The position numbers and the translations under genes were made by a program. The notes under the pieces are model-generated. The model searched no databases and was not told the origin of the DNA. It saw nothing but the letters and a program-made list of their open reading frames with translations. Of a stretch of 64,000 bases of DNA, positions 1 through 64,000 are shown one piece after another (within the stretch, counting starts at the first letter, position 1; the number at the start of each line of letters is the position of its first letter). Origin of the DNA: a virus (taxonomy: Duplodnaviria > Caudoviricetes); IMG/VR virus record IMGVR_UViG_3300037067_011041, positions 32,001 through 96,000 of that record; one strand, 5' to 3'.

Positions 1-2
1 CT

Positions 3-1283
3 CAGCAGTATTTGATGGTGCTGCAACTATTGACTGATCCTATGGCTCAGTCAGTAACAGACACATTAGCGCTGACCGATGAAGTTATGACATCGGGCGC
101 AACGCTGCCCACATCTAGCAACATGGCCTTAGTTAGTTCGGCCGTGGCGATAAGAGATCTTCCCGTAAGCGTTGGTCACACTATCACTTTCACATCTCTT
201 GGTGGCAGGGTAGTCACCTTTGATGGTTCCAACGTTCTTGTGTTGTCGCACTTGATCGCCCACTTCAATTACGTTGCTGATCGGGCCCCGGTCGGTAATG
301 TATTGGCTCTCGTTCAGACCGTAACCTCTCTGTCAAGCCTGGACACTACGAGTAATCTCGGGCTGGTTCAAACTGTAAACGTACAGGCGCCGATCAAGCC
401 GGTTATCATTCAGCCGCTTGGCTTATCCAGCCGCACGAGCACTCCTCACAGGGCGTTCATTACTGACACCCTCGGCATTGATGATTTTCTCGTCACCCCC
501 CTGCCAACGCAGCATGTGTCCCACACGATATCATTCGTACAGGATTCGCCTATTGGCATGGTGGATGACACTATTAACTTCACACAGTCTGTGACGTTCT
601 CGTTCTCGCTTACGGCGTCGAACACGATGAACCTGACGGATCAACTTGTGATGACAGCGATTTGGCTGAGGGCCGTCGAGCACGACAATGTCGTCGGGCA
701 TTCGATGACTTGGTATGAAGACACTCCATGCGGCAAAAAGAACTACACCCCATTCCAAGGTGAGAATACAGTTGCCCTTGACGTAGCTATGCCAAGAAAT
801 ACCTTGCAAGATCCGCAAGGTGATACAGGCAATTTCTCATTGTACACGCCCTATCTTGGTGTGGCGTCCAGCAAGGTGACACTTCGTAAGCCGGAACTTG
901 ACAACCGAGATCGAAACGCCTACTCACGAGTCAGTCAAGAGACCCGTGGCGGAAAGATGATTGTGTACGCTGATCCTACTTGGCCTAAAGTGCGGACGCT
1001 AGCTGTAACAATCATCGGACTTACTGAGACACAAGTAGACGAATTCCAAGACTTCATGCAGGCTACAGTCGGACAAGAGATTGGCCTCACCGACTGGGAA
1101 GGAAGACTCTGGAAAGGCTTCATCAGAAATCCTAACGAGCCTGCAATACAAGACGGACGGAATATGTGGACCGTGTCCTTCGAGTTTGAAGGCGAGATGC
1201 TCGACGTTGAGCAGCCAGGGAACGAGAACGGAGACGGAATGGCAATGAACCTTTCTCAAGCAGTTACGGCGGTGATAGTATGA
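3..1283 (+). CDS. Phage tail-associated structural protein (5' truncated by window)
   Basis: Frame open to window edge; Thr/Val/Ser-rich beta-type composition; C-terminal domain ending WTVSFEFEG resembles distal-tail folds; ATGA-coupled to next gene. Confidence 0.6.
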   Translation, partial: QQYLMVLQLLTDPMAQSVTDTLALTDEVMTSGATLPTSSNMALVSSAVAIRDLPVSVGHTITFTSLGGRVVTFDGSNVLVLSHLIAHFNYVADRAPVGNVLALVQTVTSLSSLDTTSNLGLVQTVNVQAPIKPVIIQPLGLSSRTSTPHRAFITDTLGIDDFLVTPLPTQHVSHTISFVQDSPIGMVDDTINFTQSVTFSFSLTASNTMNLTDQLVMTAIWLRAVEHDNVVGHSMTWYEDTPCGKKNYTPFQGENTVALDVAMPRNTLQDPQGDTGNFSLYTPYLGVASSKVTLRKPELDNRDRNAYSRVSQETRGGKMIVYADPTWPKVRTLAVTIIGLTETQVDEFQDFMQATVGQEIGLTDWEGRLWKGFIRNPNEPAIQDGRNMWTVSFEFEGEMLDVEQPGNENGDGMAMNLSQAVTAVIV

Positions 1284-1666
1284 GTTTCATCTTGAAGGCG
1301 CCCTATCCGGGAGTCGTAACAACCACTCTTCTTCCATCGCCTGCTTGGGGGGACTCCAAAGCCTTGACGGCAACGGTGCAGAGTCAGCGATCCATGAACG
1401 GCACGCTGTACACCTACGTCAAGCCCAGAAACGGCAGGAAGAGATTTCAATGGCAGTTTGAGATCGCCCGGCATAAAGCCCTTGAACTGCGCGAGTTTAT
1501 CAACTCGTACTTTGGAAAACTCATCCAGATTATTGACCACGACGGCGACACATGGATAGGGTATCTTCGCAGCAACCCGTTCGAGTTCTTAGGTGCGGGG
1601 CACGCCGGTGCAAACTGGCCGGGCGGAGAAACCATGTCCATCCAACTGGAGTTTGAAGAACGATGA
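1280..1666 (+). CDS. Putative distal tail / minor tail protein
   Basis: 128 aa, resembles C-terminal domain of the upstream protein (DHDGDTWIG...MSIQLEFEE); ATGA overlaps on both sides. Confidence 0.55.
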   Translation: MSFILKAPYPGVVTTTLLPSPAWGDSKALTATVQSQRSMNGTLYTYVKPRNGRKRFQWQFEIARHKALELREFINSYFGKLIQIIDHDGDTWIGYLRSNPFEFLGAGHAGANWPGGETMSIQLEFEER

Positions 1667-4600
1667 GAACGATAACAGCAAATGCCCAGGCTCTACTTTC
1701 CCAGAACATGGGGACAGAGTTGATGGTCATCTTGGAAATTGAGTGGGTCGATGGCGGCACCTTCTATTACTCAGATCAGGTAGTGGCCGGTTGTCAGCCG
1801 AAGATTCTAACCATGGGCGGATTTGATTCGTCCATGATTCTAGAAGGTGCAGCCGACTCGCAAGAACTGAGCATCATTCTCGATGACACTGATGGAACAG
1901 TGCGAGAAATCTACAATGCGAATGACACCCACAAGCGACCAGCGAGGGTCTACCTACTTCACAAAGGTCTGACCCTTGTCGACAAGATCCTTGTGTTCAA
2001 AGGCGAACTCGTAACACCGATCGAGTGGGACGAGGCTCAACGCAGCATTTCATTCAATTTGCTCTCGAAGCTGAACTCCACGCAGGTAGGCTTCAGCATG
2101 GAAGAGGGTGACTTTCCGAACATCCCAGAAGAGGCGCTGGGGAAGGCGTGGCCGCTCGTATTTGGTCAGGTTTGCCACCTGCCCGCCGTCAAAGTACGGG
2201 CGCCTCGCCGAGGTTATCTTGAGAGTGGCACGGGCATTCATGACTTCACGCTTGAGCCAAGGATTTGCCAAGCGGTTCAGATCCAATGCCCCAGCCAGTC
2301 TACCGGTAAGCAGTGGGTCGACGACCCCAGCTACAATGCTGGTGGCTACACGACAAATACTGTTGGCCCGGATCTTGAGTGCGTAAACCGTCGATTCGGC
2401 GAGATATGCAAGCTGAAAGATCTGTACGAACAGCAGATCGCCTATGAGACAGCTACTCTGAACATCTACAATGGTGTCTCGTTCCCTCAGAGTCAGCGGC
2501 TCACCATCTATGTTGACGGGGCCACTTTCAACGGCACGTTCAGCGGCAACACGTTCAACATCTACTCCCGTCAGCATCCTGAGTGGGCGACATTCAACCA
2601 TCAGCCTTGTCGACAAGTGCCCGGAGTAAGCTACAGCACCGTCCCAGGCCAGCCGCAGATCGGTGGCACCAACAATGTGCGTCAAGGGGCTGGCGGGTAT
2701 GTACCCGTAAGCAGCAACTTCCACACGACGCCAGAAGGGCAAGCCTATTACATTGCAAACAAGGCTTGGATTCCGAACGATGAACTTGTTTCTTTCGCTC
2801 CTAACCAAACTCAGACGCAGGCGTTCGCGTCTTGCGATGAGGCGTTGGTAAGTGCGCCCGGCATGACCGGCGGTCCGAAAGATTCGTGGGCGTTCTACGA
2901 TGAGATGGACGAGTCTCAGTTCTGGTGGGCCCCGGCCGGTTCAGAAGTCTACATGGAAGACGAGTCAGAAGTCCTTTACATCGTGTCGTTGCTTCCTGGA
3001 ACTGTCGACGGCGTCGCCGCATTTCGACAGGCCCCCAACGGCTTCCGATACTTGACCGAAGTACCGGCTGACAGATACACTGTGTACGAGACCGATTACG
3101 ATGGTTATGACGTTGTCGAGATCGGGCTCAATAAGGAACTGTCTCACTACATCGATCCGGTAACGAATGCCAGCGAAGGATGGGAAGACCAGATCTATGT
3201 TTCCTTCACCTCGACGGTAGGGCCGAATCCTTGTGACATTATTGAGTGGTTGATCGACAAGTACACCAACTTGACTGTGGACGCGGCTTCGTTTGCGGCA
3301 GTCAGTGCGTACATGACCAACTATCCAAACAACTTCTACCTGACAACGCGACCGGATGTCTATGATTTGATCCGCGATATCGCGTACCAATCGCGGTGCG
3401 CAGTTTATGTCCGCAACGGTGTTGTGTACATCAAGTATCTGTCGCTGGAGCCAACATCAGTTCGCACGCTTACTGAAAGCGACATCCTTGCCACCTCGTT
3501 CAAAGAGTATCTCAGCGAGACTGAGGACGTTTACACTACCCACACAGTTCGATGGAGCAAGGCCGGGGCGGCGGTCCGCAGCGACCAGACACCGGACCGA
3601 ACCATCATTCTGAAATACAACGTGGCCAAGTACGGGACGGTTGAGTCCGATTGGGACTACTACACCTACAACCTGTACGATCTGGTGCTGAAGTCGAGCA
3701 CGTTCTGGCTCATCCGAAAAGCCAACTGCTGGAAGAAGCTGGCGTTCCAACTTCCGATCAAGCATATCGACCTTGACGTGGGCGACTGCGTCACGATCAA
3801 TGTCGCTCAGTTCGGTGCGGCTGTGAAGGTCGTTATCGAGGCCATGAACGTCAACCCAGACGAGAACGTCATAGACGTGGTTTGCTGGACCCCGATCCGC
3901 TCTGGCGAGACAACCCCTTACTACTGGGCTTGGCCGTCGCAGCAAGCGGCCCATCAGATTTGGCCACTGTCCGATGACACGAACGGCGGAGCCGGACACA
4001 ACTTCTCTGTTACCCCTCCTTTGGGGCACATCCTTTTGGGGGGTGCTCACAGGGATGACCAGATCGTAATCACGACAGGAGATCTCCATCCAAGCGACTT
4101 GGACGATGCCCTCCCTACCGTTTTGTGCGAGTTGAGCGACTACATCAACTTCAATGAGAAGCCACCAGAGATCGTGGCGAAAGAGATCGCTCAGACGGCC
4201 GCCCGGCAGGCCATGGAAAGCAACATGTCCGGAGGCGGCAACCCAGGGGCTGGCGGCGAGATCAAGACCGAGACCGACAAGTGCGGTAAGAGCTACGCAG
4301 GCTGCGGCTACAAGGTTGTGGTCACATGGCACATGTCGACGTCACAGGGTCAGGCGACGTCACTGGGCGGTGCCGAGCATGGTGGGCCGTGCGGCGGACC
4401 CTGCCAATGCTACGGTGGCTGCCCGTCGTGCACAGGGCCCATTTGGCAGACCTGCCACACATTTGGCGCTGCTTGGGCCGCCAAGTATTTCGAGGCTTAC
4501 ATGGAGACCACCTACGGGGCCCCAGAGGACGATTACTGGGAATGCAACCAGACCGCCGTCCTGTGGGCAACCGCGTCGAACGGAACTCATGCGGCCGAAT

Positions 4601-4737
4601 ACACCAACAATGGGGCCGACTGCCCTGATATCTCGTCTTCTGGCTCCACGTCACCTGACGGATCGGCTGCCACCGAAACGGCGGCGCCTACTGGTGCCAC
4701 CGGCAACGAGCCGTGGGGTGATAGGTACGGGGAATGA
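1663..4737 (+). CDS. Tail tip / baseplate hub-like protein with Cys/Gly-rich C-terminus
   Basis: 1024 aa; hub-like motifs WPLVFG and LDVGDCVTI; tail-module context. Confidence 0.65.
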   Translation: MRTITANAQALLSQNMGTELMVILEIEWVDGGTFYYSDQVVAGCQPKILTMGGFDSSMILEGAADSQELSIILDDTDGTVREIYNANDTHKRPARVYLLHKGLTLVDKILVFKGELVTPIEWDEAQRSISFNLLSKLNSTQVGFSMEEGDFPNIPEEALGKAWPLVFGQVCHLPAVKVRAPRRGYLESGTGIHDFTLEPRICQAVQIQCPSQSTGKQWVDDPSYNAGGYTTNTVGPDLECVNRRFGEICKLKDLYEQQIAYETATLNIYNGVSFPQSQRLTIYVDGATFNGTFSGNTFNIYSRQHPEWATFNHQPCRQVPGVSYSTVPGQPQIGGTNNVRQGAGGYVPVSSNFHTTPEGQAYYIANKAWIPNDELVSFAPNQTQTQAFASCDEALVSAPGMTGGPKDSWAFYDEMDESQFWWAPAGSEVYMEDESEVLYIVSLLPGTVDGVAAFRQAPNGFRYLTEVPADRYTVYETDYDGYDVVEIGLNKELSHYIDPVTNASEGWEDQIYVSFTSTVGPNPCDIIEWLIDKYTNLTVDAASFAAVSAYMTNYPNNFYLTTRPDVYDLIRDIAYQSRCAVYVRNGVVYIKYLSLEPTSVRTLTESDILATSFKEYLSETEDVYTTHTVRWSKAGAAVRSDQTPDRTIILKYNVAKYGTVESDWDYYTYNLYDLVLKSSTFWLIRKANCWKKLAFQLPIKHIDLDVGDCVTINVAQFGAAVKVVIEAMNVNPDENVIDVVCWTPIRSGETTPYYWAWPSQQAAHQIWPLSDDTNGGAGHNFSVTPPLGHILLGGAHRDDQIVITTGDLHPSDLDDALPTVLCELSDYINFNEKPPEIVAKEIAQTAARQAMESNMSGGGNPGAGGEIKTETDKCGKSYAGCGYKVVVTWHMSTSQGQATSLGGAEHGGPCGGPCQCYGGCPSCTGPIWQTCHTFGAAWAAKYFEAYMETTYGAPEDDYWECNQTAVLWATASNGTHAAEYTNNGADCPDISSSGSTSPDGSAATETAAPTGATGNEPWGDRYGE

Positions 4738-5309
4738 CCATGCAACCATGTAACAAACGGCAGACAATTGTAAAGCGGTCAGAGGGCTTGACCCTCTACC
4801 GCTGTATCAATACGAAGTGCGGCATGCACGGGGACAACGTCGACGAAGGCATTTGCTCAAGATGCCCAGTCAGATCTGTTCCTCACAAGCCACCGTGCAA
4901 GAGCCCTAATCAAGAGAGGCCCGCCACAGCGAACGTTGTTACCGTCCAAGAGATGATGAACTTCTCTGACGAGGATGTCAAAGCCATGATGGCAGAGGTG
5001 GGTCTTGAGCCGGAAGATTTCGACCATCCCTTGGTGGACGTCGAACTGATGCCGCCTAACTACCCGCCGCTGTCTATGCAGATGTGGACCTACAAGGAGG
5101 CCCTTATTCGTTGGAGCAAGGCGGGCTGGCCTTCTCGTACCAAAGAGGAGATACAAGAGATCCTTGACACCCATTGTCACTCGTGTGACTGGTACGACGC
5201 GAATCAGAAACGATGTCGCGGATGTGGGTGCAAGGTCACTGAAAGTTCCATCGCCATCTTCAACAAACTGAAGATGGCTACGGAGCATTGCCCGAAGGGA
5301 CTATGGTAA
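4734..5309 (+). CDS. Cys-rich protein with DUF6171-like C-terminal domain
   Basis: CxxC...CxxCGC...KLKMATEHCPKGLW C-terminus. Confidence 0.55.
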   Translation: MTMQPCNKRQTIVKRSEGLTLYRCINTKCGMHGDNVDEGICSRCPVRSVPHKPPCKSPNQERPATANVVTVQEMMNFSDEDVKAMMAEVGLEPEDFDHPLVDVELMPPNYPPLSMQMWTYKEALIRWSKAGWPSRTKEEIQEILDTHCHSCDWYDANQKRCRGCGCKVTESSIAIFNKLKMATEHCPKGLW

Positions 5310-5866
5310 TGGAAACTGCACTTGGTTGGCTTGGACAGATATTCGAGGCGTTGCTTCAGCTTGTTCCTCGACGTGTGATTATCAAAGCCACCGAGGGCGG
5401 CGTCAAATGGTCGTTATGGCGAGAGCCAAAAGAAATGAAGCCAGGAATCAGATTCTATTGGCCCCTAATAACCGCCATAGAAGTGATCGTTACCGCACGT
5501 CAAACGATCAACACGCCCACCCAATCTCTGATGACCAAGGATGGAAAGACGGTGGTGGCAAGCGGCGTGGTCGTGTACAGAATCAACGACATTGTGCAGG
5601 CGATAGGCAAGCAGAATTGGTCGCCTGAAGAAACGGCCCGTGATATAACGCAAGCCGCAATTGTGAAGATCGTATCGAAATGGGATTGTACTGCCCTGCT
5701 CGAAAACATCAGCGATGACGTTGAACGCCAGTTGACGGACTCTTGCAGGAAGCAACTTCGTCAATACGGCATCTATGTCGGCCGGGCCGCGTTGGTCGAC
5801 TTCTCGACCGTCCGTCAACTCAATCACTCTGGAATTAACATAGGAGCGTCACATGGCCAAATGTAG
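5309..5866 (+). CDS. SPFH/Band-7 domain membrane protein
   Basis: TAATG-coupled start; PGIRFYWP and QSLMTKDGKTV motifs typical of SPFH. Confidence 0.8.
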   Translation: METALGWLGQIFEALLQLVPRRVIIKATEGGVKWSLWREPKEMKPGIRFYWPLITAIEVIVTARQTINTPTQSLMTKDGKTVVASGVVVYRINDIVQAIGKQNWSPEETARDITQAAIVKIVSKWDCTALLENISDDVERQLTDSCRKQLRQYGIYVGRAALVDFSTVRQLNHSGINIGASHGQM

Positions 5867-5996
5867 AAAGCCGTGCAAGAACTGCCGTCAGAAGCCACAC
5901 AATATGGCGGCTTCGCCCGCCCGCCCGCCTCGCGGATCAATCCGCAAGGCCAAGCGAGACGAGATGCGAAAGCAAAAGAAGATCAACATGTCTGCC

Positions 5997-6602
5997 TTAG
6001 CCACCAAGGAAACGCATCAACTCAGCGTAGAGCCGGGCTGTGGCGAGGCAATCAGCTAACGCGTTGTGTGCATTATCAAGCTGAATGTCGAATCGCTTGC
6101 ACAAGGCCGTCAAACTAAGCAGGTGGAATGGGTGCTTCCTTCCATGCCACACGTACAGGTCATTTACCGTTGCGGCCAAGGCCATGGTGTCCCTTGGATG
6201 CACGTGCCAATATGCGTTGAAGCCGTCCATCCCAAGCATGTGAATTAGGAAGGCTCTCTCAAAGCCCCAATTGTGAGCTAGAGGAACAAGTCGCTTACCG
6301 AAAGGCAGATTCAGTTTGTGCCACCACTCCTCGAAGAGTTCTACTCCTCGTTCTTGTGTTGGGCACCCCTGAAGAGAGTCCAGTGTTATTCCGTGCTTGC
6401 GGGTGGCTTCTTCGCTTATTCGATCTGGGTAGTCCGGCATCAGGCCGGGCATGTAATAAAACCGAAGATCTGGATGCGGTTCAAAGTGTTGGTTGAGCGG
6501 GACGCATGCGATCTGAACAATCTCATGGTATCCCGCCAACACGCCAGTCGTCTCCACATCAACGGCACACAAGATGTTGCCGTTCATATTGAGAAGACTC
6601 AT
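5997..6602 (-). CDS. DEDDh 3'-5' exonuclease (DnaQ-like)
   Basis: VDVETTG, AHNWGFE, HNALADC motifs. Confidence 0.9.
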   Translation of the reverse strand: MSLLNMNGNILCAVDVETTGVLAGYHEIVQIACVPLNQHFEPHPDLRFYYMPGLMPDYPDRISEEATRKHGITLDSLQGCPTQERGVELFEEWWHKLNLPFGKRLVPLAHNWGFERAFLIHMLGMDGFNAYWHVHPRDTMALAATVNDLYVWHGRKHPFHLLSLTALCKRFDIQLDNAHNALADCLATARLYAELMRFLGG

Positions 6603-7420
6603 GATTGATCCTCTTGCGGCAGTGTGGCGCCGTCAACAAGGGCCTGAACAATGTCGTTAATTCGATCTCGCAGTTCATTGTCTTGCGGCATGCTCAAGAG
6701 ATAGAATTGAACATTGTTCTCGGGGACGATGATCTCTTCGATGTACACGTCTCCTTCCCCATCGGCCGGGACGATCGGGAGCCCGAAAATCTCTCCACAG
6801 TCGGGGCACTCAAAGCCCCCGTCTTCCAGCGAAATGCAATTCGTCTCATCGCATTGTGGGCATACCAACAGGTCAAAGACATGCCCGCATTCGCACTCTT
6901 TTCCAAAGTCGGTTTCCCATACGATTTCCGAGCCACATAGCGGGCAGTGGGTATCTTTGAGCAGGGGCACTGGCGTAGATTGGAATTCGATTGTCATCGA
7001 ATCAACGTCGGCTAGTTTCGCTCCGTTGACATAGATCTCGCCAACAGGTTCCAGTTTGGCTTCCCGCTTGGCCTTCTCGGCCGCCCAGTATGCCATGCGA
7101 GCGTAGAACACTTCCTTGTCGATGAGCGGGCCAGTGGTGTTCAGTTCCATCCAGGCACACAGGTTCCAGATGGCGTGCCCGAGATGATGGCAGCCAGAGT
7201 CCTGGTCGTATACCTCTCCGCCCAGATAATAGTCAAGGTGACGGCACATGGAATCGAGGTATTCCTCGTCGGGCTTGCCTCCTTTCTTCCAGTTTCCTTC
7301 GTTGTACTTGTTGGCGCCGAACTCTTTCACTCGGGCCACGGCCTCAAGGGCTCGACGGAAACTTCGCATGAAATATCCAAGCTTCGGTTTGCCTTCATTG
7401 AATCGCAATGCGCCGCTCAT
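6599..7420 (-). CDS. dATP/dGTP diphosphohydrolase-domain (DUF5664) protein with C-terminal zinc ribbons
   Basis: GKPKL...VKEFGANKY..GNW...RHL...DSGCHHLGHAIWN; CPLC, CEC, CPQC, CPDC. Confidence 0.85.
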   Translation of the reverse strand: MSGALRFNEGKPKLGYFMRSFRRALEAVARVKEFGANKYNEGNWKKGGKPDEEYLDSMCRHLDYYLGGEVYDQDSGCHHLGHAIWNLCAWMELNTTGPLIDKEVFYARMAYWAAEKAKREAKLEPVGEIYVNGAKLADVDSMTIEFQSTPVPLLKDTHCPLCGSEIVWETDFGKECECGHVFDLLVCPQCDETNCISLEDGGFECPDCGEIFGLPIVPADGEGDVYIEEIIVPENNVQFYLLSMPQDNELRDRINDIVQALVDGATLPQEDQS

Positions 7421-10158
7421 ACTTCATCCTCTTTCACTAGGTTGCCACCATTCTTGGTGTAGGGAGTTCCTGGTTTCGTATTTGGTTCAAACGACAGGTT
7501 TCCAATTATTTGCTGGTTGTGCTTCAAGCACCTGCCAACAAGGAAACGCTCAGACAACACACTGCGAATCACCCGCTCTTTCCACTCTGTCTGCTGATAC
7601 ACTTCCAGGGTGGCAAGGAATCTTGCTTTGAAGTCCGTGAACTTTATCGCTGCTCCCGGAATCTCATAGCAATTCTCAGTGATGAATCGTTCCAGTTCGT
7701 CGACACTGTCGGCAGCCGCGTCAAGCTTTCCTTGTGTCTCAATCACTGGAAGCATGAGTCGCCCAACAGCGGGCTGAATCTCAAAGTCCATCAAGGTCCG
7801 CATAAAATGCGGGCCTTCCGCTCGCAACAAATCATGAAAACGGTCACGAGGGATCTCGTCTTCAAGGGCGGGCACATTCATGGCAGTGATGCGGGTATCA
7901 CCCGGAAACACCGGCAGGCTACGGCGACTGTTGGCCATCTGAACAAAGTGCAGCGTGCTGGTGACGTCTTGCACCTGCTTGTACTTTGCATGGATGGACA
8001 CGGTGATGCCTGTCACCCATTCCTTCAACTTGTTGTACACCTCCGAGCCCGCTTTGGCAATATCGACTTCGTCGACAACCGCCAGCACCGTATCAATCAA
8101 CTCGCCGTTGTAACCTTGAGTCGATGTCAATGCCCTGTCGGCTTTCTCTACGCCATTAGTTAGAAGCAAAGCGATTGCTTCATGGAATGACGACTTACCT
8201 GAGTTCTGAGGGCCGTACATGAACAAGTAGGGCAACTTACCAAATGGGTTTTGGAACATGCAAGCAACCCACGCAGTAAGATAGTCACCGCCGGTGGTGA
8301 TGCCCCAGTCCTTACACCAAGGAAGGTCAGGGATGTACTCATTCAGTTCCACCCCGCAATGGGCCATAAGCCTATTCCAGGTTGGATGTTCAGGGGACTC
8401 GTCTTCTCCTAGCTCGATCGGTGCATACACAAATTGTGGTGCATCACGGTTCCACACACGTCCGCCCGGATATTCAGCTTGAAATGGCTCATTCACAATT
8501 GTCCACGATTTATAGATCGCGCCTCCAAGAACCAAGTCAGGTTTGTTATGGCCGGTCGAAACGAGATACGACTTGATGTTCTCTCGCGGGTGGGTTGTCC
8601 ACCCGCCACCCTCGTCGCGCAGCACCCAGGAATCAAACGAGGCTCCTTTGGAGCCGTCCGTCTTCAAGGCCCTCATTTTGTCATCGAGTTCGGTCCATAG
8701 CTTCTCTTCGTCGATTTTCACGTCGGGAGTTTCTATGGCGTCCCTGATCCAGATTTCCCATCCTCTCGACGTCTTTACGTACCGAGGGAAGTCTGTCTTC
8801 TCATCGTTGCGTTTTCGCTCAATGACGAGGATCACTTTTCCATCGTCACCATTGTGAAGGGCAAGGGCCCGGTCATCTGTCTTCTTTGGCAGCTTCAAAG
8901 CCGATCCAAGAAGAACGAGGGCCGCTTTCAGGCTTTCGACGTCATCAAACAAGTAGCCTTGTTTTTCGTCGGTTCCTTCATAACCGCCGCACGAGAGGCA
9001 GATTTGCTTCAGTGTGGCTGGAAAGTTGTAGGTAGTGTGAGTCCACTTACCTTGGCTGTCCCAGAGCGAACACTCTTCTGTGCCTTCTCCAAATCGATAG
9101 ACATCCCATGCCCCGTCCGGCTTAGGCCGCATGAAGCAATTGGGCTTGCCTGGATCTTGATCGAGCGAGTTGGTATCGAACAGGCCCCTCATCGGGTGCC
9201 CTCTCTCGGCCCAGTCGTCGAAGACTTGCTTCAGGCCGCCAGTATGCCCCTGCCACAGGTGGTGGTCTGTGACCCACAAGGCGGTATGACCGGTGCCTTC
9301 CAAATCTTCCAAGATCTTCAGGTGGGTCTCGTCGAGTTGAACCTTGGCGTACGCCTCGGTCATCTCGTCAAGTTCATCACCCTTCGTCGCTGTACCATCG
9401 GCGGTCCATCCTTGGACACGCACTTTGGTTCTGCTGCCGGAGACGACTTCTAAATGATCTCTCCAGTTGGGAGGAACATGGTCGGCAGTCAGAATTTGTG
9501 TTGCTGGTTTCACCACGGAGTACCCATTGCCGGATGACTCGACGTGGTGTATCCACATCACACCGCCGCAGACATCGATGTTCTCAGCGATGTCAAGCTT
9601 GGTATGTTGTGTGATGAGTGGAATGAATGAGCGCGCAATCGCGGCGTGCTCAGTGTGGTTCATGGTTACCGGATAGGGCTCCTGAAACCAGATATAGATG
9701 TGGCGACCGTTTCCGCGAGTAGACCGGATCACCTCCAGCCACGGAACGTCAATCAGGTCTAGCATAGCTAGCTGATCGTCGTCGATGCCTACACCTTCGG
9801 CATGCCCTATCTTAGAGTCGAAGTCGTAGCCCAAACCAACAGTGCGTTTGTTCTTCCAGTCCCACCATGTGGTCCCGATGGCTTTCATTCGGGTTTCAAT
9901 CACATAGGGGATCGGCGGGTCACTGTAATTTGGCTCGCCTGCCGGATCATAAGGCCATCGATGCGGCCCAAAGACTTCACCGTCACATTCATACTTACCG
10001 TTGTCTAGCTTGACACCGGTTTTATGACACATGACTTGTGTCTCAAACCGACTTGGGTCGACGCCCCACCTATCAATGAGGGCGGGATTGTTGTGCTTGC
10101 CTTTGATCCGGTTTTCGTAGTAGAGTTTGTAGGCTTCAGTTGTGCGCGTGTTTCTCAT
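7417..10158 (-). CDS. DNA primase-helicase (primase-like N-terminus, SF3 helicase C-terminus)
   Basis: DFD and STRGNGRHIY primase-like motifs; Walker A GPQNSGKS, Walker B VVDE; 913 aa. Confidence 0.85.
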   Translation of the reverse strand: MRNTRTTEAYKLYYENRIKGKHNNPALIDRWGVDPSRFETQVMCHKTGVKLDNGKYECDGEVFGPHRWPYDPAGEPNYSDPPIPYVIETRMKAIGTTWWDWKNKRTVGLGYDFDSKIGHAEGVGIDDDQLAMLDLIDVPWLEVIRSTRGNGRHIYIWFQEPYPVTMNHTEHAAIARSFIPLITQHTKLDIAENIDVCGGVMWIHHVESSGNGYSVVKPATQILTADHVPPNWRDHLEVVSGSRTKVRVQGWTADGTATKGDELDEMTEAYAKVQLDETHLKILEDLEGTGHTALWVTDHHLWQGHTGGLKQVFDDWAERGHPMRGLFDTNSLDQDPGKPNCFMRPKPDGAWDVYRFGEGTEECSLWDSQGKWTHTTYNFPATLKQICLSCGGYEGTDEKQGYLFDDVESLKAALVLLGSALKLPKKTDDRALALHNGDDGKVILVIERKRNDEKTDFPRYVKTSRGWEIWIRDAIETPDVKIDEEKLWTELDDKMRALKTDGSKGASFDSWVLRDEGGGWTTHPRENIKSYLVSTGHNKPDLVLGGAIYKSWTIVNEPFQAEYPGGRVWNRDAPQFVYAPIELGEDESPEHPTWNRLMAHCGVELNEYIPDLPWCKDWGITTGGDYLTAWVACMFQNPFGKLPYLFMYGPQNSGKSSFHEAIALLLTNGVEKADRALTSTQGYNGELIDTVLAVVDEVDIAKAGSEVYNKLKEWVTGITVSIHAKYKQVQDVTSTLHFVQMANSRRSLPVFPGDTRITAMNVPALEDEIPRDRFHDLLRAEGPHFMRTLMDFEIQPAVGRLMLPVIETQGKLDAAADSVDELERFITENCYEIPGAAIKFTDFKARFLATLEVYQQTEWKERVIRSVLSERFLVGRCLKHNQQIIGNLSFEPNTKPGTPYTKNGGNLVKEDEV

Positions 10159-10227
10159 AACGGCGCACCCTCAGCGTACTTGTTCCATCGTTCCATGAAA
10201 TCCTCCGAAATTTAGAAGTGTCTACCA

Positions 10228-10258
10228 CTATTGTAGCCAAAAGGCCGCCAATTTCCCG
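10228..10258 (-). promoter_or_regulatory. Putative class-II promoter CGGGAAATT-N11-GGCTACAATAG facing the primase-helicase operon
   Basis: Mirror copy of the motif at 10653-10683. Confidence 0.6.
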
Positions 10259-10262
10259 TTCG

Positions 10263-10316
10263 CTCGCCGGAATCTCGCCGGAATCTCGCCGGAATCTCGC
10301 CGGAATCTCGCCGGAA
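10263..10316. repeat. 11-bp tandem repeat CTCGCCGGAAT, 4 full copies plus one 10-nt copy; iteron-like, putative origin
   Basis: Units start at 10263, 10274, 10285, 10296, 10307; between divergent primase-helicase and ParB genes. Confidence 0.85.
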
Positions 10317-10652
10317 ATTTCCAACCGGGGGCCCCATAATAGGTGGTGCAATAACCCTTATGGGGACCATGCAAACTCCCTATACGGTTGGTGGTATGAC
10401 CAAACCACCCACCGGAATTTCTCGCACGTTCCGTCCCCTCCGGTTGGTGGTATGTAACGCAAGTCCTTGCACACTAGTTGTTTATAACTTGAGATTCAGT
10501 CTCACCGGAACCGGAGTCCAAAAAGAGTTCCCCAAGAAAATCGTGCAAAGTTGCAAAGTTTCGCAGGGACCGGTTTTGGAACTCCGGACTCCGGAACAGT
10601 TCCCATCTCTGAACCTTGCCCTGGAAAATTCGTTTGAAAATCCGGCAGACGG

Positions 10653-10683
10653 CGGGAAATTCACGTCAAACCGGCTACAATAG
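10653..10683 (+). promoter_or_regulatory. Putative class-II promoter CGGGAAATT-N11-GGCTACAATAG facing the ParB operon
   Basis: Same boxes and spacing as 10228-10258 (-); ATG follows at 10694. Confidence 0.6.
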
Positions 10684-10693
10684 GTGTAGAGCG

Positions 10694-11698
10694 ATGAATA
10701 ACAACCTGCAAACCATCCCGATTCAACACATCAAACGGCCGAAGATTTCCCTCCGGCCGGTTCGGCGCAACTCGCCCGAGTATGCCGAATTAGTAGAGTC
10801 CATTCGGAAAGACGGTGTTCTTCAGCCAGTCCTTGTTCGTCCTTATTACTGTGTGGGTTGCCCACACAAGGAATGTATCAAGGAAGCCTGTGAATGCCGT
10901 AAGGAGAATGAAGACTATGATATGGTTGAGGGCTGGCACCGGTTAGAGGCGTCGAAAGAAGCAGGCAGACCTGACATTCCCGTAATGATTCGCGAGATGT
11001 CAGACGATGAAGTCTTGATCTTCCAGATCAAGTGCAACGCAATAAGACCGAAGACAGCAACGTTCGAGTACGCTCGCCGCCTCAAGAAATTGATGGAGAA
11101 CGGGTACACACTGGATCAGCTTAGCGCGTTGATCGATAAGAATCAGAAGTGGATCAGGGATCAACTTCAACTGAATCGATTATGCGAGGACGCAAGGGCG
11201 CCAGTAGAGCGAGGTGAGATCAGGATGAGTTCGGCTTTGGCATTGGCCAATCTTCCTGAAGACTTGCAGACAAAATTCATCGACGACGCGATCGCGATGA
11301 AGCCCGGCGAATTCAACGAAAGAGCCAAGGCCGCCTTACGAGATTTCAAGACCTTCTTACTCAATGAGCAACAGAAGAATAGAGAGATCGGCGCAACGGC
11401 GGTGCCCACACTGAGGGCAATCAACGTACTGAAACGTGAAGCGGTCAAACCAAAAGAAGCCCGCGCGATACTGAAAGCAATGAAAGCCAAGACGGCTCTT
11501 GATGGTTGGAACGCCGCCCTGGCCTGGGTATTCAAACTTGACCCCGTATCGGTCGAAAAGAGAAAAGCTGGATATCAGGAGAAAGAAAACAATGAAGCAG
11601 TAGCAACACAAGAAGAGTTTCGCGCTCTGAACAGAGAGATGATCCGTAAGTTTGTAATTCCTCAATCCGAATCTGGAGACTATCGAAATGGCAAATGA
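10694..11698 (+). CDS. ParB/Spo0J-like protein with Cys-rich insertion
   Basis: ELVESIRKDGVLQPVLVRP...MVEGWHRLEA; HTH region TLDQLSALIDKNQKWI. Confidence 0.85.
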   Translation: MNNNLQTIPIQHIKRPKISLRPVRRNSPEYAELVESIRKDGVLQPVLVRPYYCVGCPHKECIKEACECRKENEDYDMVEGWHRLEASKEAGRPDIPVMIREMSDDEVLIFQIKCNAIRPKTATFEYARRLKKLMENGYTLDQLSALIDKNQKWIRDQLQLNRLCEDARAPVERGEIRMSSALALANLPEDLQTKFIDDAIAMKPGEFNERAKAALRDFKTFLLNEQQKNREIGATAVPTLRAINVLKREAVKPKEARAILKAMKAKTALDGWNAALAWVFKLDPVSVEKRKAGYQEKENNEAVATQEEFRALNREMIRKFVIPQSESGDYRNGK

Positions 11699-12389
11699 AC
11701 TTGCTCCCTTCAAAGTCAGCCTTCCCACCGTCAGTGCCGCCGAGATGCAGACCCTCGATGAGGTCGCAAAGGGCTCTGAGTTCCTCCCTCGTATCCAACT
11801 CGTGACGAAGGGAAAGTACGTCGACCAAGGAAAGATCAAGCCCGGTCACTGGGGCGTTCCGCTCCCCGGCGGCGAGGAGATCGAAGATCTTGGAGAAAAG
11901 ATCGACGTCGTTCCGTTCTGCTATCGTCCGAAGGCGTTGGACATGTCCGACAAGGAAGCCATCGTCGCAGTGTACGATGTGGCCGACCCTGAGTTCCAGC
12001 GCATCAAGAACGCGCCCAAGAACACCGGCTGCATGTGGGGCCCGTCCTTCCTTGTCCTTCTGCGGCAGACCGGGAAGTTGTACGAGTTGTTCTTCGGGAA
12101 CAAGTCCGGCCGAAACGAGGCAGGCAAGCTGAAGCCGTTCCTTCCCACCGAAGAGAATGGCGGCCAGCCGTCGCCCGCGACGCTCGCGATCCGGTACAAG
12201 AAGACGCCCGAGTACGGGTGGCACGTGCCGGTTATCTCGAAGTGCTCCGAGCCGATCGACCCGAAGTCCGTGAAGTTCACGGCCGAGCAGTTGCAGGAAG
12301 AAGTCGAGAAGTTCCGCAACCCTGAGAAGGGTGCCGAGAAAGTTGTCGACGACGAGGGCAACGTCAAGACCAACAAGCGAGCCCGCTAA
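11688..12389 (+). CDS. Putative single-stranded DNA-binding protein
   Basis: FLPRIQL motif, GGAG RBS, strongly biased codon usage, replication context, followed by hairpin. Confidence 0.45.
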   Translation: MANELAPFKVSLPTVSAAEMQTLDEVAKGSEFLPRIQLVTKGKYVDQGKIKPGHWGVPLPGGEEIEDLGEKIDVVPFCYRPKALDMSDKEAIVAVYDVADPEFQRIKNAPKNTGCMWGPSFLVLLRQTGKLYELFFGNKSGRNEAGKLKPFLPTEENGGQPSPATLAIRYKKTPEYGWHVPVISKCSEPIDPKSVKFTAEQLQEEVEKFRNPEKGAEKVVDDEGNVKTNKRAR

Positions 12390-12411
12390 CTCGTTCGCTG
12401 AAGTTTCATAA

Positions 12412-12455
12412 CCTCCGGATCGGGCAATCGTTCCCGGTCCGGAGGCCATCTTTCT
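12412..12455 (+). terminator. Hairpin CCTCCGGATCGGG/CCCGGTCCGGAGG, probable terminator or stabiliser
   Basis: 13-bp stem with one G-U pair; weak U tract. Confidence 0.55.
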
Positions 12456-12464
12456 GAGGATCAC

Positions 12465-12809
12465 ATGGGAGACGAAACACAACTGGATTTCGACCTAGAA
12501 AAGACATTGAGGTGGTGTGCAGAAAATGGTGTCACCTTCAATGTAAAGTCTGAAGTAGGGCTGATGTCTATCGCTGCGAGATGCGAAAACGTATCTTCAG
12601 ACTATGTTGTAGAGCCGCCTTATTCAGCGGCATCTGTCGGCAACGCCATGTGGGCCGCTTTGTTTGCCGTAAAGCACGGCACCGAGTTTCATAGGAGGAT
12701 GGGCTACTTTCCTCCGATACTTACAAAAGCACACAAACCAGCAAGCGGAAAAGATCGCGATTCAAAGTCGCCTCCTCTTCCTTCTTCTTCAGGAATCAAA
12801 GTAGTATGA
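12465..12809 (+). CDS. Hypothetical protein
   Basis: GAGGA RBS; ATGA overlap with next gene. Confidence 0.6.
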   Translation: MGDETQLDFDLEKTLRWCAENGVTFNVKSEVGLMSIAARCENVSSDYVVEPPYSAASVGNAMWAALFAVKHGTEFHRRMGYFPPILTKAHKPASGKDRDSKSPPLPSSSGIKVV

Positions 12810-13318
12810 GTGGAGTTGCTCTTGTTCAGTTCTCGTCAGTAGATCTGAAAACCTTGCTGCCGCTAGGCCGCCAAGCGTTTGATCGCAACCTAGCTGAGAG
12901 AGCAGACTCGGCTGGACATGAGCCTCCGTTGCATCACATGCTGTGTGTTGCTGCGATGAAAACCCCAAACGCAAGGACGTCCGAAGACATTGCACCCTAT
13001 GTGAACATGTTCCATGCGGGTTTCCTTGTGGCGGCAGAAGAAAGAGATTGTGCCGAAATCCTTGAACTGGCGGGCATGCCCAGCATAAGAGTTGAGACGG
13101 TAGAGAGGGACATCTACGCCATGTTCATCAGCGGCAACTTGACACAGTGGCGTGATGCTGTGTTGCGAGGATGCCAAAGCAACGCACGACGCGAGACCCG
13201 TCACGTCTACAACCAGATCTATACAAAATTCAACGACATGGGCCTCGCCGGAATCTTCAGCGTAAAGTCAAAGCCACATCCTCGCGATCATACATTTCTC
13301 CTGGAATACAAGCCGTAG
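12806..13318 (+). CDS. Degenerate ThyX-fold-like protein
   Basis: MFISGNLTQWRDAVLRGC..NARRETR resembles ThyX C-terminus; RHR catalytic motif absent. Confidence 0.45.
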   Translation: MSGVALVQFSSVDLKTLLPLGRQAFDRNLAERADSAGHEPPLHHMLCVAAMKTPNARTSEDIAPYVNMFHAGFLVAAEERDCAEILELAGMPSIRVETVERDIYAMFISGNLTQWRDAVLRGCQSNARRETRHVYNQIYTKFNDMGLAGIFSVKSKPHPRDHTFLLEYKP

Positions 13319-13322
13319 CCAC

Positions 13323-13350
13323 TTGACATTTGGAATCCATAAGGTATACT
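13323..13350 (+). promoter_or_regulatory. Class-I promoter TTGACA-N16-TATACT, leaderless (ATG at 13357)
   Basis: Member of 11-copy motif family. Confidence 0.85.
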
Positions 13351-13356
13351 TGAGCT

Positions 13357-15276
13357 ATGCGTGAGAATATCAAGCTGATTACCGAGACCAGCAAGGGCAC
13401 TCGTTTACTTGTGCCAGCGGTCATCGAAAGGGAAGACGGCCGCATATACTTCGTGCAATCCCCGTACGCATTGAAGAACGAAATCAAGGCGATGAAAGGG
13501 TCACGATGGCACGGCTTTGTCCCTGACGACGAGCGAAAGATCTGGTCGGTAGACGATTGCACACGCAATAACTTCCAGCTTGAATACATGACGGGCGGAA
13601 ACCCCTATGCAAATTGGGATCAGCCCCTCAAGAACTTTGGCTACTCACGCCCACTGTTCGGCCATCAAAAGCTGATGGCCGACCACTGCTTGACGTACCA
13701 CTACGAGATTCTTGCGGCTGAGATGGGTGTGGGTAAGTCGCTTTCGGCCGTAGAGGTAATGGAGAAGTCAGGCTTCTACGATTGGTGGTATGTTGCTCCC
13801 AAGTCTGGCCTAGCGGCGGTGGACCGAGAGTTCACCAAATGGGGGTTGAAATTCCAGCCAAAGGTAATGACGTACGAGCGGCTTCGCATTGACATCGAGC
13901 GGTGGGAGAAAGGTGCCCCGGCCCCGAGAGGTGTGATCTTCGACGAGTCATCTCGATTGAAGTCGCCCAACTCAAAGCGTACCAAAGCCGCCCAACATTT
14001 GGCCGACGCTATTCGGGCCGAGTATGGTTGGGATGGTTTTGTCATTTTGATGTCTGGAACACCTGCCCCCAAGTCCCCAGCGGACTGGTGGTCGCAGTGC
14101 GAGATCTGCTACCCTGGCTTCATAAAGGAAGGATCGTATCAGGCGTTTGAATGGCGACTAGGCATCTTTGAACAACAGGAAACGGACCAGGGCAAGTTCT
14201 GGAAGCGGCTGACGTGGCGGGACGACGAAAAGAAATGTGACGTGTGCGGGCAGTACGCCGACCATGAGAACCACAGCACAGACGATCTATTTGGAGCAGG
14301 TGACAACGCGCACGTCTTCGTGCCAAGCAAAAACGAAGTCTCATATCTCTACGACCGTCTCAAAGGACTTGTGCTGCCCCTGGCAAAGAAAGACTGCCTT
14401 GATATTCCCGACAAGGTTTATCGGGAGATCATTCTTGAGCCGTCCTCTACAATTAAGCGGGTGGCTCAAGCGCTGGCAAAGTCTGCTCTTACAGCGATCC
14501 AAGGGTTGACTTGGCTACGCGAACTGTCAGACGGCTTCCAGTACCGAGAGGTACAAAGCGAAGAAGAGCCGTTCATCCCTTGCCCGGTGTGCAAGGGCAC
14601 CGGTGAGACCGGTCAGTGGTTCAATGTCCATACGGACGAGGCCGTTCATATTGATGCTGAACTGGCCATCGACGACGACGATTACCATTTCAGATCGGCC
14701 GAATGCCCTAAGTGCCATGGCAAGTGCAACATCCCGAACATGATTCGGGAGACGAAGGAAATCAAGAGCCCGAAAGATCAGGCTCTTCGTGACTTGCTTG
14801 AAGAGAATGAAGACCAAGGCCGCATCGTTGTGTTTGGCGGCTTCCAGGGTACCATCGATCGGGTAGTCAATATCTGCCACAAGCAGCAATGGGACGTGGT
14901 GAAAGTCGATGGTCGCGGCTGGAAGATACTGAAACACGACGGCGAGAAGACGCCAAGAGACGTAAAGCCCCTCGACTACTGGGCCAACATGGACAACGAG
15001 CGAGTTGCATTTGTTGCCCACCCAGAGTCTGGCGGCATGGGCTTGACTCTTACTGAGGCCCGAATGTCTGTGTTCTTCTCGAACGACTTCAAGCCTGAAT
15101 CACGCTCACAAGCTGAAGACCGTATCCATCGCCCCGGCATCGACATGAATAAAGGGGCAACGATAGTCGACTTATTCCACCTTGGAACAGATAGGAAAGT
15201 GCTAAACGTGCTCCGCGACAATCGTCGCCTAGAGCAACTCACCCTTGGAGACATGAGAGAAATGCTATGCGACTAG
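13357..15276 (+). CDS. SNF2-family (SF2) helicase with zinc-finger insertions
   Basis: EMGVGKS, DESS, MSGTP, GGMGLTL, SQAEDRIHR. Confidence 0.9.
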   Translation: MRENIKLITETSKGTRLLVPAVIEREDGRIYFVQSPYALKNEIKAMKGSRWHGFVPDDERKIWSVDDCTRNNFQLEYMTGGNPYANWDQPLKNFGYSRPLFGHQKLMADHCLTYHYEILAAEMGVGKSLSAVEVMEKSGFYDWWYVAPKSGLAAVDREFTKWGLKFQPKVMTYERLRIDIERWEKGAPAPRGVIFDESSRLKSPNSKRTKAAQHLADAIRAEYGWDGFVILMSGTPAPKSPADWWSQCEICYPGFIKEGSYQAFEWRLGIFEQQETDQGKFWKRLTWRDDEKKCDVCGQYADHENHSTDDLFGAGDNAHVFVPSKNEVSYLYDRLKGLVLPLAKKDCLDIPDKVYREIILEPSSTIKRVAQALAKSALTAIQGLTWLRELSDGFQYREVQSEEEPFIPCPVCKGTGETGQWFNVHTDEAVHIDAELAIDDDDYHFRSAECPKCHGKCNIPNMIRETKEIKSPKDQALRDLLEENEDQGRIVVFGGFQGTIDRVVNICHKQQWDVVKVDGRGWKILKHDGEKTPRDVKPLDYWANMDNERVAFVAHPESGGMGLTLTEARMSVFFSNDFKPESRSQAEDRIHRPGIDMNKGATIVDLFHLGTDRKVLNVLRDNRRLEQLTLGDMREMLCD

Positions 15277-15621
15277 ACGAATTCCTCGACGAATGCGAAC
15301 TGTACGGCGACAATGAATCCGAAGTGTTCATTGAGTTCAACGGGGTTGTGTACGACATCAGTGACATCCAAGGCACGTCGCAAGGAGTCATTTTGATCGT
15401 CGACACGCAGGACGAAGATCGTGACATGCACGGGCTCGCAGATATCGATGACTGCATTGATGTGGAGTGGGAACCCCATGTCTGAAGACGACCTTCCACG
15501 ACTCGTATCCAGGATGTTCAAGGTGATAACTGCTATCATCGTTGCATCATTTGTCATTTCGATCTGTACTTTGACGGCCGCCGTCGCCGGACTGATCTAT
15601 CTTTTCTTTCAATGGACCTGA
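15267..15621 (+). other. Two small CDSs: acidic 15267-15485, membrane 15478-15621
   Basis: Overlapping starts and stops; second is hydrophobic. Confidence 0.55.
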
Positions 15622-15622
15622 T

Positions 15623-16813
15623 ATGAAAACTTGCCCAGCCTGCCAGTCTACCAGCACAGAGCCCATGTTCAACATGGGCAAGCAACCCTTGTCGCTGGCG
15701 GCCATGACGCCTGATCCTATGGAGTCTTACTGCCTAGAGACGTACTCGATCAACCTGATGATTTGCAGGCATTGCAGCCACGTCTTCAACGCCGATTTCA
15801 ATCCTGACAATGTCACTTATAGCCAAGCGGGTTGTCGAATGTACAACAGCGGGGCGGGCTGGCAAGATCACATCGAAGAAGTTTACGCGATGTTGAAAAA
15901 CATCCCGGTCGACTTGGTCGTCGAGATAGGCGCCGGCGACTGTGAATTCCTGTCAGGTCTTGATGCTGTGGACGCCGGTGGCCAGCCGTCTGTCAAGCTA
16001 GCCGTCGACCCGTGCGAAGCTGTTCTTAGGGCTGAAGAACTCGGCCTGCAATTTGATCGGGACTACTTTGTTCCTGAAGAGCACATGCCTAGCGGCGACG
16101 GGGCCGTCTTAATTGTCATGCGGCATCTTCTTGAGCACATGGAACGGCCGCGAGAAATCATCGAGGACATTTGCCATCGAGCACTCTCAAGAAGCAAAGA
16201 CAAGACTTGGGTGTATATCGAAGTACCCAACTGCGAAGTGGCCCTTCGCAAATGCCGAATCGAAGATTGGACGTATGAGCACGTTCAACATTTCACGTCG
16301 AAGAGTATGGCTTGCTTATTGCGAAACTGCGGAATAAGCCAGTTTGCCATTCTCCCAAAGTACGGTAGCGAAGTCCTAAGCTGCTTTGCTTGTATCAACC
16401 CGGCCGAGGAACGAAAAGACGAAATCGACGTCGAGGCAGTAATCGAAAGCTACCGCAAAACCGAAGGCGGCATTTCGCGCGAGCGACAGTGGATGCACGA
16501 TTCACTGGGGCAGATCGCCTTGTGGGGCGGCGCTGGTAAGTCGGCAATGTTTTTGAGGAAGTTCAACCTGCCGCCTCACGCCACTGTGGTTGACAGCCAT
16601 AGTGAGAAGTGGCTTATGTGTGTTCCAGGAACTAAGATCAAGATCTCTGATCCCAGCGTGCTGTTGCGATATCCAGTGCAATACATTGTTGCCACCACGT
16701 CGTGGCGCGCAGAGGATATCGCGAAGGAGATCGTTGAACGAAACATACCGTGCAAAGGACTACTGAAGTTCGAGGGCGGGCAACTTGTGGAGGTGCCTCT
16801 TGGCCGCGAGTAA
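15623..16813 (+). CDS. NDP-sugar C-methyltransferase-like SAM methyltransferase
   Basis: N-terminal CPAC...CRHC zinc site, VEIGAGD, RHLLEH, YIEVPN, YEHVQHF, ALWGGAGK C-terminal domain. Confidence 0.8.
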   Translation: MKTCPACQSTSTEPMFNMGKQPLSLAAMTPDPMESYCLETYSINLMICRHCSHVFNADFNPDNVTYSQAGCRMYNSGAGWQDHIEEVYAMLKNIPVDLVVEIGAGDCEFLSGLDAVDAGGQPSVKLAVDPCEAVLRAEELGLQFDRDYFVPEEHMPSGDGAVLIVMRHLLEHMERPREIIEDICHRALSRSKDKTWVYIEVPNCEVALRKCRIEDWTYEHVQHFTSKSMACLLRNCGISQFAILPKYGSEVLSCFACINPAEERKDEIDVEAVIESYRKTEGGISRERQWMHDSLGQIALWGGAGKSAMFLRKFNLPPHATVVDSHSEKWLMCVPGTKIKISDPSVLLRYPVQYIVATTSWRAEDIAKEIVERNIPCKGLLKFEGGQLVEVPLGRE

Positions 16814-18677
16814 GAATCGGTTGAAGCAGTTGGAAAAGCAGCGTAGGCAGAAACTTCTCAAGGAGAAGAAGGAAGCCGAAAAGGCGGCTCTTGTTGTCGC
16901 CCCGGCCGACGCATCGAAGCAGGTGCCAACAATGAATGTTGATGCCTTCATGCTTGCCGTCGCCAATCGTGACGGCAAGGCGTGGGATGCTCTCATGCAG
17001 TTCATGGGCTTCTTTGAGCGCCATCACTATCGTCATTTTGGAACGCCCGACATTAAGCGACTGAACGAATTCGCTTTCTGTGTATCGGCAGCCATGCTGC
17101 GAGAGGATTTCCTTCCCACTCCTGCCCAAGCTGGCAAGCTTGTTCAGATGGGTCATTTGATGCAGGCCCTATTCGCCTCGTCTTGCTATCGTAATACCAA
17201 CACGCTACTTGACTGCGTGATTCCGATGTCAGGCAACGTCCCGAAGATTCTCACCCTGATGAATCCCCGGTGCGAGATTCAAATCGACCAAGCAAAGTTG
17301 TTCGACGCCGATCCGATTCTTTCTTCGGTGTGGTACATGTCATATCTTCTCGGCTTGTCGTCTCCGACAGGCTTGATTCAGAAGAACATGTATCGGCATC
17401 TGCACAACATGGATTATCGGTGGATTCCTACGTCGCATGTCATGTCCGGATTGTATTTCTCTTGCACCTACCACAATCCGGATAGTGTCCGGCGGGTCAA
17501 GAGCATCATCAATCGAGGCATCAAGTCGCGTGGCAACGCCCCCGCGATAATCAACACTCCCGATCCGAAGTCGATTGCGATCGTCACCAGCCGGTGGCAT
17601 CGCAACCATGCCGTGTACAAGTCAGCGTCGCCCCTTGTTGAGCAGTTGGTCGGCAAGTATCGTTTGACGCTTGTGTGGACGGCCCCGAAAGCCAACATGC
17701 CGAAGACAGCCGTCACCAGCTATTTCGATAAGGTGGTGAATGCCCACTTCCTGCAAAACGGTGAACTGGTGCTTCCTCCAGAGGTTGTGAACAATGACTT
17801 CCAGATGGTGTACTTCCCGGATATCGGGATGAGCGACGAATCGATCTGGATGTCCAACATGCGAATGGCTCCGATTCAAGCCGTAGGCTACGGGCACCCC
17901 GACACAACCGGCGACGGCAATGAGATCGACTACTTCATTGGCGGCGACGTTGAGAAGGACGCCACCGACGCGTATTCCGAGACCATGGTGTTGCTGCCCG
18001 GCCTAGCTCAAGAGCCCGCGTGGCCGACCGCCGAACGCAAGCACAATTACAAGGACGATGGAATCGTTCGAGTGAACTGTGTCTGGGGCCCTGACAAATA
18101 CAACTTCTCACTACTGAAGGTTCTGGAAGAGATCAACAAGCGTACACGCGAGATCAACCCGGAATCGAAACATGAGATTCATTTGTTCGGCAGCCCCGGA
18201 ATGAATCGGCACGCCGCACTGCCGCCCTTCATTCGGGAAGTCACTCAACTGCTTCCTAACGCAGTAGTACACGCCGAGCAGGAATACTACGACTACATGG
18301 AGAACGCAGAGATGCACGACTTCTCCCTGAACTCGTTTCCATTCGGCTGCTACAACGTGCTGATTGAAAGCCTCTACCTGGGGCTGCCCTTCCTGACAGT
18401 GGTAGGTAGCAGGTTTTACAGCCGTGCTGGCATGTATTTGAACCAGCAGATCGGCATGGAAGAAAACAACTTTGATGATGCCAATGGAATGATCGACAAG
18501 GCCGTCAAGTTGATTACCGATCCGATCGAGTTGCGTCGGCAGCGCGACCGCCTCGCTTCTATCGATCTGAAAGAACGCCTCTTCACACTGAAAGGAAACC
18601 ATTTCCTAGAAGCCGTCGAATACATCATCGCAAATCACCCATTCAAACAAACGAAGATCATCGGAGCAAACCAATGA
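16800..18677 (+). CDS. HMW1C-like protein N-glycosyltransferase (GT41)
   Basis: LYFSCTY, HAVYK, YFPDIGM..SNMRMAPIQAVGYGHPDTTG, LNSFPFG; TTG start after GGAGGTG. Confidence 0.8.
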   Translation: MAASKNRLKQLEKQRRQKLLKEKKEAEKAALVVAPADASKQVPTMNVDAFMLAVANRDGKAWDALMQFMGFFERHHYRHFGTPDIKRLNEFAFCVSAAMLREDFLPTPAQAGKLVQMGHLMQALFASSCYRNTNTLLDCVIPMSGNVPKILTLMNPRCEIQIDQAKLFDADPILSSVWYMSYLLGLSSPTGLIQKNMYRHLHNMDYRWIPTSHVMSGLYFSCTYHNPDSVRRVKSIINRGIKSRGNAPAIINTPDPKSIAIVTSRWHRNHAVYKSASPLVEQLVGKYRLTLVWTAPKANMPKTAVTSYFDKVVNAHFLQNGELVLPPEVVNNDFQMVYFPDIGMSDESIWMSNMRMAPIQAVGYGHPDTTGDGNEIDYFIGGDVEKDATDAYSETMVLLPGLAQEPAWPTAERKHNYKDDGIVRVNCVWGPDKYNFSLLKVLEEINKRTREINPESKHEIHLFGSPGMNRHAALPPFIREVTQLLPNAVVHAEQEYYDYMENAEMHDFSLNSFPFGCYNVLIESLYLGLPFLTVVGSRFYSRAGMYLNQQIGMEENNFDDANGMIDKAVKLITDPIELRRQRDRLASIDLKERLFTLKGNHFLEAVEYIIANHPFKQTKIIGANQ

Positions 18678-19945
18678 CGATACTTAACAACCAAACCGTT
18701 GCCCAGATAAAGGACCATCTGCTGCGAAAGGACATGACGCAGAAGGAGATTGGCAAGAAATACGGCGTCAGCCGTTCGGTCGTCAGCGACATTGCGTGCG
18801 GGCGGGTGCACAAGGACGTTAAGCCCGAGAACGAGGCCACTGTAGAAGAGACGGAGATCTTCCACCTGCAAGCCGAGATCGCGCACCTACGAGAAGAGAG
18901 AAACGATGCGCACAGAAAGTTGAAGCAAGCTGCCAAGACGCAAGGCTTGTTCCAGGCCATCGTTGAAGAGATGGAAGAGCGGGTCCAGCCGATGCCCGAA
19001 CTTCCTTCCGCCCGGCCCGTCTACAGTAAGCCCGAGTCCGGGGTGGTCGAAGAGCATCTTGTGATGCACCTGTCAGATGGCCACCACGATCAAGTTATCA
19101 CTCGGGATGACACCGGCGGACTTGAGCAGCACAGCTTTCCCATCAGCATGTGCCGGGCCGAGTGTCTTGTTGACACGACCCTGAAATGGACTCAGGAAAC
19201 GCTGGCGCCTCAGTTCAGATTTCCGTCTCTCACGGTTCTGGCCTACGGGGACCACACATCCGGTGAAATTCACGGTGCGGTTCAGCGTAGCTACTTCCGA
19301 AATTGCTTCAAGAACTGCCACGCGATCGGACAGCTTCATGGATTGATGTTCCGCGACATGGCCCCGTACTTCGAGCAAGTGAACGTCATTTACGTCCCCG
19401 GAAATCATGGACGAAGAAGCACACAGAAAGACTACCACGGGGCGCACGACAATTGGGACTACCTCATTGGAAAGACGGCCCAGTTGTACTGCCGGGATAT
19501 CAGCAACATCACCTTCATGATTCCGAATTCGTTCTCTGCCAACGTCGATATTGGCGGCATCGGATTCCATGTCTTTCATGGTGACGATGTTCGATCGCAA
19601 CTCGGCATCCCCTGGTACGGGCTGGAAAAGCGACGCCACCGTCTCATGGCTCTTGATGGTGTCCGGCAAGGCGTTCCCATCCGCTACTACTGCTGCGGGC
19701 ATTTCCATCGCCCCGGCACTACGAGCGAAGTGAACGGCGAAATGCTTATCAATGGCTCGTGGGTAGCCAGCGACGCATACTCTTACAACTCATTCGGCGG
19801 CTTCACTGAGCCGACGCAACTGATCCACGGTGTCAACAAGAAGTACGGCATCACATGGCGACTCCCAGTGAAGATTCGCTGCGAGTACGAGCAACAAGGA
19901 CCGAAACGATACAAACTAGTCGACATGGATGACGTCAGCATCTGA
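18674..19945 (+). CDS. HTH + coiled coil + calcineurin-like metallophosphoesterase
   Basis: TQKEIGKKYGVSRSVVS HTH; SDGH, GD, GNHGR, HGD, GHFH. Confidence 0.85.
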   Translation: MTILNNQTVAQIKDHLLRKDMTQKEIGKKYGVSRSVVSDIACGRVHKDVKPENEATVEETEIFHLQAEIAHLREERNDAHRKLKQAAKTQGLFQAIVEEMEERVQPMPELPSARPVYSKPESGVVEEHLVMHLSDGHHDQVITRDDTGGLEQHSFPISMCRAECLVDTTLKWTQETLAPQFRFPSLTVLAYGDHTSGEIHGAVQRSYFRNCFKNCHAIGQLHGLMFRDMAPYFEQVNVIYVPGNHGRRSTQKDYHGAHDNWDYLIGKTAQLYCRDISNITFMIPNSFSANVDIGGIGFHVFHGDDVRSQLGIPWYGLEKRRHRLMALDGVRQGVPIRYYCCGHFHRPGTTSEVNGEMLINGSWVASDAYSYNSFGGFTEPTQLIHGVNKKYGITWRLPVKIRCEYEQQGPKRYKLVDMDDVSI

Positions 19946-19960
19946 CGGACACGGAACGTG

Positions 19961-19981
19961 GTGGCCGGGCATACCGGCCAC
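19961..19981 (+). promoter_or_regulatory. Intergenic hairpin GTGGCCGG-GCATA-CCGGCCAC
   Basis: Perfect 8-bp stem upstream of the 20018 gene. Confidence 0.5.
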
Positions 19982-20017
19982 CGTACAAATTACCACCTTT
20001 TACTTGGAGTTTTGATT

Positions 20018-20752
20018 ATGGCAGGTGCCATCGCTACCCTTCTTACCACCGCGAAAACAATCTCGAAAGTCGCCACAGACATGCGTGCCAATCTACGGCA
20101 CACCTACAATGAACTAGTGGCTCTTCAGGGATTGGGCGATCCTACGTTGGCGGCCCCGTACTTGAAAGCGTCGCACGTGGAAACCATCCCGGCCCATCTC
20201 GACACGATTGCGTCCGGCAATTTCACAGTGACCATCAACTTCCCGAATTACGGCGTTGCCGTCACGACTGGAAACATTGCCTTCGACGCGGCCGAAGCCG
20301 CTATCCAGACGGCGATCGACACCGCATTGGACACCCAGGTTATCGTCGCCACGTACAATGCGGGCGACGTCGATGTTGCTCTCACAGGCAACCTGACTGA
20401 AAACGCAGCTACGATTACCGCCAACGGCGCGACCGTGAACGGCGCCTATATGCTCGTCACCACAGCAAACGCTGGCGATCTGGACGCCGACGAGTTGGCC
20501 ACACCCGTCGCTGCCACCGTGGGCACGATGAATCGGCCAGCAGAGGCCATCCTGGCTATCTATAACTGCATCACGCCTGCTGCGGCGGTAACCCCGCAAG
20601 GTCTCACGCCTGCTGTCGCTGATTATGTGACAGGCGATAACCCCCTTTCGATCAGCCCTGCTCTCAAGGCCCTGCTGATTAGCGAAGTCGAAGCCAGCGA
20701 GAACGCTGTTCTCGGGGCGGCCCTGCGAGCCATTCCCGACTGCGTGGAATAG
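20018..20752 (+). CDS. Ala/Thr-rich putative virion or surface protein
   Basis: GGAG RBS; GNFTVT and TTGNIAFDAAEAAIQTAI motif seen in virion proteins; own terminator. Confidence 0.5.
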   Translation: MAGAIATLLTTAKTISKVATDMRANLRHTYNELVALQGLGDPTLAAPYLKASHVETIPAHLDTIASGNFTVTINFPNYGVAVTTGNIAFDAAEAAIQTAIDTALDTQVIVATYNAGDVDVALTGNLTENAATITANGATVNGAYMLVTTANAGDLDADELATPVAATVGTMNRPAEAILAIYNCITPAAAVTPQGLTPAVADYVTGDNPLSISPALKALLISEVEASENAVLGAALRAIPDCVE

Positions 20753-20780
20753 GAAACATCTTCGTTACCGATGGATCGGA

Positions 20781-20809
20781 GGCGGCGGCACCGTGCCGCC
20801 GCCTTTTTT
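20781..20809 (+). terminator. Rho-independent terminator
   Basis: GGCGGCGGCA-CCG-TGCCGCCGCC followed by T6. Confidence 0.9.
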
Positions 20810-20830
20810 CGTATATTCAGGGAATTCCGC

Positions 20831-20858
20831 TTGACTTTTCAGCCGCGTGTTGTATACT
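20831..20858 (+). promoter_or_regulatory. Class-I promoter TTGACT-N16-TATACT
   Basis: Motif family; ATG at 20865. Confidence 0.85.
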
Positions 20859-20886
20859 TGAGGTATGCACCAATGAAAGGGACGCA

Positions 20887-21859
20887 ATGAAGACTGCCTT
20901 TTTGTTCAACGAGTTTGATTACGGCGTTTCGTTTTTCATCCTTGATGGCGACTATACCCATCTCGATGGAGTCTATGTCAACAGCGTCGATTGCGAGGAA
21001 GACGCGTCCAGCGAACTGACGAACCTGATGTATGACCCGGTCGACGGCCACATGTTGCATAGAAAGGCAACAAAGGACGAATTCGTGCAAGCCATCCAGA
21101 ATGGAGCCGCAATGATTGTTTGCGGGTTCATTCCATGAGTGACTCTGTTCAGTTTCAGGCCCGTATGGTGGTGTACGACGGGCTGATTCAAGACCTCGAC
21201 GTCTTCGTTTGGGAACTGGAGCCGGTTGACACAACCCGCCGAAGTGCCCGAGAGTGGGTGTATGAGCACATCACCAGTCGTCAGATACTTGACTACCTTC
21301 TCAATGATCTAGGCTGGGATGGCGAGTGCGTAGCCTTTGAAGCTGTGTTCAAAGGACGCATCGAAGGCCGGTTTGACTACTTCGATGAATGGGACGAGGA
21401 ACTTATCGTAGAAGAGCACATTTCACAGCCTCTTCCTGAGAAGTGGTTTGAATCACCCTTTGGAGACGGGCTATGAGCAACCTTCCGCATCCTTTCAACG
21501 CCGCTGATTACTACGGCCTTGTATTCATGGCCGAGTATTCGGTATGTTCTCAAGCGTCTCAGATTTGGATCGCTCGACGAGAGCCAGAGCCGCCTTATAG
21601 TAGCAGCGTCACTACTAGCGTCGCCAGACTGGTGTGGGATAAGGTCGACCCTGGAAATCAGTGGCCAGAGGCCACGATCGTTTGCCGGGACAGAGATAGC
21701 TACAACGGCACCAACCAGCTTCAATTCCTCTTCGACGCCCTTTGGCAGTTGGGCTTTCGCCCAAAGAAGAGCGATCCGTCAGGCGAAGTGCTGGCCGCCA
21801 AGGACCAGAACCTATCCGACCTGCGCACCATCCTTTTCAATCAACTGGGTATCCAATGA
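20887..21859 (+). other. Three small hypothetical CDSs (20887-21138, 21135-21476, 21473-21859)
   Basis: ATGA-coupled chain. Confidence 0.65.
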
Positions 21860-22539
21860 ACACAAACAGAGTTTTTGCCTATACGCTTTTTATGCTTGGT
21901 GTGTGGCTGCTCATCTTGGTGCTGGCCCGCCTGTGCTTTTGTGCCGAGCCTCAGCCCCTGCAACAATGTGTGAAGATACACACTGAGGACAAAGGTGGCA
22001 TGAGCAGCAGAGGGACAGGAACCTACGTCGGTCTCAGGCTTGTGGCCTCGTGCGCTCACAATGTTCGCGACCGACTGAGCGACGACAGTGTGGAAATCGA
22101 GTTCCCAAGTGGTGAGTCGCTGGCAGGTAAGGTTTTGTATTTCGATGAGACCTACGACCTGTCTCTCATTGAATTGTCCGGCACGCCGCATTGCAAGCCT
22201 CTGTACATGACGCCTGAACTAACTGAGGGCGAGCCGCTGTCGATTCAAGGGTACGCGAGCGGCTACAGGAAAGTGTGGGGAACTCTCAGTGAGAAACGAT
22301 ACGGTAAGACCGGACAATGGCGAACCATAGACGGGGCCGCTTCGCTTCAAGGCGAGTCTGGCGGCCCCGTGAGCAACAAGCATGGCGAATTCTGCGGCGT
22401 CCTTTGGGGATCAGACGGCGGCCAAACTTACTTCACTCCCGGCCGCGTGGTGATTGAGAAAATCAAGGAACTTTCCTTGCCTGTCCCGCCCATCACACCC
22501 CCCGAAAATCCGCCCAACCTTTATGGAGATATCGAATGA
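21856..22539 (+). CDS. Secreted or membrane-anchored trypsin-like serine protease (S1)
   Basis: N-terminal hydrophobic segment; triad SCAH, DLSLI, GESGGPV. Confidence 0.85.
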   Translation: MNTNRVFAYTLFMLGVWLLILVLARLCFCAEPQPLQQCVKIHTEDKGGMSSRGTGTYVGLRLVASCAHNVRDRLSDDSVEIEFPSGESLAGKVLYFDETYDLSLIELSGTPHCKPLYMTPELTEGEPLSIQGYASGYRKVWGTLSEKRYGKTGQWRTIDGAASLQGESGGPVSNKHGEFCGVLWGSDGGQTYFTPGRVVIEKIKELSLPVPPITPPENPPNLYGDIE

Positions 22540-23192
22540 ATTGGAAACATTGTGACGAGCTAAGGCCAGAGTTGCCATCGCAAGGCTTCGGCCCGGTGAT
22601 CGACGACTTGGAACGGCACTCCAACTCTGGGCACCCTATGAGGAATCGTCGAGATCCCGGCAACTGGGCACACGAGTTGTGCCACTGGGTGAACAGCCTG
22701 CTGCGGGTCGACGGGTACAACAGCTTCTACGTGCTGGGAGGCCGATATCTTACCCTACCAGAACCAAAGGTTACCATCGAGCAGGTGGCCGACAACGTCC
22801 CGGCAGACCAGCGAGGAAAAGGCTACAAGCTGTATCTCGTCACGATGCGGCGGTATTGGAACAACCAGCCGCTCTACATTCTGGATGAGGCAACGGCTTA
22901 CACGACTGGCTTGGCGCACCACGTCGAGCTAGGACAAAAGGACAATTCGCGAATGATGAGTGCCAACGAGTTTGTAGTGTACAGTAGAGTTCTACTGGAA
23001 ACTGTAAAGAGGTTGGTGCCGTCCTACGTCGACATGCCCGACCTTGAAGAGTACATCAACTGGAACGCAGGCCGCGTCGCCAGCCTTACTCGTTGTCACA
23101 ACGGGGAACGACTGGTCAAACCACCGGTAACACCCGAGATTAAACCGGCAGTCAAACCGACAGTCAAGCCAGACGACTTCAAACTCTACTAG
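22536..23192 (+). CDS. Putative zinc metalloprotease (HExxH)
   Basis: WAHELCH plus downstream ILDEATAY glutamate. Confidence 0.55.
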   Translation: MNWKHCDELRPELPSQGFGPVIDDLERHSNSGHPMRNRRDPGNWAHELCHWVNSLLRVDGYNSFYVLGGRYLTLPEPKVTIEQVADNVPADQRGKGYKLYLVTMRRYWNNQPLYILDEATAYTTGLAHHVELGQKDNSRMMSANEFVVYSRVLLETVKRLVPSYVDMPDLEEYINWNAGRVASLTRCHNGERLVKPPVTPEIKPAVKPTVKPDDFKLY

Positions 23193-23202
23193 AAAGGCCC
23201 AG

Positions 23203-24706
23203 ATGATCGAAACAATTTGCATCTCCGCTATACTGCTTGCCATCGTTTTGCTTGTGCTCGCCGCGCTCGTGCGGCTGGTTCAAAGCATGGAAGCCTGCCT
23301 GCTTTGGGCAGCCGAACCTGATCTCGAATTCAAGGCCACTCACATCCTGGCCGTCACACCCGGAACCAAGATGGAGGTGATGGTCGTTGAAGGCCACGTC
23401 ATTTATCAGTCGCCTTTCACGAATGACATTACCGATCTTGGCCTTGTGGAAGACTTCCCCGAGATCCTTTTTCCACTGGAGGCCAAGTGACAACTGCTCT
23501 CATCATTTTCTTTTGTGTCATGGTGGGCGGGCCTATGATAGGCTTATGGGTGCTCGCCATGGCAGGTATCGTTCGTCTTATTTCAGATGTTTGGAGGAAG
23601 TAGCATGGGCTGGTCCGGCGGCAGCAGGGTGATGAGCGGAATCATCGAAGCATTGAACTGCGATAATGTTGGTTTGCATCCGCTTCAACGCAGTTGGCTT
23701 TACATGGAAATCATTCCGATCTTGGAAGACGAGGATTGGGACACGATCGACGAATGCATGGGCACCGACGCTGTGTTCGATCAGGTTGTCCAGGAACTTC
23801 ACCCGGAGTGGTTTGAGTAATGAGAGAAACTAAACCAAGCTTCCACCGACCAGTTACCCGGCGGCTCATCAACTTGACGAACGACGAGTTGTCCCTGCTA
23901 TTCAAGCTGCGGGCCGACGAAGTGGCCGACAGTCTGAAGGGGCATGAATTCTGGGACGACAATCGAATTGTCTACTGGAATAAATTTATCCTCTTGCAAG
24001 ACCGTCTGTTTGAGGTTATGATGGAGATACAAAGCCGGTACCCTGCAAAGGAAGTTCGTGACTATCAGCGATTGTTGCCGGTCATGGAGCCCAACGAAGA
24101 GGTGTGACTATGATCTTTCGATATTGGGACGTGGGCGAATCCCCTTCCGGCCACCTGCCTAATCTAGGTAAGGCGTCAACCGCTCGCGTTATGCAAGCCA
24201 TTCTTATCACCGGGTCTCAATTGAGCGATCACTGTGTCGACGGCGGACAGTATGATTCTGCATCTATACGCCCTGTGTCCTATCGAGTAGCTGTGCCAAT
24301 AGGATCTGAGAAACAGTTCGAGAGTATTTCCGGGTATAGGTTGGAGGAGCCATCAGTGGTGAGCGGCCAATGAACAGGAAACGTCTGATGTCGATAATGC
24401 TGCGACCTGGAACTGACTCGCGGTGTTATGACCACAAGCACAAATACTCGCATCAAGGCAAGCGTACTGGCGCCAAGCGGGTCCGGCAAGCGATAAAAAG
24501 GGATTTGAATGAGCAAAGCTGTGAATAATGGCCCGTCTGTGTGGCGGCCAAAGATCAAGATTTGCAACTCTTGCAAACACCTGAATCGATCAGGTTGCGC
24601 CAGGTGCAATGCGACGCCCTCGTCTTGCAACAACCTGATTGGCTACGAGTACATCAACAGCCAGTGTGTATACCTTACACCTGACTGGTGTCCGGAGGAC
24701 AAATGA
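23203..24706 (+). other. Small hypothetical CDSs (23203-23490, 23605-23820, 23820-24107, 24104-24373, 24509-24706)
   Basis: Tight packing with coupled starts and stops. Confidence 0.55.
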
Positions 24707-27282
24707 GATTTCGCGAAGACGTCTACTACATTGACACGGAAACCCTTGGTTTTCACGGACTCGCCACGCTCATCCAGTGGGCCTTCGAGGACGGCGACGT
24801 TCACTTGCACAATCTCTGGGACGTGCCGGTAAAGGACACGCTTGCCCTGATTGAAGAGTTCACGCAACATACATGCGTGTTCTTCAACGCTGCGTACGAT
24901 TGGTTCCACTTGTGCAAGATCTACACAATGTGGTTGTTGCTTCCTCCGGACGCAATCCCATGCAAGCTGCCTATCGACATGCTTGTCAAGGCCGAGGATG
25001 AAGCCCGTGACGGCCCTTGCTTGAAGCCAAAGAACGTGATGGATCTTATGCTCCATTCACGCAAAGGTGAATTCCAAACCCTCATGTCGCGACATGATGT
25101 GAAGGTGACAAAGGTTCCAACCCCGCTTGCCGAGCCTTTGCGAAACAAGCTGGAAGACATGATCGAATTGGATGGCATCTTGTTCGCCAAGAGGGCCAAT
25201 CCAAATGCGCCGAAGTGGGGCGTGTACGACAGGATCAAACGTGGCAAGGAAGACACGATCGATCCGAATTTCAAAGACGTGATTCTCAAGTTCAAGCCCG
25301 CTCGCGGGTTGAAATATCTAGCCCAACACTGCCTTGGTCTGGACCCGGAGTTCCACTCATTCAAGGATGTGTATCCGGAACGAGACGGCAAGTTGTTCGA
25401 GTTGGGATACGCCCCATTCGCCAACGCCATATCGTCGGCCGAGAAAGAGTGGAAGGTATGGGACAAGAACGGAAAGCTGAAAGGGCGGGCGTGGCCCGCA
25501 TACATTTACGGAGATGTCGAACACTGGAGAACGAATGAAGAGGCACGAAGGTACGCTAGAGACGACGTCACTTACACAAGATTGCTTGACGAGTATTTCG
25601 GATTCCAGCCCGCCGGTGATACCGACTCGGTGCTCGCCTGCATGGTTGCAGCAGTCAGATGGCATGGCTTTGTCGTCGACGTTGACGCAGTCACCGAACT
25701 ACTTTCAAAATCCAGGGAGGTGCTTGCGGCATCCCCTGTAAACATCAACAAGCCGCAACAAGTAAAGCGATACATTCGTGCAGTGATGGCCGAGGAAGAG
25801 GCTATCCTGATTGACAAGTCCACAAAGAAAGCCAACCTGGAGAAGATTCGATCCGATTATGTTGTCAACCCAGACGATGTTGATCCTGATCTTGGCGGCG
25901 AGCTATGCATACGCTGCTTGGGCGAGGGAGAAGAGGCTTCTGGCCCTTGTCCGCGATGTGAGGGAAGAGGTTATCTTCCTGTCGGCCCAACTCTGGCCTC
26001 AAAACGGGCAGACGAAATCCTCAAGTGCAAAGTTGCCGCAAAGGAAAACGAACTCTATGAAAAGCTTCTCAAGGCAAGGCGCTTTCACGCAGCGTTCAAA
26101 GTCATCGGCACCTTGTCTTCGCGTATGGCGGGAGGAGAAGGACTGAATGCCCAAGGCATCAAGGGCAGCAAGGAAGTTCGTGGTGCCTTCCCGCTGAAGT
26201 GGGATGGAATGGTATTGTGTGGCGGTGACTTCGACGGATTCGAGGTTACGATCGCTGACGCTGTGTTTGGTGACGCGAAGCTTCGCGAGAACCTCCTTGC
26301 AGGTATCTCGATCCACGTCATGATGGCCGAGAAGATCTATCCGGACAAGACTCGCGAGCAAATCAAGGCCAGTAAGGGGATGGCTGATGGTGGCGACATT
26401 GACATGTACACTCGTGGTAAGCAAGCGGTGTTTGCCACGTTGTACGGCGGCGACGCCAACACGATTAACAAGAAGCTGTCCATTCCGAAGAAGATCGCTG
26501 AGGCGGCCTTCGACGCGTTCCAGGAAGAGTATCCAGGCATCAAGGAGACACGCGAGAACATCGCAAAGTCGTTTGAAGCCTTGAAGCAGCACGGTGAGAT
26601 CGGCACGGGCCATATCAGCTACACCGAACCCGCAGAGTATGTCGAGACCTTCCTTGGGTTCCGCCGATACTTCACGCTGGAAAACAAGATCGCCAAGGCC
26701 CTTTTCGATCTCGCACATGACACGCCGAAAGCTTGGCGCAAGCTTGACTGGAAAGTTGTCCGACGCGACCGAGAGCAGACGCCTGCCGGAGCGGTGTCTT
26801 CTGCCTTGTATGGGGCGGCGTTTCAGATCCAGGCCAGCACGATTCGTGCCGCCAACAATCATCTCATCCAATCCCCTGGGGCGATGATTACAAAGGACTT
26901 GCAACGGAACATCTGGGAAGTGCAACCGTACGGCGTGAACGAGTGGCGGGTGGCCCCGATGAATATTCATGACGAAGTTCTTAGCGTAACGGCGCCAGCG
27001 TATGTCGACGCAGTTACGGGCATCACCGTCAAGACTGTCGAATCGTTCCGCGATCGCGTCCCGTTGATCGGAATGTCGTGGGTCAAGTCAATGGAGAACT
27101 GGGCTGGCAAAAAGGGCGGTGAGGAAGACCTTGAGGTGCATATCACCCCAGAAGGTGTAACTGGATGGGTGAGTCTTCAAGACGATTGCTATGTCGAGCC
27201 CATCGACATTACTGAACTGGAAGCCCTCGACGAAGAGGACGACCCATGTCCAGACACAAGTTACTTAGACAGTCTTATTTGA
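24703..27282 (+). CDS. polA: Family A DNA polymerase with 3'-5' exonuclease and zinc-finger insertion
   Basis: DTET, NAAYD, YARDD exo motifs; DFDGFE (A), RGKQAVFATLYG (B), IHDE (C); GGAGGA RBS. Confidence 0.92.
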   Translation: MRFREDVYYIDTETLGFHGLATLIQWAFEDGDVHLHNLWDVPVKDTLALIEEFTQHTCVFFNAAYDWFHLCKIYTMWLLLPPDAIPCKLPIDMLVKAEDEARDGPCLKPKNVMDLMLHSRKGEFQTLMSRHDVKVTKVPTPLAEPLRNKLEDMIELDGILFAKRANPNAPKWGVYDRIKRGKEDTIDPNFKDVILKFKPARGLKYLAQHCLGLDPEFHSFKDVYPERDGKLFELGYAPFANAISSAEKEWKVWDKNGKLKGRAWPAYIYGDVEHWRTNEEARRYARDDVTYTRLLDEYFGFQPAGDTDSVLACMVAAVRWHGFVVDVDAVTELLSKSREVLAASPVNINKPQQVKRYIRAVMAEEEAILIDKSTKKANLEKIRSDYVVNPDDVDPDLGGELCIRCLGEGEEASGPCPRCEGRGYLPVGPTLASKRADEILKCKVAAKENELYEKLLKARRFHAAFKVIGTLSSRMAGGEGLNAQGIKGSKEVRGAFPLKWDGMVLCGGDFDGFEVTIADAVFGDAKLRENLLAGISIHVMMAEKIYPDKTREQIKASKGMADGGDIDMYTRGKQAVFATLYGGDANTINKKLSIPKKIAEAAFDAFQEEYPGIKETRENIAKSFEALKQHGEIGTGHISYTEPAEYVETFLGFRRYFTLENKIAKALFDLAHDTPKAWRKLDWKVVRRDREQTPAGAVSSALYGAAFQIQASTIRAANNHLIQSPGAMITKDLQRNIWEVQPYGVNEWRVAPMNIHDEVLSVTAPAYVDAVTGITVKTVESFRDRVPLIGMSWVKSMENWAGKKGGEEDLEVHITPEGVTGWVSLQDDCYVEPIDITELEALDEEDDPCPDTSYLDSLI

Positions 27283-27287
27283 GGAAC

Positions 27288-28446
27288 ATGATGGACGTAG
27301 CTATACGCGATATCTGGCGACGAATGTCCAAGCCCCCTTGGGTGACGTTGCATTGGAATGCTGGCAGTCACTGTTATGACCACATAGTGTTCTACCAGAT
27401 AGAGAACCAGAAGCGACGGCGGCGTCAAGTCGTCAAGTTTGAGGCGTGCCATATGTACAAGGCCGACGACTCGCACACAATCAGGTACATAGCAAGCGTG
27501 CTTCAAGACGGGTTGGAAGACGTCATGCGAAACACGGTTGACGCCGCTGTTGGCTCGATCGACGTTTATAGGGATGATGACTGATGGACACGATTATCTA
27601 CTTCCTTCGGAAGAAGAACACAACAGACCAATACTATCTCCGAAGAGGAGGCAGAAAGAATCTCTACGGCGATAAACGCGGCACCAGGGAGCCTGTGTGG
27701 GGATCAATGAAAAAGGCGGCCTGTTGGACTTCTCCGAACGGCCCTCGCCCGATTCGAGGTGACAACGACATCGTAGGTTTCAAACTCGGAATTGAGATAT
27801 GAGTGACTCAAACACAACTACCCGGCCGCACTGGTTAATTGAACACATACTTGGAGAGAAAATGAACGACTATCACATCGCTGCTCACAAAGCCACGAAT
27901 TACTTTGACATCCCTCGCACACTCGGCAGCTATGAGTGTGGCTGGTGGCTTCGCGGTCTTCCCCCGATGATGTATCAGCACTACGCCCAGTCGCTGGCGG
28001 TCGAGGCCGCCTTCGAGTGGAACGGAAACGACATCGATGACTTGGTCGACATCATTTACGAAAAGTTCGATGCGGCCCGGCCGGATATCGTATACACCTG
28101 CGAAGGCGCCAAGCACTTGCACGAAGAGATCGCCCTGCTTCAGCAAGAGGTAGTCCTTCTGTCCGATGGCGTGAAGATCGCCACTGCATACATCAACGCC
28201 TTGCAAGAAGTTATGGAAGGCTGAACCATGGGTCAAGACATTCCAAGCGAATATCCAGACAACAATCATCTCTGTACCGAGTACAAGTTCTACGCCCCGC
28301 CTCCGATTCAAAGCCGACTATTCCTATCGGGCGACGCGTACGGTCTGGTATTTGATCTGCGACACCCGGTTCCGAGTAGATGGTGTCAGTGGTGGCAACG
28401 CGTGTTTTTCGGTTTCCGCTGGGAAAAAGTTCGGAAACCTTCTTGA
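27288..28446 (+). other. Four small hypothetical CDSs (27288-27584, 27584-27802, 27799-28224, 28228-28446)
   Basis: Coupled ORFs. Confidence 0.55.
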
Positions 28447-28470
28447 CTTTTGCATATCTTGTGGTATACT
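28443..28470 (+). promoter_or_regulatory. Class-I promoter, leaderless (ATG at 28478)
   Basis: TTGACT-N16-TATACT with extended -10 TG. Confidence 0.85.
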
Positions 28471-28477
28471 TGTAGAT

Positions 28478-28783
28478 ATGCGTAACCCAACGGAGACGAA
28501 GACGGAGACGAACATGAACGAAAACAACCGAAGAACACTCAGGGCTCTCTTGGATATCCTAAGCGATGCCCACTTGGCAATCACTGAGCAAGGGGCCAGC
28601 GTCAATGGTGCGTTCCTCAAGTTGGATGAGAGTATCGAAGCTTCGATCGGCGTCGCTATTTATGCCAAGCGACCAAGCAGCCAAATCGATACCCTCATTG
28701 CTCTCCTGCAAGAGCAGGCACAGCGGTGCATCCGGATCGCCGAGGAACTGGAAACAGTGAAAAATAATGTGAAAGTCCCTTGA
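28478..28783 (+). CDS. Hypothetical protein
   Basis: Start placed by promoter; ends in next promoter. Confidence 0.55.
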   Translation: MRNPTETKTETNMNENNRRTLRALLDILSDAHLAITEQGASVNGAFLKLDESIEASIGVAIYAKRPSSQIDTLIALLQEQAQRCIRIAEELETVKNNVKVP

Positions 28784-28807
28784 CTTTCTCTTTGCGTGTG
28801 GTATACT
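28780..28807 (+). promoter_or_regulatory. Class-I promoter upstream of the tRNA/ncRNA region
   Basis: TTGACT-N16-TATACT. Confidence 0.85.
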
Positions 28808-28897
28808 TGAGTGTATTCAGAGCATCTTCGATAAAACGCAGAACTCGAAGACAGGAGACTCAGCTATGCCACGGGCGGGCTAAAGACCTGCTGGCAC

Positions 28898-28970
28898 TGT
28901 GCGGTAGCTCAACCGGTAGAGCAACAGATTGTTAATCTGTGGAGTGTAGGTTCAAATCCTACCCGCGCAG
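28898..28970 (+). tRNA. tRNA-Asn(GTT)
   Basis: Acceptor TGTGCGG/CCGCGCA, D arm GCTC/GAGC, anticodon ACAGA-TTGTTAA-TCTGT, T arm GTAGG-TTCAAAT-CCTAC, G73; CCA not encoded. Confidence 0.92.
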
Positions 28971-28972
28971 CT

Positions 28973-29094
28973 TCGGGAGCGGCCAAATGGAGCCACAGTT
29001 GTTTCGCCGGGGAGTCAACCCCGTGCAGGGTGGTTGGCCGGTCGACTGCAAACGGCGAATGCTTCAGCGGTGCAGCGCTGATTAAGACTCCCGA
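28973..29094 (+). ncRNA. Putative structured, possibly pseudoknotted RNA
   Basis: Nested stems TCGGGAG/CTCCCGA, TTCGCCG/CGGCGAA, TGCAG/CTGCA, TCAGCG/CGCTGA plus crossing CGGCCAA/TTGGCCG. Confidence 0.45.
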
Positions 29095-29113
29095 TAACAC
29101 AAGGAGAAGAGAA

Positions 29114-29784
29114 ATGAAGTGGGCGGCAGCCGTCATAATCGAGACATCAGAGGAGTTACTCCTTCGGGCCATGTACATACGGGCCAGCAGCCGTTATGAG
29201 GCACTTGGAAAGGCGTATGACACTGCATGTAGACTGTGGCCCGGCAGCCTGCGTGTACACGTCAACATTTGCCCAGCCGACGAGAGGCATTTAATCAACG
29301 ACCCAGAACAAGCAGAGATAGAGCCGAATGAAAATCAAAGAACTTCGTGACGCACTGAATAGGGTCGATGGCGATGCCGAGTTGACGCTGTGGTTCCACG
29401 AGAGGGGCGAGAGAGTCGAACTCGCACTCACCGAATTGGCTGTAACGGGAATGTGGCAGGCCCCAGAGAAGGGGCGGCTAACTACTGCCATATCCGATCT
29501 TCCCCTGTACGCCGAACTTACCTTCGAGATGAAATCAGATGAAGAAGAAGACTAAGCGGCACGGCAGGAAGAAGCCGTACACCATTGACGGTGTAAAGAG
29601 GCTGCCGTGCGTGCGGTGTGGCAAGCCTGCCCATGCACAATGGAACACCTGCGCCGACGGTCTTCAACGGCCAATCTGCAAGGAGTGCGACGTGCTGTTG
29701 AACTTCATTGTCTTGATGTTCATGGAAGACCCGGACATCGACGAGAAGATCGAGAAGTACGCAGCGGGCATGGAGAAGGAATAA
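29114..29784 (+). other. Three small CDSs (29114-29350, 29328-29555, 29539-29784 zinc-finger)
   Basis: AGGAG RBS; CxxC pairs in the last. Confidence 0.55.
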
Positions 29785-29789
29785 TACAC

Positions 29790-29861
29790 AGTGGACGGGA
29801 GGCAAGGCGTCTTGCGGGCCTCATAAGCCCGTAGAGGTGGGTTCGATTCCCACGTCCACAA
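29790..29861 (+). tRNA. tRNA-Met(CAT), initiator-like
   Basis: Anticodon CGGGC-CTCATAA-GCCCG; T arm GTGGG-TTCGATT-CCCAC; 1:72 mismatch and A11:U24. Confidence 0.8.
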
Positions 29862-29863
29862 CT

Positions 29864-29933
29864 TGGAGGGGCATGGCGCGACCGGGTGGATGCTAGCGGC
29901 CCGGCATGGGTGGTTCAAATCCACGCCCTCCAG
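29864..29933 (+). ncRNA. D-armless tRNA-like element (possible Ser GCT or degenerate tRNA)
   Basis: Acceptor TGGAGGG/CCCTCCA + G; T arm GTGG-TTCAAAT-CCAC; central stem CCGGG/CCCGG with loop ATGCTAG. Confidence 0.55.
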
Positions 29934-29969
29934 TTTCACTTTTACCTTTTCACTTTTCAGGAGTCACAC

Positions 29970-31202
29970 GTGCCAACAACTTTGAAGCCAGCGACAGACG
30001 GTGTTATGTTCGACGAACTTGACGACGGCCAGCTTGTTGTCGTCTTGAGTTCCGACCAAGATTACGATATCGGCAAGATCGCTCAGCGGCATGGCGACTG
30101 GCTGGTCATGGTCGGCGAGCCAGAGTCGGAAACTTACATGGAACCCGATGAACATGAACTGACCTTCCGAGTGCTGGCCGATGGTGAGTTGATCGCCGTA
30201 ACTGACAACGGCTAAACATACCGAACACGAGAGCAAGCCATGAGTGACAATGATAGACAAACGATAATGACAATCGGCCTTGTTGCTGTGTTTCTTTGTG
30301 TGCTTGCTCTCATGTTCGGCATCACTTACTTACAGCATTACAACGCTGTGACGGCCGACAAGCTTGAAGACATCAAGATGTGGGTTCGAGACACTCCGGA
30401 ACTTCAGGAACACGTTTGTAAGGCGGGCGCCGATGGTGAGTTTGACAACTGGGATTACATCCGTCTGCAACAGCTTCACTCAGAACTCAGGTATGACAGC
30501 AACGTCAAACAACTAACCACTTCGTGTGACTGACATGAGCCGAACACGTAAAGGCAGCAAAGGACCGGGATACGAGTATTGGTCGAGGCGGCCGGTGTCG
30601 CGTAAGTTCGGTACCTCTCCAGGGCCCTACTCGAAGAAGCGAACCCACTCGATTGAACGGGACGAGGAGAAGGAACTTCTCAGGAAAGAGGCAGAGGAAC
30701 TTGACGAGGATAAGGAATGAGAGATCATCACCGAGGACACAAGATTGAATGGAATGGACGCACCACATGGACGTACGCGCACTTCACCCCTTCACTGCTC
30801 AAATATGGCAAGGAGAGGCCATGCACGAAATGCGGAAAGGTGTCACGTGGGCCCGATCAATGTCTCGGGAAGCTTCCTGGTGTCAAGGCTGCATGCTGTG
30901 GACATGGCGTTGACGAAGACGCCTACATCACATTTGATAGTGGGCTCACTGTTAGAGGCCGGGACGTTCTCAGGCTGCGAGAATGTTGGATGCACCACGC
31001 CGTCGACCCAGGAACCGCCATTGCGATCTACCAGAGGCTGTCGTTCAATGTCGAGGCGACATACAAGCTTTGTCAGGCTGGAGACAGGGGAATACACAAC
31101 CTTGTGGAAATCGCCGCCATCCTGGAGATGCTTGTGCGAAAGTCGGTAGACGTTGCCGGAATCGGCGACGATCTTTTGTACTCTCGTAGAAATTTCACTT
31201 GA
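29970..31202 (+). other. Small CDSs (29970-30215, 30240-30533 membrane-anchored, 30535-30720 basic, 30717-31202 Cys-rich)
   Basis: RBS or coupling; 30240 resembles 52855-53145. Confidence 0.55.
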
Positions 31203-31226
31203 CAAACCCGTTTTCTGTGGTATACT
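31199..31226 (+). promoter_or_regulatory. Class-I promoter, leaderless (ATG at 31233)
   Basis: TTGACA-N16-TATACT. Confidence 0.85.
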
Positions 31227-31232
31227 TGTAGT

Positions 31233-31781
31233 ATGAACGCATACTTAGCCATCGACATCGAGACCAGCGGACTCAGTCCCGAAAGGAATCAAATCCTTGA
31301 GATCGGGGCGGTGCTGAACGTGCTGGATAAGCCGATAATGGAGTGTCCGACGTTCTATGCCACGGTGTGGCATGAAACTATCGTAGGTAGCTTGTATGCA
31401 CTCAAGCTGAACGCAAGTCTTATTGCGCGACTAGCCGATGGTGAAGGAAAGTCGCCGGGAGACGTAGGGACCGGCTTTCGTAGCTGGTTGCATAACCTTC
31501 GGGCTGCTTTCAATATTGAACAGTTCCATCTGCTAGGAAAGAACGTAGGAAGTTTCGACAAGCCGTTTCTTGAGGCGAGCCTTCCTTACTGGCCGTTCGA
31601 GTGGTTCTCATACCGATGTTTGGAAGTCGGCTCCATGTATGCCACGCCCGAAGGAATTCCAAGCCAGTCGGTATTGGCAAGGACTCTTACTGGATGCTTT
31701 CCAGGTGAAGAACACAACGCGTTGTACGATGCTCGTGTGTCTCTTGCCTTGGCCCGCGACAAATGGGGGATTGCGATATGA
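31233..31781 (+). CDS. Second DEDDh 3'-5' exonuclease
   Basis: IDIETSG, GKNVGSFD, HNALYDA. Confidence 0.85.
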   Translation: MNAYLAIDIETSGLSPERNQILEIGAVLNVLDKPIMECPTFYATVWHETIVGSLYALKLNASLIARLADGEGKSPGDVGTGFRSWLHNLRAAFNIEQFHLLGKNVGSFDKPFLEASLPYWPFEWFSYRCLEVGSMYATPEGIPSQSVLARTLTGCFPGEEHNALYDARVSLALARDKWGIAI

Positions 31782-33154
31782 AACCTACTCAGGAACAACT
31801 TGATCGACTGCCGAAGTGGGCCAAAGAGCACTTTGCCAAGCTGCAATACGAGCGTGATTCGGCCGTCGAGCAACTGAATTCACTGCACGACGAGCAAACG
31901 CCGACAGACATCTGGGTGGCGCATATCGAATACTCTACAGGGGAGTTCAAGGAGCGAAAGCAGTACATTGGCGGCACCCGCATTGAAGCCGAGTGCAAAG
32001 GAGTGCACCTGAATGTCAACCTGACTGAACGTGGTTTGGAATTAGGCTGGGGTCCGGCAGGCAGCGGGTCGCCGATAGGTGACATGTGCTTTATTCCTAC
32101 CTCCTACCAGCAAGCGCGAATCACCAATTTGGCGTATGATACGGACGAATTTCAACGGCTGTCAGAACGCCGGGAAAGGATCGAGAATCGTGACAACGAC
32201 TGAACAGATCATCAAACTTGGAGAAGGAATGGCCGAGATCGAGGCCGCCGTCACCACCGCCCAAGCGGAACGCAAGGCGAATCGAAAGAAAGTCAAGGGG
32301 GCACCTTGAGTCGCTTACCCGCAAGCAACTCATTGCGTTGGCAACACAGAAGAAGGTGTTGCCGTACCAACTCGCGGCCACAGAGACTCATGAACAGTTG
32401 GTGGCGGCTCTCATTGACGTCGAAGACGTGTTGAGGCCGGTGAACGCATGACAGCCATCTGTTTTAACTGCATCCATTGCCAAGGAAATCCCGAGCGAAC
32501 TGTCGAACGCAGTGTCGAGCATTGGTGTGGTTGTTCAGAGCAACTTCGCACCTGCTATGTAGATGGCAGCCGCTATCGACCGCATTGTCACCATGTAAAC
32601 ACTGACGGCAAGTGCTCAAGCTTCACTACCAGAAGGGTGACAGGCCAGCTTAAAACCCGCACCGGTGCGGTGCGTGACTTCAGTTATGCCTCGGTAGGCG
32701 ACATCGCGGCGAACCGCCACGCAATCGAAACTCAGTACATGCCCGGCAGCAAGGTACTGACCATGAGGATTCAATGAACCTCGTCCACCTGTTCAACAGC
32801 GGCCTGAAGTTTCTTGACGAGAGACTTCAGGCCGCGAAGGTAAAAACTGTGCTCGATGACGCGGGCGGGTTCGACCGTCTACAGACAACGTTCTATCTGT
32901 ATGACAAGGACATGGGTCTAGATGAAGCTTTCATCTGCGATCTGTTCCTTCAAGCTTTTGACGACTTGTCCGCCCAAATCGAACCCTACGGTATGCTGCT
33001 GGAATCCAGGCTGCTGTTCCTGGTGGACGGCAGCAAGAAGGTGTTCAACTTCACTCACTGCAAATTTCCGGTGCTGTGCTCAGCTTGGTACGACATTACC
33101 AATCAGCGAGGCACCTTCAAAATCGAACTCGACATACGAAAGGCAAAAGACTGA
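31778..33154 (+). other. Small hypothetical CDSs (31778-32203, 32448-32777, 32774-33154 and short ORFs between)
   Basis: Coupled ORFs. Confidence 0.5.
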
Positions 33155-33810
33155 TGCCGTACATTGCACGACAACAACGGGCCGCTCTTGATGTGATTAT
33201 CGACGGGCTTGTCAAGCGGACCAAAGGCTTGCCAAAAGATCAGATGCGCCGAGTGGTGTCCAACATCATCACCAAGTCATTTCTGACGGATGCTGACTCG
33301 TTCTTGATCGAGCCCACCATCGACAGCGTCGTGGGAGATCTTTGCCGCCGCATCCACACTCGCGGCGAAGCAAACTATGTTCTGTGCCGAGTGGTGTTGG
33401 AATCCATGAAGCCCGAAGGTGGCTGGGGCTATCATTCGCTCAGCGACACTATCATCGTCCTGGAAGGCGCCATTGAGGGCATCGATGAAAACTCAACGGG
33501 CACCAGTATGGACACCCTGTACGACTGTGTGTCTGTTTGTTACGACGCGGCCGATGAAATCAAGCGGCGTCTTCTCGGGCCGTATGAAGACACGGCCATC
33601 CGAAAGAACGGCGACATGGCATGCTTTGCCAACGAGCCGTTTGCCTACCTGCCTCCGATCGACTTCACGTTCGACGAGTTGGCTGGCGGGTGCTGTGGAT
33701 GCTGCCCTCCCGTTGCCGAAGCATGCTGCGACGTGCTGCCTCCCATCGCTGAAGCCTTCACGCAGGAACAGATCGACGCGGCCGAACGGGCAGCGAGAAA
33801 AACTGGCTGA
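33154..33810 (+). CDS. DUF6899-like protein with Cys-rich tail
   Basis: MPYI...GEANY...RRLLGPYEDTAIRKNGD pattern. Confidence 0.6.
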   Translation: MPYIARQQRAALDVIIDGLVKRTKGLPKDQMRRVVSNIITKSFLTDADSFLIEPTIDSVVGDLCRRIHTRGEANYVLCRVVLESMKPEGGWGYHSLSDTIIVLEGAIEGIDENSTGTSMDTLYDCVSVCYDAADEIKRRLLGPYEDTAIRKNGDMACFANEPFAYLPPIDFTFDELAGGCCGCCPPVAEACCDVLPPIAEAFTQEQIDAAERAARKTG

Positions 33811-33816
33811 ATTCGC

Positions 33817-33844
33817 TTGACTTTTGCAGTTTTCATGGTATACT
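33817..33844 (+). promoter_or_regulatory. Class-I promoter (leadered; genes 33876-34085 and SPFH)
   Basis: TTGACT-N16-TATACT. Confidence 0.85.
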
Positions 33845-34100
33845 TGTAGTATAACCTCTTCACAAGGATAAGACCGTGAGCTACAAAAGTAAAGAGCAGA
33901 AAGAAGCCGATCAAGCCATCAGAAACTGGCGGCGGGACCACCTGTTGGGTATTGTCAGATGGAGGAACGTACCTATTCCTCTTTCGATTGTAAACTCCAC
34001 TTACGACATCCCGCACACGCGGTACATTTACCGATACAAGGACGTCTACGTTTTTGGCGTCCGCGTAGCAAGAGTTCAATACTAACCCCGGAGGATCTCA

Positions 34101-35012
34101 ATGAGATCGAATTCGTCTTCTGTGCGTCCAATCATCTTGTCTTGTGTGGCGGTCGTTGCTTTGATCGTCGGCCTCATCATGGGTTGCAGTTCCTTTGAGG
34201 CGATCCCGGCCGGTAACGTCGGCGTGCCCACACTGTTCGGAAACGTGGTAGAGAAAGCCTACTCTGACGGCATGCACTTCCCCGTGAACCCGCTGTACTC
34301 GTGGACGCTGTACGACTGCCGACAAAAGAACCTTGATTGCCCGCAGATCCAGGTGCCTACGAAGGATCAGCAAACGTCGCAAATCGACTTCAGCGTACAG
34401 TACAGGATCGCAAGCACGTTGTGCCCGAAGGCCAAGTCGGAAATTGGCAACGCCGAAGACATCGTCTCTGTCCGAGTGCTGCCCAATCTCAGGTCGTTGG
34501 TTCGATCCGAAGGCAAAGGAGTAGCCCGCTGTGAAGACCTGTTTGATGAGGCTGTGCAGGCCGCGATGGAAGTCAACTTGCAGTCACGGTTGCAGCAAAA
34601 GGTTGGCGAGTACGTTGTCATCGAAGCTGTTCTAATTCGCAACGTCGCCCTGCCCGAGCATATCAAGGAGGCCATCAAGAGCAAGAAGGTTCGCGAGCAG
34701 AAGGCCGAGGAGCAGAAGGCCGAGTTGGCGCGGTTCGAGACCGAGCAGCAACAGAAGGTGAAGACGGCCCAAGCCGAACGCGAGGCCGCCGAGGAAGAGG
34801 CCAAGAAGGTCACCGTCATGGCGGATGCAGAGGCGTATGAGATCAAGGCAATCAATGCCGCACTGGCCGACAGCCCGAACTTCATCCGTCTTCGTGCCCT
34901 CGATACGCTCAACGAATTGTCCAAGAACCCGGCGACCCAGTTGTACTTCCTCAATGGCGACTCGCCCGACCCGCTTCCCTTGATGCACCTCGGTGCCCCT
35001 GTGACGAAATAG
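34101..35012 (+). CDS. Prohibitin/SPFH-family membrane protein
   Basis: TM anchor, IPAGNVGV, GMHFPVNP, VPTKDQQ, C-terminal coiled coil; GGAGG RBS. Confidence 0.9.
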   Translation: MRSNSSSVRPIILSCVAVVALIVGLIMGCSSFEAIPAGNVGVPTLFGNVVEKAYSDGMHFPVNPLYSWTLYDCRQKNLDCPQIQVPTKDQQTSQIDFSVQYRIASTLCPKAKSEIGNAEDIVSVRVLPNLRSLVRSEGKGVARCEDLFDEAVQAAMEVNLQSRLQQKVGEYVVIEAVLIRNVALPEHIKEAIKSKKVREQKAEEQKAELARFETEQQQKVKTAQAEREAAEEEAKKVTVMADAEAYEIKAINAALADSPNFIRLRALDTLNELSKNPATQLYFLNGDSPDPLPLMHLGAPVTK

Positions 35013-35051
35013 CGTAGTCTCGCTGTGGGCGACAGTCGTCGCCCGCAGTCT

Positions 35052-35137
35052 GGGTTGTGTCCCTCACGGCGGACTGTAAATCCGTTGTCATTAACTAGTG
35101 AGGTGGCTGACAAGAGGTTCAATTCCTTCACAACCCA
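35052..35137 (+). tRNA. Non-canonical tRNA-Tyr(GTA): 8/4 fold, no D stem, long variable arm
   Basis: GGGTTGTG/CACAACCC + A73; anticodon GCGGA-CTGTAAA-TCCGT; T arm GAGG-TTCAATT-CCTT; variable stem TGTCA/TGACA. Confidence 0.75.
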
Positions 35138-35238
35138 CTAACTTACAATGAGGTAGCTGTGAGCACACTTGATATACTGGCCATGTGCGGATCGTTCGTC
35201 TTAATCATGATGATTCCAATCCTGTCTCGGAGAATTCC

Positions 35239-35928
35239 GTGAACTTCAAGCGTAAGAAGATCCGTGGGCAGAACGCCAAGACCAAGCGAACCTGGATGGA
35301 TGATGACGGCAACTACCGCATCACATGGTCTACTGATATCGCCGGTATCAAGATGGATGCCCCTGTTATCCATGCGTGCGTTTTCACGGACTGGGGCTGG
35401 GGCTTCGCTGGTAAGCGGGGCCCCTACAAGACGGTGAAGGCGGCCAAGCAGGCTTGCGAGTTCAACAAGGAACTTTGGGATGCGTTCCTGTCTATGGAGG
35501 GCCGCGACAAGATAGCCCAGTACAATGTGCTGCGACACAAGTCGATGGTGGGCAGCGGTAAGAGCGCGGTGTCGGCCATGTCCGATATTCCATTGTGGGT
35601 GCTTGGGCTGGCCGATGAGCGGCAGTTGTCAATCATCTGCCCCAAAAGAAAAGGCGACGAATGCGATTACCAGGACGACCCTACGCCAATATCGAACATT
35701 TCAGACGCATCTACCCATGGTCAAAGTGGGGAAAGCCAATCAAGTACCCCTGTACCAGATGCTCCTGTGAAGGCTGCCCGGCGTGCAACGGCACGGGAAA
35801 AGGGACGAAAGAAGAACTCGAAGCCCTCTACAACAAAACGATCCGGGACTGGGAAGACGCGTACAAAGCGATCTACAAGTACAACCAGTTCATCGCGTCG
35901 CTCACGACAAAAGAAAGAGAAATCCTAG
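35239..35928 (+). CDS. Hypothetical protein with basic low-complexity tail overlapping next gene
   Basis: GGAG RBS and GTG start. Confidence 0.55.
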   Translation: MNFKRKKIRGQNAKTKRTWMDDDGNYRITWSTDIAGIKMDAPVIHACVFTDWGWGFAGKRGPYKTVKAAKQACEFNKELWDAFLSMEGRDKIAQYNVLRHKSMVGSGKSAVSAMSDIPLWVLGLADERQLSIICPKRKGDECDYQDDPTPISNISDASTHGQSGESQSSTPVPDAPVKAARRATAREKGRKKNSKPSTTKRSGTGKTRTKRSTSTTSSSRRSRQKKEKS

Positions 35929-35951
35929 TCAGCAGAGGTGTGACGCCATGA
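35661..35951 (+). CDS. Small DnaJ-type zinc-finger protein
   Basis: CTRC...CPACNGTG; ATGA-coupled to 35948-36343. Confidence 0.6.
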   Translation: MRLPGRPYANIEHFRRIYPWSKWGKPIKYPCTRCSCEGCPACNGTGKGTKEELEALYNKTIRDWEDAYKAIYKYNQFIASLTTKEREILVSRGVTP

Positions 35952-36342
35952 GTTTTGCCGACTTTTGCAAAGACAAGCTTGACGAACGAAACAAGACTAA
36001 CGAAGACGCGAGTCTCCGTGCCGCCGAGCGTCTAAGCATACTGATGCAGGCCGTAAGCTGTGTAGAAGACATCGGTTTGAAAGCGATCAAGGGCAACAAC
36101 TATTGGCAGCTTATCATTTGTACCTCGAATGTGGATTGGCGAGCCAGAATCGAACAAGGGGTGTTGAACGGCCGGGTATGGTCAGAGACATTTAATGGAG
36201 ACAAGTACCGAGTGAAACTATCGAACTCAAACGACCCTGGGTATGAATTCGATAGCTTCATAACTGAAGACCAGAAGGCCCTTAACCGCTGGGTGCGGAA
36301 CAAGCTGGCTGACTACGCTATCGACGCAGGGCTGATTAAGTA

Positions 36343-36762
36343 ATGGACCCAAAAAAGTTCCGCAGCAAGATGGGCCCGGAGGCCATAATCCAGAGGGACT
36401 TTATTGAGTACCTGACGCTGCGTGGCTGGCATGTTGAACGAATGATCGGCAACGCCCTGCAAATGGGCATCCCAGACATCTACATCATGCACTTTCAGCA
36501 TGGCAAGCGGTGGGTCGACCTGAAGAACCCGATCGATTACGAGTTCACGAAGGCGCAGAGAATCAAGTGGCCTATCTGGGAGAAGAACGGGACTGGAATC
36601 TGGATCATAACCGGAGCCACCGACGAAGAGTACGCCAAGCTGTGGCGACCGCCGAACTGGCGAGAGTATTGGAAACCTCGATACGACGAAGAGCAGCTAG
36701 AACTGGAAGAGGACTTGCGGTGGCTGTTCGATGAATTTCACGCGGAGAACGCAAATGAATAG
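36343..36762 (+). CDS. VRR-NUC-like PD-(D/E)xK endonuclease
   Basis: EAIIQ...GIPDIY...WVDLK...TKAQ. Confidence 0.8.
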   Translation: MDPKKFRSKMGPEAIIQRDFIEYLTLRGWHVERMIGNALQMGIPDIYIMHFQHGKRWVDLKNPIDYEFTKAQRIKWPIWEKNGTGIWIITGATDEEYAKLWRPPNWREYWKPRYDEEQLELEEDLRWLFDEFHAENANE

Positions 36763-37390
36763 ACCAGCAGTGGGTGTGGCCGTCGCCGTACGCCGCAATG
36801 ACCGAGTGCTTCTCGGGCTTCGAGAAAGAGAGCCAGGGGCTGGAACCTGGATGCTTCCTGGAGGCCATCTGGAGAGCGGAGAATCATTTGAGGATTGCGG
36901 TCGCCGCGAGATTGAGGAAGAGACAAGCATCATCCTGGATGATATCCGGTTTTGGACAGTAGGCAATGTCATCTACCGTCTAGAAGATCAACATTGGGTT
37001 GTAATCTACATGGTGGCCGACCTTCCTGATGGACAAGAGGCAAAGGTAACAGAGCCTGAAGAGTGCAAAACCTGGGGCTGGTTTCTATGGGACGAGTTGC
37101 CATGGCCACTGATGCTCAGTACAGGCAACCTGATTGTTCGCGGGTTGAATCCATTCAAAGTTGGGCGTGGGCTTACTGCTAGACCGATGACCGAAGCAAT
37201 TCACGGCCGTTATGTCGGCCCCGAAGCAAGATTCTGGCATAGGACGGCCGACATTGTAGTCGACGGTCTATTCGTTCGGGCCCAGTTTGACGGTGGCGCC
37301 TTATGGGAGACCAATTCACGACTTACATTCAGACTGGACGAATGGGAAGTCGATATCAACGGAAACTGGCAACCCCTGGTGGTTCAATGA
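36755..37390 (+). CDS. Nudix hydrolase (MutT/NUDT15-like) with C-terminal extension
   Basis: PGGHLESGESFEDCGRREIEEET; EPEECKTWGWF. Confidence 0.9.
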   Translation: MNRPAVGVAVAVRRNDRVLLGLREREPGAGTWMLPGGHLESGESFEDCGRREIEEETSIILDDIRFWTVGNVIYRLEDQHWVVIYMVADLPDGQEAKVTEPEECKTWGWFLWDELPWPLMLSTGNLIVRGLNPFKVGRGLTARPMTEAIHGRYVGPEARFWHRTADIVVDGLFVRAQFDGGALWETNSRLTFRLDEWEVDINGNWQPLVVQ

Positions 37391-37749
37391 AGCCGCAGTA
37401 TCTAGCTTGGATCGAAGAGAACGTTACCGAGACTTACGGCACCTGCCAAGAGGTAACCGAGAGGATGCAGGCCGCGTTCCCGGAGTTGGCTCGTGTACGC
37501 GGTCACTACTACTGCTTTGCCTGGGGCGAGCGAGCCCATTGGTGGCTAAAAGACGGAGGAGAAATCATAGACCCTACCGCCGACCAGTTTCCGTCGAAGG
37601 GCGCAGGAGCGTACGTTGAATGGGTCGAAGGATCGGCGGAGCCGACTGGCATGTGCCCGAATTGCGGTGGTTATGTTTACACCGGCGGCACATGCTGCTC
37701 AGATGAGTGCGGCATCGAGTACGCTGCCTACTGTTCAAACCCCTGGTGA
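37387..37749 (+). CDS. Transglutaminase/papain-like fold protein
   Basis: GTC...HWWL...IIDPTADQF triad pattern. Confidence 0.55.
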   Translation: MKPQYLAWIEENVTETYGTCQEVTERMQAAFPELARVRGHYYCFAWGERAHWWLKDGGEIIDPTADQFPSKGAGAYVEWVEGSAEPTGMCPNCGGYVYTGGTCCSDECGIEYAAYCSNPW

Positions 37750-37757
37750 TCGATCAA

Positions 37758-38371
37758 ATGAAAAAGTGGAAAGTGTTTCTCGATTTGGATGGTGTGCTCG
37801 TTGATGCACAACTCCCTTTGATGGCGTTATGGGACGCTAGGATCGGCAGCGAAGACGAGTACCCGACCGGCTTTTATTGGGACATCCAAGGGGCCATCAA
37901 CTTCGTTCGTCAGAGTCGGGGCTTGTCAGCCTTGCCTCACACTCCCAACCAATTCTGGTCCACTATGTCAAGGGACTGGTGGTACCATCTACCGCTCTAT
38001 CCTACTGCAATCAATTTTGTTCGCTGGTTGGAAACCGGCCCGTTTGACATCTGCCTTGCCACTGCCTCGGTGAACTCAGACTCTGCTGCCGCCAAGGTAG
38101 ATTACATTCACCGTTTGCTGCCAGAATATGATAGGAAGTCGTTCGTCGGCTATCCCAAACACATGCTGGCAGGTCCGGATTGCATCCTGATTGACGATCG
38201 GGATAAAACTGTGAAGAGTTTGAGGCAGCCGGTGGAAAGGCCATCCTTGTTCCTCGCCCGTGGAACAAAGGCTACACACTTCCTACAAGCTTCAACAAGA
38301 GCACGGGCGATAGGCGGCCTGTGTACAACGTCGTGGCCACTGAACTTTACTCACACTGCAAAGAGACCTAA
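37758..38371 (+). pseudogene. HAD 5'(3')-deoxyribonucleotidase, frameshifted at 38205-38208
   Basis: DLDGVL and LIDD motifs; -1 frame continues NCEEFEAAGGKAILVPRPWN to TAA 38371. Confidence 0.8.
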
Positions 38372-38542
38372 TGGAACCAATCTACCTGAACCTCGTTGTC
38401 GTTGACAATATTACGCCGGGATACTCGATTGAGACCTGCATCTATTCGGATGCTTGGATTGAAATTGCCGCACTGTACGAAGAGGTGCGACACCTGATAG
38501 TAGCTCGTCATTTTGATTCGATTTTTACTGAGGACACGGCCG

Positions 38543-39004
38543 ATGGGGTCTGATCCAAGCGCCACCCTGTGCTTTGGCTACGCCTTCCCAGGAGAAGACG
38601 TCGAGTTTCCGTGGTCGCGGTACGATGACATCGAAGACTGGTGGATGGAAGTCAACGAATTTGAAAACCCGGCCGGAGACCCGTACGACGCGTATGGTAA
38701 CCGTCTTCCAGGTGTTCGAGAAGAGGACGAAGACCTCTATTGGAATACGCGAAGAGAATGGAGACGCGCCAACCCAGTACCTGTAGAGGTGGTCACCTGC
38801 TACTCGTACGACTATCCTGGAGGATATGTTCTTACCACGAAAGCCGTAACGGCCTGCTCGCCAGACGGAGGCCCAGACAAACTAAACGAGTCGATCTTCT
38901 CGAATGCACACGAGGCCAGCTTGGTGCTGGAAGAGTTCTGTAAGAAGTACAACATCGAGACCAGCGGCGAGCCCGCTTGGTACCTCACAAGTTTTTACGG
39001 GTGA
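38543..39004 (+). CDS. Hypothetical acidic protein
   Basis: Coupled ORF. Confidence 0.6.
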   Translation: MGSDPSATLCFGYAFPGEDVEFPWSRYDDIEDWWMEVNEFENPAGDPYDAYGNRLPGVREEDEDLYWNTRREWRRANPVPVEVVTCYSYDYPGGYVLTTKAVTACSPDGGPDKLNESIFSNAHEASLVLEEFCKKYNIETSGEPAWYLTSFYG

Positions 39005-39009
39005 ACCGA

Positions 39010-39507
39010 ATGAATCTAGTGCATTCCTTCTCCAATGATTGCGTCGCGGCCTCGCTCGCTATGCTGTTCGGATGTGACATTGAGGCAATCAAACACGAGC
39101 TATTCAGCAACCTGATGCACCCGTTCCCGGCTCCGTGGGACTGCTTGCCAAAAGTACCGGACATGAATGTAATCTGTGACTGGGCCTGGGGGCACAGGCG
39201 GACGGCCTTGGTGCCATTTGAATACGATCCTTACTGCTCACCGGATGTCAATTGTCCGACAGTTCCTGTGTGGCCTATTTCGCCCAACAAGCCTGGAAGC
39301 GCAGAGTTTGCGTTTTCTCGTGCTCTCGGATATGGGTCGGGGCTTCTTGAAGGGGTAGTAGTCGACGGAGAGCGAGGACATATGTGTGCGTGGGATGGCA
39401 ACGTAGTGTATGACCCGCGTGGCTACATCTATTCCAGAAACATCGCCCTGGACAAGTTTGACTATCGCATTCGTCGATTCTGGCTTGCCGTTCGGGCAGT
39501 CGCTTGA
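39010..39507 (+). CDS. Peptidase C39-like protein
   Basis: NDCVAASLAM...GHMCAWDG..VYDP. Confidence 0.6.
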   Translation: MNLVHSFSNDCVAASLAMLFGCDIEAIKHELFSNLMHPFPAPWDCLPKVPDMNVICDWAWGHRRTALVPFEYDPYCSPDVNCPTVPVWPISPNKPGSAEFAFSRALGYGSGLLEGVVVDGERGHMCAWDGNVVYDPRGYIYSRNIALDKFDYRIRRFWLAVRAVA

Positions 39508-39534
39508 AGTCAGCGTCTGAAAGGAATCTCTACT

Positions 39535-40221
39535 GTGAACTACATCCATCTGAAGCATTACCATTCCGACGTGAAACGATTTGACCATCCTCTTTTGAAC
39601 GGGTGCCAAACCGTTTCGGAAGATGATTTGAATGCAGAGGCGGCCCAAGTCCTGGAAGGCAAGCCTCCAGGCGATCTTATCATGTCGCTTCGAGGGTGTG
39701 TGAGCATGCTGGTGGGCAGGTATTTGGCGAATTGGCCGGTGACCACCCCTTATTTGGATGAGATGGTAAGCGAAGGGCTGATCCAAATAGTTCAGCTTTG
39801 CAACAAAATCCCACTTGACAAATTCCATGAGCGTGGTATACTTAAATTAGCTACCTCGCGTGCTCAAAATGGAATCGAGGACATGCTTAACAGCATTCGA
39901 TCGATAACGGCTCCGGGAAAGACTACGCAAAAGACGCGAATGCACAACGGTGATGATCCGCTCTATCTTACTTCAGAAAGGGCCGTAGACACCGGCAGCG
40001 AGATTGATAATCCATCGGACGATGGCGACGAGAAAATCAGAGATATCTTGGATGCCTTCTGCAAGATCTGCCCGGAAGATGAAGTGGATGAGTACATCAT
40101 GGACGAGTATAACTGGGGAAGGACGAACGAAGAATTGGCCGAAGAGTTAGGGGTAGGAAAATCGACGATTCACAGACGGCGACAACGCCTCTATCAAAAG
40201 TACCTTGAGATAACGGAGTAA
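39535..40221 (+). CDS. Sigma-70-like phage transcription factor
   Basis: Region-2-like DEMVSEGLIQI; region-4 HTH TNEELAEELGVGKSTIHRRRQR. Confidence 0.7.
   Translation: MNYIHLKHYHSDVKRFDHPLLNGCQTVSEDDLNAEAAQVLEGKPPGDLIMSLRGCVSMLVGRYLANWPVTTPYLDEMVSEGLIQIVQLCNKIPLDKFHERGILKLATSRAQNGIEDMLNSIRSITAPGKTTQKTRMHNGDDPLYLTSERAVDTGSEIDNPSDDGDEKIRDILDAFCKICPEDEVDEYIMDEYNWGRTNEELAEELGVGKSTIHRRRQRLYQKYLEITE
39815..39842 (+). promoter_or_regulatory. Class-I promoter inside the sigma-like gene
   Basis: TTGACA-N16-TATACT with preceding C and GTGG before the -10, full consensus match. Confidence 0.7.
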
Positions 40222-40225
40222 CCCG

Positions 40226-40690
40226 ATGCGTTTGTGGTTTGCATGCTTGTTGCTTGTTGCGTTGAACTTTGGCACGTGGTTTTGTCTGGCCAACAATGAA
40301 GCCAGTGTACAGCGATGGCAACGCCGCGTAGCGACGGCTGACGCCGTTATCGCATGGAACGAGGAGATCGCCTTTGCCAACGAGTACGCACAGAACTGCT
40401 ACGAAGCGGTCCGCATGCTGGCCACAGAGAATGGCCTTCTGTGCGAACGGGAAGCGGCGACGGTTAAGACCATCGCAGCTTTCGAGGAAGAAAGCCTGAA
40501 GTTGAAGTCTTCGCTCGACGATGCCGTCGACCGGCTACAGAAGCAGGAAAAGACCATCAACGATCTGATTGAAGAGAACGAAAATCTCACCTGGAAGATT
40601 GAAGTTCTTGAATCAAACAAGAAAGCGTCCATCGGCCTGAACACTCGTGCGGCCGGTGCTGCTGTGACCCTCTTGCATTTCCTTTTTTGA
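40226..40690 (+). CDS. Signal-anchored coiled-coil protein
   Basis: Hydrophobic N-terminus, heptad-rich body. Confidence 0.6.
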   Translation: MRLWFACLLLVALNFGTWFCLANNEASVQRWQRRVATADAVIAWNEEIAFANEYAQNCYEAVRMLATENGLLCEREAATVKTIAAFEEESLKLKSSLDDAVDRLQKQEKTINDLIEENENLTWKIEVLESNKKASIGLNTRAAGAAVTLLHFLF

Positions 40691-40697
40691 GGCCCCA

Positions 40698-41093
40698 ATG
40701 AATCTGACAGAAATTCCCTCACTGGCCCCGGCACTTGATAAGAAGCTGAAGAAAGCTGACATCAAAATCAAGGCAGGCAAAATCACATCGTTGGACGGGA
40801 GGTTCTTCGCGAATTTCTCTATCCCCTCGGTGGCCTTAGCCAGCATGTCGGCAGACGAGGTGTTCCTCAACTACCTGAGGCCCGCTGTTGAAGAAATCGG
40901 CAATCGAATCATTTCGTACGCCGATGGCAGCCCGCTTTGCACGAAGGCTCTTGCCCTGCCAGGAAAAGACTCGGCCGTGGTGGGCTTCAGATGTTTCAAG
41001 GGCATGGTCCCGGTAAACGTCTACATCGCGAGGCGAGTCGATCCGGATCGGCATCAATTCATCATCGATACAATTGTTCAAAAGGTGGCCTAA
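40698..41093 (+). CDS. Hypothetical protein
   Basis: GAGG RBS; TAATG coupling. Confidence 0.6.
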   Translation: MNLTEIPSLAPALDKKLKKADIKIKAGKITSLDGRFFANFSIPSVALASMSADEVFLNYLRPAVEEIGNRIISYADGSPLCTKALALPGKDSAVVGFRCFKGMVPVNVYIARRVDPDRHQFIIDTIVQKVA

Positions 41094-42184
41094 TGGCACG
41101 ACGAGAATTTCTTCAACTCGCTGACAAATTCAATCCGGAAAAGCACAATCCGGCTGGCATGTTCATCTCGGAGAAACTCGACGGCACACGAGTGTTCTGG
41201 GACGGCGGCATTTCTCGGGGGCTTATGACCGACGCTGTGCCGTGGGCTAGCGTAACCAACCCGAAGACCGGCCTGCGAAAAGACAAGATCAAGACCTATT
41301 CCACTGGCCTGTGGTCCCGGTACGGCAACCCGATCATCGCGCCTGATTGGTGGATCAACCGACTGCCCACCATGTTTCTTGATGGTGAGTTGTTTGCAGG
41401 TCGAGGGAACTTCCAGACTCTCCGGTCGATCGTCGCCAAAGACGTTGCTGACGAGGAGGAATGGCGAGAGGTTCAGTTCGCCGTGTTCGGCGCCCCTTCT
41501 ACTGGATGTGTCTTCCAGGAGGGAGAAATCAAGAACGCGAACTTCCACTGCAATATCGACGGCACGAAGATCGAAGAGTTCATGGAGTGGCGGCACGCGG
41601 CCGGTTTCATGGATGAGTTCTTTTGTGCCCCGAACGGGTGCACGTTTGCAGATGAATTGTCGCTGCTGCAAGCGTCTCTTCCACAAGACGACATTGTCTA
41701 CTTGCACCAGCATCATTTGCTGCCAAACAACCGTGGCGAGGCCCTCACATTCCTGGATCTCTTCATGGACCACGTTCTGAATGAGGGCGGCGAAGGCATC
41801 ATGCTTCGCGACGCTAAGTCTATCTGGACGCCGAAGCGAGTCAAGACGCTCCTGAAGTTCAAGCCGTTCACAGATGACGAGGGCGTCATCACTGGATTTG
41901 TGTCTGGTCGGCAGACCGACAAGGGCAGTAAGCTGCGCGGCCTGATCGGGGCTGTGATTCTTGACTATCACGGCAAGCGACTCGAATTGAGTGGCTTCAC
42001 CGACGAAGAGCGGCGATTCAATACCGAAGAGTCGGCTGCTTACGCCTGGAACAATCCGGGGGTGGACATGCCTGCAAGCACTCAAGGCAAACACTTTAAG
42101 GTCGGCGACACGATCGAATTTCGCTATCGCGAGTTGAGCGACGACGGAATTCCGAAGGAAGCCCGGTATAGCCGAAACGTTTAA
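41093..42184 (+). CDS. ATP-dependent DNA ligase
   Basis: SEKLDG, LDGELF, GEGIMLR, LLKFK, C-terminal OB fold. Confidence 0.92.
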   Translation: MARREFLQLADKFNPEKHNPAGMFISEKLDGTRVFWDGGISRGLMTDAVPWASVTNPKTGLRKDKIKTYSTGLWSRYGNPIIAPDWWINRLPTMFLDGELFAGRGNFQTLRSIVAKDVADEEEWREVQFAVFGAPSTGCVFQEGEIKNANFHCNIDGTKIEEFMEWRHAAGFMDEFFCAPNGCTFADELSLLQASLPQDDIVYLHQHHLLPNNRGEALTFLDLFMDHVLNEGGEGIMLRDAKSIWTPKRVKTLLKFKPFTDDEGVITGFVSGRQTDKGSKLRGLIGAVILDYHGKRLELSGFTDEERRFNTEESAAYAWNNPGVDMPASTQGKHFKVGDTIEFRYRELSDDGIPKEARYSRNV

Positions 42185-42197
42185 GGAAGAAGCACAC

Positions 42198-43374
42198 ATG
42201 GAATCCACAGAGAAAAGGTTTGAGCCGGTAAAGTACGATGTCTCCATCCACGCTGTGTGCGGTGGGTTCAACGTGGTCGTGACGGAAGACGACGATGAAA
42301 CGATCTTCATGCACCCTTCTTTACAATCGGCCCAGCAGCTAGTTGATTGCCTGAAGCCCGATGTGTGGGCTGGCGATCCAGTCCCATGGTCAGTATTCTA
42401 CCCAAGAAAGATGTCTGATGCGGCATGACAAGAAAGTCAAAGATAAACGCATCTTGCTGAAAGGCGGTGAGTTTCTTGCCGTGGTGGAATACTATCGAGA
42501 CACCCCGGCGAGAGACGAAGACCGGCCGGTCGAGCAGGCATGCGAATCTATCCCGGAGGCCCAGAAGTTCCTAGCCAAGTATCCCAGAGACATGTGGGTT
42601 GGCTACACGTTCACTGAAAGAAGCTACCGAGAAATTGACGAAAGGCGACCAAGTGGACCGAGAAAAACTGCAAGAAAACCTTCTGAGGATTTGCAAAACC
42701 CACTTCCCAGAAATCACACTGTGCCAATCTTTGGTCGCACGTTTGCTAGACCTGATCGAAGCGACGGTGGAGACGGCGACTGATGATGCCGTGAGTGAAG
42801 CCTACTCGGAAGGCTATGACTCTGCACTAAGTCAAGTGGAATCAAACGCAGACTATGCCAACCAAGGAGGCTATGATGAGGGATATCAGGTTGGCTATGA
42901 GGATGGACATCAAGACGGTCTCGACGATCGCGACTTTGAAGACGAGAGCTACTGATGACTGTAGTCAAGTGTTACGGCGGGCCATATCACGGGCGCGAAG
43001 CGACTGTGACGGATGGCAAAGGGCGATTTGAAGCCTTCTTTAGAATAGGGCCTCCACCTGTCATACGTACTTGTGAAGACTTCTTCATGGCCTATGCGCC
43101 GAGGCTTGATAAACCGGACGTCTACACTTACTTCATCAGCGAATACAGGCAAGTAGGGTTCACTGCCGCCGGGTCCGAAGTACGCCGCAAAATGTGTATT
43201 GCTCTTCTCGATGGTTGCGATTTGACATCAAGAGAATTTTGCGACATCGAAAGAGACATGGAGAAAGTGCCATGGAAATGGCTGAAGAAACCCAGTTTCC
43301 TTACTCAGTTCGATCAGTGGTTTGAATACACCCTTAATGAGATCGGCTGGGAACAACCCACAGTGAGGTATTGA
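42198..43374 (+). other. Hypothetical CDSs (42198-42428, 42418-42783, about 42653-42955, 42955-43374)
   Basis: Coupled or overlapping ORFs. Confidence 0.5.
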
Positions 43375-44225
43375 TGTTCATGTCGTTGATGTTGTTCATT
43401 ATGTTGGCTCTCGCGGCCGTTACGCCATCGTCTGGGGCCGAGATCCAGCTTGGTGAAGGCCAGCCCGATGACACCCTGGCCATACGAACGTTGGTCGAGA
43501 AGTTCGACTCACCTGACGTTGTCATTCGTACTGAGCCGACTTTGGTGGTTCAACCCGCCTTCGTGAACTACGCCCTGGCATGTGCGAAGCTGGACGGGGC
43601 CGCTCCGATTCTGGCTGAGGTGCTCGCTGGAGGGGACTACTCGCAGCAAGCCCGAGTGGCCGCCGCTGTTGCTCTGGAGGCTATTGGTCCTGACGCCATA
43701 GTCGCTGAACCCGCACTCCGAGGTATGTTATCCTCCCCAGAAGAGGGGGAAAACAATCTTGCTTGTGGCATCATCCGTGGCATCGGACCCGACGCCGTAC
43801 CGCTCCTGCCGCTCGTGCGTGCCCTCCTGAACGCTGACAGCTTCCACACTCAATACTGGGCCTGTCGAGCTATCGCGGCCATGGGCGAGGACGCCAGCGA
43901 CGCCACAGGCGATCTGTGCCAGTTACTGACCAACCAACCAGCCTCCGTCCGCAGAAACGCCTGCATCGCCCTTGGTGAGGTGGCCGTGGCCAGCCCTATG
44001 GTACCGGAAGTTGTCGAACTGCTTGCGAAGGTGGCGAAGGAAGACCCGGTCGCACCGGTACGCGAAGCCGCCGAAGGGGCTATCAAGACGATCATTGGTT
44101 ACTACCCATTTGGAGTTGAGGCGCCTGCTGATCCTACTTGTTCAACTGGATTGGATCGACAGATCGCCGGACGCTACCACCTTCGCAGCAGAACAACCCG
44201 GTTCTACCGCCGATCAATTGGCTGA
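43374..44225 (+). CDS. HEAT-repeat protein with signal peptide
   Basis: Repeats ARVAAAVALEAIGPDA, VRRNACIALGEV, VREAAEGAI; hydrophobic N-terminus. Confidence 0.8.
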   Translation: MFMSLMLFIMLALAAVTPSSGAEIQLGEGQPDDTLAIRTLVEKFDSPDVVIRTEPTLVVQPAFVNYALACAKLDGAAPILAEVLAGGDYSQQARVAAAVALEAIGPDAIVAEPALRGMLSSPEEGENNLACGIIRGIGPDAVPLLPLVRALLNADSFHTQYWACRAIAAMGEDASDATGDLCQLLTNQPASVRRNACIALGEVAVASPMVPEVVELLAKVAKEDPVAPVREAAEGAIKTIIGYYPFGVEAPADPTCSTGLDRQIAGRYHLRSRTTRFYRRSIG

Positions 44226-44252
44226 TTTCTGGCTCAGTTTGTCGTTTTCTGC

Positions 44253-44280
44253 TTGACTTTTTCTCTGGGTGTGGTATACT
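44253..44280 (+). promoter_or_regulatory. Class-I promoter, leaderless (ATG at 44287)
   Basis: TTGACT-N16-TATACT. Confidence 0.85.
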
Positions 44281-44286
44281 TGATAT

Positions 44287-44553
44287 ATGAGAACAGCTTT
44301 GATTGGATTCATCTGGGCAGTCACCGCGATAGACATTTGGTGCTGCCAGTGGCTCACACCCGACGCTGAGATGAATCCGATCGCCCTCTGGTTGCTTGTT
44401 CACTACGGTGTGTGGACCTTGGTAGCCGTGAAGGTGTTTGGCACATGGATTGTCACTGAGTGGTTGCGTCACCTTCGTTTCTTCTACACACTAGTGGTGG
44501 CCGGTGTGATGGCCACGCTGCTCATGATCCTGACGGGAGTCCTTCCGATATGA
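44287..44553 (+). CDS. DUF5658-like small membrane protein
   Basis: D...EMNPI...K pattern with three TM segments. Confidence 0.6.
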   Translation: MRTALIGFIWAVTAIDIWCCQWLTPDAEMNPIALWLLVHYGVWTLVAVKVFGTWIVTEWLRHLRFFYTLVVAGVMATLLMILTGVLPI

Positions 44554-45548
44554 GAGTTGTCGAACGGCTGTCACCCACCTTCCTGCATCTCTGGGAATCA
44601 GACCGGGAAGAGTGCTACAAGAAGTACATGTCTGAGAATCGGCCAGAGCGAGAGCCCCAGTCGCCTCCAATGGCGGCCGGTAGTTCTTTTGATGCTCACG
44701 TTAAGTGTGCTCTCTATCAGCACCTGTACGGCAATGACGGAGACGGCGTATACAACCTACAAGCCTTGTTTGAATCTCAGGTATCCAATCCAGAGATTCG
44801 CCCTTGGGCATGGGAAGCTGGCAAGTACGCGTTCGACGTCTACCGCACCTGGGGTTGTTACGACGAACTGCTGCACGAGCTAGAAAAGAGCGAGAAGCCG
44901 CCGAAGTTTGAATTTGAGTTGGCTGGCTCAGTGTGTGGCGTACCGATGGTTGGGCGGCCTGACCTTTGGTACGAGCGCGGCGTGCAAGTCGTCTACGACT
45001 GGAAGTTGACTGGCTATTGCTCGAACAGCGCAACGTCACCGAAGAAGTTCTACAAGACTTGCCGAGATTGCTGGGGCATGGACCGGGCCAAGCCCACTCG
45101 GGGCGGAGGAGAAGCAAAGGCGCACCCTGGATATTCTGAAATCGATCACTTCGGCCACAAGATTGGTGGCCACTGGATGGAGGAAGTCGACGGCAAGTGG
45201 GCGGATCAGATCGCTATCTACTCGTGGCTTCTTGGTGTGCCGATTGGCGACGCCAATATGGTGACAGGCATCGACCAACTGGCCTGCAAGCCTGCCCCTG
45301 ACCCGGAGAAGTGTCGGCACCCTCTCATTCGAGTGGCCCAACATCGCTGCCGGATCTCTGAGGCATGGCAGAACAGTCTTCGCGATCGTCTTGTGCACTG
45401 CTGGGGACAGATCCAGTCCGGGCATATCTTCGACGATATGACTCGTGAAGACAGCGACGCACGTTGTGAGGTTTTGGACATGGAACAGCCGGACACCGGA
45501 GACGATGAATTCTGGGCGGCGGTTAATGCAAAGGAATACAGAGGATGA
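44550..45548 (+). CDS. PD-(D/E)xK exonuclease (RecB/Cas4-like)
   Basis: LSPT, GRPDL, VYDWK, QIAIY. Confidence 0.8.
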   Translation: MRVVERLSPTFLHLWESDREECYKKYMSENRPEREPQSPPMAAGSSFDAHVKCALYQHLYGNDGDGVYNLQALFESQVSNPEIRPWAWEAGKYAFDVYRTWGCYDELLHELEKSEKPPKFEFELAGSVCGVPMVGRPDLWYERGVQVVYDWKLTGYCSNSATSPKKFYKTCRDCWGMDRAKPTRGGGEAKAHPGYSEIDHFGHKIGGHWMEEVDGKWADQIAIYSWLLGVPIGDANMVTGIDQLACKPAPDPEKCRHPLIRVAQHRCRISEAWQNSLRDRLVHCWGQIQSGHIFDDMTREDSDARCEVLDMEQPDTGDDEFWAAVNAKEYRG

Positions 45549-46000
45549 TTCAAGTTTTTGTAGCCCAAATCAAGGACATGGGATCGGTTACAAGCCTCAA
45601 TTTTCAAACACAGGAGTTTCCTTTAGACGTCGAGGAACTGAGGCCCTATTTCTTCGACTCAACTAAGCGAGCTATCCTGGCAAAGATCAGTACGAAACAC
45701 ATTGCCTTTGCCTGTGTGAGCATGAAGGATGGCATCACAACTATCGATGCCATTGGAACACATCCGCAATTTCGCAAACACGGCGTCGCCACGTTGATTG
45801 TCAACAAAGCCGAGCTAATTGTGAAAGGCAACAGGGTGCGCATCCTGGTCCCTGACTATCAAGTAGACGACAGGACCGATCCCTGGAACATTGAGCAATG
45901 GCTATGGAAAGCAGGCTTCAAAGCTGTCGGCTCCAAACCAGGATGCATTCGGTACAACCACGACTACGATTACTACATCTTTGAGAGGTTGCCTTCGTGA
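45545..46000 (+). CDS. GNAT-family acetyltransferase
   Basis: IGTHPQFRKHGVAT, KAGF. Confidence 0.8.
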   Translation: MIQVFVAQIKDMGSVTSLNFQTQEFPLDVEELRPYFFDSTKRAILAKISTKHIAFACVSMKDGITTIDAIGTHPQFRKHGVATLIVNKAELIVKGNRVRILVPDYQVDDRTDPWNIEQWLWKAGFKAVGSKPGCIRYNHDYDYYIFERLPS

Positions 46001-46590
46001 GCCTGCATGAGCCAGCAATCGAGAGAATCAAGAAATCGGTCGACGGCGACGGCTTCCTAAGCGTCTTCGAGGCCCTCGTGAATGAGGCAGAGACCATGGG
46101 AACGGAAGTCGGTCAAGTGTGTATGCCTTACATTGAAGAGGGCGACGAGTTTGTCGAAGGCACGTGGGTGCCTGAGTTGTGGATCGTTGTTCGGAAAGTC
46201 CTTCCTCAGTGAGGTTACCGTGTTCGATATTGAAGAGACAATACTCGTTGGCGTCGTCATGGTTCTCAAGCTTTTTGTGTACCTGTTCGCGGTCATGTTT
46301 GTCGTGGTTCTGGTGCCGCTTTGGCTTCCATTCTGGTTGCTAGGAATGATTGTCGCTGTCAGGTCTGGCGGCTGCCCAATCGATAACGATGCAAGTCTTG
46401 GAGGATAGGGTATGCGACTCTTCAACGCGTTACTGTGCGGTTTTGTAACCGGTGCTACCTTCTTCCTGGTCACCACAATGCCAAAGGAAGCAGGCGAGGA
46501 TAACGATGATCTCCAAGTAAGCTTTACACTGGGCTTCATTGCTGGTGTGGCATCAATCATGTCGCTGCTGACCTGTTCAGGAGGCGTCCG

Positions 46591-47325
46591 GTGAAAAAAG
46601 AACTCATCTGCACGAACTCGATCGAGTGGCTGACGAACCAATACACCCATTACCGTATGCTGTTCGGCGACCCGCCAGATGGCATCGGCTTGAAGTACAA
46701 CGGGTTCAAGGACAAGATCAGTCCGAAAGCCTACGAGATAATGTTGCACAACATTCTTATGGCCGGGCACGCGTGCTTCGACGTCATTTGGCTAAGTGTA
46801 AACACTCGCTGGTCCGCGTTGCTTGGATATGTTACCCACCAGTTTTTGAAGCAGGCAACCGGCTGGGAATTCAAAGCGTGCGTGCAGACATTCACGTTCG
46901 GGCAGCACTGCGAGACCGATTTCGGCAACAACCATCGACTGCTATACCGCTACAGACTAGTGACTGAAAACACATACTCTGACGCCATCCGAGTTCCATC
47001 GTGGAGACAATTGAACGGTGACAAGAGAGCCAATCCCAATGGTCGAGTGCCGGGCGACGTATTCGATTTTCCCAGGGTCACGGGAAACAGTAAGCAGAGA
47101 CGTAAGTTCTCTCCGACTCAGTTACACGAGGGCCTGTATGAACGCTGTATCAAGTCTTGTTGCGTTCCGGGAGATACTGTTGTCGATTTGTTCGCCGGAA
47201 GCGGAACACTTGGACGAGTGGCCGACCGATGCGGAGTGAATGCCCTGATGCTGGAAGTGAGCCGCGAGACCTGCGACGAAATCCTGAAAGATCAACCTGA
47301 AACCATCGAGGTGCGTAATGGCTGA
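46591..47325 (+). CDS. Beta-class N6-A/N4-C DNA methyltransferase
   Basis: GDPPD motif IV N-terminal; DLFAGSGT motif I C-terminal. Confidence 0.85.
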   Translation: MKKELICTNSIEWLTNQYTHYRMLFGDPPDGIGLKYNGFKDKISPKAYEIMLHNILMAGHACFDVIWLSVNTRWSALLGYVTHQFLKQATGWEFKACVQTFTFGQHCETDFGNNHRLLYRYRLVTENTYSDAIRVPSWRQLNGDKRANPNGRVPGDVFDFPRVTGNSKQRRKFSPTQLHEGLYERCIKSCCVPGDTVVDLFAGSGTLGRVADRCGVNALMLEVSRETCDEILKDQPETIEVRNG

Positions 47326-48793
47326 AGCACCTTATGACACCTGGGGCTATCATCTTGGCGGGTATGATCCGAGACCCGTTCCGTTACGACGTTATCTGTG
47401 CTTTCAGAACGAAGTGATCGTTGGCTGGCACGAAGATGAGTTAGTGCGGTTTGTGATGGAAAAACACCCCGAAGCAAGCCGTCTGCCTGCCAGCGGAAAG
47501 CACACTGCCCTTCCATGGGATATCGTAAGTGTGTTTGTTATCGATAATCCGGAAGCTATCGACGGCGTTACGACGGTGGCATACTTGTGGAGGGAGCGAC
47601 TCTGATGTGCGTTCTAACTAACGTCGGTTACTTCGGCTGCGAATTGCCTACACTCGAATGTAGCGAGTGCGACACGCGATTCTCAATAACCTGGAATCGC
47701 AACCCGATATACGACCAACCAAGGTACTGTCCGTTCTGCGGAGAAGAGATCGAAGTAATCGTTTGGGAAGTTGAGGACGACGATGGCCAGTAAAACCTGC
47801 CCGGCGTGCCAGAAGGTCCACGGCCCTCGCAAGAAAGTGTGCGAGTGTGGCCACGACTTCGGCGTGAAGACCGCCAACCATCCTGGTGGCACATACCCGG
47901 AGCCCGGCTCTCGGGTGCTCGAACACATGAAGGGCATGCCAGAAGTAGAACTAGGAACAGTCGTCACTGAGATGACCCCCACCGAGGAAGTGAAGCAACA
48001 GGTGTCGATTGAAGGTCTTGGGTACTGCATCTACACACTAATTCCTGCCAACAAGATCGAAGATCCGACGCTACGGTCCCTGTGGAAAGTGGCGCGAAAA
48101 GCCATGCAAGACATCGTTGTCTGGCTGAATCAACCTTGAGGAACAAATGAAAATCGAAGAACTGGAATTGCTGTTGTCCAACTATCCGCCAGAGACGAAC
48201 GTGCTGTTCACTCTTGGCGATCATATCTCAATGAATTACGTGCTTGCTTTCCCTGTGCCAAGGGAGACGATCATGTTGGAGTTGTGCAACTTAGATGACA
48301 CCGGGGTGTCGCAAGGTCTGCCTGACAACCTTACCGTCGTGGACAAGGATGAACTGGAAACGGCCCGCAAGGTGCTGGCCTTGGTCATTAAATGCCGCCG
48401 ACAAGACTTGCTGGCAACCAAGCTTGAAACTGAGGGCGACCCGGACGGCAAGTTGAAGGCTACCCTAGACCAATTGGACTATGAGTCAGACGAACTCATG
48501 GCCGTGATTGACAAACATATCGAGAGCACCCGATGAGCGAATACCTTGATTGCCGGGGCGTGCGAATCACAATCGGGGACGTAATCGTCTACCCGGTCCG
48601 ACGCAAATCAACCATGGTGCTGAAGGAAGCCACCGTATGCGACATTCCAGGGAAGGGTTGTACCGTCAAGAAGGGCCTCGTGGCCCTGAGTCCCGAAGGC
48701 AAGCGGGTTATCGTGTCACGTACCGATCGCTGTGCCGTCGTGTCCGATTTCAGCAAGAGGAGAAAGAATGGCGACGTACCAGTATCAGTGTGA
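47318..48793 (+). other. Small CDSs, several zinc-ribbon (47318-47605, 47605-47793, 47783-48139, 48147-48536, 48533-48793)
   Basis: Coupled ORFs, CxxC pairs. Confidence 0.55.
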
Positions 48794-48977
48794 GTGTGGC
48801 GAAGTGATCGAGCGGGACTTCCCGATTGCCGAGAGAAAGCAGCGGGTGAAATGCCCGGTGTGTGGGAAAATGGCCGACCGGGCTATTCTCTCGTGCCCGG
48901 CCGCGATATGCCGTTACAGCCTCATTGAAAGGAATCTCGGAAACCCGCGAGTAAACCGGGGAAAGGGTCGCCGATAA
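48768..48977 (+). CDS. FmdB-like zinc-ribbon protein
   Basis: MATYQYQCECG...CPVCG; GAGGAG RBS. Confidence 0.75.
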   Translation: MATYQYQCECGEVIERDFPIAERKQRVKCPVCGKMADRAILSCPAAICRYSLIERNLGNPRVNRGKGRR

Positions 48978-49783
48978 TGCTCAATCGACTTCGCAACACC
49001 AGATGCTATTTGTGCGGCGCGATGGACCGGGTACGCGATGGCGGCGTCGAATGGCGAGCCCGGATTCAATCCTCGCTCTCGCACCTCGGAATCAATTGGC
49101 TTGACCCCTGCAACAAGCCGATTGATATTGGGATCGAGGACATGGAAAACAGGGCCCTTCGTCGCGAATACAAACAGAAGGGCCTGTGGGACAAAGTCTA
49201 CGATCTGATGCACCCTGTGCGTTGCGTAGATCTCCGTATGGTCGATGTATGTGACTTCGTCGTCGTGCTTATCGACGTCAGCATACACGCCTGTGGAACG
49301 TACGAGGAAATCTTCTGGGCCAATCGACAGAAGAAGCCAGTGTTCGTCATGGTGGCTGATGACAAGGTGAACATCCCTGACTGGCTGGTGGCCACCCTTC
49401 CTCATGAGTATTTCCACGACTCATGGGAAGAGCTATTCGCGCACATTGAGAAAGTGGACCACGACCCCGCATTTGTTGACAATTACCGCCGTTGGTATTT
49501 CTTCAACTGGACAGGGGACACCGACACCAAGCTTGAGTTCAAGGACTCGTATCGGTCTCCGGTATTTCATCCGGACCCGAGCCGCCGTCTACGAACGTTG
49601 GTTAAGTCTGTCGGCTGGGAGACGTTCTCCATGCTGCTAACATTTCTCATTTCGTACCTTGTTGTAGGTGACACCCGAGAGGCAAGCGAATTGACAGGCA
49701 TCTTGTTCGGACTGAAAGTGTTCTGCCTTTACGGTTACGAACGCCTGTGGCACAAAATCAGATGGGGTAAATATGCTGTATAG
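48977..49783 (+). CDS. Nucleoside 2-deoxyribosyltransferase-like domain fused to DUF2061-like membrane domain
   Basis: YLCGAM, DLRMVDVCD, GTYEEI; C-terminal RTLVKSVGW...YERLWHKIRWG. Confidence 0.75.
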   Translation: MLNRLRNTRCYLCGAMDRVRDGGVEWRARIQSSLSHLGINWLDPCNKPIDIGIEDMENRALRREYKQKGLWDKVYDLMHPVRCVDLRMVDVCDFVVVLIDVSIHACGTYEEIFWANRQKKPVFVMVADDKVNIPDWLVATLPHEYFHDSWEELFAHIEKVDHDPAFVDNYRRWYFFNWTGDTDTKLEFKDSYRSPVFHPDPSRRLRTLVKSVGWETFSMLLTFLISYLVVGDTREASELTGILFGLKVFCLYGYERLWHKIRWGKYAV

Positions 49784-50270
49784 CAATGAAATCCGCATGT
49801 TGATGCGTTCAGCCTATGGGGCGGCCATAAACTCTGATGACAGGGTCACCAAAAACGGAGCCGCCATCATCAACAGTGGAGGAGACGTCCTGGTTCGCGG
49901 TTGGAACCATTTTGTCGACGGCTGGGGCGACGATGAAGCCCACCATGAGAGGCCGTTCAAATACAGTGTGACAGAGCACGCTGAAAGGGACGTGATCTAT
50001 AAAGCTGCCAACGTTGGCGTTGCATGTCAAGGAAAAACCATGATAGCCAACTGGGTTGCTTGCCCTGAATGTGCAAGAGCCATCAAATTGGCCGGTATCA
50101 AGCTTGTGATCTGTCACAAGGAATGCATGGATAGGACGCCCGATAGATGGGCCGAGATGGTAGCCCTTGGATTGTCGATACTAAAGAAGGGCGGCGTGGA
50201 ACTCGTTCAATGGAGCGGCAAGGTTGACCGAGTACAGAACCTTAACAACGGAGAGATCTGGGAACCATGA
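49773..50270 (+). CDS. dCMP deaminase
   Basis: HAE and ACPECARAI zinc motifs. Confidence 0.88.
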   Translation: MLYSNEIRMLMRSAYGAAINSDDRVTKNGAAIINSGGDVLVRGWNHFVDGWGDDEAHHERPFKYSVTEHAERDVIYKAANVGVACQGKTMIANWVACPECARAIKLAGIKLVICHKECMDRTPDRWAEMVALGLSILKKGGVELVQWSGKVDRVQNLNNGEIWEP

Positions 50271-50815
50271 TCGGAGCAATCATTTACTCTGTGCTGGTGA
50301 TTTTGGTATTGGCGTGGTCGCGGGCATCGGCGATCAGCGCCGATTCAAAATGGCAGAAAAAGCTTCGGCTCGTTGAGGAGCAGCTAAAGAAGGCCAACAC
50401 GCCTGTACTGTACAACAAGTACCCTGAGTTTGATGAGCAAGTGCCGCTGGGCCTTGTAAGCGGTCACATCACACGCCAACTTGATGAGCCAAGCGATCAT
50501 GGCTTGAAGAAGTTGTATGAGTCATTGTTGGAAGACAACGACAATGTCAGCAAGCTGACAGTTTTCCTTGACACAGAGTATGGCACCTTTGTACGTACAC
50601 TTGAGAAAGATGCCTTCAGGGATGTCAAGGTAGACGACTCGTCCGCGCACGTGCACACTAAATGGGCTCCTATACACTGCGGTAAAGCATGCACAGTAAA
50701 TGGATACATTGTGTTCCAAGACTCAATCTTGAAATACTTTGCCAGCGACATTGACATGCATCCTGGGGACGTTCTAAACTTATCGTATACGTTGAATCCA
50801 AAGGACGTTGAATGA
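50267..50815 (+). CDS. Membrane-anchored hypothetical protein
   Basis: N-terminal TM segment; ATGA coupling. Confidence 0.55.
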   Translation: MIGAIIYSVLVILVLAWSRASAISADSKWQKKLRLVEEQLKKANTPVLYNKYPEFDEQVPLGLVSGHITRQLDEPSDHGLKKLYESLLEDNDNVSKLTVFLDTEYGTFVRTLEKDAFRDVKVDDSSAHVHTKWAPIHCGKACTVNGYIVFQDSILKYFASDIDMHPGDVLNLSYTLNPKDVE

Positions 50816-51387
50816 CCCTGGACGAATATCAACAACACTCTCGACACAACGGAGACAACATGCTTCTCAACGAATATCAGACTGGCGCAGTCAGCACGGC
50901 GATCTACACCGGCAAACTGGTCTACCCTACTCTCGGACTGTGCGGCGAACTGGGCGAGCTACTGGAGGCCATGCAAAGTCGACCCGCCAGTCGAGATCGA
51001 ATCATGAAAGAGGCAGGAGATGTCCTTTGGTATGCAGCGAATGTAGCGGCTGACATTGATATGCAACTATCTGATATCATGGGCCGCGATGTTTTCGTGG
51101 ACGACGATGAATGGTACGTTGCAGACATTGTTGTGGAACTCCCTCTGTGGACTGGACAGGTAGCAGAAAACGCCAAGAAAATTCTTCGAGACAACGGCGG
51201 CGAGGTAACTGCCGACAGGTCAAAGAAGATCGCAGAGGCGTTGAAAAACATCATCCTTCTTCTGGAGCGGCTATGCGGCTCTTGCTTTTTTGGCTTCACT
51301 CTGGAAGAGTGTGCCCAACTTAACTATGAGAAGCTAACCTCGCGGCAGGAACGCGGGGTGCTTCGTGGCGATGGAGACAATCGATGA
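50812..51387 (+). CDS. MazG-like nucleotide pyrophosphohydrolase
   Basis: LGLCGELGE, KEAGDVLWY, NYEKLTSRQERGVLRGDGDNR. Confidence 0.88.
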   Translation: MTLDEYQQHSRHNGDNMLLNEYQTGAVSTAIYTGKLVYPTLGLCGELGELLEAMQSRPASRDRIMKEAGDVLWYAANVAADIDMQLSDIMGRDVFVDDDEWYVADIVVELPLWTGQVAENAKKILRDNGGEVTADRSKKIAEALKNIILLLERLCGSCFFGFTLEECAQLNYEKLTSRQERGVLRGDGDNR

Positions 51388-51842
51388 GACAACTTGTTTC
51401 GGCTTTGCTGTTCTACTATCTCGGAGGAGTTACTCTGGCGACGGCATTCGCGGTCGGCTTTGGTAACAGTGGCCTGGATGCCCTTGTTTCGGCTGCTCAG
51501 TGGCCGTACTATGTTGGCCTGTTCCTTGTCGAACTGTACTCGGCATGAAACTCAACCTGAAAATCGTCAGCATAAATCCAGAAGGTGATGGAGTAACTTG
51601 CCTGTATATCAACAATATGTTGCACATGTACGGCGATTACTACCATAACAAAATCGATGACTGGATAGCTGGCTTCGTAGCCGGTCTTAACTTCGATCGG
51701 CCATCTACCGACAATATCGAGCCCGAGAACTGGTATGTCCTTGGAGAAAGCTATGAAGATCCAGATCAACTAGAAGATCTCATGCTAAACCCACCAAGCG
51801 TTTTTGCCGCTCTTCCAGCCCTAACACAGGAGTATTGACGCA

Positions 51843-52727
51843 ATGCGGTGTTTGTTCCTCGTTTGTTTGCTTTCTGTGTCGGCGTTCGGTCAAACCGCAT
51901 CCGAACTCCGTTCGCATGTCGAGTATCTCGCTTCCGATGAACTCGGAGGCAGGTACCCGGCAAGCGATGGCATGCAGAAGGCCAAGGACTATGTCCGGGC
52001 CGAATGCAAGAAACTTGGCTTGCAGACGTACACGCAGGACGTGGCAGTCAAGGGCGGCACCTGCCAGAACGTTATTGCTGTGCTTGAAGGACAAGACCCC
52101 AGCAAGCGAATTGTCATTGGCGCCCATCTGGACCACATCGGCCAGCGAGGCAACAACAGCCGCGACGCCTTGTACACGGGCCCTACGGTTTACAACGGGG
52201 CAGACGACAACGCTTCTGGGTCGGCGGCCGTACTGGCTCTTGCCAAGCGACTGGCCAATACCAAGCCTGGATGCACCTTGGAATTCCACTGGTACACTGG
52301 TGAAGAGCAGAATCTGCTTGGCTCCAAATACTGCACACAGAGCCCGGTCGGAAAGATTGACGAGTACAAACTGATGGTCAATCTCGACATGGTCGGCAGG
52401 CTACAGGATGGGCTATCCGGGGACGCCCCATTCCCCTTCGACTTGACGCCTCTGTATGCCAAGTACCCGTTTGCCGAAGGCATAACCATTGCTCGTGACA
52501 CCAGAGACAGCGATCACTCGTCCTGGTGGCAGGCAGGTGTCCCGGCCGTGTTGCTTCACACTGGCTTGCATCCGGACTACCACAAGCCCGGAGACGACGC
52601 GAACAAGATCAACTACGACGGGCTGGTAAAGGTGTGTCAGTACGCCTGCGATCTGGTGTGCATGATGGATCAGGAACTGGTGCCACACCAGCCGGTGGTG
52701 AAGCCGAACCGGCCGATCCTGTACTGA
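51843..52727 (+). CDS. Secreted M28-family metallopeptidase
   Basis: Signal peptide; GAHLDH, GADDNASG, GEEQNLLGS, NLDMVG, SDH, DYHKPGD. Confidence 0.92.
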   Translation: MRCLFLVCLLSVSAFGQTASELRSHVEYLASDELGGRYPASDGMQKAKDYVRAECKKLGLQTYTQDVAVKGGTCQNVIAVLEGQDPSKRIVIGAHLDHIGQRGNNSRDALYTGPTVYNGADDNASGSAAVLALAKRLANTKPGCTLEFHWYTGEEQNLLGSKYCTQSPVGKIDEYKLMVNLDMVGRLQDGLSGDAPFPFDLTPLYAKYPFAEGITIARDTRDSDHSSWWQAGVPAVLLHTGLHPDYHKPGDDANKINYDGLVKVCQYACDLVCMMDQELVPHQPVVKPNRPILY

Positions 52728-52729
52728 CC

Positions 52730-53514
52730 ATGAGAATACGCCCGATTATTGCTTGGTACGACGTGTGGATCGGCGCCTACTGGGACCGATCCACACGTCG
52801 TCTTTATCTGATGGTGCCAATGGTTGGCATCGTCCTTGACTTTGGAGACCGCGAATGAGATTTGGCTTGTTCATCTATTGTTTGTCCTTGGCGGTTTTGA
52901 TTGCGTTATCATTGGTTATATTCAATGACCTTGAAAGTCCTATTGGACTTAGCCAGACACAAGACATTATCCAGATGGTCGAAGAGGAGCCGACTCTTTC
53001 TTCAACCGTTCGAGAGTACAACGCTGACGGCGTGATTACTCAACTGGAGTTTATCTACATCCGGAATCAGTTCTACTCTCTGCAAGAAGCAAGGGTGAAG
53101 GAAGAACTGGAAAGAAAGATCAACCCCAGACGGAGGCCATGTTGACATGTCACGAAGTAGCTACATCTACTTGGCCGTCGACCGAGAAACCGACAAGACG
53201 CTCGCCGGGTTCACCGTGAAGTACGAGATGTTCGACTGGCTGAAGTGGCACAAGAGAACACCGGCTGACACCCGCCTCTATCGCCTATGCGGGGTTAGAT
53301 GGACCAAGACACTGGAAGAGAAGGCCCCGATCGAATTTGAATGGGAATAACAATGGCCGATAGATTGATTGTGATGCTGCCTGGAATGACGTTGGGCTTG
53401 TACGCGTTGACGGCCGTCGCCTTCGCCACGAAGAAGGAGTATGGCTGGTGCCTAGCCTACGCGGCCTACGCCTTAGCCAACGTAGGGCTTATCCTGGCAT
53501 CACTTGGAAAGTAG
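52730..53514 (+). other. Last small plus-strand CDSs (52730-52858, 52855-53145, 53147-53350, 53353-53514 membrane)
   Basis: Coupled ORFs; converge with minus arm near 53515. Confidence 0.5.
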
Positions 53515-53515
53515 G

Positions 53516-56168
53516 CTACTGCCTCAGCTTCTTCAGTTCGCCGAGGATCTCGCTGCGTCTTTGCTCAAGGTCTTTCCGGTCGACAGTGAACATTACGTTG
53601 TCGATAGCGGCCTCGACGCCAGCGAGTTCAATCTCCAAGGCTGAAATAGCTACCTGTGCCTGATAGGCAAACATCTGTTTTCGCAGGTTGCCCTTTGGGT
53701 TTACGCCCCTGCCGATTCGTTTTCGTCTCATTGGTCAGATTCCATAGTTGCGGCTGTTCAGACACTGATCGTACCACGCTTGACGGTTTTTACGCCTTTC
53801 TTCTGGCGTGTCCACGTTGTCAATTACCATGTGCACATCGCACAACTCTCCATCAACATAGAACCGGGTGGTAAGCCGATTTCCTTGAAGCGTGGCGCCC
53901 ATGCCAGTGCTAGATATTGCTAGCCGCAATTGCTCAAGCACTTTTTTCTCTTCGCTTGTGTACTCACAACGATACAGGTGTCCCATGATGCCTCCTGGTT
54001 ACTTTACTCGAAAGACGACTTCGCCGTCTTCCCCGGCCCCCGTGTAAAGTTCTTCGAGTTTTGATCTTGGCAAATCGATCTCAAGATTCTTATCCAGACC
54101 GATGTAGATCAGTTCCGAATCTGGGTGAATCATATATGTCAAGTCTGAAACCCAGCCGCTGTGATCCGGTCGCGCTACCACGATAAGCTTGTCTGGTTCG
54201 CGCAAAAGGCTAACACGCTGGGCTGGCATCGGCAGAAGGAAGTTGACACATTCCCTATGCACCTCTTCATTCGGCCGTGGCTCAACGGCCACTAGCTTGA
54301 CTCCTCGTTTCACCAACGCTTTGGAAAACACACACTGACCGGCCCCGACTTCGATCGTGACCCGCTCACCTGCATAGTCAGCAAACCAATCGCAGAATTG
54401 CGGGTACGGCTCAAAGTGAGTGACAACGTTTGGTGGCAGCAGGTTGAACATATTGAGATCAAGCATCACAGTCTCCAGATCCAAATGGTCCCTATCTTCA
54501 CGACGCGGCCGTCGACGATTTTTATACTGGTCCAACCGGCGATGGCGTCTTCGTATTTCATGCAAACGCTTTTGCTTCGTCAGGGGTCAGGTAGCCGGAG
54601 CCACCACATAGGCCGCACACTTGCCCCGTGAATTTGCTGATTTTCGTTGTTTCGCAGTCTGGGCAGTCGACTCGAACTTCGCAAGCGAAACGTTCGTCGC
54701 AGCATGTGTGGCGAAATTCTTGATCGTCACAGCGTTGCCACGGCAACTCGGTAACCACCGTCAGCAGTCTCCGTGCGTTTCGTCCGTCAAGATGAATGAA
54801 GCCTACAGGAATACCGGGGAAGTCTCCTCCGTCCCACCAGATGCCGCTGGTGACGCCGCGATAAACCATTGCCCCTTCGAGATCCGCTACACCCCGATCG
54901 ATGCTTCCGACTATCACAAGGCCGCTGCCAAGTTCCTTGTACTGCTCGAAAGCGCTTTCAGCGTGCTTCTCAAGGCTGCCGATCAGTCCTTTGTTCCGGT
55001 CGCACCACCATGTGCTGCTGGGCTTGTATGCGTAAGAGTAAAGATGCGCCTGGATCGATTTGCCATCTAGCCGTACTAGTTGACGCCTCTTCCGCATTGT
55101 ATAGACATACACGCCCATTTGTTTTGTATCCCTGTCCTTGAAAGTAGTCTTCGATAAGTAGGTAAAGAAGGTCTTCACGTAAAGAGCGTTGAAAATTGCT
55201 ACATCGCTGAAGGTCTACGCACACCCAGAACATGAGGGAGTCGCTCAAAACCTTCGTATCGGCCCCTTGTTGTTTCAGTTGCCAGACAACCGGGGCCAGC
55301 TTGCTCATAAGCGATTGCCACCGATCGTGTTCTTGCTCCTCGACATCCATGAGATGCCACGCCACGCCGCAGTACGGGTCGCATTCAACATATTGACGCT
55401 CATCAAACCAGTCGCTGATGATTGTGCGAAACGTAGTCAGGTCAACGTGGCTCATTGGTGCCCTACAGTTTGAACGAGGTTATAGCATACTCGGTTTTGC
55501 AACACACGCAATAGACGAGTACGCGGGTCTCACCGACGCCTGGGGTCGCGAGTATCTCTCTAAACCGGTCTCTCAGTCCGTCACCTTCTTCGTCCAAAAC
55601 GGCCTCGAATTTGCTGTGTGCGCCGCAGTAAGGACAGGAGACGTAAAATGCAAGGCTGACGTGGGCGGCTACTTCTTTCATCGCCGCTCTCTCAACTCGG
55701 CCATTACGCCAGAAACCAGTGTGCACACCCCGTTCCAAATACAGAAGCCTGCTGATGCCCCCACGGCCCCTGACCAACCGCATTGTGCTCCAACAATGGT
55801 GACGGCAAGAAGATGAAAAGGGGAAATCTTCCAGTAGAACAGTTCGTTGTTACCCAGGCGTTCTTTCATAGTTACCACTCGTTTATCTCGGGTCCGTAAG
55901 CAGTGAACCGCATTGGTTCACCAGTCAACTTCAGTTCGTCGTCCCACACTTCAAGGAACTCATCTAGCGGACGCAGGTAGGCCCGCTCGTCAGTTCCAAG
56001 ACTTTCAACTTCTCCTTTCACAGAGAAGGTAGCCATCCCCATTGCCATGATGAACTCATCGAGGCACGCGTGCTCTTGCAAAATCTTGCGGGCAAGTCGC
56101 CTGACTTCCGCCAAGGCCAACTCTGTTGCCTTGTTGAAGTGAAATTCGATCTGCTTGTTGATTCGCAT
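53516..56168 (-). other. Minus-arm small hypothetical CDSs (53516-53731, 53735-53986, 54558-55178, 54970-55455, 55872-56168 and others)
   Basis: Tightly packed ORFs. Confidence 0.5.
53999..54565 (-). CDS. Putative SAM-dependent methyltransferase-fold protein
   Basis: IEVGAGQC glycine loop, LVAVEP. Confidence 0.5.
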   Translation of the reverse strand: MHEIRRRHRRLDQYKNRRRPRREDRDHLDLETVMLDLNMFNLLPPNVVTHFEPYPQFCDWFADYAGERVTIEVGAGQCVFSKALVKRGVKLVAVEPRPNEEVHRECVNFLLPMPAQRVSLLREPDKLIVVARPDHSGWVSDLTYMIHPDSELIYIGLDKNLEIDLPRSKLEELYTGAGEDGEVVFRVK

Positions 56169-56179
56169 CTTCTCTCCAG

Positions 56180-56277
56180 TGGAGGTGTCCGGAGTCGAAC
56201 CGGAATCCTAGCCGTACTCGCTACTTACACATGGGCCTTTTCGCTCAAACGCACGGTAGTCGAAACCTGTCACCCCC
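56180..56277 (-). ncRNA. Minimal tmRNA-like RNA (tRNA-like domain only, 98 nt)
   Basis: 5' GGGGGTGACAGGTTTCGAC; 3' TCCGG-TTCGACT-CCGGA-CACCTCC-A; G3:U70; P2-like helix. Confidence 0.8.
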
Positions 56278-57871
56278 GGCTACTCTCTGATTCGTTATTT
56301 TCGTCCCAGTTGACGTCTTCCCAGAGACAGACATCATCTTTGCTGCCTGATTGGCACATGTCTTCGAGCAACTTGTGCTTGAAGATAGTGATGTAGATCG
56401 TGTACCTGCTGCATTCTGAGGCTACACAGTTATCCTTGAAGTCTTCTGGCAGGCTTAGTTGAATCTCGTTGAATCCAATCCAGATCGATTGGACGCCCTC
56501 ATCAGTTGCTCCGCCGTAAGCCGACACCGGCTTGTTCTTCGTTCGCATGTTCACGTGAAGCACGATGACGTTTTCGTCCCGGCACAGAAGACAGATGTCT
56601 TCAATGTGCCGCCGCTCGTCATGGTACTTCACGTTGATACCGACACTATTGATGGTGTATCCTCGGTATGTTACGGGCTCGTTGTACATCAGTCTTTCCT
56701 GCCGCTCTTAATCAGCTTCTCTGCGAAGTCGGACAGGTCCAAAAGGCAGTTGTACACTTCGTGGTAACCGCCAGAGTGCCCTTGTTCCCATGCATAACAC
56801 TGGAGAGTAAGGATGCCCTCCGCATCGAGAAACTCGTCATAGCCGATGTCTTCGCGACAATCTGCCCAAAACTTGGCCTCCAGCCTGTGTTCTTCCTCAT
56901 TGTAAGGCTTGACGGCTTCTTTGAACCAGTCGCGTACACGGGCCGGCACCGCCGCCAGCAGATCTTCACGCTCTTGGCCGGTAAGCCGCTGACTGTTGAT
57001 ATAGTCTATCAAACCGGCTTTGTACGCGACGCGGTCCGGATATGGAACGTTGTTTTTGTAGTCGTCGAAGTTCATTTCGTTTTCCTGTTCACTCGCTCTC
57101 TGATAGGCCGCATTGCCTCGTGCAGGCATGCCATGTGATACACCTTGGCATTCCCGCTGGCTTTGATTGGCTTCTTACAGATGGGACACTTGGTCATTTT
57201 CATCACAGTAGAATCGTGGTGCTGATTCCGATGGCGGCCAACATCTCCGCTTCTTCTTTAAGTGTAGCACACGGTTTGCATTTGTCAAGCCAATCCGGCC
57301 CGATTTCTTTACAAAGCATGTCATACCAAGTTGAACCGGCATCAAACCGTTCGCCGTCAGATGGCCGGAACATTGCATGGTGTCCATCGCCGTCGGCCGG
57401 GTTCCACCCAGTCAGAAGCACCTTCCTGCCATCTTCCCTGGTGTACAAACGGCACAAAGTGACAAGGGTCCGATGCCGCCTGTACTTGTCATCCTCATTG
57501 TGGATGGCGGTGACGACGAAGTACGGGATGGCGTTGTCCACGTGGTCGAAGTGACTTGACGACTTGCTGTTGGCTCTCTGGACGAATGCCAACCACGGGT
57601 CACCGGGCTGGATGTCGTAGCTGTATCGCTCCCCAGGCACAACGACGATGTCGCCAACCTTGATGCGAGTCTCATACGGCTGGTCTCGGCAAGCCTCAGC
57701 CTCTTCCAGCGTGTCATACGACTTACCACAAACAGGGCAGGAATATCTGATAGGCTGATCTTGGCTGATGAGTTTCGCCGCGTCTTTGCCGTATGCGTAC
57801 CTCTTGGTCTTCCAGCTTCCTTCCTTGTAGATCTGGCATTCTTTGACGATTTTGGCGATATTGATGTCCAT
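56270..57871 (-). other. Hypothetical CDSs (56270-56689, 56689-about 57075, 57203-57871)
   Basis: Coupled ORFs. Confidence 0.55.
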
Positions 57872-58086
57872 CAGTTTCCTCCCTTGAGGGCGTCGCGTTC
57901 ACGCCGGGTGGCTTCAAGGTCGAACACGAGGTAGCTCACGTCTAGCCGAAGCTGACTGAGCGTTTCTTTGACGAGATTCAGTATACGAAGACGTTCCTGG
58001 TCGGTGTCCCGGATGACTTCCGCAGCGAACCGCACATTCGGGTCGCTGTGTCGCAGAAGCATTTCCATAGCTTGGTCTTTGTTCAT
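57871..58086 (-). CDS. Small coiled-coil protein resembling a conserved Planctomycetes family
   Basis: RILNLVKETLSQLRLDVSYLVFDLEATRRERD. Confidence 0.65.
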   Translation of the reverse strand: MNKDQAMEMLLRHSDPNVRFAAEVIRDTDQERLRILNLVKETLSQLRLDVSYLVFDLEATRRERDALKGGN

Positions 58087-58556
58087 TCCCATCCTTTCCC
58101 TCTTGTCCAGCAGCAAACGATTCCACCGTCATGAATGTTGTCGCAGTAGAGACGTTCCAGTTCATCCAGTTGCTTTGACTCCACGTCCTTGCCGTCTCGC
58201 ATGTAGTAGTTTTTGTAGCATCCCCACATGACTTCGTCCAAGCCCATTCTCTCAGCGATCTCCACGGCTCTGGCTAGGATCGCTTTTTCTGCTTCGTCCT
58301 TTGCCTGTTCGATCTTATCGACGATCGCTTGCAGTTCTTTCGTAATCATTTCAACCTTTCGTTCACCAATGAGATGAAAGCGTCCCGCTCGCTGTCGTCC
58401 AGGAATATCTTCCAGGCCATTGTCAGCCGCAAGTCGCACATCAAGTCGAGATCCTTGCACACGGTGCCGACCGCTAACTTCAGATCGGTAATCCCACGCC
58501 TGTGAGGAATGGTAAAGTGTCTTGGGCCTAGAATCATCGTTGTCTCCCGATACTAA

Positions 58557-58584
58557 AACATACCACACTTTTCGACGAAGTCAA
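58557..58584 (-). promoter_or_regulatory. Class-I promoter variant TTGACT-N16-TATGTT (genes 58346-58537, 58083-58349)
   Basis: Shares 15 identical nt with the 59174-59201 promoter. Confidence 0.75.
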
Positions 58585-58585
58585 G

Positions 58586-59167
58586 TCAAATCGACAACAA
58601 TTTCAGAATAGGCTCCAGGTGAGCGCTGTCGGCGTCAAGTTCAAGATCAACGAAGGCGAGGCCAGTTCCTCTGCACCACTCGACGTCATTGTCAATCAGA
58701 TAGTCGATCACTGGTCGGATGGCGCGTAGGCAGAGGAACTCGATAAAAACTGTGTCGGAGTCATTAGTGACCTTCACGCCCGCAACAAAATCGAAGACAT
58801 CCAGTCGCTGGGATAGCTCGTGCCGGGCCTTTTCCTCGTTTTCCTTACGGACGTCTGCTTTCCACATGCTGTCGGCTACTTGACGAAACTTGTCGGCCAA
58901 GTCAATGATGTCCGGCTTCTTGCTGTCGTCAAACACGGGGCGGAAGCGAAGCTTCTTGAAGTAGTTGCTGCCCCTTCCACCATTGATCTGCAACTCACAA
59001 CGGCTGCCCGAGAGGCTGTGCCACAGGTACGATATGCTGTAGACCCGATCGACATAGCCAATCTTCATACGCCCGGCCCGCTTGGCGTCACATACAACAG
59101 TGAATCCCTCTTTCCGTAGCTGGTCGGCGACGGCGAGGATCGTTTCGATTTGTTTTGTTGTGTCCAT
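58586..59167 (-). CDS. Hypothetical protein (leaderless start)
   Basis: ATG 6 nt after the -10 box. Confidence 0.6.
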   Translation of the reverse strand: MDTTKQIETILAVADQLRKEGFTVVCDAKRAGRMKIGYVDRVYSISYLWHSLSGSRCELQINGGRGSNYFKKLRFRPVFDDSKKPDIIDLADKFRQVADSMWKADVRKENEEKARHELSQRLDVFDFVAGVKVTNDSDTVFIEFLCLRAIRPVIDYLIDNDVEWCRGTGLAFVDLELDADSAHLEPILKLLSI

Positions 59168-59173
59168 ACTTAA

Positions 59174-59201
59174 AGCATACCACACTTTTCTGCAAAGTCA
59201 A
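59174..59201 (-). promoter_or_regulatory. Class-I promoter TTGACT-N16-TATGCT, leaderless
   Basis: Motif family. Confidence 0.8.
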
Positions 59202-59211
59202 GTAAAGCGCA

Positions 59212-59250
59212 TAAAAATACCCCGCAGAGGGTTAGCTACCCCTCTGCGGG
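59212..59250 (-). terminator. Rho-independent terminator
   Basis: CCCGCAGAGGG/CCCTCTGCGGG stem followed by GTATTTTTA on the minus strand. Confidence 0.85.
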
Positions 59251-59377
59251 GCGGAGACGGCGGGCACTCCATTCTCCCGATACAACCGCTTCATCGGCTC
59301 CACTGACTGGCTACGATCGATAGCTGGTCAGCTTCAACACCTCCGCGATTGCACAGTGCAAACGAATGACTGGCCCT

Positions 59378-60636
59378 TCAACCGGCTCCCATCCTTGATT
59401 CGATGATCTTTCTTGCCTCTTCCACCCCGATATCCTGGACGGCTTCAATCAGCCTCGACTCTGCATTGGCCTTGTCTTTCTGATTGAAATGTGCATCTCG
59501 GGCCTCTTTGTACTTCGTGTACAGTTCTAGCGGCAAGATGCCATACTTGTGAGCGTTCTCGATGCTTACCGTGTCATGTGTGTCTAGCTCGATGCTTCCA
59601 TAAGATTCGCAGGCGCAGATATAGATGAATTTGCCGTCATCCGTTTTGATAAGCACGTCTTCTATTTCCAGGCCACGGGCTATCGATGCAATCGTCTTGC
59701 CTACGAGTCCGGTGATAGGGATCTGCTTCGCGTTGATAGCGTCCTGGCACTCTTTCTGGGCCTCGCGATAGTTCACTTCAAACGAGTGTTTCCTTGCCTT
59801 CTCGTTGACGACACCGAGTATCTGGAGCAACTTATCATCAACCATCAAAATGCCTTCCAACCGTCTTGAACCATCTTGAACATAGGTACGAGGGTAGCCA
59901 CTTCAATGGTGGCTGGATTGTAATACCACGGCCATGCCTTCCATGTTTTTCTGACTTTATCTGCTTCTGCAAATGTGTCGAAGACACAGATATGCTTTGG
60001 GATCTTGCCGTCGTGCTCTTCTTCGCTGGACCAGAACCAATCACTCTCCGACGCCCATGCAATCGTGCCCGCCTTCGTCATGACAGTCCCGTCGAAGGCT
60101 TTGGCTTCTTTGCACGTGATACGCAAAGCGTATACAATGGCCCCTGGTTGTCTGTCTTTGTTCATCGTGTCCTCAGATCGGCATTACTTCGACAGCGATA
60201 TCGGTGTCGAATAGAGCGGCCTTGATTTCCTCAAGGATGAGCCCGTAATCGGCCGGATCATGCTCTTTCAGGAAGTCTTCCAGCCAAGGATCATCGCCCT
60301 CGAATCCGGACAACTCTCGCACGCCGTTCACAAGGGCAGCGACCGGGTTCGACGCCTCGACAATCATCATCTTCAGTTCGTTGTCGAAGTAATTCAAGTA
60401 GGCTACAGCGTAACGCATATTGTTTCTCCTGGTTTCTTTTCTCGGCATGTCTTGCACTTCCTGCCGGGACGGCCGGGAGGAATGTCCGTGCCGCACTCGA
60501 TGCAATGCTTTGCATCGAGTTTGCGAACGACCCGCCTGAAACGACCATCAAGATTAAAGAAGTCTGGATTCATTCCAAGCATCGCGGCCACCAACTCTGC
60601 GCGTCTCATAGGATTCTCGCTCCTGGGTATTTCCAA
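59378..60636 (-). other. Hypothetical CDSs (59378-59845, 59845-60165, 60173-60418, 60403-60636)
   Basis: Coupled ORFs. Confidence 0.5.
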
Positions 60637-61460
60637 TCATAGGTGATACGCCCATCTGGAAAGAAGATGATCTGACGAATATCGTTCGGGTCAGTAGTGT
60701 CCGTAAGACAGTTGCCGACGCACACGTTCTGACCATAATAGTCAAACACGCTGGCCCCATGTGGAAGCCGTAGAAGTTCCGTCCCCAGTGAGTCTAGGTG
60801 ATCGTACAGTTCGCTCACCTTTAGGATCGGTCGGTGGGAATCTACCCACTTGGCTACTTCGCTGTCAAGGGCCCTTTCTGGCCGATCCACCGGTCTAATG
60901 GTGCACTGCTCTACCTGAAAGTTCTTGCAGTGTGTCAGCAGTCGATCAACGTTGTCGAGACTGTCCACGCCGCCCTTTACCATAGTGCAGTTGATGCGAA
61001 CTGCCATTCCGGCTTCATGCCCTCTGTCAACGGCCTGCCAGAAATTGTAGCTACTCGGCAGGCCCATAATATCGTCGCTGATGGCCGGGTCGTAGTGAGC
61101 CACCGAAATGCACACCAAGGTAAGCCCAGCGTCGGCCCACTCCTTCAACTCTTGGAAGGGCATCCTGAGTATGCCAACACCGTTGGTTTGAAGGTCGACC
61201 AACGGAAACTGGTGATCCATGCGCCAGAGGTAAGAGTTGATCGAACTGTTGTACAGCATCGGCTCGCCCTTGCCTGTCAGCAGCACGCTGATAAGGCCGT
61301 CACCGGCTGCCTTGGCTATTCGACAAGCTGTATCAAAACGATCCCAGCGGATGTCGGCCTTATCGCACGCCTCCGTCTGTGTCATCTTGCTGACACAATA
61401 AGGGCAACGAGCGTTGCACGCTGCGGTGCCAACCACAATTGAAAATGTGTGGGTCTTCAT
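60606..61460 (-). CDS. Radical SAM enzyme
   Basis: CNARCPYC (CxxxCxxC), TGKGEP, QTNG. Confidence 0.9.
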   Translation of the reverse strand: MKTHTFSIVVGTAACNARCPYCVSKMTQTEACDKADIRWDRFDTACRIAKAAGDGLISVLLTGKGEPMLYNSSINSYLWRMDHQFPLVDLQTNGVGILRMPFQELKEWADAGLTLVCISVAHYDPAISDDIMGLPSSYNFWQAVDRGHEAGMAVRINCTMVKGGVDSLDNVDRLLTHCKNFQVEQCTIRPVDRPERALDSEVAKWVDSHRPILKVSELYDHLDSLGTELLRLPHGASVFDYYGQNVCVGNCLTDTTDPNDIRQIIFFPDGRITYDWKYPGARIL

Positions 61461-61855
61461 GTGATGATATCTCGGCAGCAGTCGGTCAATTTGTGGATCT
61501 CAGAATGGGGTGTGCCAAGTTCACCAGTGATCTCGTATCTGTCGTCGCCGCCTAAAACGACGGCCGTAAGTTTCCACGTTCCAGAAAACGGATCGGCCTC
61601 AATTTCGATTGGGACCACTACGACTGGATGATGCCCAACGGTCATCTTATCGATCGTTACCGGGGCCATGTACAATAAGCCTGCCTCAAGATCGAAAGGG
61701 CATCCATGGATATCCACGAACGGGCTAGCAGGCGTCTTAGGAGCCGTCAGATCGCGAACGAATTCGATCGCCTTTCCGATATTGTCCAGACCATCGGAAT
61801 GTACTTCCAGTTTTTGCCCGCCTGGAAGCATCGTCATGTAAGTGTAGGTTGTCAC
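61457..61855 (-). CDS. Hypothetical protein
   Basis: GTGA-coupled start at 61855. Confidence 0.5.
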   Translation of the reverse strand: MTTYTYMTMLPGGQKLEVHSDGLDNIGKAIEFVRDLTAPKTPASPFVDIHGCPFDLEAGLLYMAPVTIDKMTVGHHPVVVVPIEIEADPFSGTWKLTAVVLGGDDRYEITGELGTPHSEIHKLTDCCRDIIT

Positions 61856-62391
61856 TGAAGCGGAGTCCTTTCGACTTTGGTATACCGGAACGGCTGAAGA
61901 AGCTGCTCGTACAAAGCTTCTTTCGGGATCGGGACCATCAATGTCCTGGCGACGTCGTTCACGCTCTTGATCTCGCCATTGTAGATGCAGAACAGATTGT
62001 CCCAATCCGGTGCGGCCTCCCCGGAGGGGGCCTTGCAGAAGGGGTTGTAAACGACGGCGGCCTTCGTCAGGTGGGGTGCCTCGACTTGGAACGGCACCGT
62101 CAATTGCGACATGTTGAAGCCATTGTATCGCCTGCCAGCGGCACGCAGGCTCGTTCCGTTGGTGGTCGTGCTCCAGCCCTTGTAGTAGCGGGCTTCTTGA
62201 CCGTTGAACTGGGCCACGTATTTCTGGGCAAGGGTGTTGTTCCACGCGGCCCAAGCCGCATACTCGTCGGCGTCCATGCTCTGGATCACCTTGGGAAGCA
62301 CTCGGGCGGCCGGGCCCTCGGAAGTGCTGGCAATGATCTGTGCCTCGGCCACCAGGGGAAGGCACATCAGCAGGAAAGCAACAAACCTCAT
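61852..62391 (-). CDS. Secreted hypothetical protein
   Basis: MRFVAFLLMCLPLVAEA signal peptide. Confidence 0.6.
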   Translation of the reverse strand: MRFVAFLLMCLPLVAEAQIIASTSEGPAARVLPKVIQSMDADEYAAWAAWNNTLAQKYVAQFNGQEARYYKGWSTTTNGTSLRAAGRRYNGFNMSQLTVPFQVEAPHLTKAAVVYNPFCKAPSGEAAPDWDNLFCIYNGEIKSVNDVARTLMVPIPKEALYEQLLQPFRYTKVERTPLQ

Positions 62392-63553
62392 TGAACTTGT
62401 CTCCATTTCTTTTCTTGAATGGCGGCCTGGATTACTTGCAGGTCGCGTTCTCGTGATCGTAAAATATGCTCAGCGCGTCTGATTTCTCTCTTTTGATTCT
62501 CAAGGAACTTGTTGACCGCCTCTTCCTCGGTGTCGCTAAGTAACCACATAAGCATAGGCACGCTCTTGTCAAACTTCACGTACCTCAGGGCCAATCGCGA
62601 GAATGTCCGGTAGTTGGCGTTGTCTTCCTTTTTCAGGGTGTACGTTTTCGGGGAGTCGATGAAGGTCGCCTTGACAGCGGTCAATACGCTGACGCCGTTA
62701 CTATCATCCGTGAAACCGGCCACCCACTTCTTTACTTCTTTTCGTGCCATGTCAACTCCCGGTGGCGAATCGTAGTACGGTAACGTCTTCAGGTACTTCC
62801 ATGTTGAGGAGCCGGGCATAGTTTTTTGGAGCGACTTTCTCCAGCCCTTCGAGGAAGCAATGGCGCCTGTCGCCGGTTACGGCAACAGACACGTCGAAAG
62901 CCCTCATGACCTTGCTCCAAGTCGGGTTCTCAAGGTTGACGCACACGTAAGTGTGCCCGCTGCCCCATGTACCGTCGTCGGTGTCGAACAAAATGCACTT
63001 GCCCTCGAAGGCGATCTCATCCGGGCCGTGTGGAATGGAGGGGATTGCGTAGTTGAGTGGTCCGTTTTCGTTCTCCCACTCACTCCATGCGTCTCGTATG
63101 CGGTCATCTTCTTCGTCTTGCCGGGCAGCCTCGTCGATCTCCTCTGGTGTAGGCGGGTCGGCCTCGACACTCTCAACGACAGACGATCGCAAGTCTCGGA
63201 TATAGTTGTCAAACTCATTCCCATCGACGCCTTCGGGTTCGGCGGCCAAACAGGCCGCATCATACGCCGATTCCAAATGAAAGAATAGGGCTTCAATGAT
63301 TGCCAGTTTGACTGCTCGCTTCATTTCTCGTCTCCAGGTAGTGGGTCGTGCAAACGTCGCACAGTGTTTTGCCGTCAATGATGTTTTCGTTTCCAGGAAC
63401 TCCGCCGTTTCGTCCGAGGCACTCCTCACATGAGTCGCTGTTGGCTGGCGGGTCGCCCTCGTTTCCGATGAGCATCTTCGCCATCTTGATTGGGTCGCCG
63501 CCGGATAAGGTGGCCCCGAGGATCATTGCGGTATTAGGTGAATGTCTCAGCAT
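62388..63553 (-). other. Hypothetical CDSs (62388-62750, 62752-63324, 63293-63553)
   Basis: Coupled ORFs; the promoter-proximal one (63553) is leaderless. Confidence 0.55.
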
Positions 63554-63559
63554 ACTTGA

Positions 63560-63587
63560 AGTATACACCAGAATTTGAGAAAGTCAA
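63560..63587 (-). promoter_or_regulatory. Class-I promoter TTGACT-N16-TATACT, leaderless (ATG at 63553)
   Basis: Motif family. Confidence 0.85.
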
Positions 63588-63738
63588 ATGGAATCTGGAA
63601 AAAGTTAGGCGAGGCGACGGGATCGGTGTTTCATTGACGAGCTACAAGGTAGGTTAGATGTTGGGTACCCGGCCTATCTAGTCCAACCGCTCTCCCGACT
63701 ACTCTACACACCGCCGCTTCCGGCCGCTAAGCCGTTGC

Positions 63739-63999
63739 CTAACTGGTGAAGACTTCTCCTGTAACTTCAACGTCGGCTGGCCAAAGCACGGCTGTGTATG
63801 GGCCTCGCGTGTCATGTTCACCGCATTGCAAGTCCAGCTTGATGGCGTCTAACGCAGACTCACGGGACGCATAGGCTCTTGAAGCCACCAAGGGGTGTCC
63901 ATAGCGATCGAAAATGTCGTAAGAAAAACCACCACAGGTAGAAACTCGAACGCGCCTAGTTGATACAATCGGCCTTTGTTCTGGTGTAAATGGTTCTCC
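63739..63999 (-). CDS. Partial hypothetical CDS (5' end outside window)
   Basis: 87 codons, open from the window edge to TAG at 63739. Confidence 0.5.
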   Translation of the reverse strand, partial: GEPFTPEQRPIVSTRRVRVSTCGGFSYDIFDRYGHPLVASRAYASRESALDAIKLDLQCGEHDTRGPYTAVLWPADVEVTGEVFTS

Positions 64000-64000
64000 T

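Follow-up and report, generated by a model that had tools for sequence, protein, structure and literature searches.

The 8/4 tRNAs of bacteria and phages, i.e., tRNA-Ser, tRNA-His and the allo-tRNAs, have a 12-bp acceptor/T branch that is split into 8 and 4 bp and carry a long variable arm; they are also found in phage tRNA clusters, where they are missed or mis-scored by the standard finders (Mukai et al., 2017; PMC5389517). The allo-tRNAs, including the 8/4 tRNA-Ser, are described there with a tRNA-Sec-like D stem-loop, and in the text of PMC5389517 the word "pseudoknot" is absent and Tyr appears only within a reference title. The mitochondrial D-armless tRNA-Ser(GCU), in which a short linker replaces the D arm and the anticodon stem is lengthened, has been reviewed in PMC7609411. 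For tmRNA, a form with little beyond the tRNA-like domain, which lacks a conserved tag frame and pseudoknots, is recorded for the mycobacteriophage DS6A (tmRNA Website; PMC4131195; PMC11915505), and a similar molecule is reported to inhibit tmRNA, maybe via titration of SmpB (PMC4131195; PMC11915505). In the literature searched, no account was found of a non-cloverleaf elongator tRNA from bacteria or phages, or of the knotted tRNA-Tyr family described below.

The stretch analyzed here (the window, 64,000 nucleotides) comprises bases 32001-96000 of the 117,327-bp IMG/VR virus record IMGVR_UViG_3300037067_011041, which has a completeness rating of 100%. A first-pass annotation had described five tRNA-shaped elements in it, with only tRNA-Asn being canonical, and the positions and anatomy of all five were confirmed (Table 1). 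Sequence reading also bore out that the other four (Met, Ser-like, Tyr and tmRNA-like) all retain acceptor and T arms. The genome has a sixth tRNA, Leu TAG, beyond the limits of the window. The explanation we favor, as the probable one, is that the five elements are independent small-RNA genes, each with its own RNA family and separate gain and loss, in a lytic-type phage that, judged from the similarity of one gene, probably infects Planctomycetota. Expression, processing, charging and ribosome use of the five elements are what we infer from the sequences.

Table 1. Positions of the tRNA-shaped elements, their parts and the upstream promoter-like site, numbered within the window.
Feature	Position	Strand	Basis	Details
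Promoter-like site	28780..28807	+	consensus match	TTGACT, 16 nt with TG, TATACT; ~90 nt upstream of tRNA-Asn
tRNA-Asn (GUU)	28898..28971	+	ARAGORN; Rfam RF00005 71.2 bits	
tRNA with CAU anticodon	29790..29862	+	ARAGORN default; RF00005 31.2 bits	
D-armless tRNA-like "Ser-like" element	29864..29933	+	sequence; ARAGORN at -ps90 only	loop AUGCUAG
Pseudoknotted 8/4 tRNA-Tyr (GUA)	35052..35137	+	family model R1 99.6 bits; covariation	CCA not encoded
Tyr acceptor	35052-35059 paired with 35129-35136			A73 at 35137
Tyr D-strand helix H1	35062-35067 paired with 35098-35103			
Tyr anticodon arm	35069-35085			GTA at 35076-35078
Tyr helix H2	35087-35090 paired with 35108-35111			
Tyr invariant GG	35105-35106			
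Tyr T arm	35114-35128			
Mini-tmRNA, tRNA-like domain alone	56180..56277	-	RF00023 49.3 bits	98 nt

The Tyr element has an 8-bp acceptor, a 4-bp T stem and no D hairpin. Nucleotides 10-15 form a helix with a strand of the long variable region, which gives a pseudoknot. This helix would rebuild a D-like helix under the anticodon stem, knotted with the stem of the variable arm, and the invariant GG just after the variable-region strand may substitute for G18G19. All features that define the knotted 8/4 tRNA-Tyr family (8-bp acceptor, 4-bp T stem, helix of nucleotides 10-15 with a variable-region strand, GUA anticodon) are present, and every helix is fully paired in the window's copy. Like the 8/4 tRNAs, the element combines the 8/4 branch with a long variable arm and escapes the standard finders: it is missed by ARAGORN, any RF00005 match is below the gathering level, and its best Rfam match is tRNA-Sec with 29.8 bits (E 0.037) against a cut-off of 47. 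In difference to the allo-tRNAs, the helix uses a variable-region strand and the D stem-loop is absent, which places the element outside this group in spite of the 8/4 branch with its covarying eighth pair. Compared to the canonical bacterial class II tRNA-Tyr it has the same loop CUGUAAA, A73, G1-C72 and long variable region, but it lacks the D hairpin and D loop, has the 8/4 instead of the 7/5 branch and differs in its pseudoknot topology.

Bacterial TyrRS recognizes G1-C72, A73, G34 and U35 of the GUA anticodon and the long variable region. By direct reading, the window's Tyr element keeps this set completely; since these identity features are intact, tyrosine charging and decoding of UAY codons are predicted, and the element is probably a functional tRNA for tyrosine without a cloverleaf fold.

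To analyze the family, 24 distinct sequences (14 viral and 10 bacterial) were aligned with MAFFT (alignments A3 and A5), and covariation was examined also on the viral-only set. Pairs are formed in 96.3% of the cells vs. 78.4% in shuffles, and the covariation score is 0.533 vs. 0.157 in shuffles (reached by none of 500), with slid controls at 0.07-0.14. The helix H1 is 100% paired, with compensatory changes on both sides in five of its six pairs, and all eight acceptor pairs covary, the eighth included (GC/UG/AU). GUA is present in all strong members; C33 replaces U33 in two bacterial ones.

Other tRNA genes, up to 27 and usually within ~10 nt, adjoin the knotted gene in 14 of the 15 other viral loci; one viral locus has a single tRNA neighbor. 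No other tRNA-Tyr is detected by ARAGORN at 14 of these 15 loci. The element thus occupies the tyrosine slot of large phage tRNA arrays, which points to a working decoder and not to a decoy. Copies of the Tyr type are also found on chromosomes of Phycisphaerae and Planctomycetaceae, amid ordinary genes. At least six strong and at least three weak matches were obtained in 121 Planctomycetota genomes, a lower bound with 36 candidates scored per genome. The bacteria with a knotted gene also have a canonical tRNA-Tyr, so that the knotted form may serve a special purpose outside housekeeping. The copies most similar to the window's are the chromosomal ones of Phycisphaerae (81% identical overall, 86% in the core). 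Since this architecture also occurs on Planctomycetota chromosomes, where the copies closest to the window's are located, it was not re-engineered by the phage. A viral copy of the family (L108) had no match in cultured phages, a megablast of the element regions against cultured phage genomes gave none either, and a search with the SPFH-domain gene that adjoins the Tyr element found no related viral locus.

The second conserved RNA, the mini-tmRNA, exceeds the RF00023 cut-off of 47 bits. The alignment covers the ends of the model (1-22 and 341-374), and 46 nt stand for 318 of the model. The RNA consists of an acceptor with G3:U70 and A73, the D analog GGUUUCGAC, a P2 helix, a middle of 54 nt and a T arm, and is followed by CUG instead of CCA. 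It lies between two small minus-strand ORFs, with the TGA stop of the upstream ORF within its first 8 nt. The tRNA-like domain and the tmRNA score are present, whereas the mRNA-like domain, the tag frame and the pseudoknots of a tmRNA are absent. The element should therefore be assigned to the domain-only form and not to full tmRNA. It resembles the DS6A tmRNA by description, but has a longer middle and no encoded CCA.

The family collected comprises 28 distinct viral sequences, which are 77-105 nt long and all come from uncultivated phages. Because MAFFT misplaced the variation in linker length to the 5' end, pairs were counted by anchored parsing. G3:U70 and A73 are invariant in 28/28, covariation accompanies 100% pairing in the acceptor and T stems, and for P2 pairing reaches 85% vs. 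45% in shuffles. In most members 32-36 nt in the middle form P2 and a small hairpin, and the 54 nt of the window's copy are longer. A blastn against cultured phages returned only four weak matches to tmRNA 3' ends, in Streptomyces phages, and the pattern was present in 0 of 401 Planctomycetota genomes.

Alanine identity for AlaRS is given by the G3:U70 pair and A73. Both are present in the window's mini-tmRNA and predict alanylation. The tRNA-like domain is the SmpB-binding part of tmRNA. As no tag reading frame is conserved in the family, the mini-tmRNA may compete with the host tmRNA for SmpB and stalled ribosomes, and such competition would inhibit or alter trans-translation during infection. 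A candidate tag frame in the 54-nt middle (GCG...UAG, 14 codons) was rejected as unsupported: all three frames contain stops, other members have no room for a tag frame, and the peptide lacks the hydrophobic end that is usual for tmRNA tags. Since the middle can be read as 14 codons, a tagging function retains a small chance for the window's copy.

The two tRNAs that reach the RF00005 gathering cut-off of 29 bits, as the only ones of the five elements, are Asn and Met. The tRNA-Asn is canonical, the sole textbook tRNA among the five, and sits downstream of the DNA polymerase in most relatives compared. It is probably an ordinary decoder and alone among the five common to most of these relatives. 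The tRNA with CAU anticodon is a tRNA-Met, or a tRNA-Ile2 if modified to lysidine. It has an A.A mismatch at 1:72, a D arm with a 3-bp stem and a 7-nt loop, a 6-bp anticodon stem and no encoded CCA. In its homolog from the relatives G002 and G003 a UGGU tetraloop closes a 4-bp stem, and the changes in acceptor and T stem are compensatory. Compact D arms form a continuum across phages and the mildly compact one of the Met element lies within this range; the element is probably a working decoder. Its anticodon arm was absent from the host tRNAs of five genomes searched.

The Ser-like element begins 1-3 nt past Met and is followed by a Shine-Dalgarno sequence and an ORF. The acceptor stem is paired at 7/7 positions, an 11-nt linker replaces the D arm, an inner stem of eight positions with one G.G mismatch closes the loop, and a 4-nt variable region and a 4-bp T stem follow. 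It resembles the mitochondrial tRNA-Ser(GCU) in its GCU-type loop, short linker and lengthened anticodon stem; however, it is a bacterial/phage element and the likeness is a resemblance only. Bacterial SerRS needs a long variable arm, which the element lacks. No Rfam family matched at E<=5, and the RF00005 gathering level is not reached. At -ps90, ARAGORN gives 10 tRNAs genome-wide vs. three at default, and on score alone the Ser-like element is indistinguishable from chance. G002 carries an element at an equal distance past Met that is ~46 nt longer and whose 7-bp acceptor stem differs in sequence yet pairs perfectly; in this one homologous lineage the stem has thus changed in a compensatory way. 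A pattern search for host-like versions matched only apparently ordinary long-variable-arm tRNAs. The element is uncertain; it may be a tRNA-like RNA, possibly a processing signal.

These data bear on several other explanations. That the odd elements are decaying tRNA genes, whose shared arms only reflect how remnants are recognized, would fit the Ser-like element being below every model threshold, the great differences in tRNA content among relatives, an Asn homolog (L172) with a GUA anticodon and A33, and a loose acceptor+T scan that barely exceeds shuffles (46 matches in the genome vs. ~30). Strong compensatory covariation in Tyr and mini-tmRNA, compensatory changes in Met and the Ser-like acceptor and the intact helices of the window's Tyr copy speak against it and make it very improbable. 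The proposal that acceptor and T arms are kept by selection rather than left over from decay accordingly holds for Tyr and mini-tmRNA by covariation and, with fewer data, for Met, whereas for the Ser-like element acceptor-stem compensation is the only sign and its case is uncertain. The comparison of related sequences suggested for this purpose did find stem-preserving substitutions in all four, with fewer data for Met and the Ser-like acceptor. Of the odd elements, three out of four have support for selection, which makes at least three conserved RNAs. The Ser-like element and the anticodon-less elements of relatives could alternatively be punctuation, handles for RNase P and RNase Z that cut polycistronic transcripts near tRNA or mRNA segments. 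Its place between tRNA-Met and the Shine-Dalgarno sequence with ORF, the retained acceptor stem around a middle that differs by ~46 nt, and the presence, beside tRNA-Asn in relatives, of acceptor+T elements that are unable to decode (L003 14053-14121 with a 4-nt loop; L177 14387-14453, 8/4 with a tetraloop; L176 16801-16881 with a 14-nt loop) are in line with this. In the window's copy, nevertheless, the 7-nt loop is well formed, with U33- and A37-like positions, the comparison draws on a single homologous lineage, and the 30 nt that a related strain shows past Met resemble a plain hairpin (loose end at 29857), which suggests that the element may be dispensable; we regard punctuation as unlikely. 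For the mini-tmRNA, a role as attP for integration into host ssrA instead of an expressed RNA was considered, as many temperate elements integrate at the ssrA 3' end and carry its 3' part, and among four complete mini-tmRNA phages, three have an integrase gene somewhere in the genome. It was rejected as highly improbable: an attP needs neither the 5' half nor the covarying P2 helix that mini-tmRNAs keep, other phages have it next to portal, capsid, peptidase and nuclease genes and not to integrases, and the window's phage has no tyrosine integrase.

The first-pass annotation had further suggested one coordinated strategy to control translation or counter tRNA-targeting defenses. In such a toolkit, changes on the D side would evade host nucleases or modification enzymes, or provide decoys, while EF-Tu, RNase P and the CCA enzyme would still accept the RNAs. 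All four odd elements indeed retain the acceptor/T branch and depart from the standard on the D side, phages with the knotted Tyr use it in place of the canonical one, and hosts keep both types, as would be expected of a nuclease-resistant spare; it is known that host tRNAs, tRNA-Tyr included, are replaced by phage tRNAs after cleavage by defense nucleases. However, the families do not co-occur. The Tyr type is present in 0 of 27 mini-tmRNA viral records and a mini-tmRNA at the Rfam cut-off in 0 of 15 Tyr-type records. The closest relatives keep Asn without Tyr and mini-tmRNA (for the nearest ones, L176, L177 and L180, the comparison covers the locus flanks), and both are absent from G002 (96% complete) and G003, so that neither co-occurrence nor joint retention was found. 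Moreover, the likely host lineage has the Tyr design on its chromosomes, the Tyr element shows no change in the anticodon loop, which nucleases usually target, and a search for a tRNA-repair function, covering the CCA-adding enzyme, found nothing. The altered or missing D side was correctly read in all four elements, but in the tmRNA-like one a stemless D region is ordinary tmRNA anatomy. Retention of acceptor and T arms is in part ascertainment, since these arms make the elements recognizable as tRNA-shaped. A coordinated, phage-engineered toolkit was therefore not upheld and, as an explanation, has a low probability. A little less probable still is that Planctomycetota and many phages keep a structurally orthogonal, knotted second tRNA-Tyr, favored by phages for its escape from a host enzyme that reads the D arm of the canonical one, and that it here, together with a mini-tmRNA that blocks tagging, forms one strategy to sustain translation under attack. 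Candidates for such an enzyme would be a nuclease, a modification or a quality-control factor, and the mini-tmRNA would keep tmRNA from tagging proteins made on cleaved or stalled messages.

With the five elements taken as independent RNA genes, the value lies in the individual RNA families, and the toolkit framing is to be dropped. If the knotted tRNA-Tyr decodes, bacteria and phages have an elongator tRNA that is no cloverleaf, which is a natural test of what TyrRS, EF-Tu, RNase P and the ribosome need from a D arm and a possible orthogonal scaffold. Because the standard finders miss it, tRNA sets of phages and Planctomycetota are under-annotated and seem to lack Tyr. The mini-tmRNA family turns the DS6A curiosity into a recurrent phage gene and makes phage interference with ribosome rescue directly testable.

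Beside the promoter-like site upstream of tRNA-Asn, further sites of the same type were found at 31199 and 33817. The Tyr gene and the mini-tmRNA have no such site of their own, so both would be excised from longer transcripts. Host RNase P and 3' processing may release these RNAs, and CCA would then be added by the host enzyme; in the phage genome searched, SmpB, an integrase and a CCA-adding enzyme were absent. Two wastewater runs that are labeled RNA-Seq and flagged as probably DNA were used as contigs. A contig of a related strain spans 34824-35142 with 14 differences, at least 11 of them upstream of 35050, and departs from the window right at the Tyr gene's 3' end.

All five tRNA-shaped elements proposed in the first-pass annotation (Asn, Met, Ser-like, Tyr and tmRNA-like) were confirmed in the window with the anatomy described for them, and they are presumably transcribed and processed. 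The tRNA-Asn (71.2 bits) and the tRNA-Met (31.2 bits vs a cut-off of 29) were found by both ARAGORN and Rfam, and the tmRNA-like element matched the Rfam tmRNA model with 49.3 bits vs a cut-off of 47, having 46 nt in place of 318 in the model. For the Tyr element the Rfam match was no better than tRNA-Sec (29.8 bits, E 0.037), and the Ser-like element was detected by ARAGORN only with the loosened setting -ps90, which yields 10 tRNAs genome-wide vs 3 at default. The shared acceptor and T arms, which had been taken as a sign of selection, are real, but they partly reflect ascertainment, i.e., the way in which such elements come to attention; a permissive scan for acceptor plus T arm gave 46 matches vs about 30 in shuffled sequences.

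The odd layout of the Tyr element recurs in 13 further distinct sequences, which were obtained when viral contigs were scanned with a pattern and the matches parsed, and ARAGORN calls none of them (0/13). The structure was tested on a MAFFT alignment and comprises an 8-bp acceptor stem, helix H1, the anticodon arm, helix H2 and a 4-bp T stem. H1 pairs nucleotides 11-16 with a strand within the variable region, the anticodon arm is normal and H2 crosses H1, which creates a pseudoknot. The first alignment gave a covariation score of 0.386 vs 0.106 in shuffles (0/500), with slid controls at 0.06-0.09. With 24 distinct sequences, 96.3% of the cells are paired vs 78.4% in shuffles, and in 22 of 27 pairs both partners vary. 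Pairing in H1 is complete (100%), 5/6 of its pairs show compensatory changes, and covariation extends to each of the eight acceptor pairs, the eighth (GC/UG/AU) among them. The GG directly 3' of the H1 3' strand is invariant, every strong family member retains the GUA anticodon, and all helices are intact in the window copy, where H1 joins 35062-35067 to 35098-35103 and the GG is at 35105-35106. A literature search found no description of a pseudoknotted tRNA-Tyr without D hairpin. Such a tRNA would be charged by TyrRS and would take part in decoding. Two Planctomycetota chromosomal copies (L199, L201) carry C33 (loop CCGUAAA) at a position where U33 is nearly universal. A weaker match to the family model R1 in another Planctomycetota genome (L202) is seemingly rewired alike, with a CCGCC/GGCGG helix spanning the anticodon arm, and the rewired design may extend beyond tyrosine.

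In a scan of bacterial genomes the Tyr architecture was present in three Phycisphaerae MAGs, the Planctomycetaceae chromosome CP030884.1 and one Anaerolineales MAG, and further copies in Planctomycetota came from a search with R1, each genome having one. The bacterial copies lie among ordinary chromosomal genes (e.g., topA, serpin, sulfate permease, chemotaxis receptor), and a canonical class II tRNA-Tyr is present in the same genomes as well, in three cases at a distance of about 5.5 kb. At the other viral Tyr loci tRNA genes adjoin in 14/15, usually within about 10 nt, with up to 27 tRNA neighbours and a single one at one locus. As ARAGORN found no second tRNA-Tyr in 14/15 viral loci, the knotted gene fills the tyrosine slot there. 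Neither the window copy nor the bacterial copies encode CCA. The window copy is nearest to the Phycisphaerae copies (81% overall, 86% in the core), with viral copies at 80% or less in the core, which suggests a Planctomycetota host for the phage and a Tyr gene of host type.

Concerning the tmRNA-like element, the missing D arm had been counted as re-engineering. The element consists of an acceptor stem GGGGGUG/CACCUCC with G3:U70, A73, a stemless GGUUUCGAC segment and a T arm, which is the normal anatomy of the tRNA-like domain of tmRNA, so no re-engineering has to be assumed. A pattern scan recovered 27 further distinct sequences of such mini-tmRNAs (77-105 nt) on 39 viral contigs. All 28 sequences share G3:U70 and A73; their acceptor and T stems covary and pair fully (100%), and pairing in the P2 helix reaches 85% vs 45% in shuffles. 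P2 is capped by a small hairpin that covaries, and in most members there is no space for a tag frame. The kind is already known, since a "TLD only" tmRNA is on record for mycobacteriophage DS6A, and a similar molecule is reported to inhibit tmRNA, perhaps via titration of SmpB (PMC4131195; PMC11915505). The window mini-tmRNA would be expected to be charged by AlaRS and to compete for SmpB. The mini-tmRNA genes are mostly solitary, with portal, capsid, peptidase or nuclease genes as neighbours and no adjoining integrase gene in the phages sampled, and the pattern gave no match in 401 Planctomycetota genomes. The window copy is flanked by two small minus-strand ORFs, and no promoter-like site of its own was found.

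The source record (117,327 bp, CheckV completeness 100%) encodes its own DNA polymerase, primase, helicase, exonuclease and ligase; no tyrosine integrase, SmpB or CCA-adding enzyme was found in the phage genome. Cultured phage genomes showed no nucleotide-level similarity to window regions. Polymerase searches of viral and metagenome collections gave relatives at 66-84% protein identity with a syntenic replication module, and from the polymerase to the ORF at 36343 runs a hypervariable stretch of about 3 to 9 kb with few genes in common among the relatives.

The odd elements had been interpreted as one coordinated toolkit for translation control or anti-defence. This does not agree with their distribution. 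The Tyr type is present in 0/27 viral records with a mini-tmRNA (four of them complete), and among 15 records with the Tyr type a full-length tmRNA occurs once and no mini-tmRNA exceeds the cut-off. The relative G002 (96% complete) gives seven tRNA hits and lacks the Tyr type as well as a mini-tmRNA, and the genes flanking the Tyr element have no counterparts in relatives. Therefore, the five elements appear to be accessory genes of variable regions, each acquired on its own. The prediction of stem-preserving changes held within relatives or families for Tyr, mini-tmRNA and Met, and for the acceptor stem of the Ser-like element in one comparison only. That comparison is with its partner in G002, located at the same offset after Met and with about 46 extra nt, in which the acceptor stem is a perfect yet different 7 bp; three pairs are changed on both sides, which argues for selection on this stem. 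Since relatives have other acceptor plus T elements near tRNA-Asn that lack decoding ability, processing or another non-decoding role seems as likely as an adaptor role for the Ser-like element.

The CAU tRNA recurs in G002 and in the relative G003 with an identical anticodon arm, a 4-bp D stem and a UGGU tetraloop, and with compensatory changes in acceptor and T stem. In the viral scan, CAU tRNAs with this anticodon arm form a continuum of D-region lengths up to canonical sizes: 11 nt (13 distinct viral sequences), 13 nt (4), 16 nt (7, in which 4-bp stems covary and the loops read xGGx) and 17-18 nt (7). The window copy is a mild case of D-region compaction. A tight CAU tRNA-like family (L223, L227, L229, L232 and 9 more viral loci) has 11 nt between the acceptor and a lengthened anticodon stem, and 13/13 distinct viral sequences end with ACCTGCCA.

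Coordinates of the elements in the window, in relatives of the phage (L003, L172, L176, L177), in the virus record itself (G000:C1) and in other loci
Element	Source	Position	Details
Ser-like element	window	29864-29933 (+)	
Knotted tRNA-Tyr	window	35052-35137 (+)	
Mini-tmRNA	window	56180-56277 (-)	Rfam match 56177-56277 (-)
Segment directly 3' of tRNA-Asn	window	28973-29094	starts GCTTCGGGAGCGG, ends ACTCCCGATAAC
Similar segment	L177	14587-14675	same ends, different middle
tRNA at Asn position	L172	14950-15019	loop CAGUACA, GUA anticodon, A33
tRNA-Leu (UAG)	G000:C1	108282-108356 (-)	outside window; 75 nt; 4-5-nt variable region; Rfam 44.5 bits
Non-decoding element	L003	14053-14121	4-nt anticodon loop, 36 bits
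Non-decoding element	L177	14387-14453	8/4, CCCC-UAGC-GGGG hairpin only
Non-decoding element	L176	16801-16881	14-nt loop, 35.9 bits
Non-decoding element	L003	15517-15635	115-nt multi-hairpin RNA closed by acceptor + T arm
Weaker R1 match	L202	1501-1587	36.8 bits, loop CUUAUGA (UAU)
Full-length tmRNA	viral contig G133 (L085)	4727-5082	156 bits; about 1 kb from knotted tRNA-Tyr
Knotted tRNA-Tyr	viral contig G133 (L085)	3682-3772	
Promoter-like sites	window	28780, 31199, 33817	TTGAC[AT], 16 nt with TG, TATACT

The non-decoding elements of the relatives adjoin tRNA-Asn or tRNA-Met, and the motif CUAGCGG occurs in three of these four and in the window Ser-like element. Given the ends that it has in common with its L177 counterpart, the segment behind tRNA-Asn looks like a structured RNA or a leader that has been conserved. 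In the closest relative, L172 (82% polymerase identity), the 5' half of the tRNA at the Asn position is 92% identical to the window tRNA-Asn. Bacterial tRNA-Leu carries a long variable arm; short 77-nt Leu(tag) and Leu(taa) genes are also present in viral tRNA arrays of Tyr-family loci. The three near-identical promoter-like sites, all of the extended -10 type, may be an early-promoter set of the phage across the variable region. Contigs of related strains from wastewater runs diverge precisely where the Tyr gene has its 3' end (window 35142) and also inside the 3' end of tRNA-Met (window 29857), and tRNA genes may thus indicate where mosaic joints lie in this group of phages.

What the first reader, a model, noticed from the sequence alone, without database searches (positions are those of the whole stretch)
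35052..35137. tRNA-Tyr(GUA) with 8/4 fold whose D arm may be replaced by a pseudoknot to the variable loop
Seen: 8-bp acceptor GGGTTGTG/CACAACCC, A73, 4-bp T stem, normal anticodon arm (CTGTAAA) and a 27-nt variable arm. Only 9 nt (TCCCTCACG) lie where the D arm should be, and CCTCAC (35062-67) is perfectly complementary to GTGAGG (35098-103) in the variable loop. Established: GUA, A73 and a long variable arm are bacterial TyrRS determinants. Inference: the variable loop supplies the missing D-stem strand, giving an alternative tRNA architecture that could resist host anti-tRNA nucleases or act as a decoy.
Basis: partly seen in the sequence, partly recalled or inferred. Interest (0 to 1): 0.8.

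Follow-up and report, generated by a model that had tools for sequence, protein, structure and literature searches.

The report
Pseudoknotted phage tyrosine tRNA, no D-hairpin
This 86-base phage gene is very probably a working tyrosine tRNA that is not a cloverleaf: it has no D hairpin and builds that helix by pairing with a strand inside its variable arm. Many phages and a few bacteria share this design, gene finders miss it, and I found it in no paper.

Summary
Window 35052-35137 (+) has an 8-bp acceptor stem, A73, a 4-bp T stem, a normal GUA anticodon arm and a 27-nt variable arm. Only 9 nt lie where the D arm belongs. CCUCAC (35062-67) is complementary to GUGAGG (35098-103).

The pairing is not chance. 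In 23 homologues chosen without regard to it, all six pairs form in every sequence and five show compensatory changes. In 79 homologues aligned without modelling this helix, 96% of cells pair. The variable stem covaries too, so the fold is a true pseudoknot. An invariant GG follows the helix and may mimic G18-G19.

The gene sits in phage tRNA arrays at normal spacing and fills the missing Tyr slot. In the cultured Pseudomonas phage SCYZ1 it follows a perfect promoter, in the slot where related phages carry an ordinary tRNA-Tyr. ARAGORN and Rfam miss it. The same scaffold occurs with UAU and UCU anticodons. Bacteria carry it only sporadically, beside a normal tRNA-Tyr.

Resistance to nucleases is plausible, because Septu/PtuAB cuts the variable arm of tRNA-Tyr, but it is untested. 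A decoy role is unlikely.

This scan has reported the same architecture several times on other DNA. I found no published description.

The parts
35052..35059 (+). Acceptor stem, 5' strand (GGGUUGUG), 8 nt; G1 pairs with C at 35136
   Evidence: The 8 pairs form in 99.5% of cells and all 8 covary in 79 homologues.
35060..35061 (+). Two-base linker UC. The U at 35060 is invariant in the family (U8-like). The second base is U in over 90% of members and C here.
   Evidence: Invariant and nearly invariant columns of A2.
35062..35067 (+). CCUCAC, the strand that pairs with 35098-35103. It leads through G35068 straight into the anticodon stem, so by position and polarity it corresponds to the 3' strand of a normal D stem (inference).
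   Evidence: 100% paired in 23 sequences with 5 of 6 pairs compensatory. 96.2% paired in 79 sequences on an alignment not fitted to this helix.
35068..35068 (+). Single G between the D-like helix and the anticodon stem (position-26-like)
35069..35085 (+). Anticodon arm: stem GCGGA/UCCGU (one G.U), loop CUGUAAA, anticodon GUA at 35076-35078, with U33, A37 and A38
   Evidence: All 5 stem pairs covary in the wider set.
35086..35090 (+). Variable-arm stem, 5' strand (UGUCA)
   Evidence: Pairs with 35108-35112. 93% paired and 3 of 4 modelled pairs show double changes.
35091..35097 (+). A/U-rich connector (UUAACUA) between the variable stem and the pseudoknot strand. Its length varies (about 4 to 14 nt) and it is A/U-rich across the family.
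   Evidence: Alignments A2 and A4.
35098..35103 (+). GUGAGG, the partner strand of 35062-35067. It lies inside the variable-arm loop, so the helix crosses the variable stem and forms a pseudoknot.
35104..35107 (+). UGGC. The GG at 35105-35106 is invariant or nearly so, and directly follows the helix. I propose it stands in for D-loop G18-G19, which dock on the T loop (inference).
   Evidence: Invariant G55 and nearly invariant G54 (numbering of the window sequence) in A2. No search pattern forced these bases.
35108..35112 (+). Variable-arm stem, 3' strand (UGACA)
35113..35128 (+). Linker A35113, then the T arm: stem GAGG/CCUU (4 pairs, the outermost G.U) and loop UUCAAUU
   Evidence: The outermost pair covaries in the family (GC 31, GU 15, AU 7, CG 3, UA 1), but is U.U in one clade (22 sequences).
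35129..35136 (+). Acceptor stem, 3' strand (CACAACCC)
35137..35137 (+). Discriminator A73. No CCA is encoded (CUA follows).
   Evidence: A is nearly invariant at this column. None of this phage's tRNA genes encodes CCA.
35027..35044 (+). Flanking hairpin GGGCGAC-AGUC-GUCGCCC between the stop codon of the Band-7 gene and the tRNA. It may be a 3' end or processing hairpin of the upstream mRNA (inference).
   Evidence: A related strain carries G35027T together with C35044A, which turns a G-C pair into U-A.

Best explanation
Window 35052-35137 (+) is a gene for a tyrosine tRNA (anticodon GUA) with a non-cloverleaf architecture.

SHOWN. It has an 8-bp acceptor stem, a 4-bp T stem, a normal anticodon arm and a 5-bp variable-arm stem. 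A fifth helix of 6 bp forms between the strand that follows the acceptor stem (35062-67) and a strand in the variable-arm loop (35098-103). This helix crosses the variable stem, so the fold is a pseudoknot. All five helices are kept by compensatory changes in a family of at least 79 distinct sequences.

INFERRED. The 6-bp helix takes the place of the D stem and stacks on the anticodon stem through G35068. By polarity, 35062-67 plays the part of the D stem's 3' strand. GUGAGG plus the invariant GG (35105-06) plays the part of the 5' strand plus the G18-G19 of the D loop. So the D arm is re-threaded rather than lost. Moving the acceptor/T junction by one pair (8/4 instead of 7/5) would let the short UC linker reach the far end of that helix.

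LIKELY LIFE CYCLE (inferred). The RNA is transcribed with the + strand replication genes (DNA polymerase, exonuclease, Band-7, NUDIX). Host RNase P and 3' nucleases cut it out. The host enzyme adds CCA. Host TyrRS charges it through G1-C72, A73 and G34-U35-A36. EF-Tu carries it by its 12-bp acceptor/T stack, and it reads UAY codons during infection.

WHY THIS FOLD is open. The leading idea is escape from host nucleases that recognise the normal variable arm or D arm of tRNA-Tyr.
For: STRUCTURE.
- 23 homologues chosen only by anticodon arm plus T loop. The helix is 100% paired and 5 of 6 pairs have double changes.
- 79 distinct members aligned to a model that does not contain this helix. It is 96.2% paired, 5 of 6 pairs are compensatory, and sliding the partner by one column drops overall pairing from 96.5% to 47-49%.
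- Variable stem: 93% paired and 3 of 4 pairs covary.
- The GG is invariant.

A REAL GENE.
- A related strain's contig has 14 differences across 34824-35142, none inside 35052-35137 and 5 in the 26 nt just upstream. It diverges completely after 35142.
- Covariance model R1 scores family members 67-97 bits (window 94.0) and ordinary tRNAs at most 36 bits.

A tRNA FOR TYROSINE.
- 65 of 96 occurrences have a same-strand tRNA within 300 nt.
- Of 24 loci with 15 or more tRNAs, only 3 have another GUA call.
- L013, from a 278-kb phage, has 27 tRNAs for 19 amino acids and lacks only Tyr.
- In five whole phage records of 80-278 kb, the variant is the only gene matching CTGTAAA...GTTCRA.
- In cultured phage SCYZ1 it lies 20 nt after a 12/12 sigma-70 promoter with a TG extension, and directly before tRNA-Pro and terS. 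Related phage PaCe has an annotated cloverleaf tRNA-Tyr in that slot.
- G1-C72 occurs in 66 of 79 members and A73 is nearly invariant. These are the bacterial tyrosine identity elements, together with U35 (PMC9976931).
- Whether CCA is encoded follows the host's own tRNA-Tyr gene in four bacterial genomes.
Against: - There is no expression, processing, charging or decoding evidence.
- In this window the gene stands alone, about 5 kb from tRNA-Asn and tRNA-Met. It has no promoter-like or terminator-like site within 450 bases and no encoded CCA.
- The usual D-loop tertiary partners (A14, G15, G18-G19, A21) are absent as such. That they are replaced is my inference from sequence conservation, not from a structure.
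- One clade has U.U at the outermost T-stem pair.
- Planctomycetaceae copies have A1-U72.
- Bacteria that carry the variant also keep an ordinary tRNA-Tyr, so no cell is known to depend on the variant.
- Rfam's tRNA model does not reach threshold and ARAGORN rejects it.
Confidence: 0.75

Rival explanations
1. The fold is as described, and its purpose is counter-defence. It would be a working tRNA-Tyr whose variable arm and D region are remodelled so that host tRNA-Tyr-directed nucleases (Septu or retron-Eco7 PtuAB type, or others that read the tRNA core) cannot cut it. Translation of UAY codons would then continue after the host's tRNA-Tyr is destroyed. This refines the best explanation rather than replacing it.
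For: Septu and retron-Eco7 PtuAB cleave E. coli tRNA-Tyr at C48/A49 in the variable-arm stem, and T5 tRNA-Tyr is reported resistant because of its distinctive variable loop (PMC13096335; PMC11555353). In this family the variable arm is the most altered part and is locked in a pseudoknot. This phage carries only a handful of tRNAs. That fits a targeted rescue role at least as well as it fits codon supply.
Against: Nothing was tested here. The same scaffold carries UAU and UCU anticodons, whose ordinary counterparts have short variable loops. A few bacteria keep the variant among ordinary chromosomal genes. The host of this phage and its defences are unknown.
Confidence: 0.3
2. It is a decoy or sponge. 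On this reading it is a tRNA-like RNA that is not used in translation but binds a host factor (a nuclease, TyrRS or a modification enzyme).
For: The fold is unusual. The anticodon loop is fully conserved, and an anticodon-directed nuclease would recognise it.
Against: A decoy would not need G1-C72 and A73, an encoded CCA in most members, or a covarying 12-bp acceptor/T stack. Nor would it need to be the only GUA gene in arrays that cover the other 19 amino acids. It also replaces an ordinary tRNA-Tyr by position in Pseudomonas phages.
Confidence: 0.07
3. It is a decaying tRNA-Tyr pseudogene or an integration-site remnant. It would have lost its D arm, and the 6-bp complementarity would be fortuitous.
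For: ARAGORN and Rfam reject it. In this window it stands alone and lacks CCA.
Against: All five helices covary, including the pseudoknot helix. The element is perfectly conserved in a diverged strain while its flanks change. The phage has no tyrosine integrase. The family separates sharply from ordinary tRNAs.
Confidence: 0.02

Closest known systems
Canonical bacterial and phage class II tRNA-Tyr(GUA) (Rfam RF00005 cloverleaf). Examples are the annotated tRNA-Tyr of Pseudomonas phage vB_PaeP_PaCe (L169:440-526) and the ordinary tRNA-Tyr genes of the bacteria that also carry the variant (L053, L058).
   Same: GUA anticodon in a CUGUAAA-type loop, G1-C72, A73, a long variable region, a GGUUCAAnUCC T loop, a 12-bp acceptor/T stack, and a place inside tRNA arrays. 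In SCYZ1 it holds the same syntenic slot before tRNA-Pro and terS.
   Different: It has no D hairpin. Nine bases replace about 17. The D-like helix forms with a strand from the variable-arm loop, which makes a pseudoknot. The stems are 8/4 instead of 7/5. It scores below the Rfam threshold, and ARAGORN misses it in 94 of 96 cases.
The 8/4 and 9/3 tRNAs of Mukai et al. 2017 (PMC5389517): allo-tRNAs and the (8/4) tRNA-Ser and tRNA-His of bacteria and alpha-proteobacterial phages
   Same: A 12-bp acceptor branch split 8/4, presence in phage tRNA clusters, a resemblance to tRNA-Sec for search tools (the best Rfam match here is RF01852), and a long variable arm.
   Different: That paper reports Ser, His, Cys and Sec types. 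It describes no Tyr species (its only 'Tyr' is in a cited reference) and never uses the word pseudoknot. From my own knowledge, those tRNAs keep a D arm.
D-armless mitochondrial tRNAs (for example Ascaris suum and mammalian mt-tRNA-Ser; review PMC7609411)
   Same: No D hairpin, with a short connector between the acceptor and anticodon stems.
   Different: Those are reduced, flexible organellar tRNAs served by adapted factors, and no helix replaces the D stem. Here a covarying 6-bp helix and a GG motif replace the arm, and the setting is bacterial translation. [quoted passage not shown]
Tyrosine-accepting tRNA-like structures of plant RNA viruses (BMV TLS-Tyr)
   Same: A viral, pseudoknotted, non-cloverleaf RNA that presents A73, U35 and A36 to TyrRS (PMC9976931).
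   Different: A TLS is the 3' end of an RNA genome, is not used for decoding, and uses the eukaryotic C1-G72 identity. The element here is a free-standing gene in DNA phages, with a full anticodon arm, sitting in tRNA arrays.
The same rewired architecture with other anticodons: Ile-type UAU (L065, L066, L071, L074, L093, L151) and Arg-type UCU (L068, L079, L104, L106, L133, L140). These were found here and in earlier notes of this scan; I found them in no paper.
   Same: The same order of parts, an 8-bp acceptor, a UU linker, a 6-nt strand paired to the variable loop, the GG, and R1 scores of 67-84 bits.
   Different: Different anticodon and acceptor sequences and a shorter connector. The Ile-type copies mostly stand alone in their loci.

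Membership tests
Elongator tRNA, cloverleaf (Rfam RF00005; ARAGORN model) | Acceptor stem closed by a discriminator base; T arm with a GTTCRA-type 7-nt loop | tested here: met
   8 bp plus A73; GAGG/UUCAAUU/CCUU. The pairs covary. The split is 8/4, not 7/5.
Elongator tRNA, cloverleaf (Rfam RF00005; ARAGORN model) | Anticodon arm: 5-bp stem, 7-nt loop with U33 and a purine at 37 | tested here: met
   GCGGA/CUGUAAA/UCCGU.
Elongator tRNA, cloverleaf (Rfam RF00005; ARAGORN model) | D arm as a local hairpin between positions 10 and 25 | tested here: not met
   Only 9 nt (35060-68) lie there and they form no local hairpin.
Elongator tRNA, cloverleaf (Rfam RF00005; ARAGORN model) | Reaches the curated score or is called by the finder | tested here: not met
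   No Rfam match at gathering score. ARAGORN is silent here and in 94 of 96 family occurrences.
Bacterial tRNA-Tyr (identity set for TyrRS) | A73, U35 (with G34 and A36) and G1-C72 (PMC9976931) | tested here: met
   G35052-C35136, A35137 and GUA at 35076-78. In the family, G1-C72 occurs in 66 of 79 and A73 is nearly invariant.
Bacterial tRNA-Tyr (identity set for TyrRS) | Long variable arm presented as in class II tRNAs | tested here: inconclusive
   A 27-nt variable arm with a 5-bp stem is present, but its loop is tied into the pseudoknot. Its orientation cannot be judged without a structure.
Bacterial tRNA-Tyr (identity set for TyrRS) | Charged with tyrosine and reads UAY codons | not testable with these tools
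   Support is indirect only: it fills the Tyr gap in arrays and shares its slot with an annotated tRNA-Tyr.
tRNA-Sec (Rfam RF01852) | Gathering score of 47 bits; UCA anticodon; 13-bp acceptor branch (8/5 in bacteria); 6-bp D stem | tested here: not met
   29.8 bits, with the D region of the model skipped. The anticodon is GUA and the branch is 8/4.
(8/4) tRNAs of Mukai et al. 2017 | 12-bp acceptor branch split 8/4 | tested here: met
(8/4) tRNAs of Mukai et al. 2017 | Ser, His, Cys or Sec identity with an otherwise complete cloverleaf | tested here: not met
   GUA anticodon with A73 and no D hairpin. The paper lists no Tyr species.
Rewired (pseudoknotted, D-hairpin-less) tRNA family as defined here by model R1 | High score to R1, well separated from ordinary tRNAs | tested here: met
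   94.0 bits. Family members score 67-97 bits and ordinary tRNAs in the same loci at most 36. The window sequence was part of the seed alignment.
Rewired (pseudoknotted, D-hairpin-less) tRNA family as defined here by model R1 | 6-bp helix between the post-acceptor strand and the variable-arm loop, followed by GG | tested here: met
   35062-67 pairs with 35098-103, and GG lies at 35105-06. Covariation.

The most novel reading that the evidence does not exclude
Bacterial translation in nature accepts a second tRNA architecture. In it the D arm is re-threaded: its two strands lie on either side of the anticodon arm and the fold is closed as a pseudoknot through the variable arm. Phages use this scaffold for at least three anticodons (GUA, UAU, UCU) and some bacteria have picked it up. 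It would have spread because it is invisible to host nucleases that recognise the normal tRNA core or variable arm, such as Septu/PtuAB acting on tRNA-Tyr.
Probability: 0.3. Interest if true: 0.9.

Novelty: new variant of a known kind. Interest (0 to 1): 0.8.

Why it matters
Textbooks and recent papers treat the cloverleaf as universal outside organelles. One 2024 paper says that all known bacterial tRNAs adopt it (PMC11551756).

A natural, conserved, non-cloverleaf tRNA that host RNase P, the CCA-adding enzyme, TyrRS, EF-Tu and the ribosome must all accept would show how much of the tRNA core these machines really read.

It would also offer a ready-made orthogonal scaffold for genetic-code engineering. 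It would explain an apparent gap in phage tRNA sets, where tyrosine seems to be missing. And it shows that standard annotation tools systematically miss a class of tRNA genes.

It connects to a current topic, the arms race over tRNA-Tyr between phages and the Septu and retron defences. The presence of the gene in a cultured phage-host pair (SCYZ1 on Pseudomonas fluorescens) makes all of this directly testable.

Tried and rejected
- SIMILARITY TO CULTURED PHAGES. blastn of window 34000-36500 against cultured phages found nothing. blastn of the commoner family type (L003 element) against them also found nothing. SCYZ1 is therefore the only cultured carrier I found.
- EXPRESSION. No RNA holder is listed. 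The four wastewater runs labelled RNA-Seq are probably DNA and are kept only as contigs. They gave strain variation, not expression.
- PHAGE-ENCODED HELPERS. G000 has no CCA-adding enzyme (PF01743) and no tyrosine integrase (PF00589).
- SHARED GENE CONTEXT. tblastn of all G000 reading frames of 100 aa or more against the bacterial loci and SCYZ1 gave no hits.
- MFE EXTENSION. The predicted extension GUC/GGC (35059-61 with 35105-07) is not conserved, because other members have UU there, and it would use up the invariant GG. I rejected it.
- LOOK-ALIKES THAT ARE NOT MEMBERS. The 90-nt ARAGORN 'tRNA-Ile(tat)' calls in L010, L013, L014, L019 and L021 have ordinary D arms. L008 is a different odd GUA tRNA (35 bits), and I left it out of alignment A1 for that reason. 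The ARAGORN 'tRNA-Tyr' of L017 and L024 is a class II cloverleaf with loop AUGUAGA.
- OTHER COPIES IN THIS PHAGE. A descriptor scan of the whole phage found no second rewired tRNA.
- LITERATURE. Eight searches and nine papers opened gave no description of this fold. The library lacks most subscription journals, so this is not proof of absence.

Full report
THE OBSERVATION

The window is bases 32001-96000 of a 117,327-bp IMG/VR virus record that CheckV rates complete.
- The acceptor stem GGGTTGTG/CACAACCC has 8 bp and is followed by A35137. No CCA is encoded.
- Only nine bases (TCCCTCACG) lie before the anticodon stem.
- The anticodon arm is regular, GCGGA-CTGTAAA-TCCGT, with anticodon GTA at 35076-78.
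- The variable arm is 27 nt, with stem TGTCA/TGACA and a 17-nt loop.
- The T arm is GAGG-TTCAATT-CCTT, four pairs of which one is G.U.
- CCTCAC (35062-67) is the exact complement of GTGAGG (35098-103).

ARAGORN does not call the element. Rfam finds nothing at gathering scores. At relaxed thresholds the best match is tRNA-Sec, at 29.8 bits against a cut-off of 47, with the D region of the model skipped. The minimum-free-energy fold forms the 6-bp helix. By my arithmetic, such a complement would arise by chance about 3 times in 1000.

A CONSERVED FAMILY, AND THE HELIX IS REAL

A blastn hit led to an unannotated homologue in Pseudomonas phage SCYZ1. I then scanned IMG/VR with a pattern that fixes only the anticodon arm and the T loop, with a long gap between them. 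That gave 29 loci. All but one (L008, a different odd tRNA) have the same layout.

In the 23 distinct sequences (A1) the proposed helix is paired in every sequence. Five of its six pairs show changes on both sides, for example CCCUAC/GUAGGG, CUCUAC/GUAGAG, CCCAAC/GUUGGG and CCUAGC/GCUAGG.

It gave the same result.

To avoid fitting the alignment to the claim, I built a covariance model that contains only the four nested helices (R1). I aligned 79 distinct members to it and then counted the helix that the model does not contain.
- 96.2% of its cells are paired and five of six pairs are compensatory.
- One position shows CG 23, UA 22, AU 9, GU 9, GC 8 and UG 6.
- Overall pairing falls from 96.5% to 47-49% when partners are slid by one column.
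- The few unpaired cells come from members that have one extra U between the helix and the GG, which shifts them by a column.

The variable-arm stem also covaries (93% paired, three of four pairs with double changes). Both helices therefore exist, and since they cross, the fold is a pseudoknot. The outermost T-stem pair covaries as well (GC, GU, AU, CG, UA), which supports the 8/4 reading, although one clade has U.U there.

READING THE ARCHITECTURE (INFERENCE)

The strand 35062-67 runs through a single G into the 5' strand of the anticodon stem. This is what the 3' strand of a normal D stem does through position 26. Its partner, 35098-103, is followed at once by a GG. This GG is invariant although no search pattern required it. 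A normal D stem's 5' strand likewise runs into the D loop that holds G18-G19.

So the D arm looks re-threaded rather than deleted. Its two strands lie on either side of the anticodon arm, and the GG is placed where it could dock on the T loop. The invariant U after the acceptor stem is a candidate U8. With the acceptor/T junction moved one pair towards the elbow (8/4), a two-base linker could reach the far end of the 6-bp helix. None of this can be checked without a structure.

IS IT A GENE, AND IS IT THE Tyr tRNA?

Evidence that it is a gene:
- A related strain's contig from a wastewater run covers 34824-35142 with 14 differences. None lies inside 35052-35137, five lie in the 26 bases just upstream, and the sequence is unrelated after 35142. 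The limits of conservation are thus the limits of the tRNA.
- Model R1 separates the family (67-97 bits; window 94.0) from the hundreds of ordinary tRNAs in the same loci (36 bits or less).

Evidence that it is the tyrosine tRNA:
- The gene lies in phage tRNA arrays at ordinary spacing. 65 of 96 occurrences have a same-strand tRNA within 300 nt, yet ARAGORN calls only 2 of the 96.
- Arrays that cover nearly all amino acids lack a called tRNA-Tyr. Of 24 loci with 15 or more tRNAs, only 3 have another GUA call. The L013 locus of a 278-kb phage has 27 tRNAs for 19 amino acids, all but Tyr.
- In five whole phage records of 80-278 kb, the variant is the only gene matching CTGTAAA...GTTCRA.
- In SCYZ1 it lies 20 nt after a perfect sigma-70 promoter with a TG extension, and directly before tRNA-Pro and the small terminase gene. 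In the related Pseudomonas phage PaCe the same slot holds an annotated cloverleaf tRNA-Tyr.
- A published survey that ran ARAGORN and tRNAscan-SE on these phages lists only tRNA-Pro for SCYZ1 (PMC8540360). tRNAscan-SE therefore missed it too.
- G1-C72, A73 and G34-U35-A36 are the bacterial tyrosine identity elements (PMC9976931), and the family conserves them.

BEYOND PHAGES AND BEYOND Tyr

A scan of one genome per prokaryotic species found eight members in bacterial assemblies: Phycisphaerae, Planctomycetaceae, Leptospirales, Alteromonadaceae, Anaerolineales and Flavobacterium.
- In the Planctomycetaceae chromosome and in a Phycisphaerae MAG, the neighbouring genes are ordinary cell genes, not prophage genes.
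- Four genomes that carry the variant were checked, and each also has an ordinary tRNA-Tyr. A fifth (G005, L047) has an ordinary tRNA-Tyr beside a different long-variable-arm GUA gene.
- Only 6 of 401 sampled genomes of that phylum match the long-gap GUA pattern, 5 of them family-like. In cells the variant is therefore a sporadic extra copy.
- Whether CCA is encoded follows the host's own tRNA-Tyr gene, as expected for an RNA processed like other tRNAs.
- The window's copy is closest (82%) to a Phycisphaerae copy. None of this phage's tRNA genes encodes CCA, and the phage has no CCA-adding enzyme. It must therefore rely on the host enzyme.

The same scaffold also occurs with UAU (6 distinct) and UCU (6 distinct) anticodons, with covarying helices. 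It is a general alternative scaffold, not a peculiarity of tRNA-Tyr.

WHY THIS FOLD?

This question is untested. Septu and retron-Eco7 PtuAB cut tRNA-Tyr in the variable-arm stem, and T5 tRNA-Tyr escapes through a different variable loop (PMC13096335, PMC11555353). A Tyr tRNA whose variable arm is rebuilt and knotted is therefore a reasonable escape form. I put this at about 0.3, because the Ile-type and Arg-type members and the chromosomal copies call for a wider explanation. A decoy role is unlikely, for the reasons given under the rival explanations.

COMPARISON WITH WHAT IS KNOWN

- Mukai et al. 2017 describe 8/4 and 9/3 tRNAs in bacteria and phages (Ser, His, Cys and Sec types), but describe no Tyr species and never use the word pseudoknot.
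- The 2020 review of non-canonical tRNAs lists D-armless tRNAs only in mitochondria.
- A 2024 paper states that all known bacterial tRNAs are cloverleaves.
- Plant-virus TLS-Tyr is a pseudoknotted tyrosine acceptor, but it is not a decoding tRNA.
- Further searches found nothing.

Earlier notes of this scan report the same Tyr architecture in at least eight other genomes, and the Ile and Arg forms in several more. I reached my reading before opening those notes and tested it independently. They agree with it but are not independent evidence.

VERDICT

The structural interpretation is supported. The tRNA-Tyr function is very probable (0.75) but unproven. The nuclease-evasion purpose is open. 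I rate this a new structural variant of a known kind of molecule, of high interest.

Noticed in passing
window 56177-56277 (-): A 101-nt tmRNA-like gene (Rfam RF00023, 49.3 bits against a cut-off of 47) that spans model positions 1-374. It joins the 5' and 3' ends of a tmRNA (the tRNA-like domain, with a perfect 7/5 acceptor/T arm) through only about 60 nt, and ARAGORN reports no tag reading frame. It ends ACUG, not ACCA. It may be a mini-tmRNA or a domain-only mimic.
   Followed up: partly
window 29865-29931 (+): A tRNA-like element lies 2 nt after tRNA-Met. It has an acceptor-like stem with one bulged G and a T arm GUGG/UUCAAAU/CCAC, but no recognisable 7-nt anticodon loop. RF01852 scores it 19.7 bits and ARAGORN is silent. 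Its fold is no better than shuffles (z = -0.9).
   Followed up: partly
window 35027-35044 (+): Hairpin GGGCGAC-AGUC-GUCGCCC between the stop codon of the Band-7 gene and the tRNA. A related strain has G35027T together with C35044A, a compensatory change in its closing pair. It may be an mRNA 3' end or a processing hairpin.
   Followed up: partly
L065:504-589, L066:1163-1252, L071:8611-8697, L093:4434-4520 (UAU); L068:8691-8777, L079:2466-2551, L104:2459-2544, L106:12596-12681, L133:7571-7658, L140:1820-1904 (UCU): The same rewired architecture carries Ile-type (UAU) and Arg-type (UCU) anticodons. The UAU copies mostly stand alone in their contigs, while some UCU copies lie in arrays that have no other UCU tRNA.
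   Followed up: partly
L045:2773-2863 (Planctomycetaceae chromosome CP030884.1); L039:1794-1883 (Phycisphaerae MAG): Bacterial chromosomal copies of the rewired tRNA-Tyr lie among ordinary genes (sulfate permease, chemotaxis MCP/CheR, serpin, aldose epimerase), beside a normal tRNA-Tyr elsewhere in the genome. The Planctomycetaceae copies have A1-U72.
   Followed up: partly
L096:724-826 (-): A 103-nt match to model R1 at 43 bits, between the family (67 or more) and ordinary tRNAs (36 or less). It lies right beside a full family member, so it may be a divergent second copy.
   Followed up: no
L017:4399-4486 (-) and L024:10753-10841 (+): ARAGORN's 'tRNA-Tyr' in phages that also carry the rewired gene is a class II cloverleaf with the loop AUGUAGA (G at position 37) and a non-A discriminator. 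Its identity is unclear.
   Followed up: no
L008:7395-7479 (-): Another odd GUA tRNA with a short region GTTTAAACGA in place of a normal D arm and a long, regular variable hairpin. It has no pseudoknot complement, scores 35 bits to R1, and is called tRNA-Tyr by ARAGORN.
   Followed up: no
window 28898-28971, 29790-29862, 35052-35137; G000 108282-108356 (-): This 117-kb phage carries only tRNA-Asn(GUU), tRNA-Met(CAU), tRNA-Leu(UAG) and the rewired tRNA-Tyr. None encodes CCA, and ACUA follows both the Tyr and the Leu gene. tRNA-Met falls below Rfam's gathering score.
   Followed up: partly

Follow-up and report, generated by a model that had tools for sequence, protein, structure and literature searches.

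Trans-translation is the main bacterial ribosome-rescue and quality-control pathway, and a phage RNA that reproduces only the part of tmRNA bound by SmpB and AlaRS would be a compact natural candidate for an inhibitor or re-programmer of that pathway. The locus studied here raises the question of whether a 98-nt stretch of a phage genome encodes such an RNA and, if so, what the RNA would do in an infected cell. The window, by which we mean the whole 64,000-nt stretch of DNA that was analyzed, comprises bases 32001 to 96000 of a 117,327-bp IMG/VR record from an uncultured phage that is rated 100% complete. A first-pass annotation of the window described the 98 nt as a mini-tmRNA in which the tRNA-like domain is complete and the mRNA-like domain all but absent. 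It recommended the Rfam tmRNA model, ARAGORN and covariation across related phages as checks, and it named as an alternative that homologs might reveal a decayed fragment lacking compensatory changes.

The minus strand of the window from position 56277 to position 56180 is a gene for a tmRNA tRNA-like domain, as identified by a match to the Rfam tmRNA model RF00023 that spans the RNA from end to end (model positions 1 to 374). The match scores 49.3 bits against a gathering cutoff of 47, with an E value of 1.9e-16 in the window and 8.2e-20 in the genome, and its alignment places 46 nt of the window RNA where the model has 318 positions. The same search of the whole genome returned the window RNA as its only tmRNA match. 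The Rfam model thus bears out the first-pass description of the locus. ARAGORN, run on both the window and the genome, made no call at 56180 to 56277.

In the numbering of the RNA, position p lies at 56277-(p-1) of the window, and all of its elements lie on the minus strand. It runs from the 5' G1 at 56277 to the discriminator A (A73) at 56180; CCA is not encoded, and CUG follows directly after 56180. The 5' strand of the acceptor stem, GGGGGUG (56271 to 56277), forms seven of seven pairs with the 3' strand, CACCUCC (56187 to 56181), the alanine identity pair G3:U70 included. The acceptor strand continues into the stemless D-loop analogue ACAGGUUUCGA (56260 to 56270), which aligns to the Rfam consensus GAucuGGaUUCGAC and represents the SmpB-contact side of the tRNA-like domain; within it, ACAGGUUUCGAC has the GG.UUCGAC form of a stemless D-loop. 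The junction consists of C19:G70 plus GGAU. In the P2a helix, C-UACCGUGC (56251 to 56259, with UACCGUGC itself at 56258 to 56251) pairs with GUACGG(C)UA-G (56217 to 56208, with GUACGG(C)UA at 56217 to 56209), which gives 8 bp plus the C:G pair and a single bulged C. This helix encloses an internal loop of 33 nt (56218 to 56250). The T arm, UCCGG-UUCGACU-CCGGA (56188 to 56204), has a 5-bp stem and a loop that fits UUCGAnU, and it is covered by the RF00023 match. The stemless D-loop, the acceptor with G3:U70 and A73, the T arm and the P2-like helix around 33 nt had all been read from the letters in the first-pass annotation, and each was found in place.

Two components of a full tmRNA are absent from the window RNA. 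One is the reading frame for the tag, which would begin at a resume codon and close with a stop in frame and in whose place there are 3-codon micro-frames only; the other is the pseudoknot ring PK1 to PK4 together with the long helix 2. The whole RNA has a folding z-score of -0.39. Its free fold (-29.8 kcal/mol) and the fold in which P2a is enforced (-29.7 kcal/mol) are isoenergetic, so the support for P2a comes from family homology and not from energy.

By its sequence features, the window RNA is a phage tag-less mini-tmRNA that consists of the tRNA-like domain only and is of the DS6A type. An entry "Mycobacterium phage DS6A (TLD only)" appears in the list of Hudson, Lau and Williams, with a sequence that holds little beyond the tRNA-like domain (PMC4131195), and the tmRNA database says the same in its 2025 update (PMC11915505). 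The kind is therefore already published, and the first-pass annotation was right to recall that short RNAs of this sort had been noted in phages. The DS6A RNA (tmRNA Website tmID 11587) and the window RNA share the G3:U70 acceptor, the stemless D-loop analogue, a short P2a and the T arm; both are phage-borne, and both are without a tag frame and pseudoknots. The DS6A RNA, however, is 80 nt long with AAAA and a small inner hairpin, whereas the window RNA is 98 nt long with an open 33-nt loop that contains a 17-nt island. The DS6A RNA also lies in an intergenic gap, whereas the window RNA holds the stop codon of the upstream ORF, and the two phages are unrelated. The window RNA is a modest structural variant of the published kind, and what it adds is a long-loop form with a conserved island and an RNA whose production would destroy the stop codon of its neighbor. 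In GenBank, the DS6A RNA is unannotated and lies between gp33 and gp34 (DNA pol III) at 28478 to 28557 of JN698994 (L078:1979-2058).

Canonical one-piece tmRNA (ssrA) has the same tRNA-like domain, GAC...GGA junction, helix 2 start and GCGAAA motif as the window RNA. Compared with it, the window RNA is short of about 270 to 300 nt, which comprise the rest of helix 2, PK1 to PK4, the resume codon and the tag frame. Mycobacterium phage Kumao carries a full-length tmRNA of 407 nt. tmRNAs without a coding sequence are described from jakobid mitochondria and, as genes of about 65 bp, from the plastids of Mallomonadaceae (PMC11915505). Like the window RNA, these organellar forms have little beyond the tRNA-like domain, and they are presumed to act with SmpB. 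They differ in that they co-occur with a nucleus-encoded SmpB and replace a full tmRNA, whereas the phage RNA would coexist with the intact tmRNA of the host and probably work against it.

Three pattern scans of viral contigs recovered, besides the window RNA, 36 distinct mini-tmRNAs of 59 to 115 nt from 48 loci. Acceptor pairing is 7/7 in all 37 distinct members, after the 5' ends of seven were moved one base upstream. The covariance model R1, built from 22 members of 74 to 81 nt, recovers every family member. The window RNA scores lowest among the true members (50.3 bits; E value of 2.5e-8; model positions 1 to 79), and the DS6A RNA, which was outside the training set, scores 54.9 bits. Because the MAFFT alignments A1 to A3 assigned the difference in D-loop length to column 1 and displaced some acceptor stems, base pairs were counted in the model-based alignment A4. 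In A4, which is fitted to the structure and leans toward it, standard pairs fill 96.1% of the cells, compared with 42 to 57% when the 3' partners are slid by 1 to 3 columns, and 17 of the 23 pairs show changes on both sides. Compensatory change is found in all eight pairs of P2a (helix 2) and in three of the five T-stem pairs, where pairing is 100%, and acceptor positions 5 to 7 also covary. None of 500 shuffles reached the observed values.

Because the search patterns dictated positions 1 to 4, CUCCA and a portion of the T arm, these carry no weight in this comparison; no such constraint lay on the variable positions, from which the covariation comes. The D-loop GG and UUCGAC are invariant in alignment A1, in part since the search pattern demanded them. 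The pattern of paired change indicates that the mini-tmRNAs are a selected, structured RNA family and not a set of decayed fragments, and the covariation check thus came out on the side of the first-pass annotation. The window copy has no close relatives in the searched collections, and selection is accordingly established for the family and not for the window locus. ARAGORN calls none of the 37 members, so phage tmRNA counts that are based on ARAGORN cannot include mini-tmRNAs. One such survey reports full tmRNAs only, in 402 of 18,146 genomes (PMC9004378). Mini-tmRNAs are, in effect, invisible to standard annotation.

The search for relatives among named phages gave a candidate that was rejected. 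A blastn search with the window RNA returned T-arm matches only, among them an unannotated T-arm-like match in Streptomyces phage Annadreamy and its relatives (L080:1201-1222; NC_048719 66147 to 66168). This match sits in a tRNA array, between tRNA-Ile and tRNA-Ser, and R1 does not support a mini-tmRNA there.

The window RNA departs from the rest of the family in its internal loop. In the usual form of 74 to 82 nt, P2a is followed by AAAG, which is an A-rich junction, and then by a hairpin of 3 bp whose loop is of the CAUGU type, and in other long members the inner hairpin is lengthened to 8 to 10 bp or a second hairpin is added. The 33-nt loop of the window RNA replaces AAAG and the 3-bp hairpin, and it is nearly unstructured (-2.5 kcal/mol when folded alone). 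The 5' half of the inner segment (GAAAAGGCCCAUG; GAAAAGGCCCAUGUG) is kept, and its 3' partner is absent; the window copy is a variant within the family because it lacks the inner hairpin.

Within the loop lies a 17-nt island, GAGCGAAAAGGCCCAUG (56230 to 56246, minus strand), which contains the junction motif GCGAAA of the tmRNA type. A version of this island, GAGCGAAA(A)GGCCCAUG, that is one A shorter is found in just one other RNA, the 115-nt member L044:6873-6987 (from the same contig as L077), and GGCCCAUG begins at RNA position 41 in both. The P2a helices of the two RNAs are entirely different, and no shared protein was detected between the window phage and the roughly 14 kb of the L044 contig around the RNA. 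GCGAAA is the Rfam consensus after helix 2a in canonical tmRNA, and we infer that the island and the helix 2a/2b junction of tmRNA share a common origin. Two scans of viral contigs, one of genome contigs and one of metagenomes revealed no island carrier besides L044. The viral-contig scans for the loop motif returned coding-sequence false positives and L044 in one case, and L044, L081 and the ordinary 79-nt member L082 in the other; the metagenome scan returned L077 and false positives. The genome-contig scan, which returned two false positives, demanded TTTCGAC and would therefore pass over a host tmRNA in which ATTCGAC or CTTCGAC precedes the motif. The L081 element (7040 to 7075, plus strand) has a T arm, GAGGG-UUCGAAU-CCCUC, followed by CCUCUCCG-CCA, and no 5' half of a tRNA-like domain is recognizable nearby; it may be a 3' fragment of a tRNA or tmRNA, an attachment site or a permuted gene.

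The first-pass annotation also pointed to two micro-frames in the loop, GCC CAU GUG UAA and AUG UGU AAG UAG. Both are present, but they are not conserved. The GCC frame (AHV-stop) is closed in the window RNA and open to the end of the L044 RNA. In both RNAs a UAG ends the AUG frame, which reads MCK-stop in the window RNA and MQKLSLSIW-stop in L044; this is weak evidence because there are two sequences only and the frames are very short. Matches of the loop elsewhere in the phage genome, sought as possible antisense targets, are of 10 to 11 nt only, as expected by chance.

The mini-tmRNA sits in a block of small minus-strand genes without assigned function. The upstream gene, P0001 (56270 to 56689, minus strand), encodes 139 aa and has coding-like codon usage, with 0.30 bits per codon in frame and -0.41 and -0.65 bits out of frame. 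Its product has several cysteines and gives a sub-threshold match to the GATA-like zinc finger PF17980 (E value of 0.006; 16.9 bits against a cutoff of 26). The downstream gene, P0002 (55872 to 56168, minus strand), encodes a 98-aa protein that matches family phrog_15407, and its ribosome-binding site, GGAGAG, starts 3 nt past the mini-tmRNA. The mini-tmRNA fills almost the whole 101-nt gap between the two genes. Relatives of P0001 were not found in viral contigs, nor were relatives of P0002. Neither a sigma-70-like promoter nor an intrinsic terminator adjoins the mini-tmRNA on its own strand, and the nearest promoter-like site lies about 1 kb upstream, at 57288. The RNA would presumably be made as part of an operon transcript of the small minus-strand genes and then cut out.

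The TGA stop codon of P0001 occupies RNA positions 6 to 8 (56272 to 56270) and therefore lies inside the mini-tmRNA. An RNase P cut 5' of G56277 would leave a P0001 mRNA that ends in ...AGU AGC C, so that the TGA would be lost and the message would be non-stop. Every matured RNA would thus leave a non-stop P0001 mRNA behind, which offers a simple handle, namely, whether P0001 is tagged or spared. An ORF of at least 40 aa that ends on a TGA at RNA positions 6 to 8 is found in 5 of the 37 family members; the overlap is occasional, and we rejected it as a defining trait of the family. A comparable arrangement is described in Carsonella ruddii, in which smpB runs into ssrA and maturation would make the smpB mRNA non-stop (from a passage of PMC4131195 that cites Mao 2009). 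In both cases the end of a protein gene overlaps the start of the tmRNA, but in Carsonella the overlapping gene is smpB and the RNA a full tmRNA, whereas in the window the gene is P0001 and the RNA is tag-less.

The phage genome has a GC content of 52.8% and encodes a primase, a helicase, an exonuclease, a family-A-like DNA polymerase, a ligase and a ParB-like protein. Named phages include nothing close to it. A blastn search with 1.3 kb around the locus gave no match among named phages, a tblastn search with a 1024-aa ORF gave no match, and the DNA polymerase finds its matches, at about 23% identity, scattered among phages of Thermus, Bacillus, Enterococcus, Maribacter and Microbacterium. The genome has three tRNA genes (Asn, Met and Leu), all without encoded CCA, which fits the addition of CCA by the host after transcription. 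Two tRNA-like stretches of the window stand out on the plus strand. At 29790 to 29862, ARAGORN calls a tRNA-Met (CAU) in which A1 and A72 are mismatched and the D-arm region is unusual; it gives no Rfam tRNA match even at an E value of 0.1. At 35051 to 35137, there is a weak Rfam tRNA-Sec match (29.8 bits, below the cutoff of 47; E value of 0.076) without an ARAGORN call.

What, then, would the window RNA do? Our preferred answer, to which we assign a probability of roughly 0.55 from sequence and from analogy with published tmRNAs, is that it would be an alanyl-charged competitor for host SmpB and EF-Tu that suppresses host tagging. Transcription of the small-gene operon on the minus strand would produce the mini-tmRNA, RNase P would cut its 5' end, and host enzymes would trim its 3' end and add CCA. 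Host AlaRS would then charge it with alanine via G3:U70 and A73, and the charged RNA would bind host SmpB and EF-Tu. It would vie with full-length host tmRNA both for SmpB and for the ribosomes that stall on messages lacking a stop codon, and proteins made during infection would therefore escape the ssrA degradation tag as host trans-translation is damped. As a side effect, excision of the RNA would strip P0001 of its stop codon and so create a non-stop substrate beside the decoy.

Published work on tmRNA is in keeping with this sequence of events. For SmpB binding, the crucial part of tmRNA is its tRNA-like domain, and the alanylated domain together with SmpB mimics an aminoacyl-tRNA in an empty A site (PMC3022190); the parts described there for this mimicry are all kept in the window RNA. 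SmpB, an ArfB-type RF-1 domain and Pth were searched for in the complete phage genome, and none was found, so the RNA must use host factors. In an E. coli experiment outside phage infection, a molecule similar to the DS6A RNA strongly inhibited tmRNA whether it could be charged or not, perhaps because it titrated SmpB (according to a passage of PMC4131195 that cites Mao et al. 2009, and to PMC11915505). Three features of the window copy run counter to competition for SmpB, namely, the lowest R1 score of the family, the missing inner hairpin and a P2a helix that is isoenergetic with the free fold. A block on ribosome rescue, as opposed to its enhancement, also brings a phage no obvious gain.

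The same structural evidence (RF00023, R1 and covariation) would hold equally for productive rescue without a tag, a possible but unlikely reading in which the alanylated mini-tmRNA enters stalled ribosomes with SmpB and accepts the nascent chain. Release would then fall to host ArfB, to Pth after drop-off or to another round of rescue, with no degradation mark left on the product, a completion that we likewise regard as doubtful. Such rescue differs from the action of a competitor only in the events after peptidyl transfer. The jakobid and roughly 65-bp plastid tmRNAs without a coding sequence are thought still to be helpful with incomplete mRNAs (PMC11915505), and maturation itself makes a non-stop P0001 mRNA, which a tag-less rescuer would spare. 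The RNA, however, has no stop codon or template with which to end translation, the phage has no ArfB-type release factor or Pth and a self-contained pathway is unsupported, and the sole experimental report cited in the relevant passage of PMC4131195 is one of inhibition by chargeable and unchargeable molecules alike. Both functions had been put forward in the first-pass annotation and are still the leading candidates, and of the two the literature favors the competitor. The tRNA-like shape could also serve something other than trans-translation, as a decoy for host defense proteins that detect or cleave tRNA-like or tmRNA-like RNAs or as an RNase P-dependent signal that uncouples the flanking genes, which we consider quite improbable. 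SmpB-like OB-fold domains do occur in predicted RNA-targeting restriction systems such as CoCoNuT (PMC10542128), the RNA is placed precisely between two genes and shares bases with the stop codon of the upstream one, and the 17-nt island is without an explanation. But no recognizable defense-related or partner gene adjoins the mini-tmRNA, and if the RNA were just a signal for processing, there would be no need for G3:U70, A73 and the motifs on the SmpB side, all kept across the family.

Two further readings concern how the locus arose and what its loop is for. The RNA may be a nonfunctional remnant, either a decaying, internally deleted copy of a captured ssrA or an attachment-site fragment that integration into a host tmRNA gene left behind, although this is highly improbable. 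Phages that integrate into ssrA do carry pieces of it (PMC10865867 and PMC9004378), and the window copy has no inner hairpin, the lowest R1 score and no close relatives that show purifying selection. An attP site would contain the 3' part only, however, whereas the window RNA has both halves, perfectly paired, and the complete genome contains no match to tyrosine integrase (PF00589) or serine recombinase (PF00239); these observations speak against an attP fragment of ssrA. Decay of any kind is also at odds with 21 of 21 helix pairs and the loop consensus motifs being intact, with an RNA that nearly fills the intergenic gap of a compact genome, and with a family that covaries. The 33-nt loop might be a vestigial mRNA-like domain in which a micro-frame is read to add a non-degron tail of three or four residues, a reading to which we give hardly any credence. 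The long-loop form in the window and in L044 would then be the smallest RNA capable of a complete trans-translation cycle, with its island in or near the decoding center, a prospect that is just as remote; if true, it would combine an island at a fixed distance from the tRNA-like domain and normal termination, coupled to a non-stop P0001 mRNA. The loop is nearly unstructured, unlike that of other long members, the island is conserved with GGCCCAUG at the same RNA position in two unrelated phages, the AUG frame ends at UAG in both, and full-size tmRNAs with tags of two residues are reported (PMC11915505). Against a messenger role, the L044 RNA contains no stop codon in the GCC frame, translation of a tag does not usually resume at AUG, and there are two sequences only. 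There is also no pseudoknot or long helix 2 to set the loop in the mRNA channel, which a closed 33-nt loop could hardly thread, and the 74- to 82-nt majority of the family is without such a loop. A charged competitor for host SmpB and EF-Tu remains our preferred reading of the window RNA.

Two other members of the family have neighbors of their own. About 500 nt downstream of a 79-nt mini-tmRNA, and in a tRNA cluster, lies a second G3:U70 tRNA-like RNA (L023:4049-4116, plus strand) with the acceptor GGGGAAU/AUUCUCC, a T arm and one central hairpin; it has no tmRNA D-loop motif and scores 32.5 bits with R1. A 6.7-kb viral contig that carries an 86-nt mini-tmRNA also carries a HEARO RNA (RF02033; 170.6 bits; L002:794-1003, plus strand). 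The mini-tmRNA on that contig is 89 nt long with its encoded CCA and lies directly 3' of a terminator-like hairpin.
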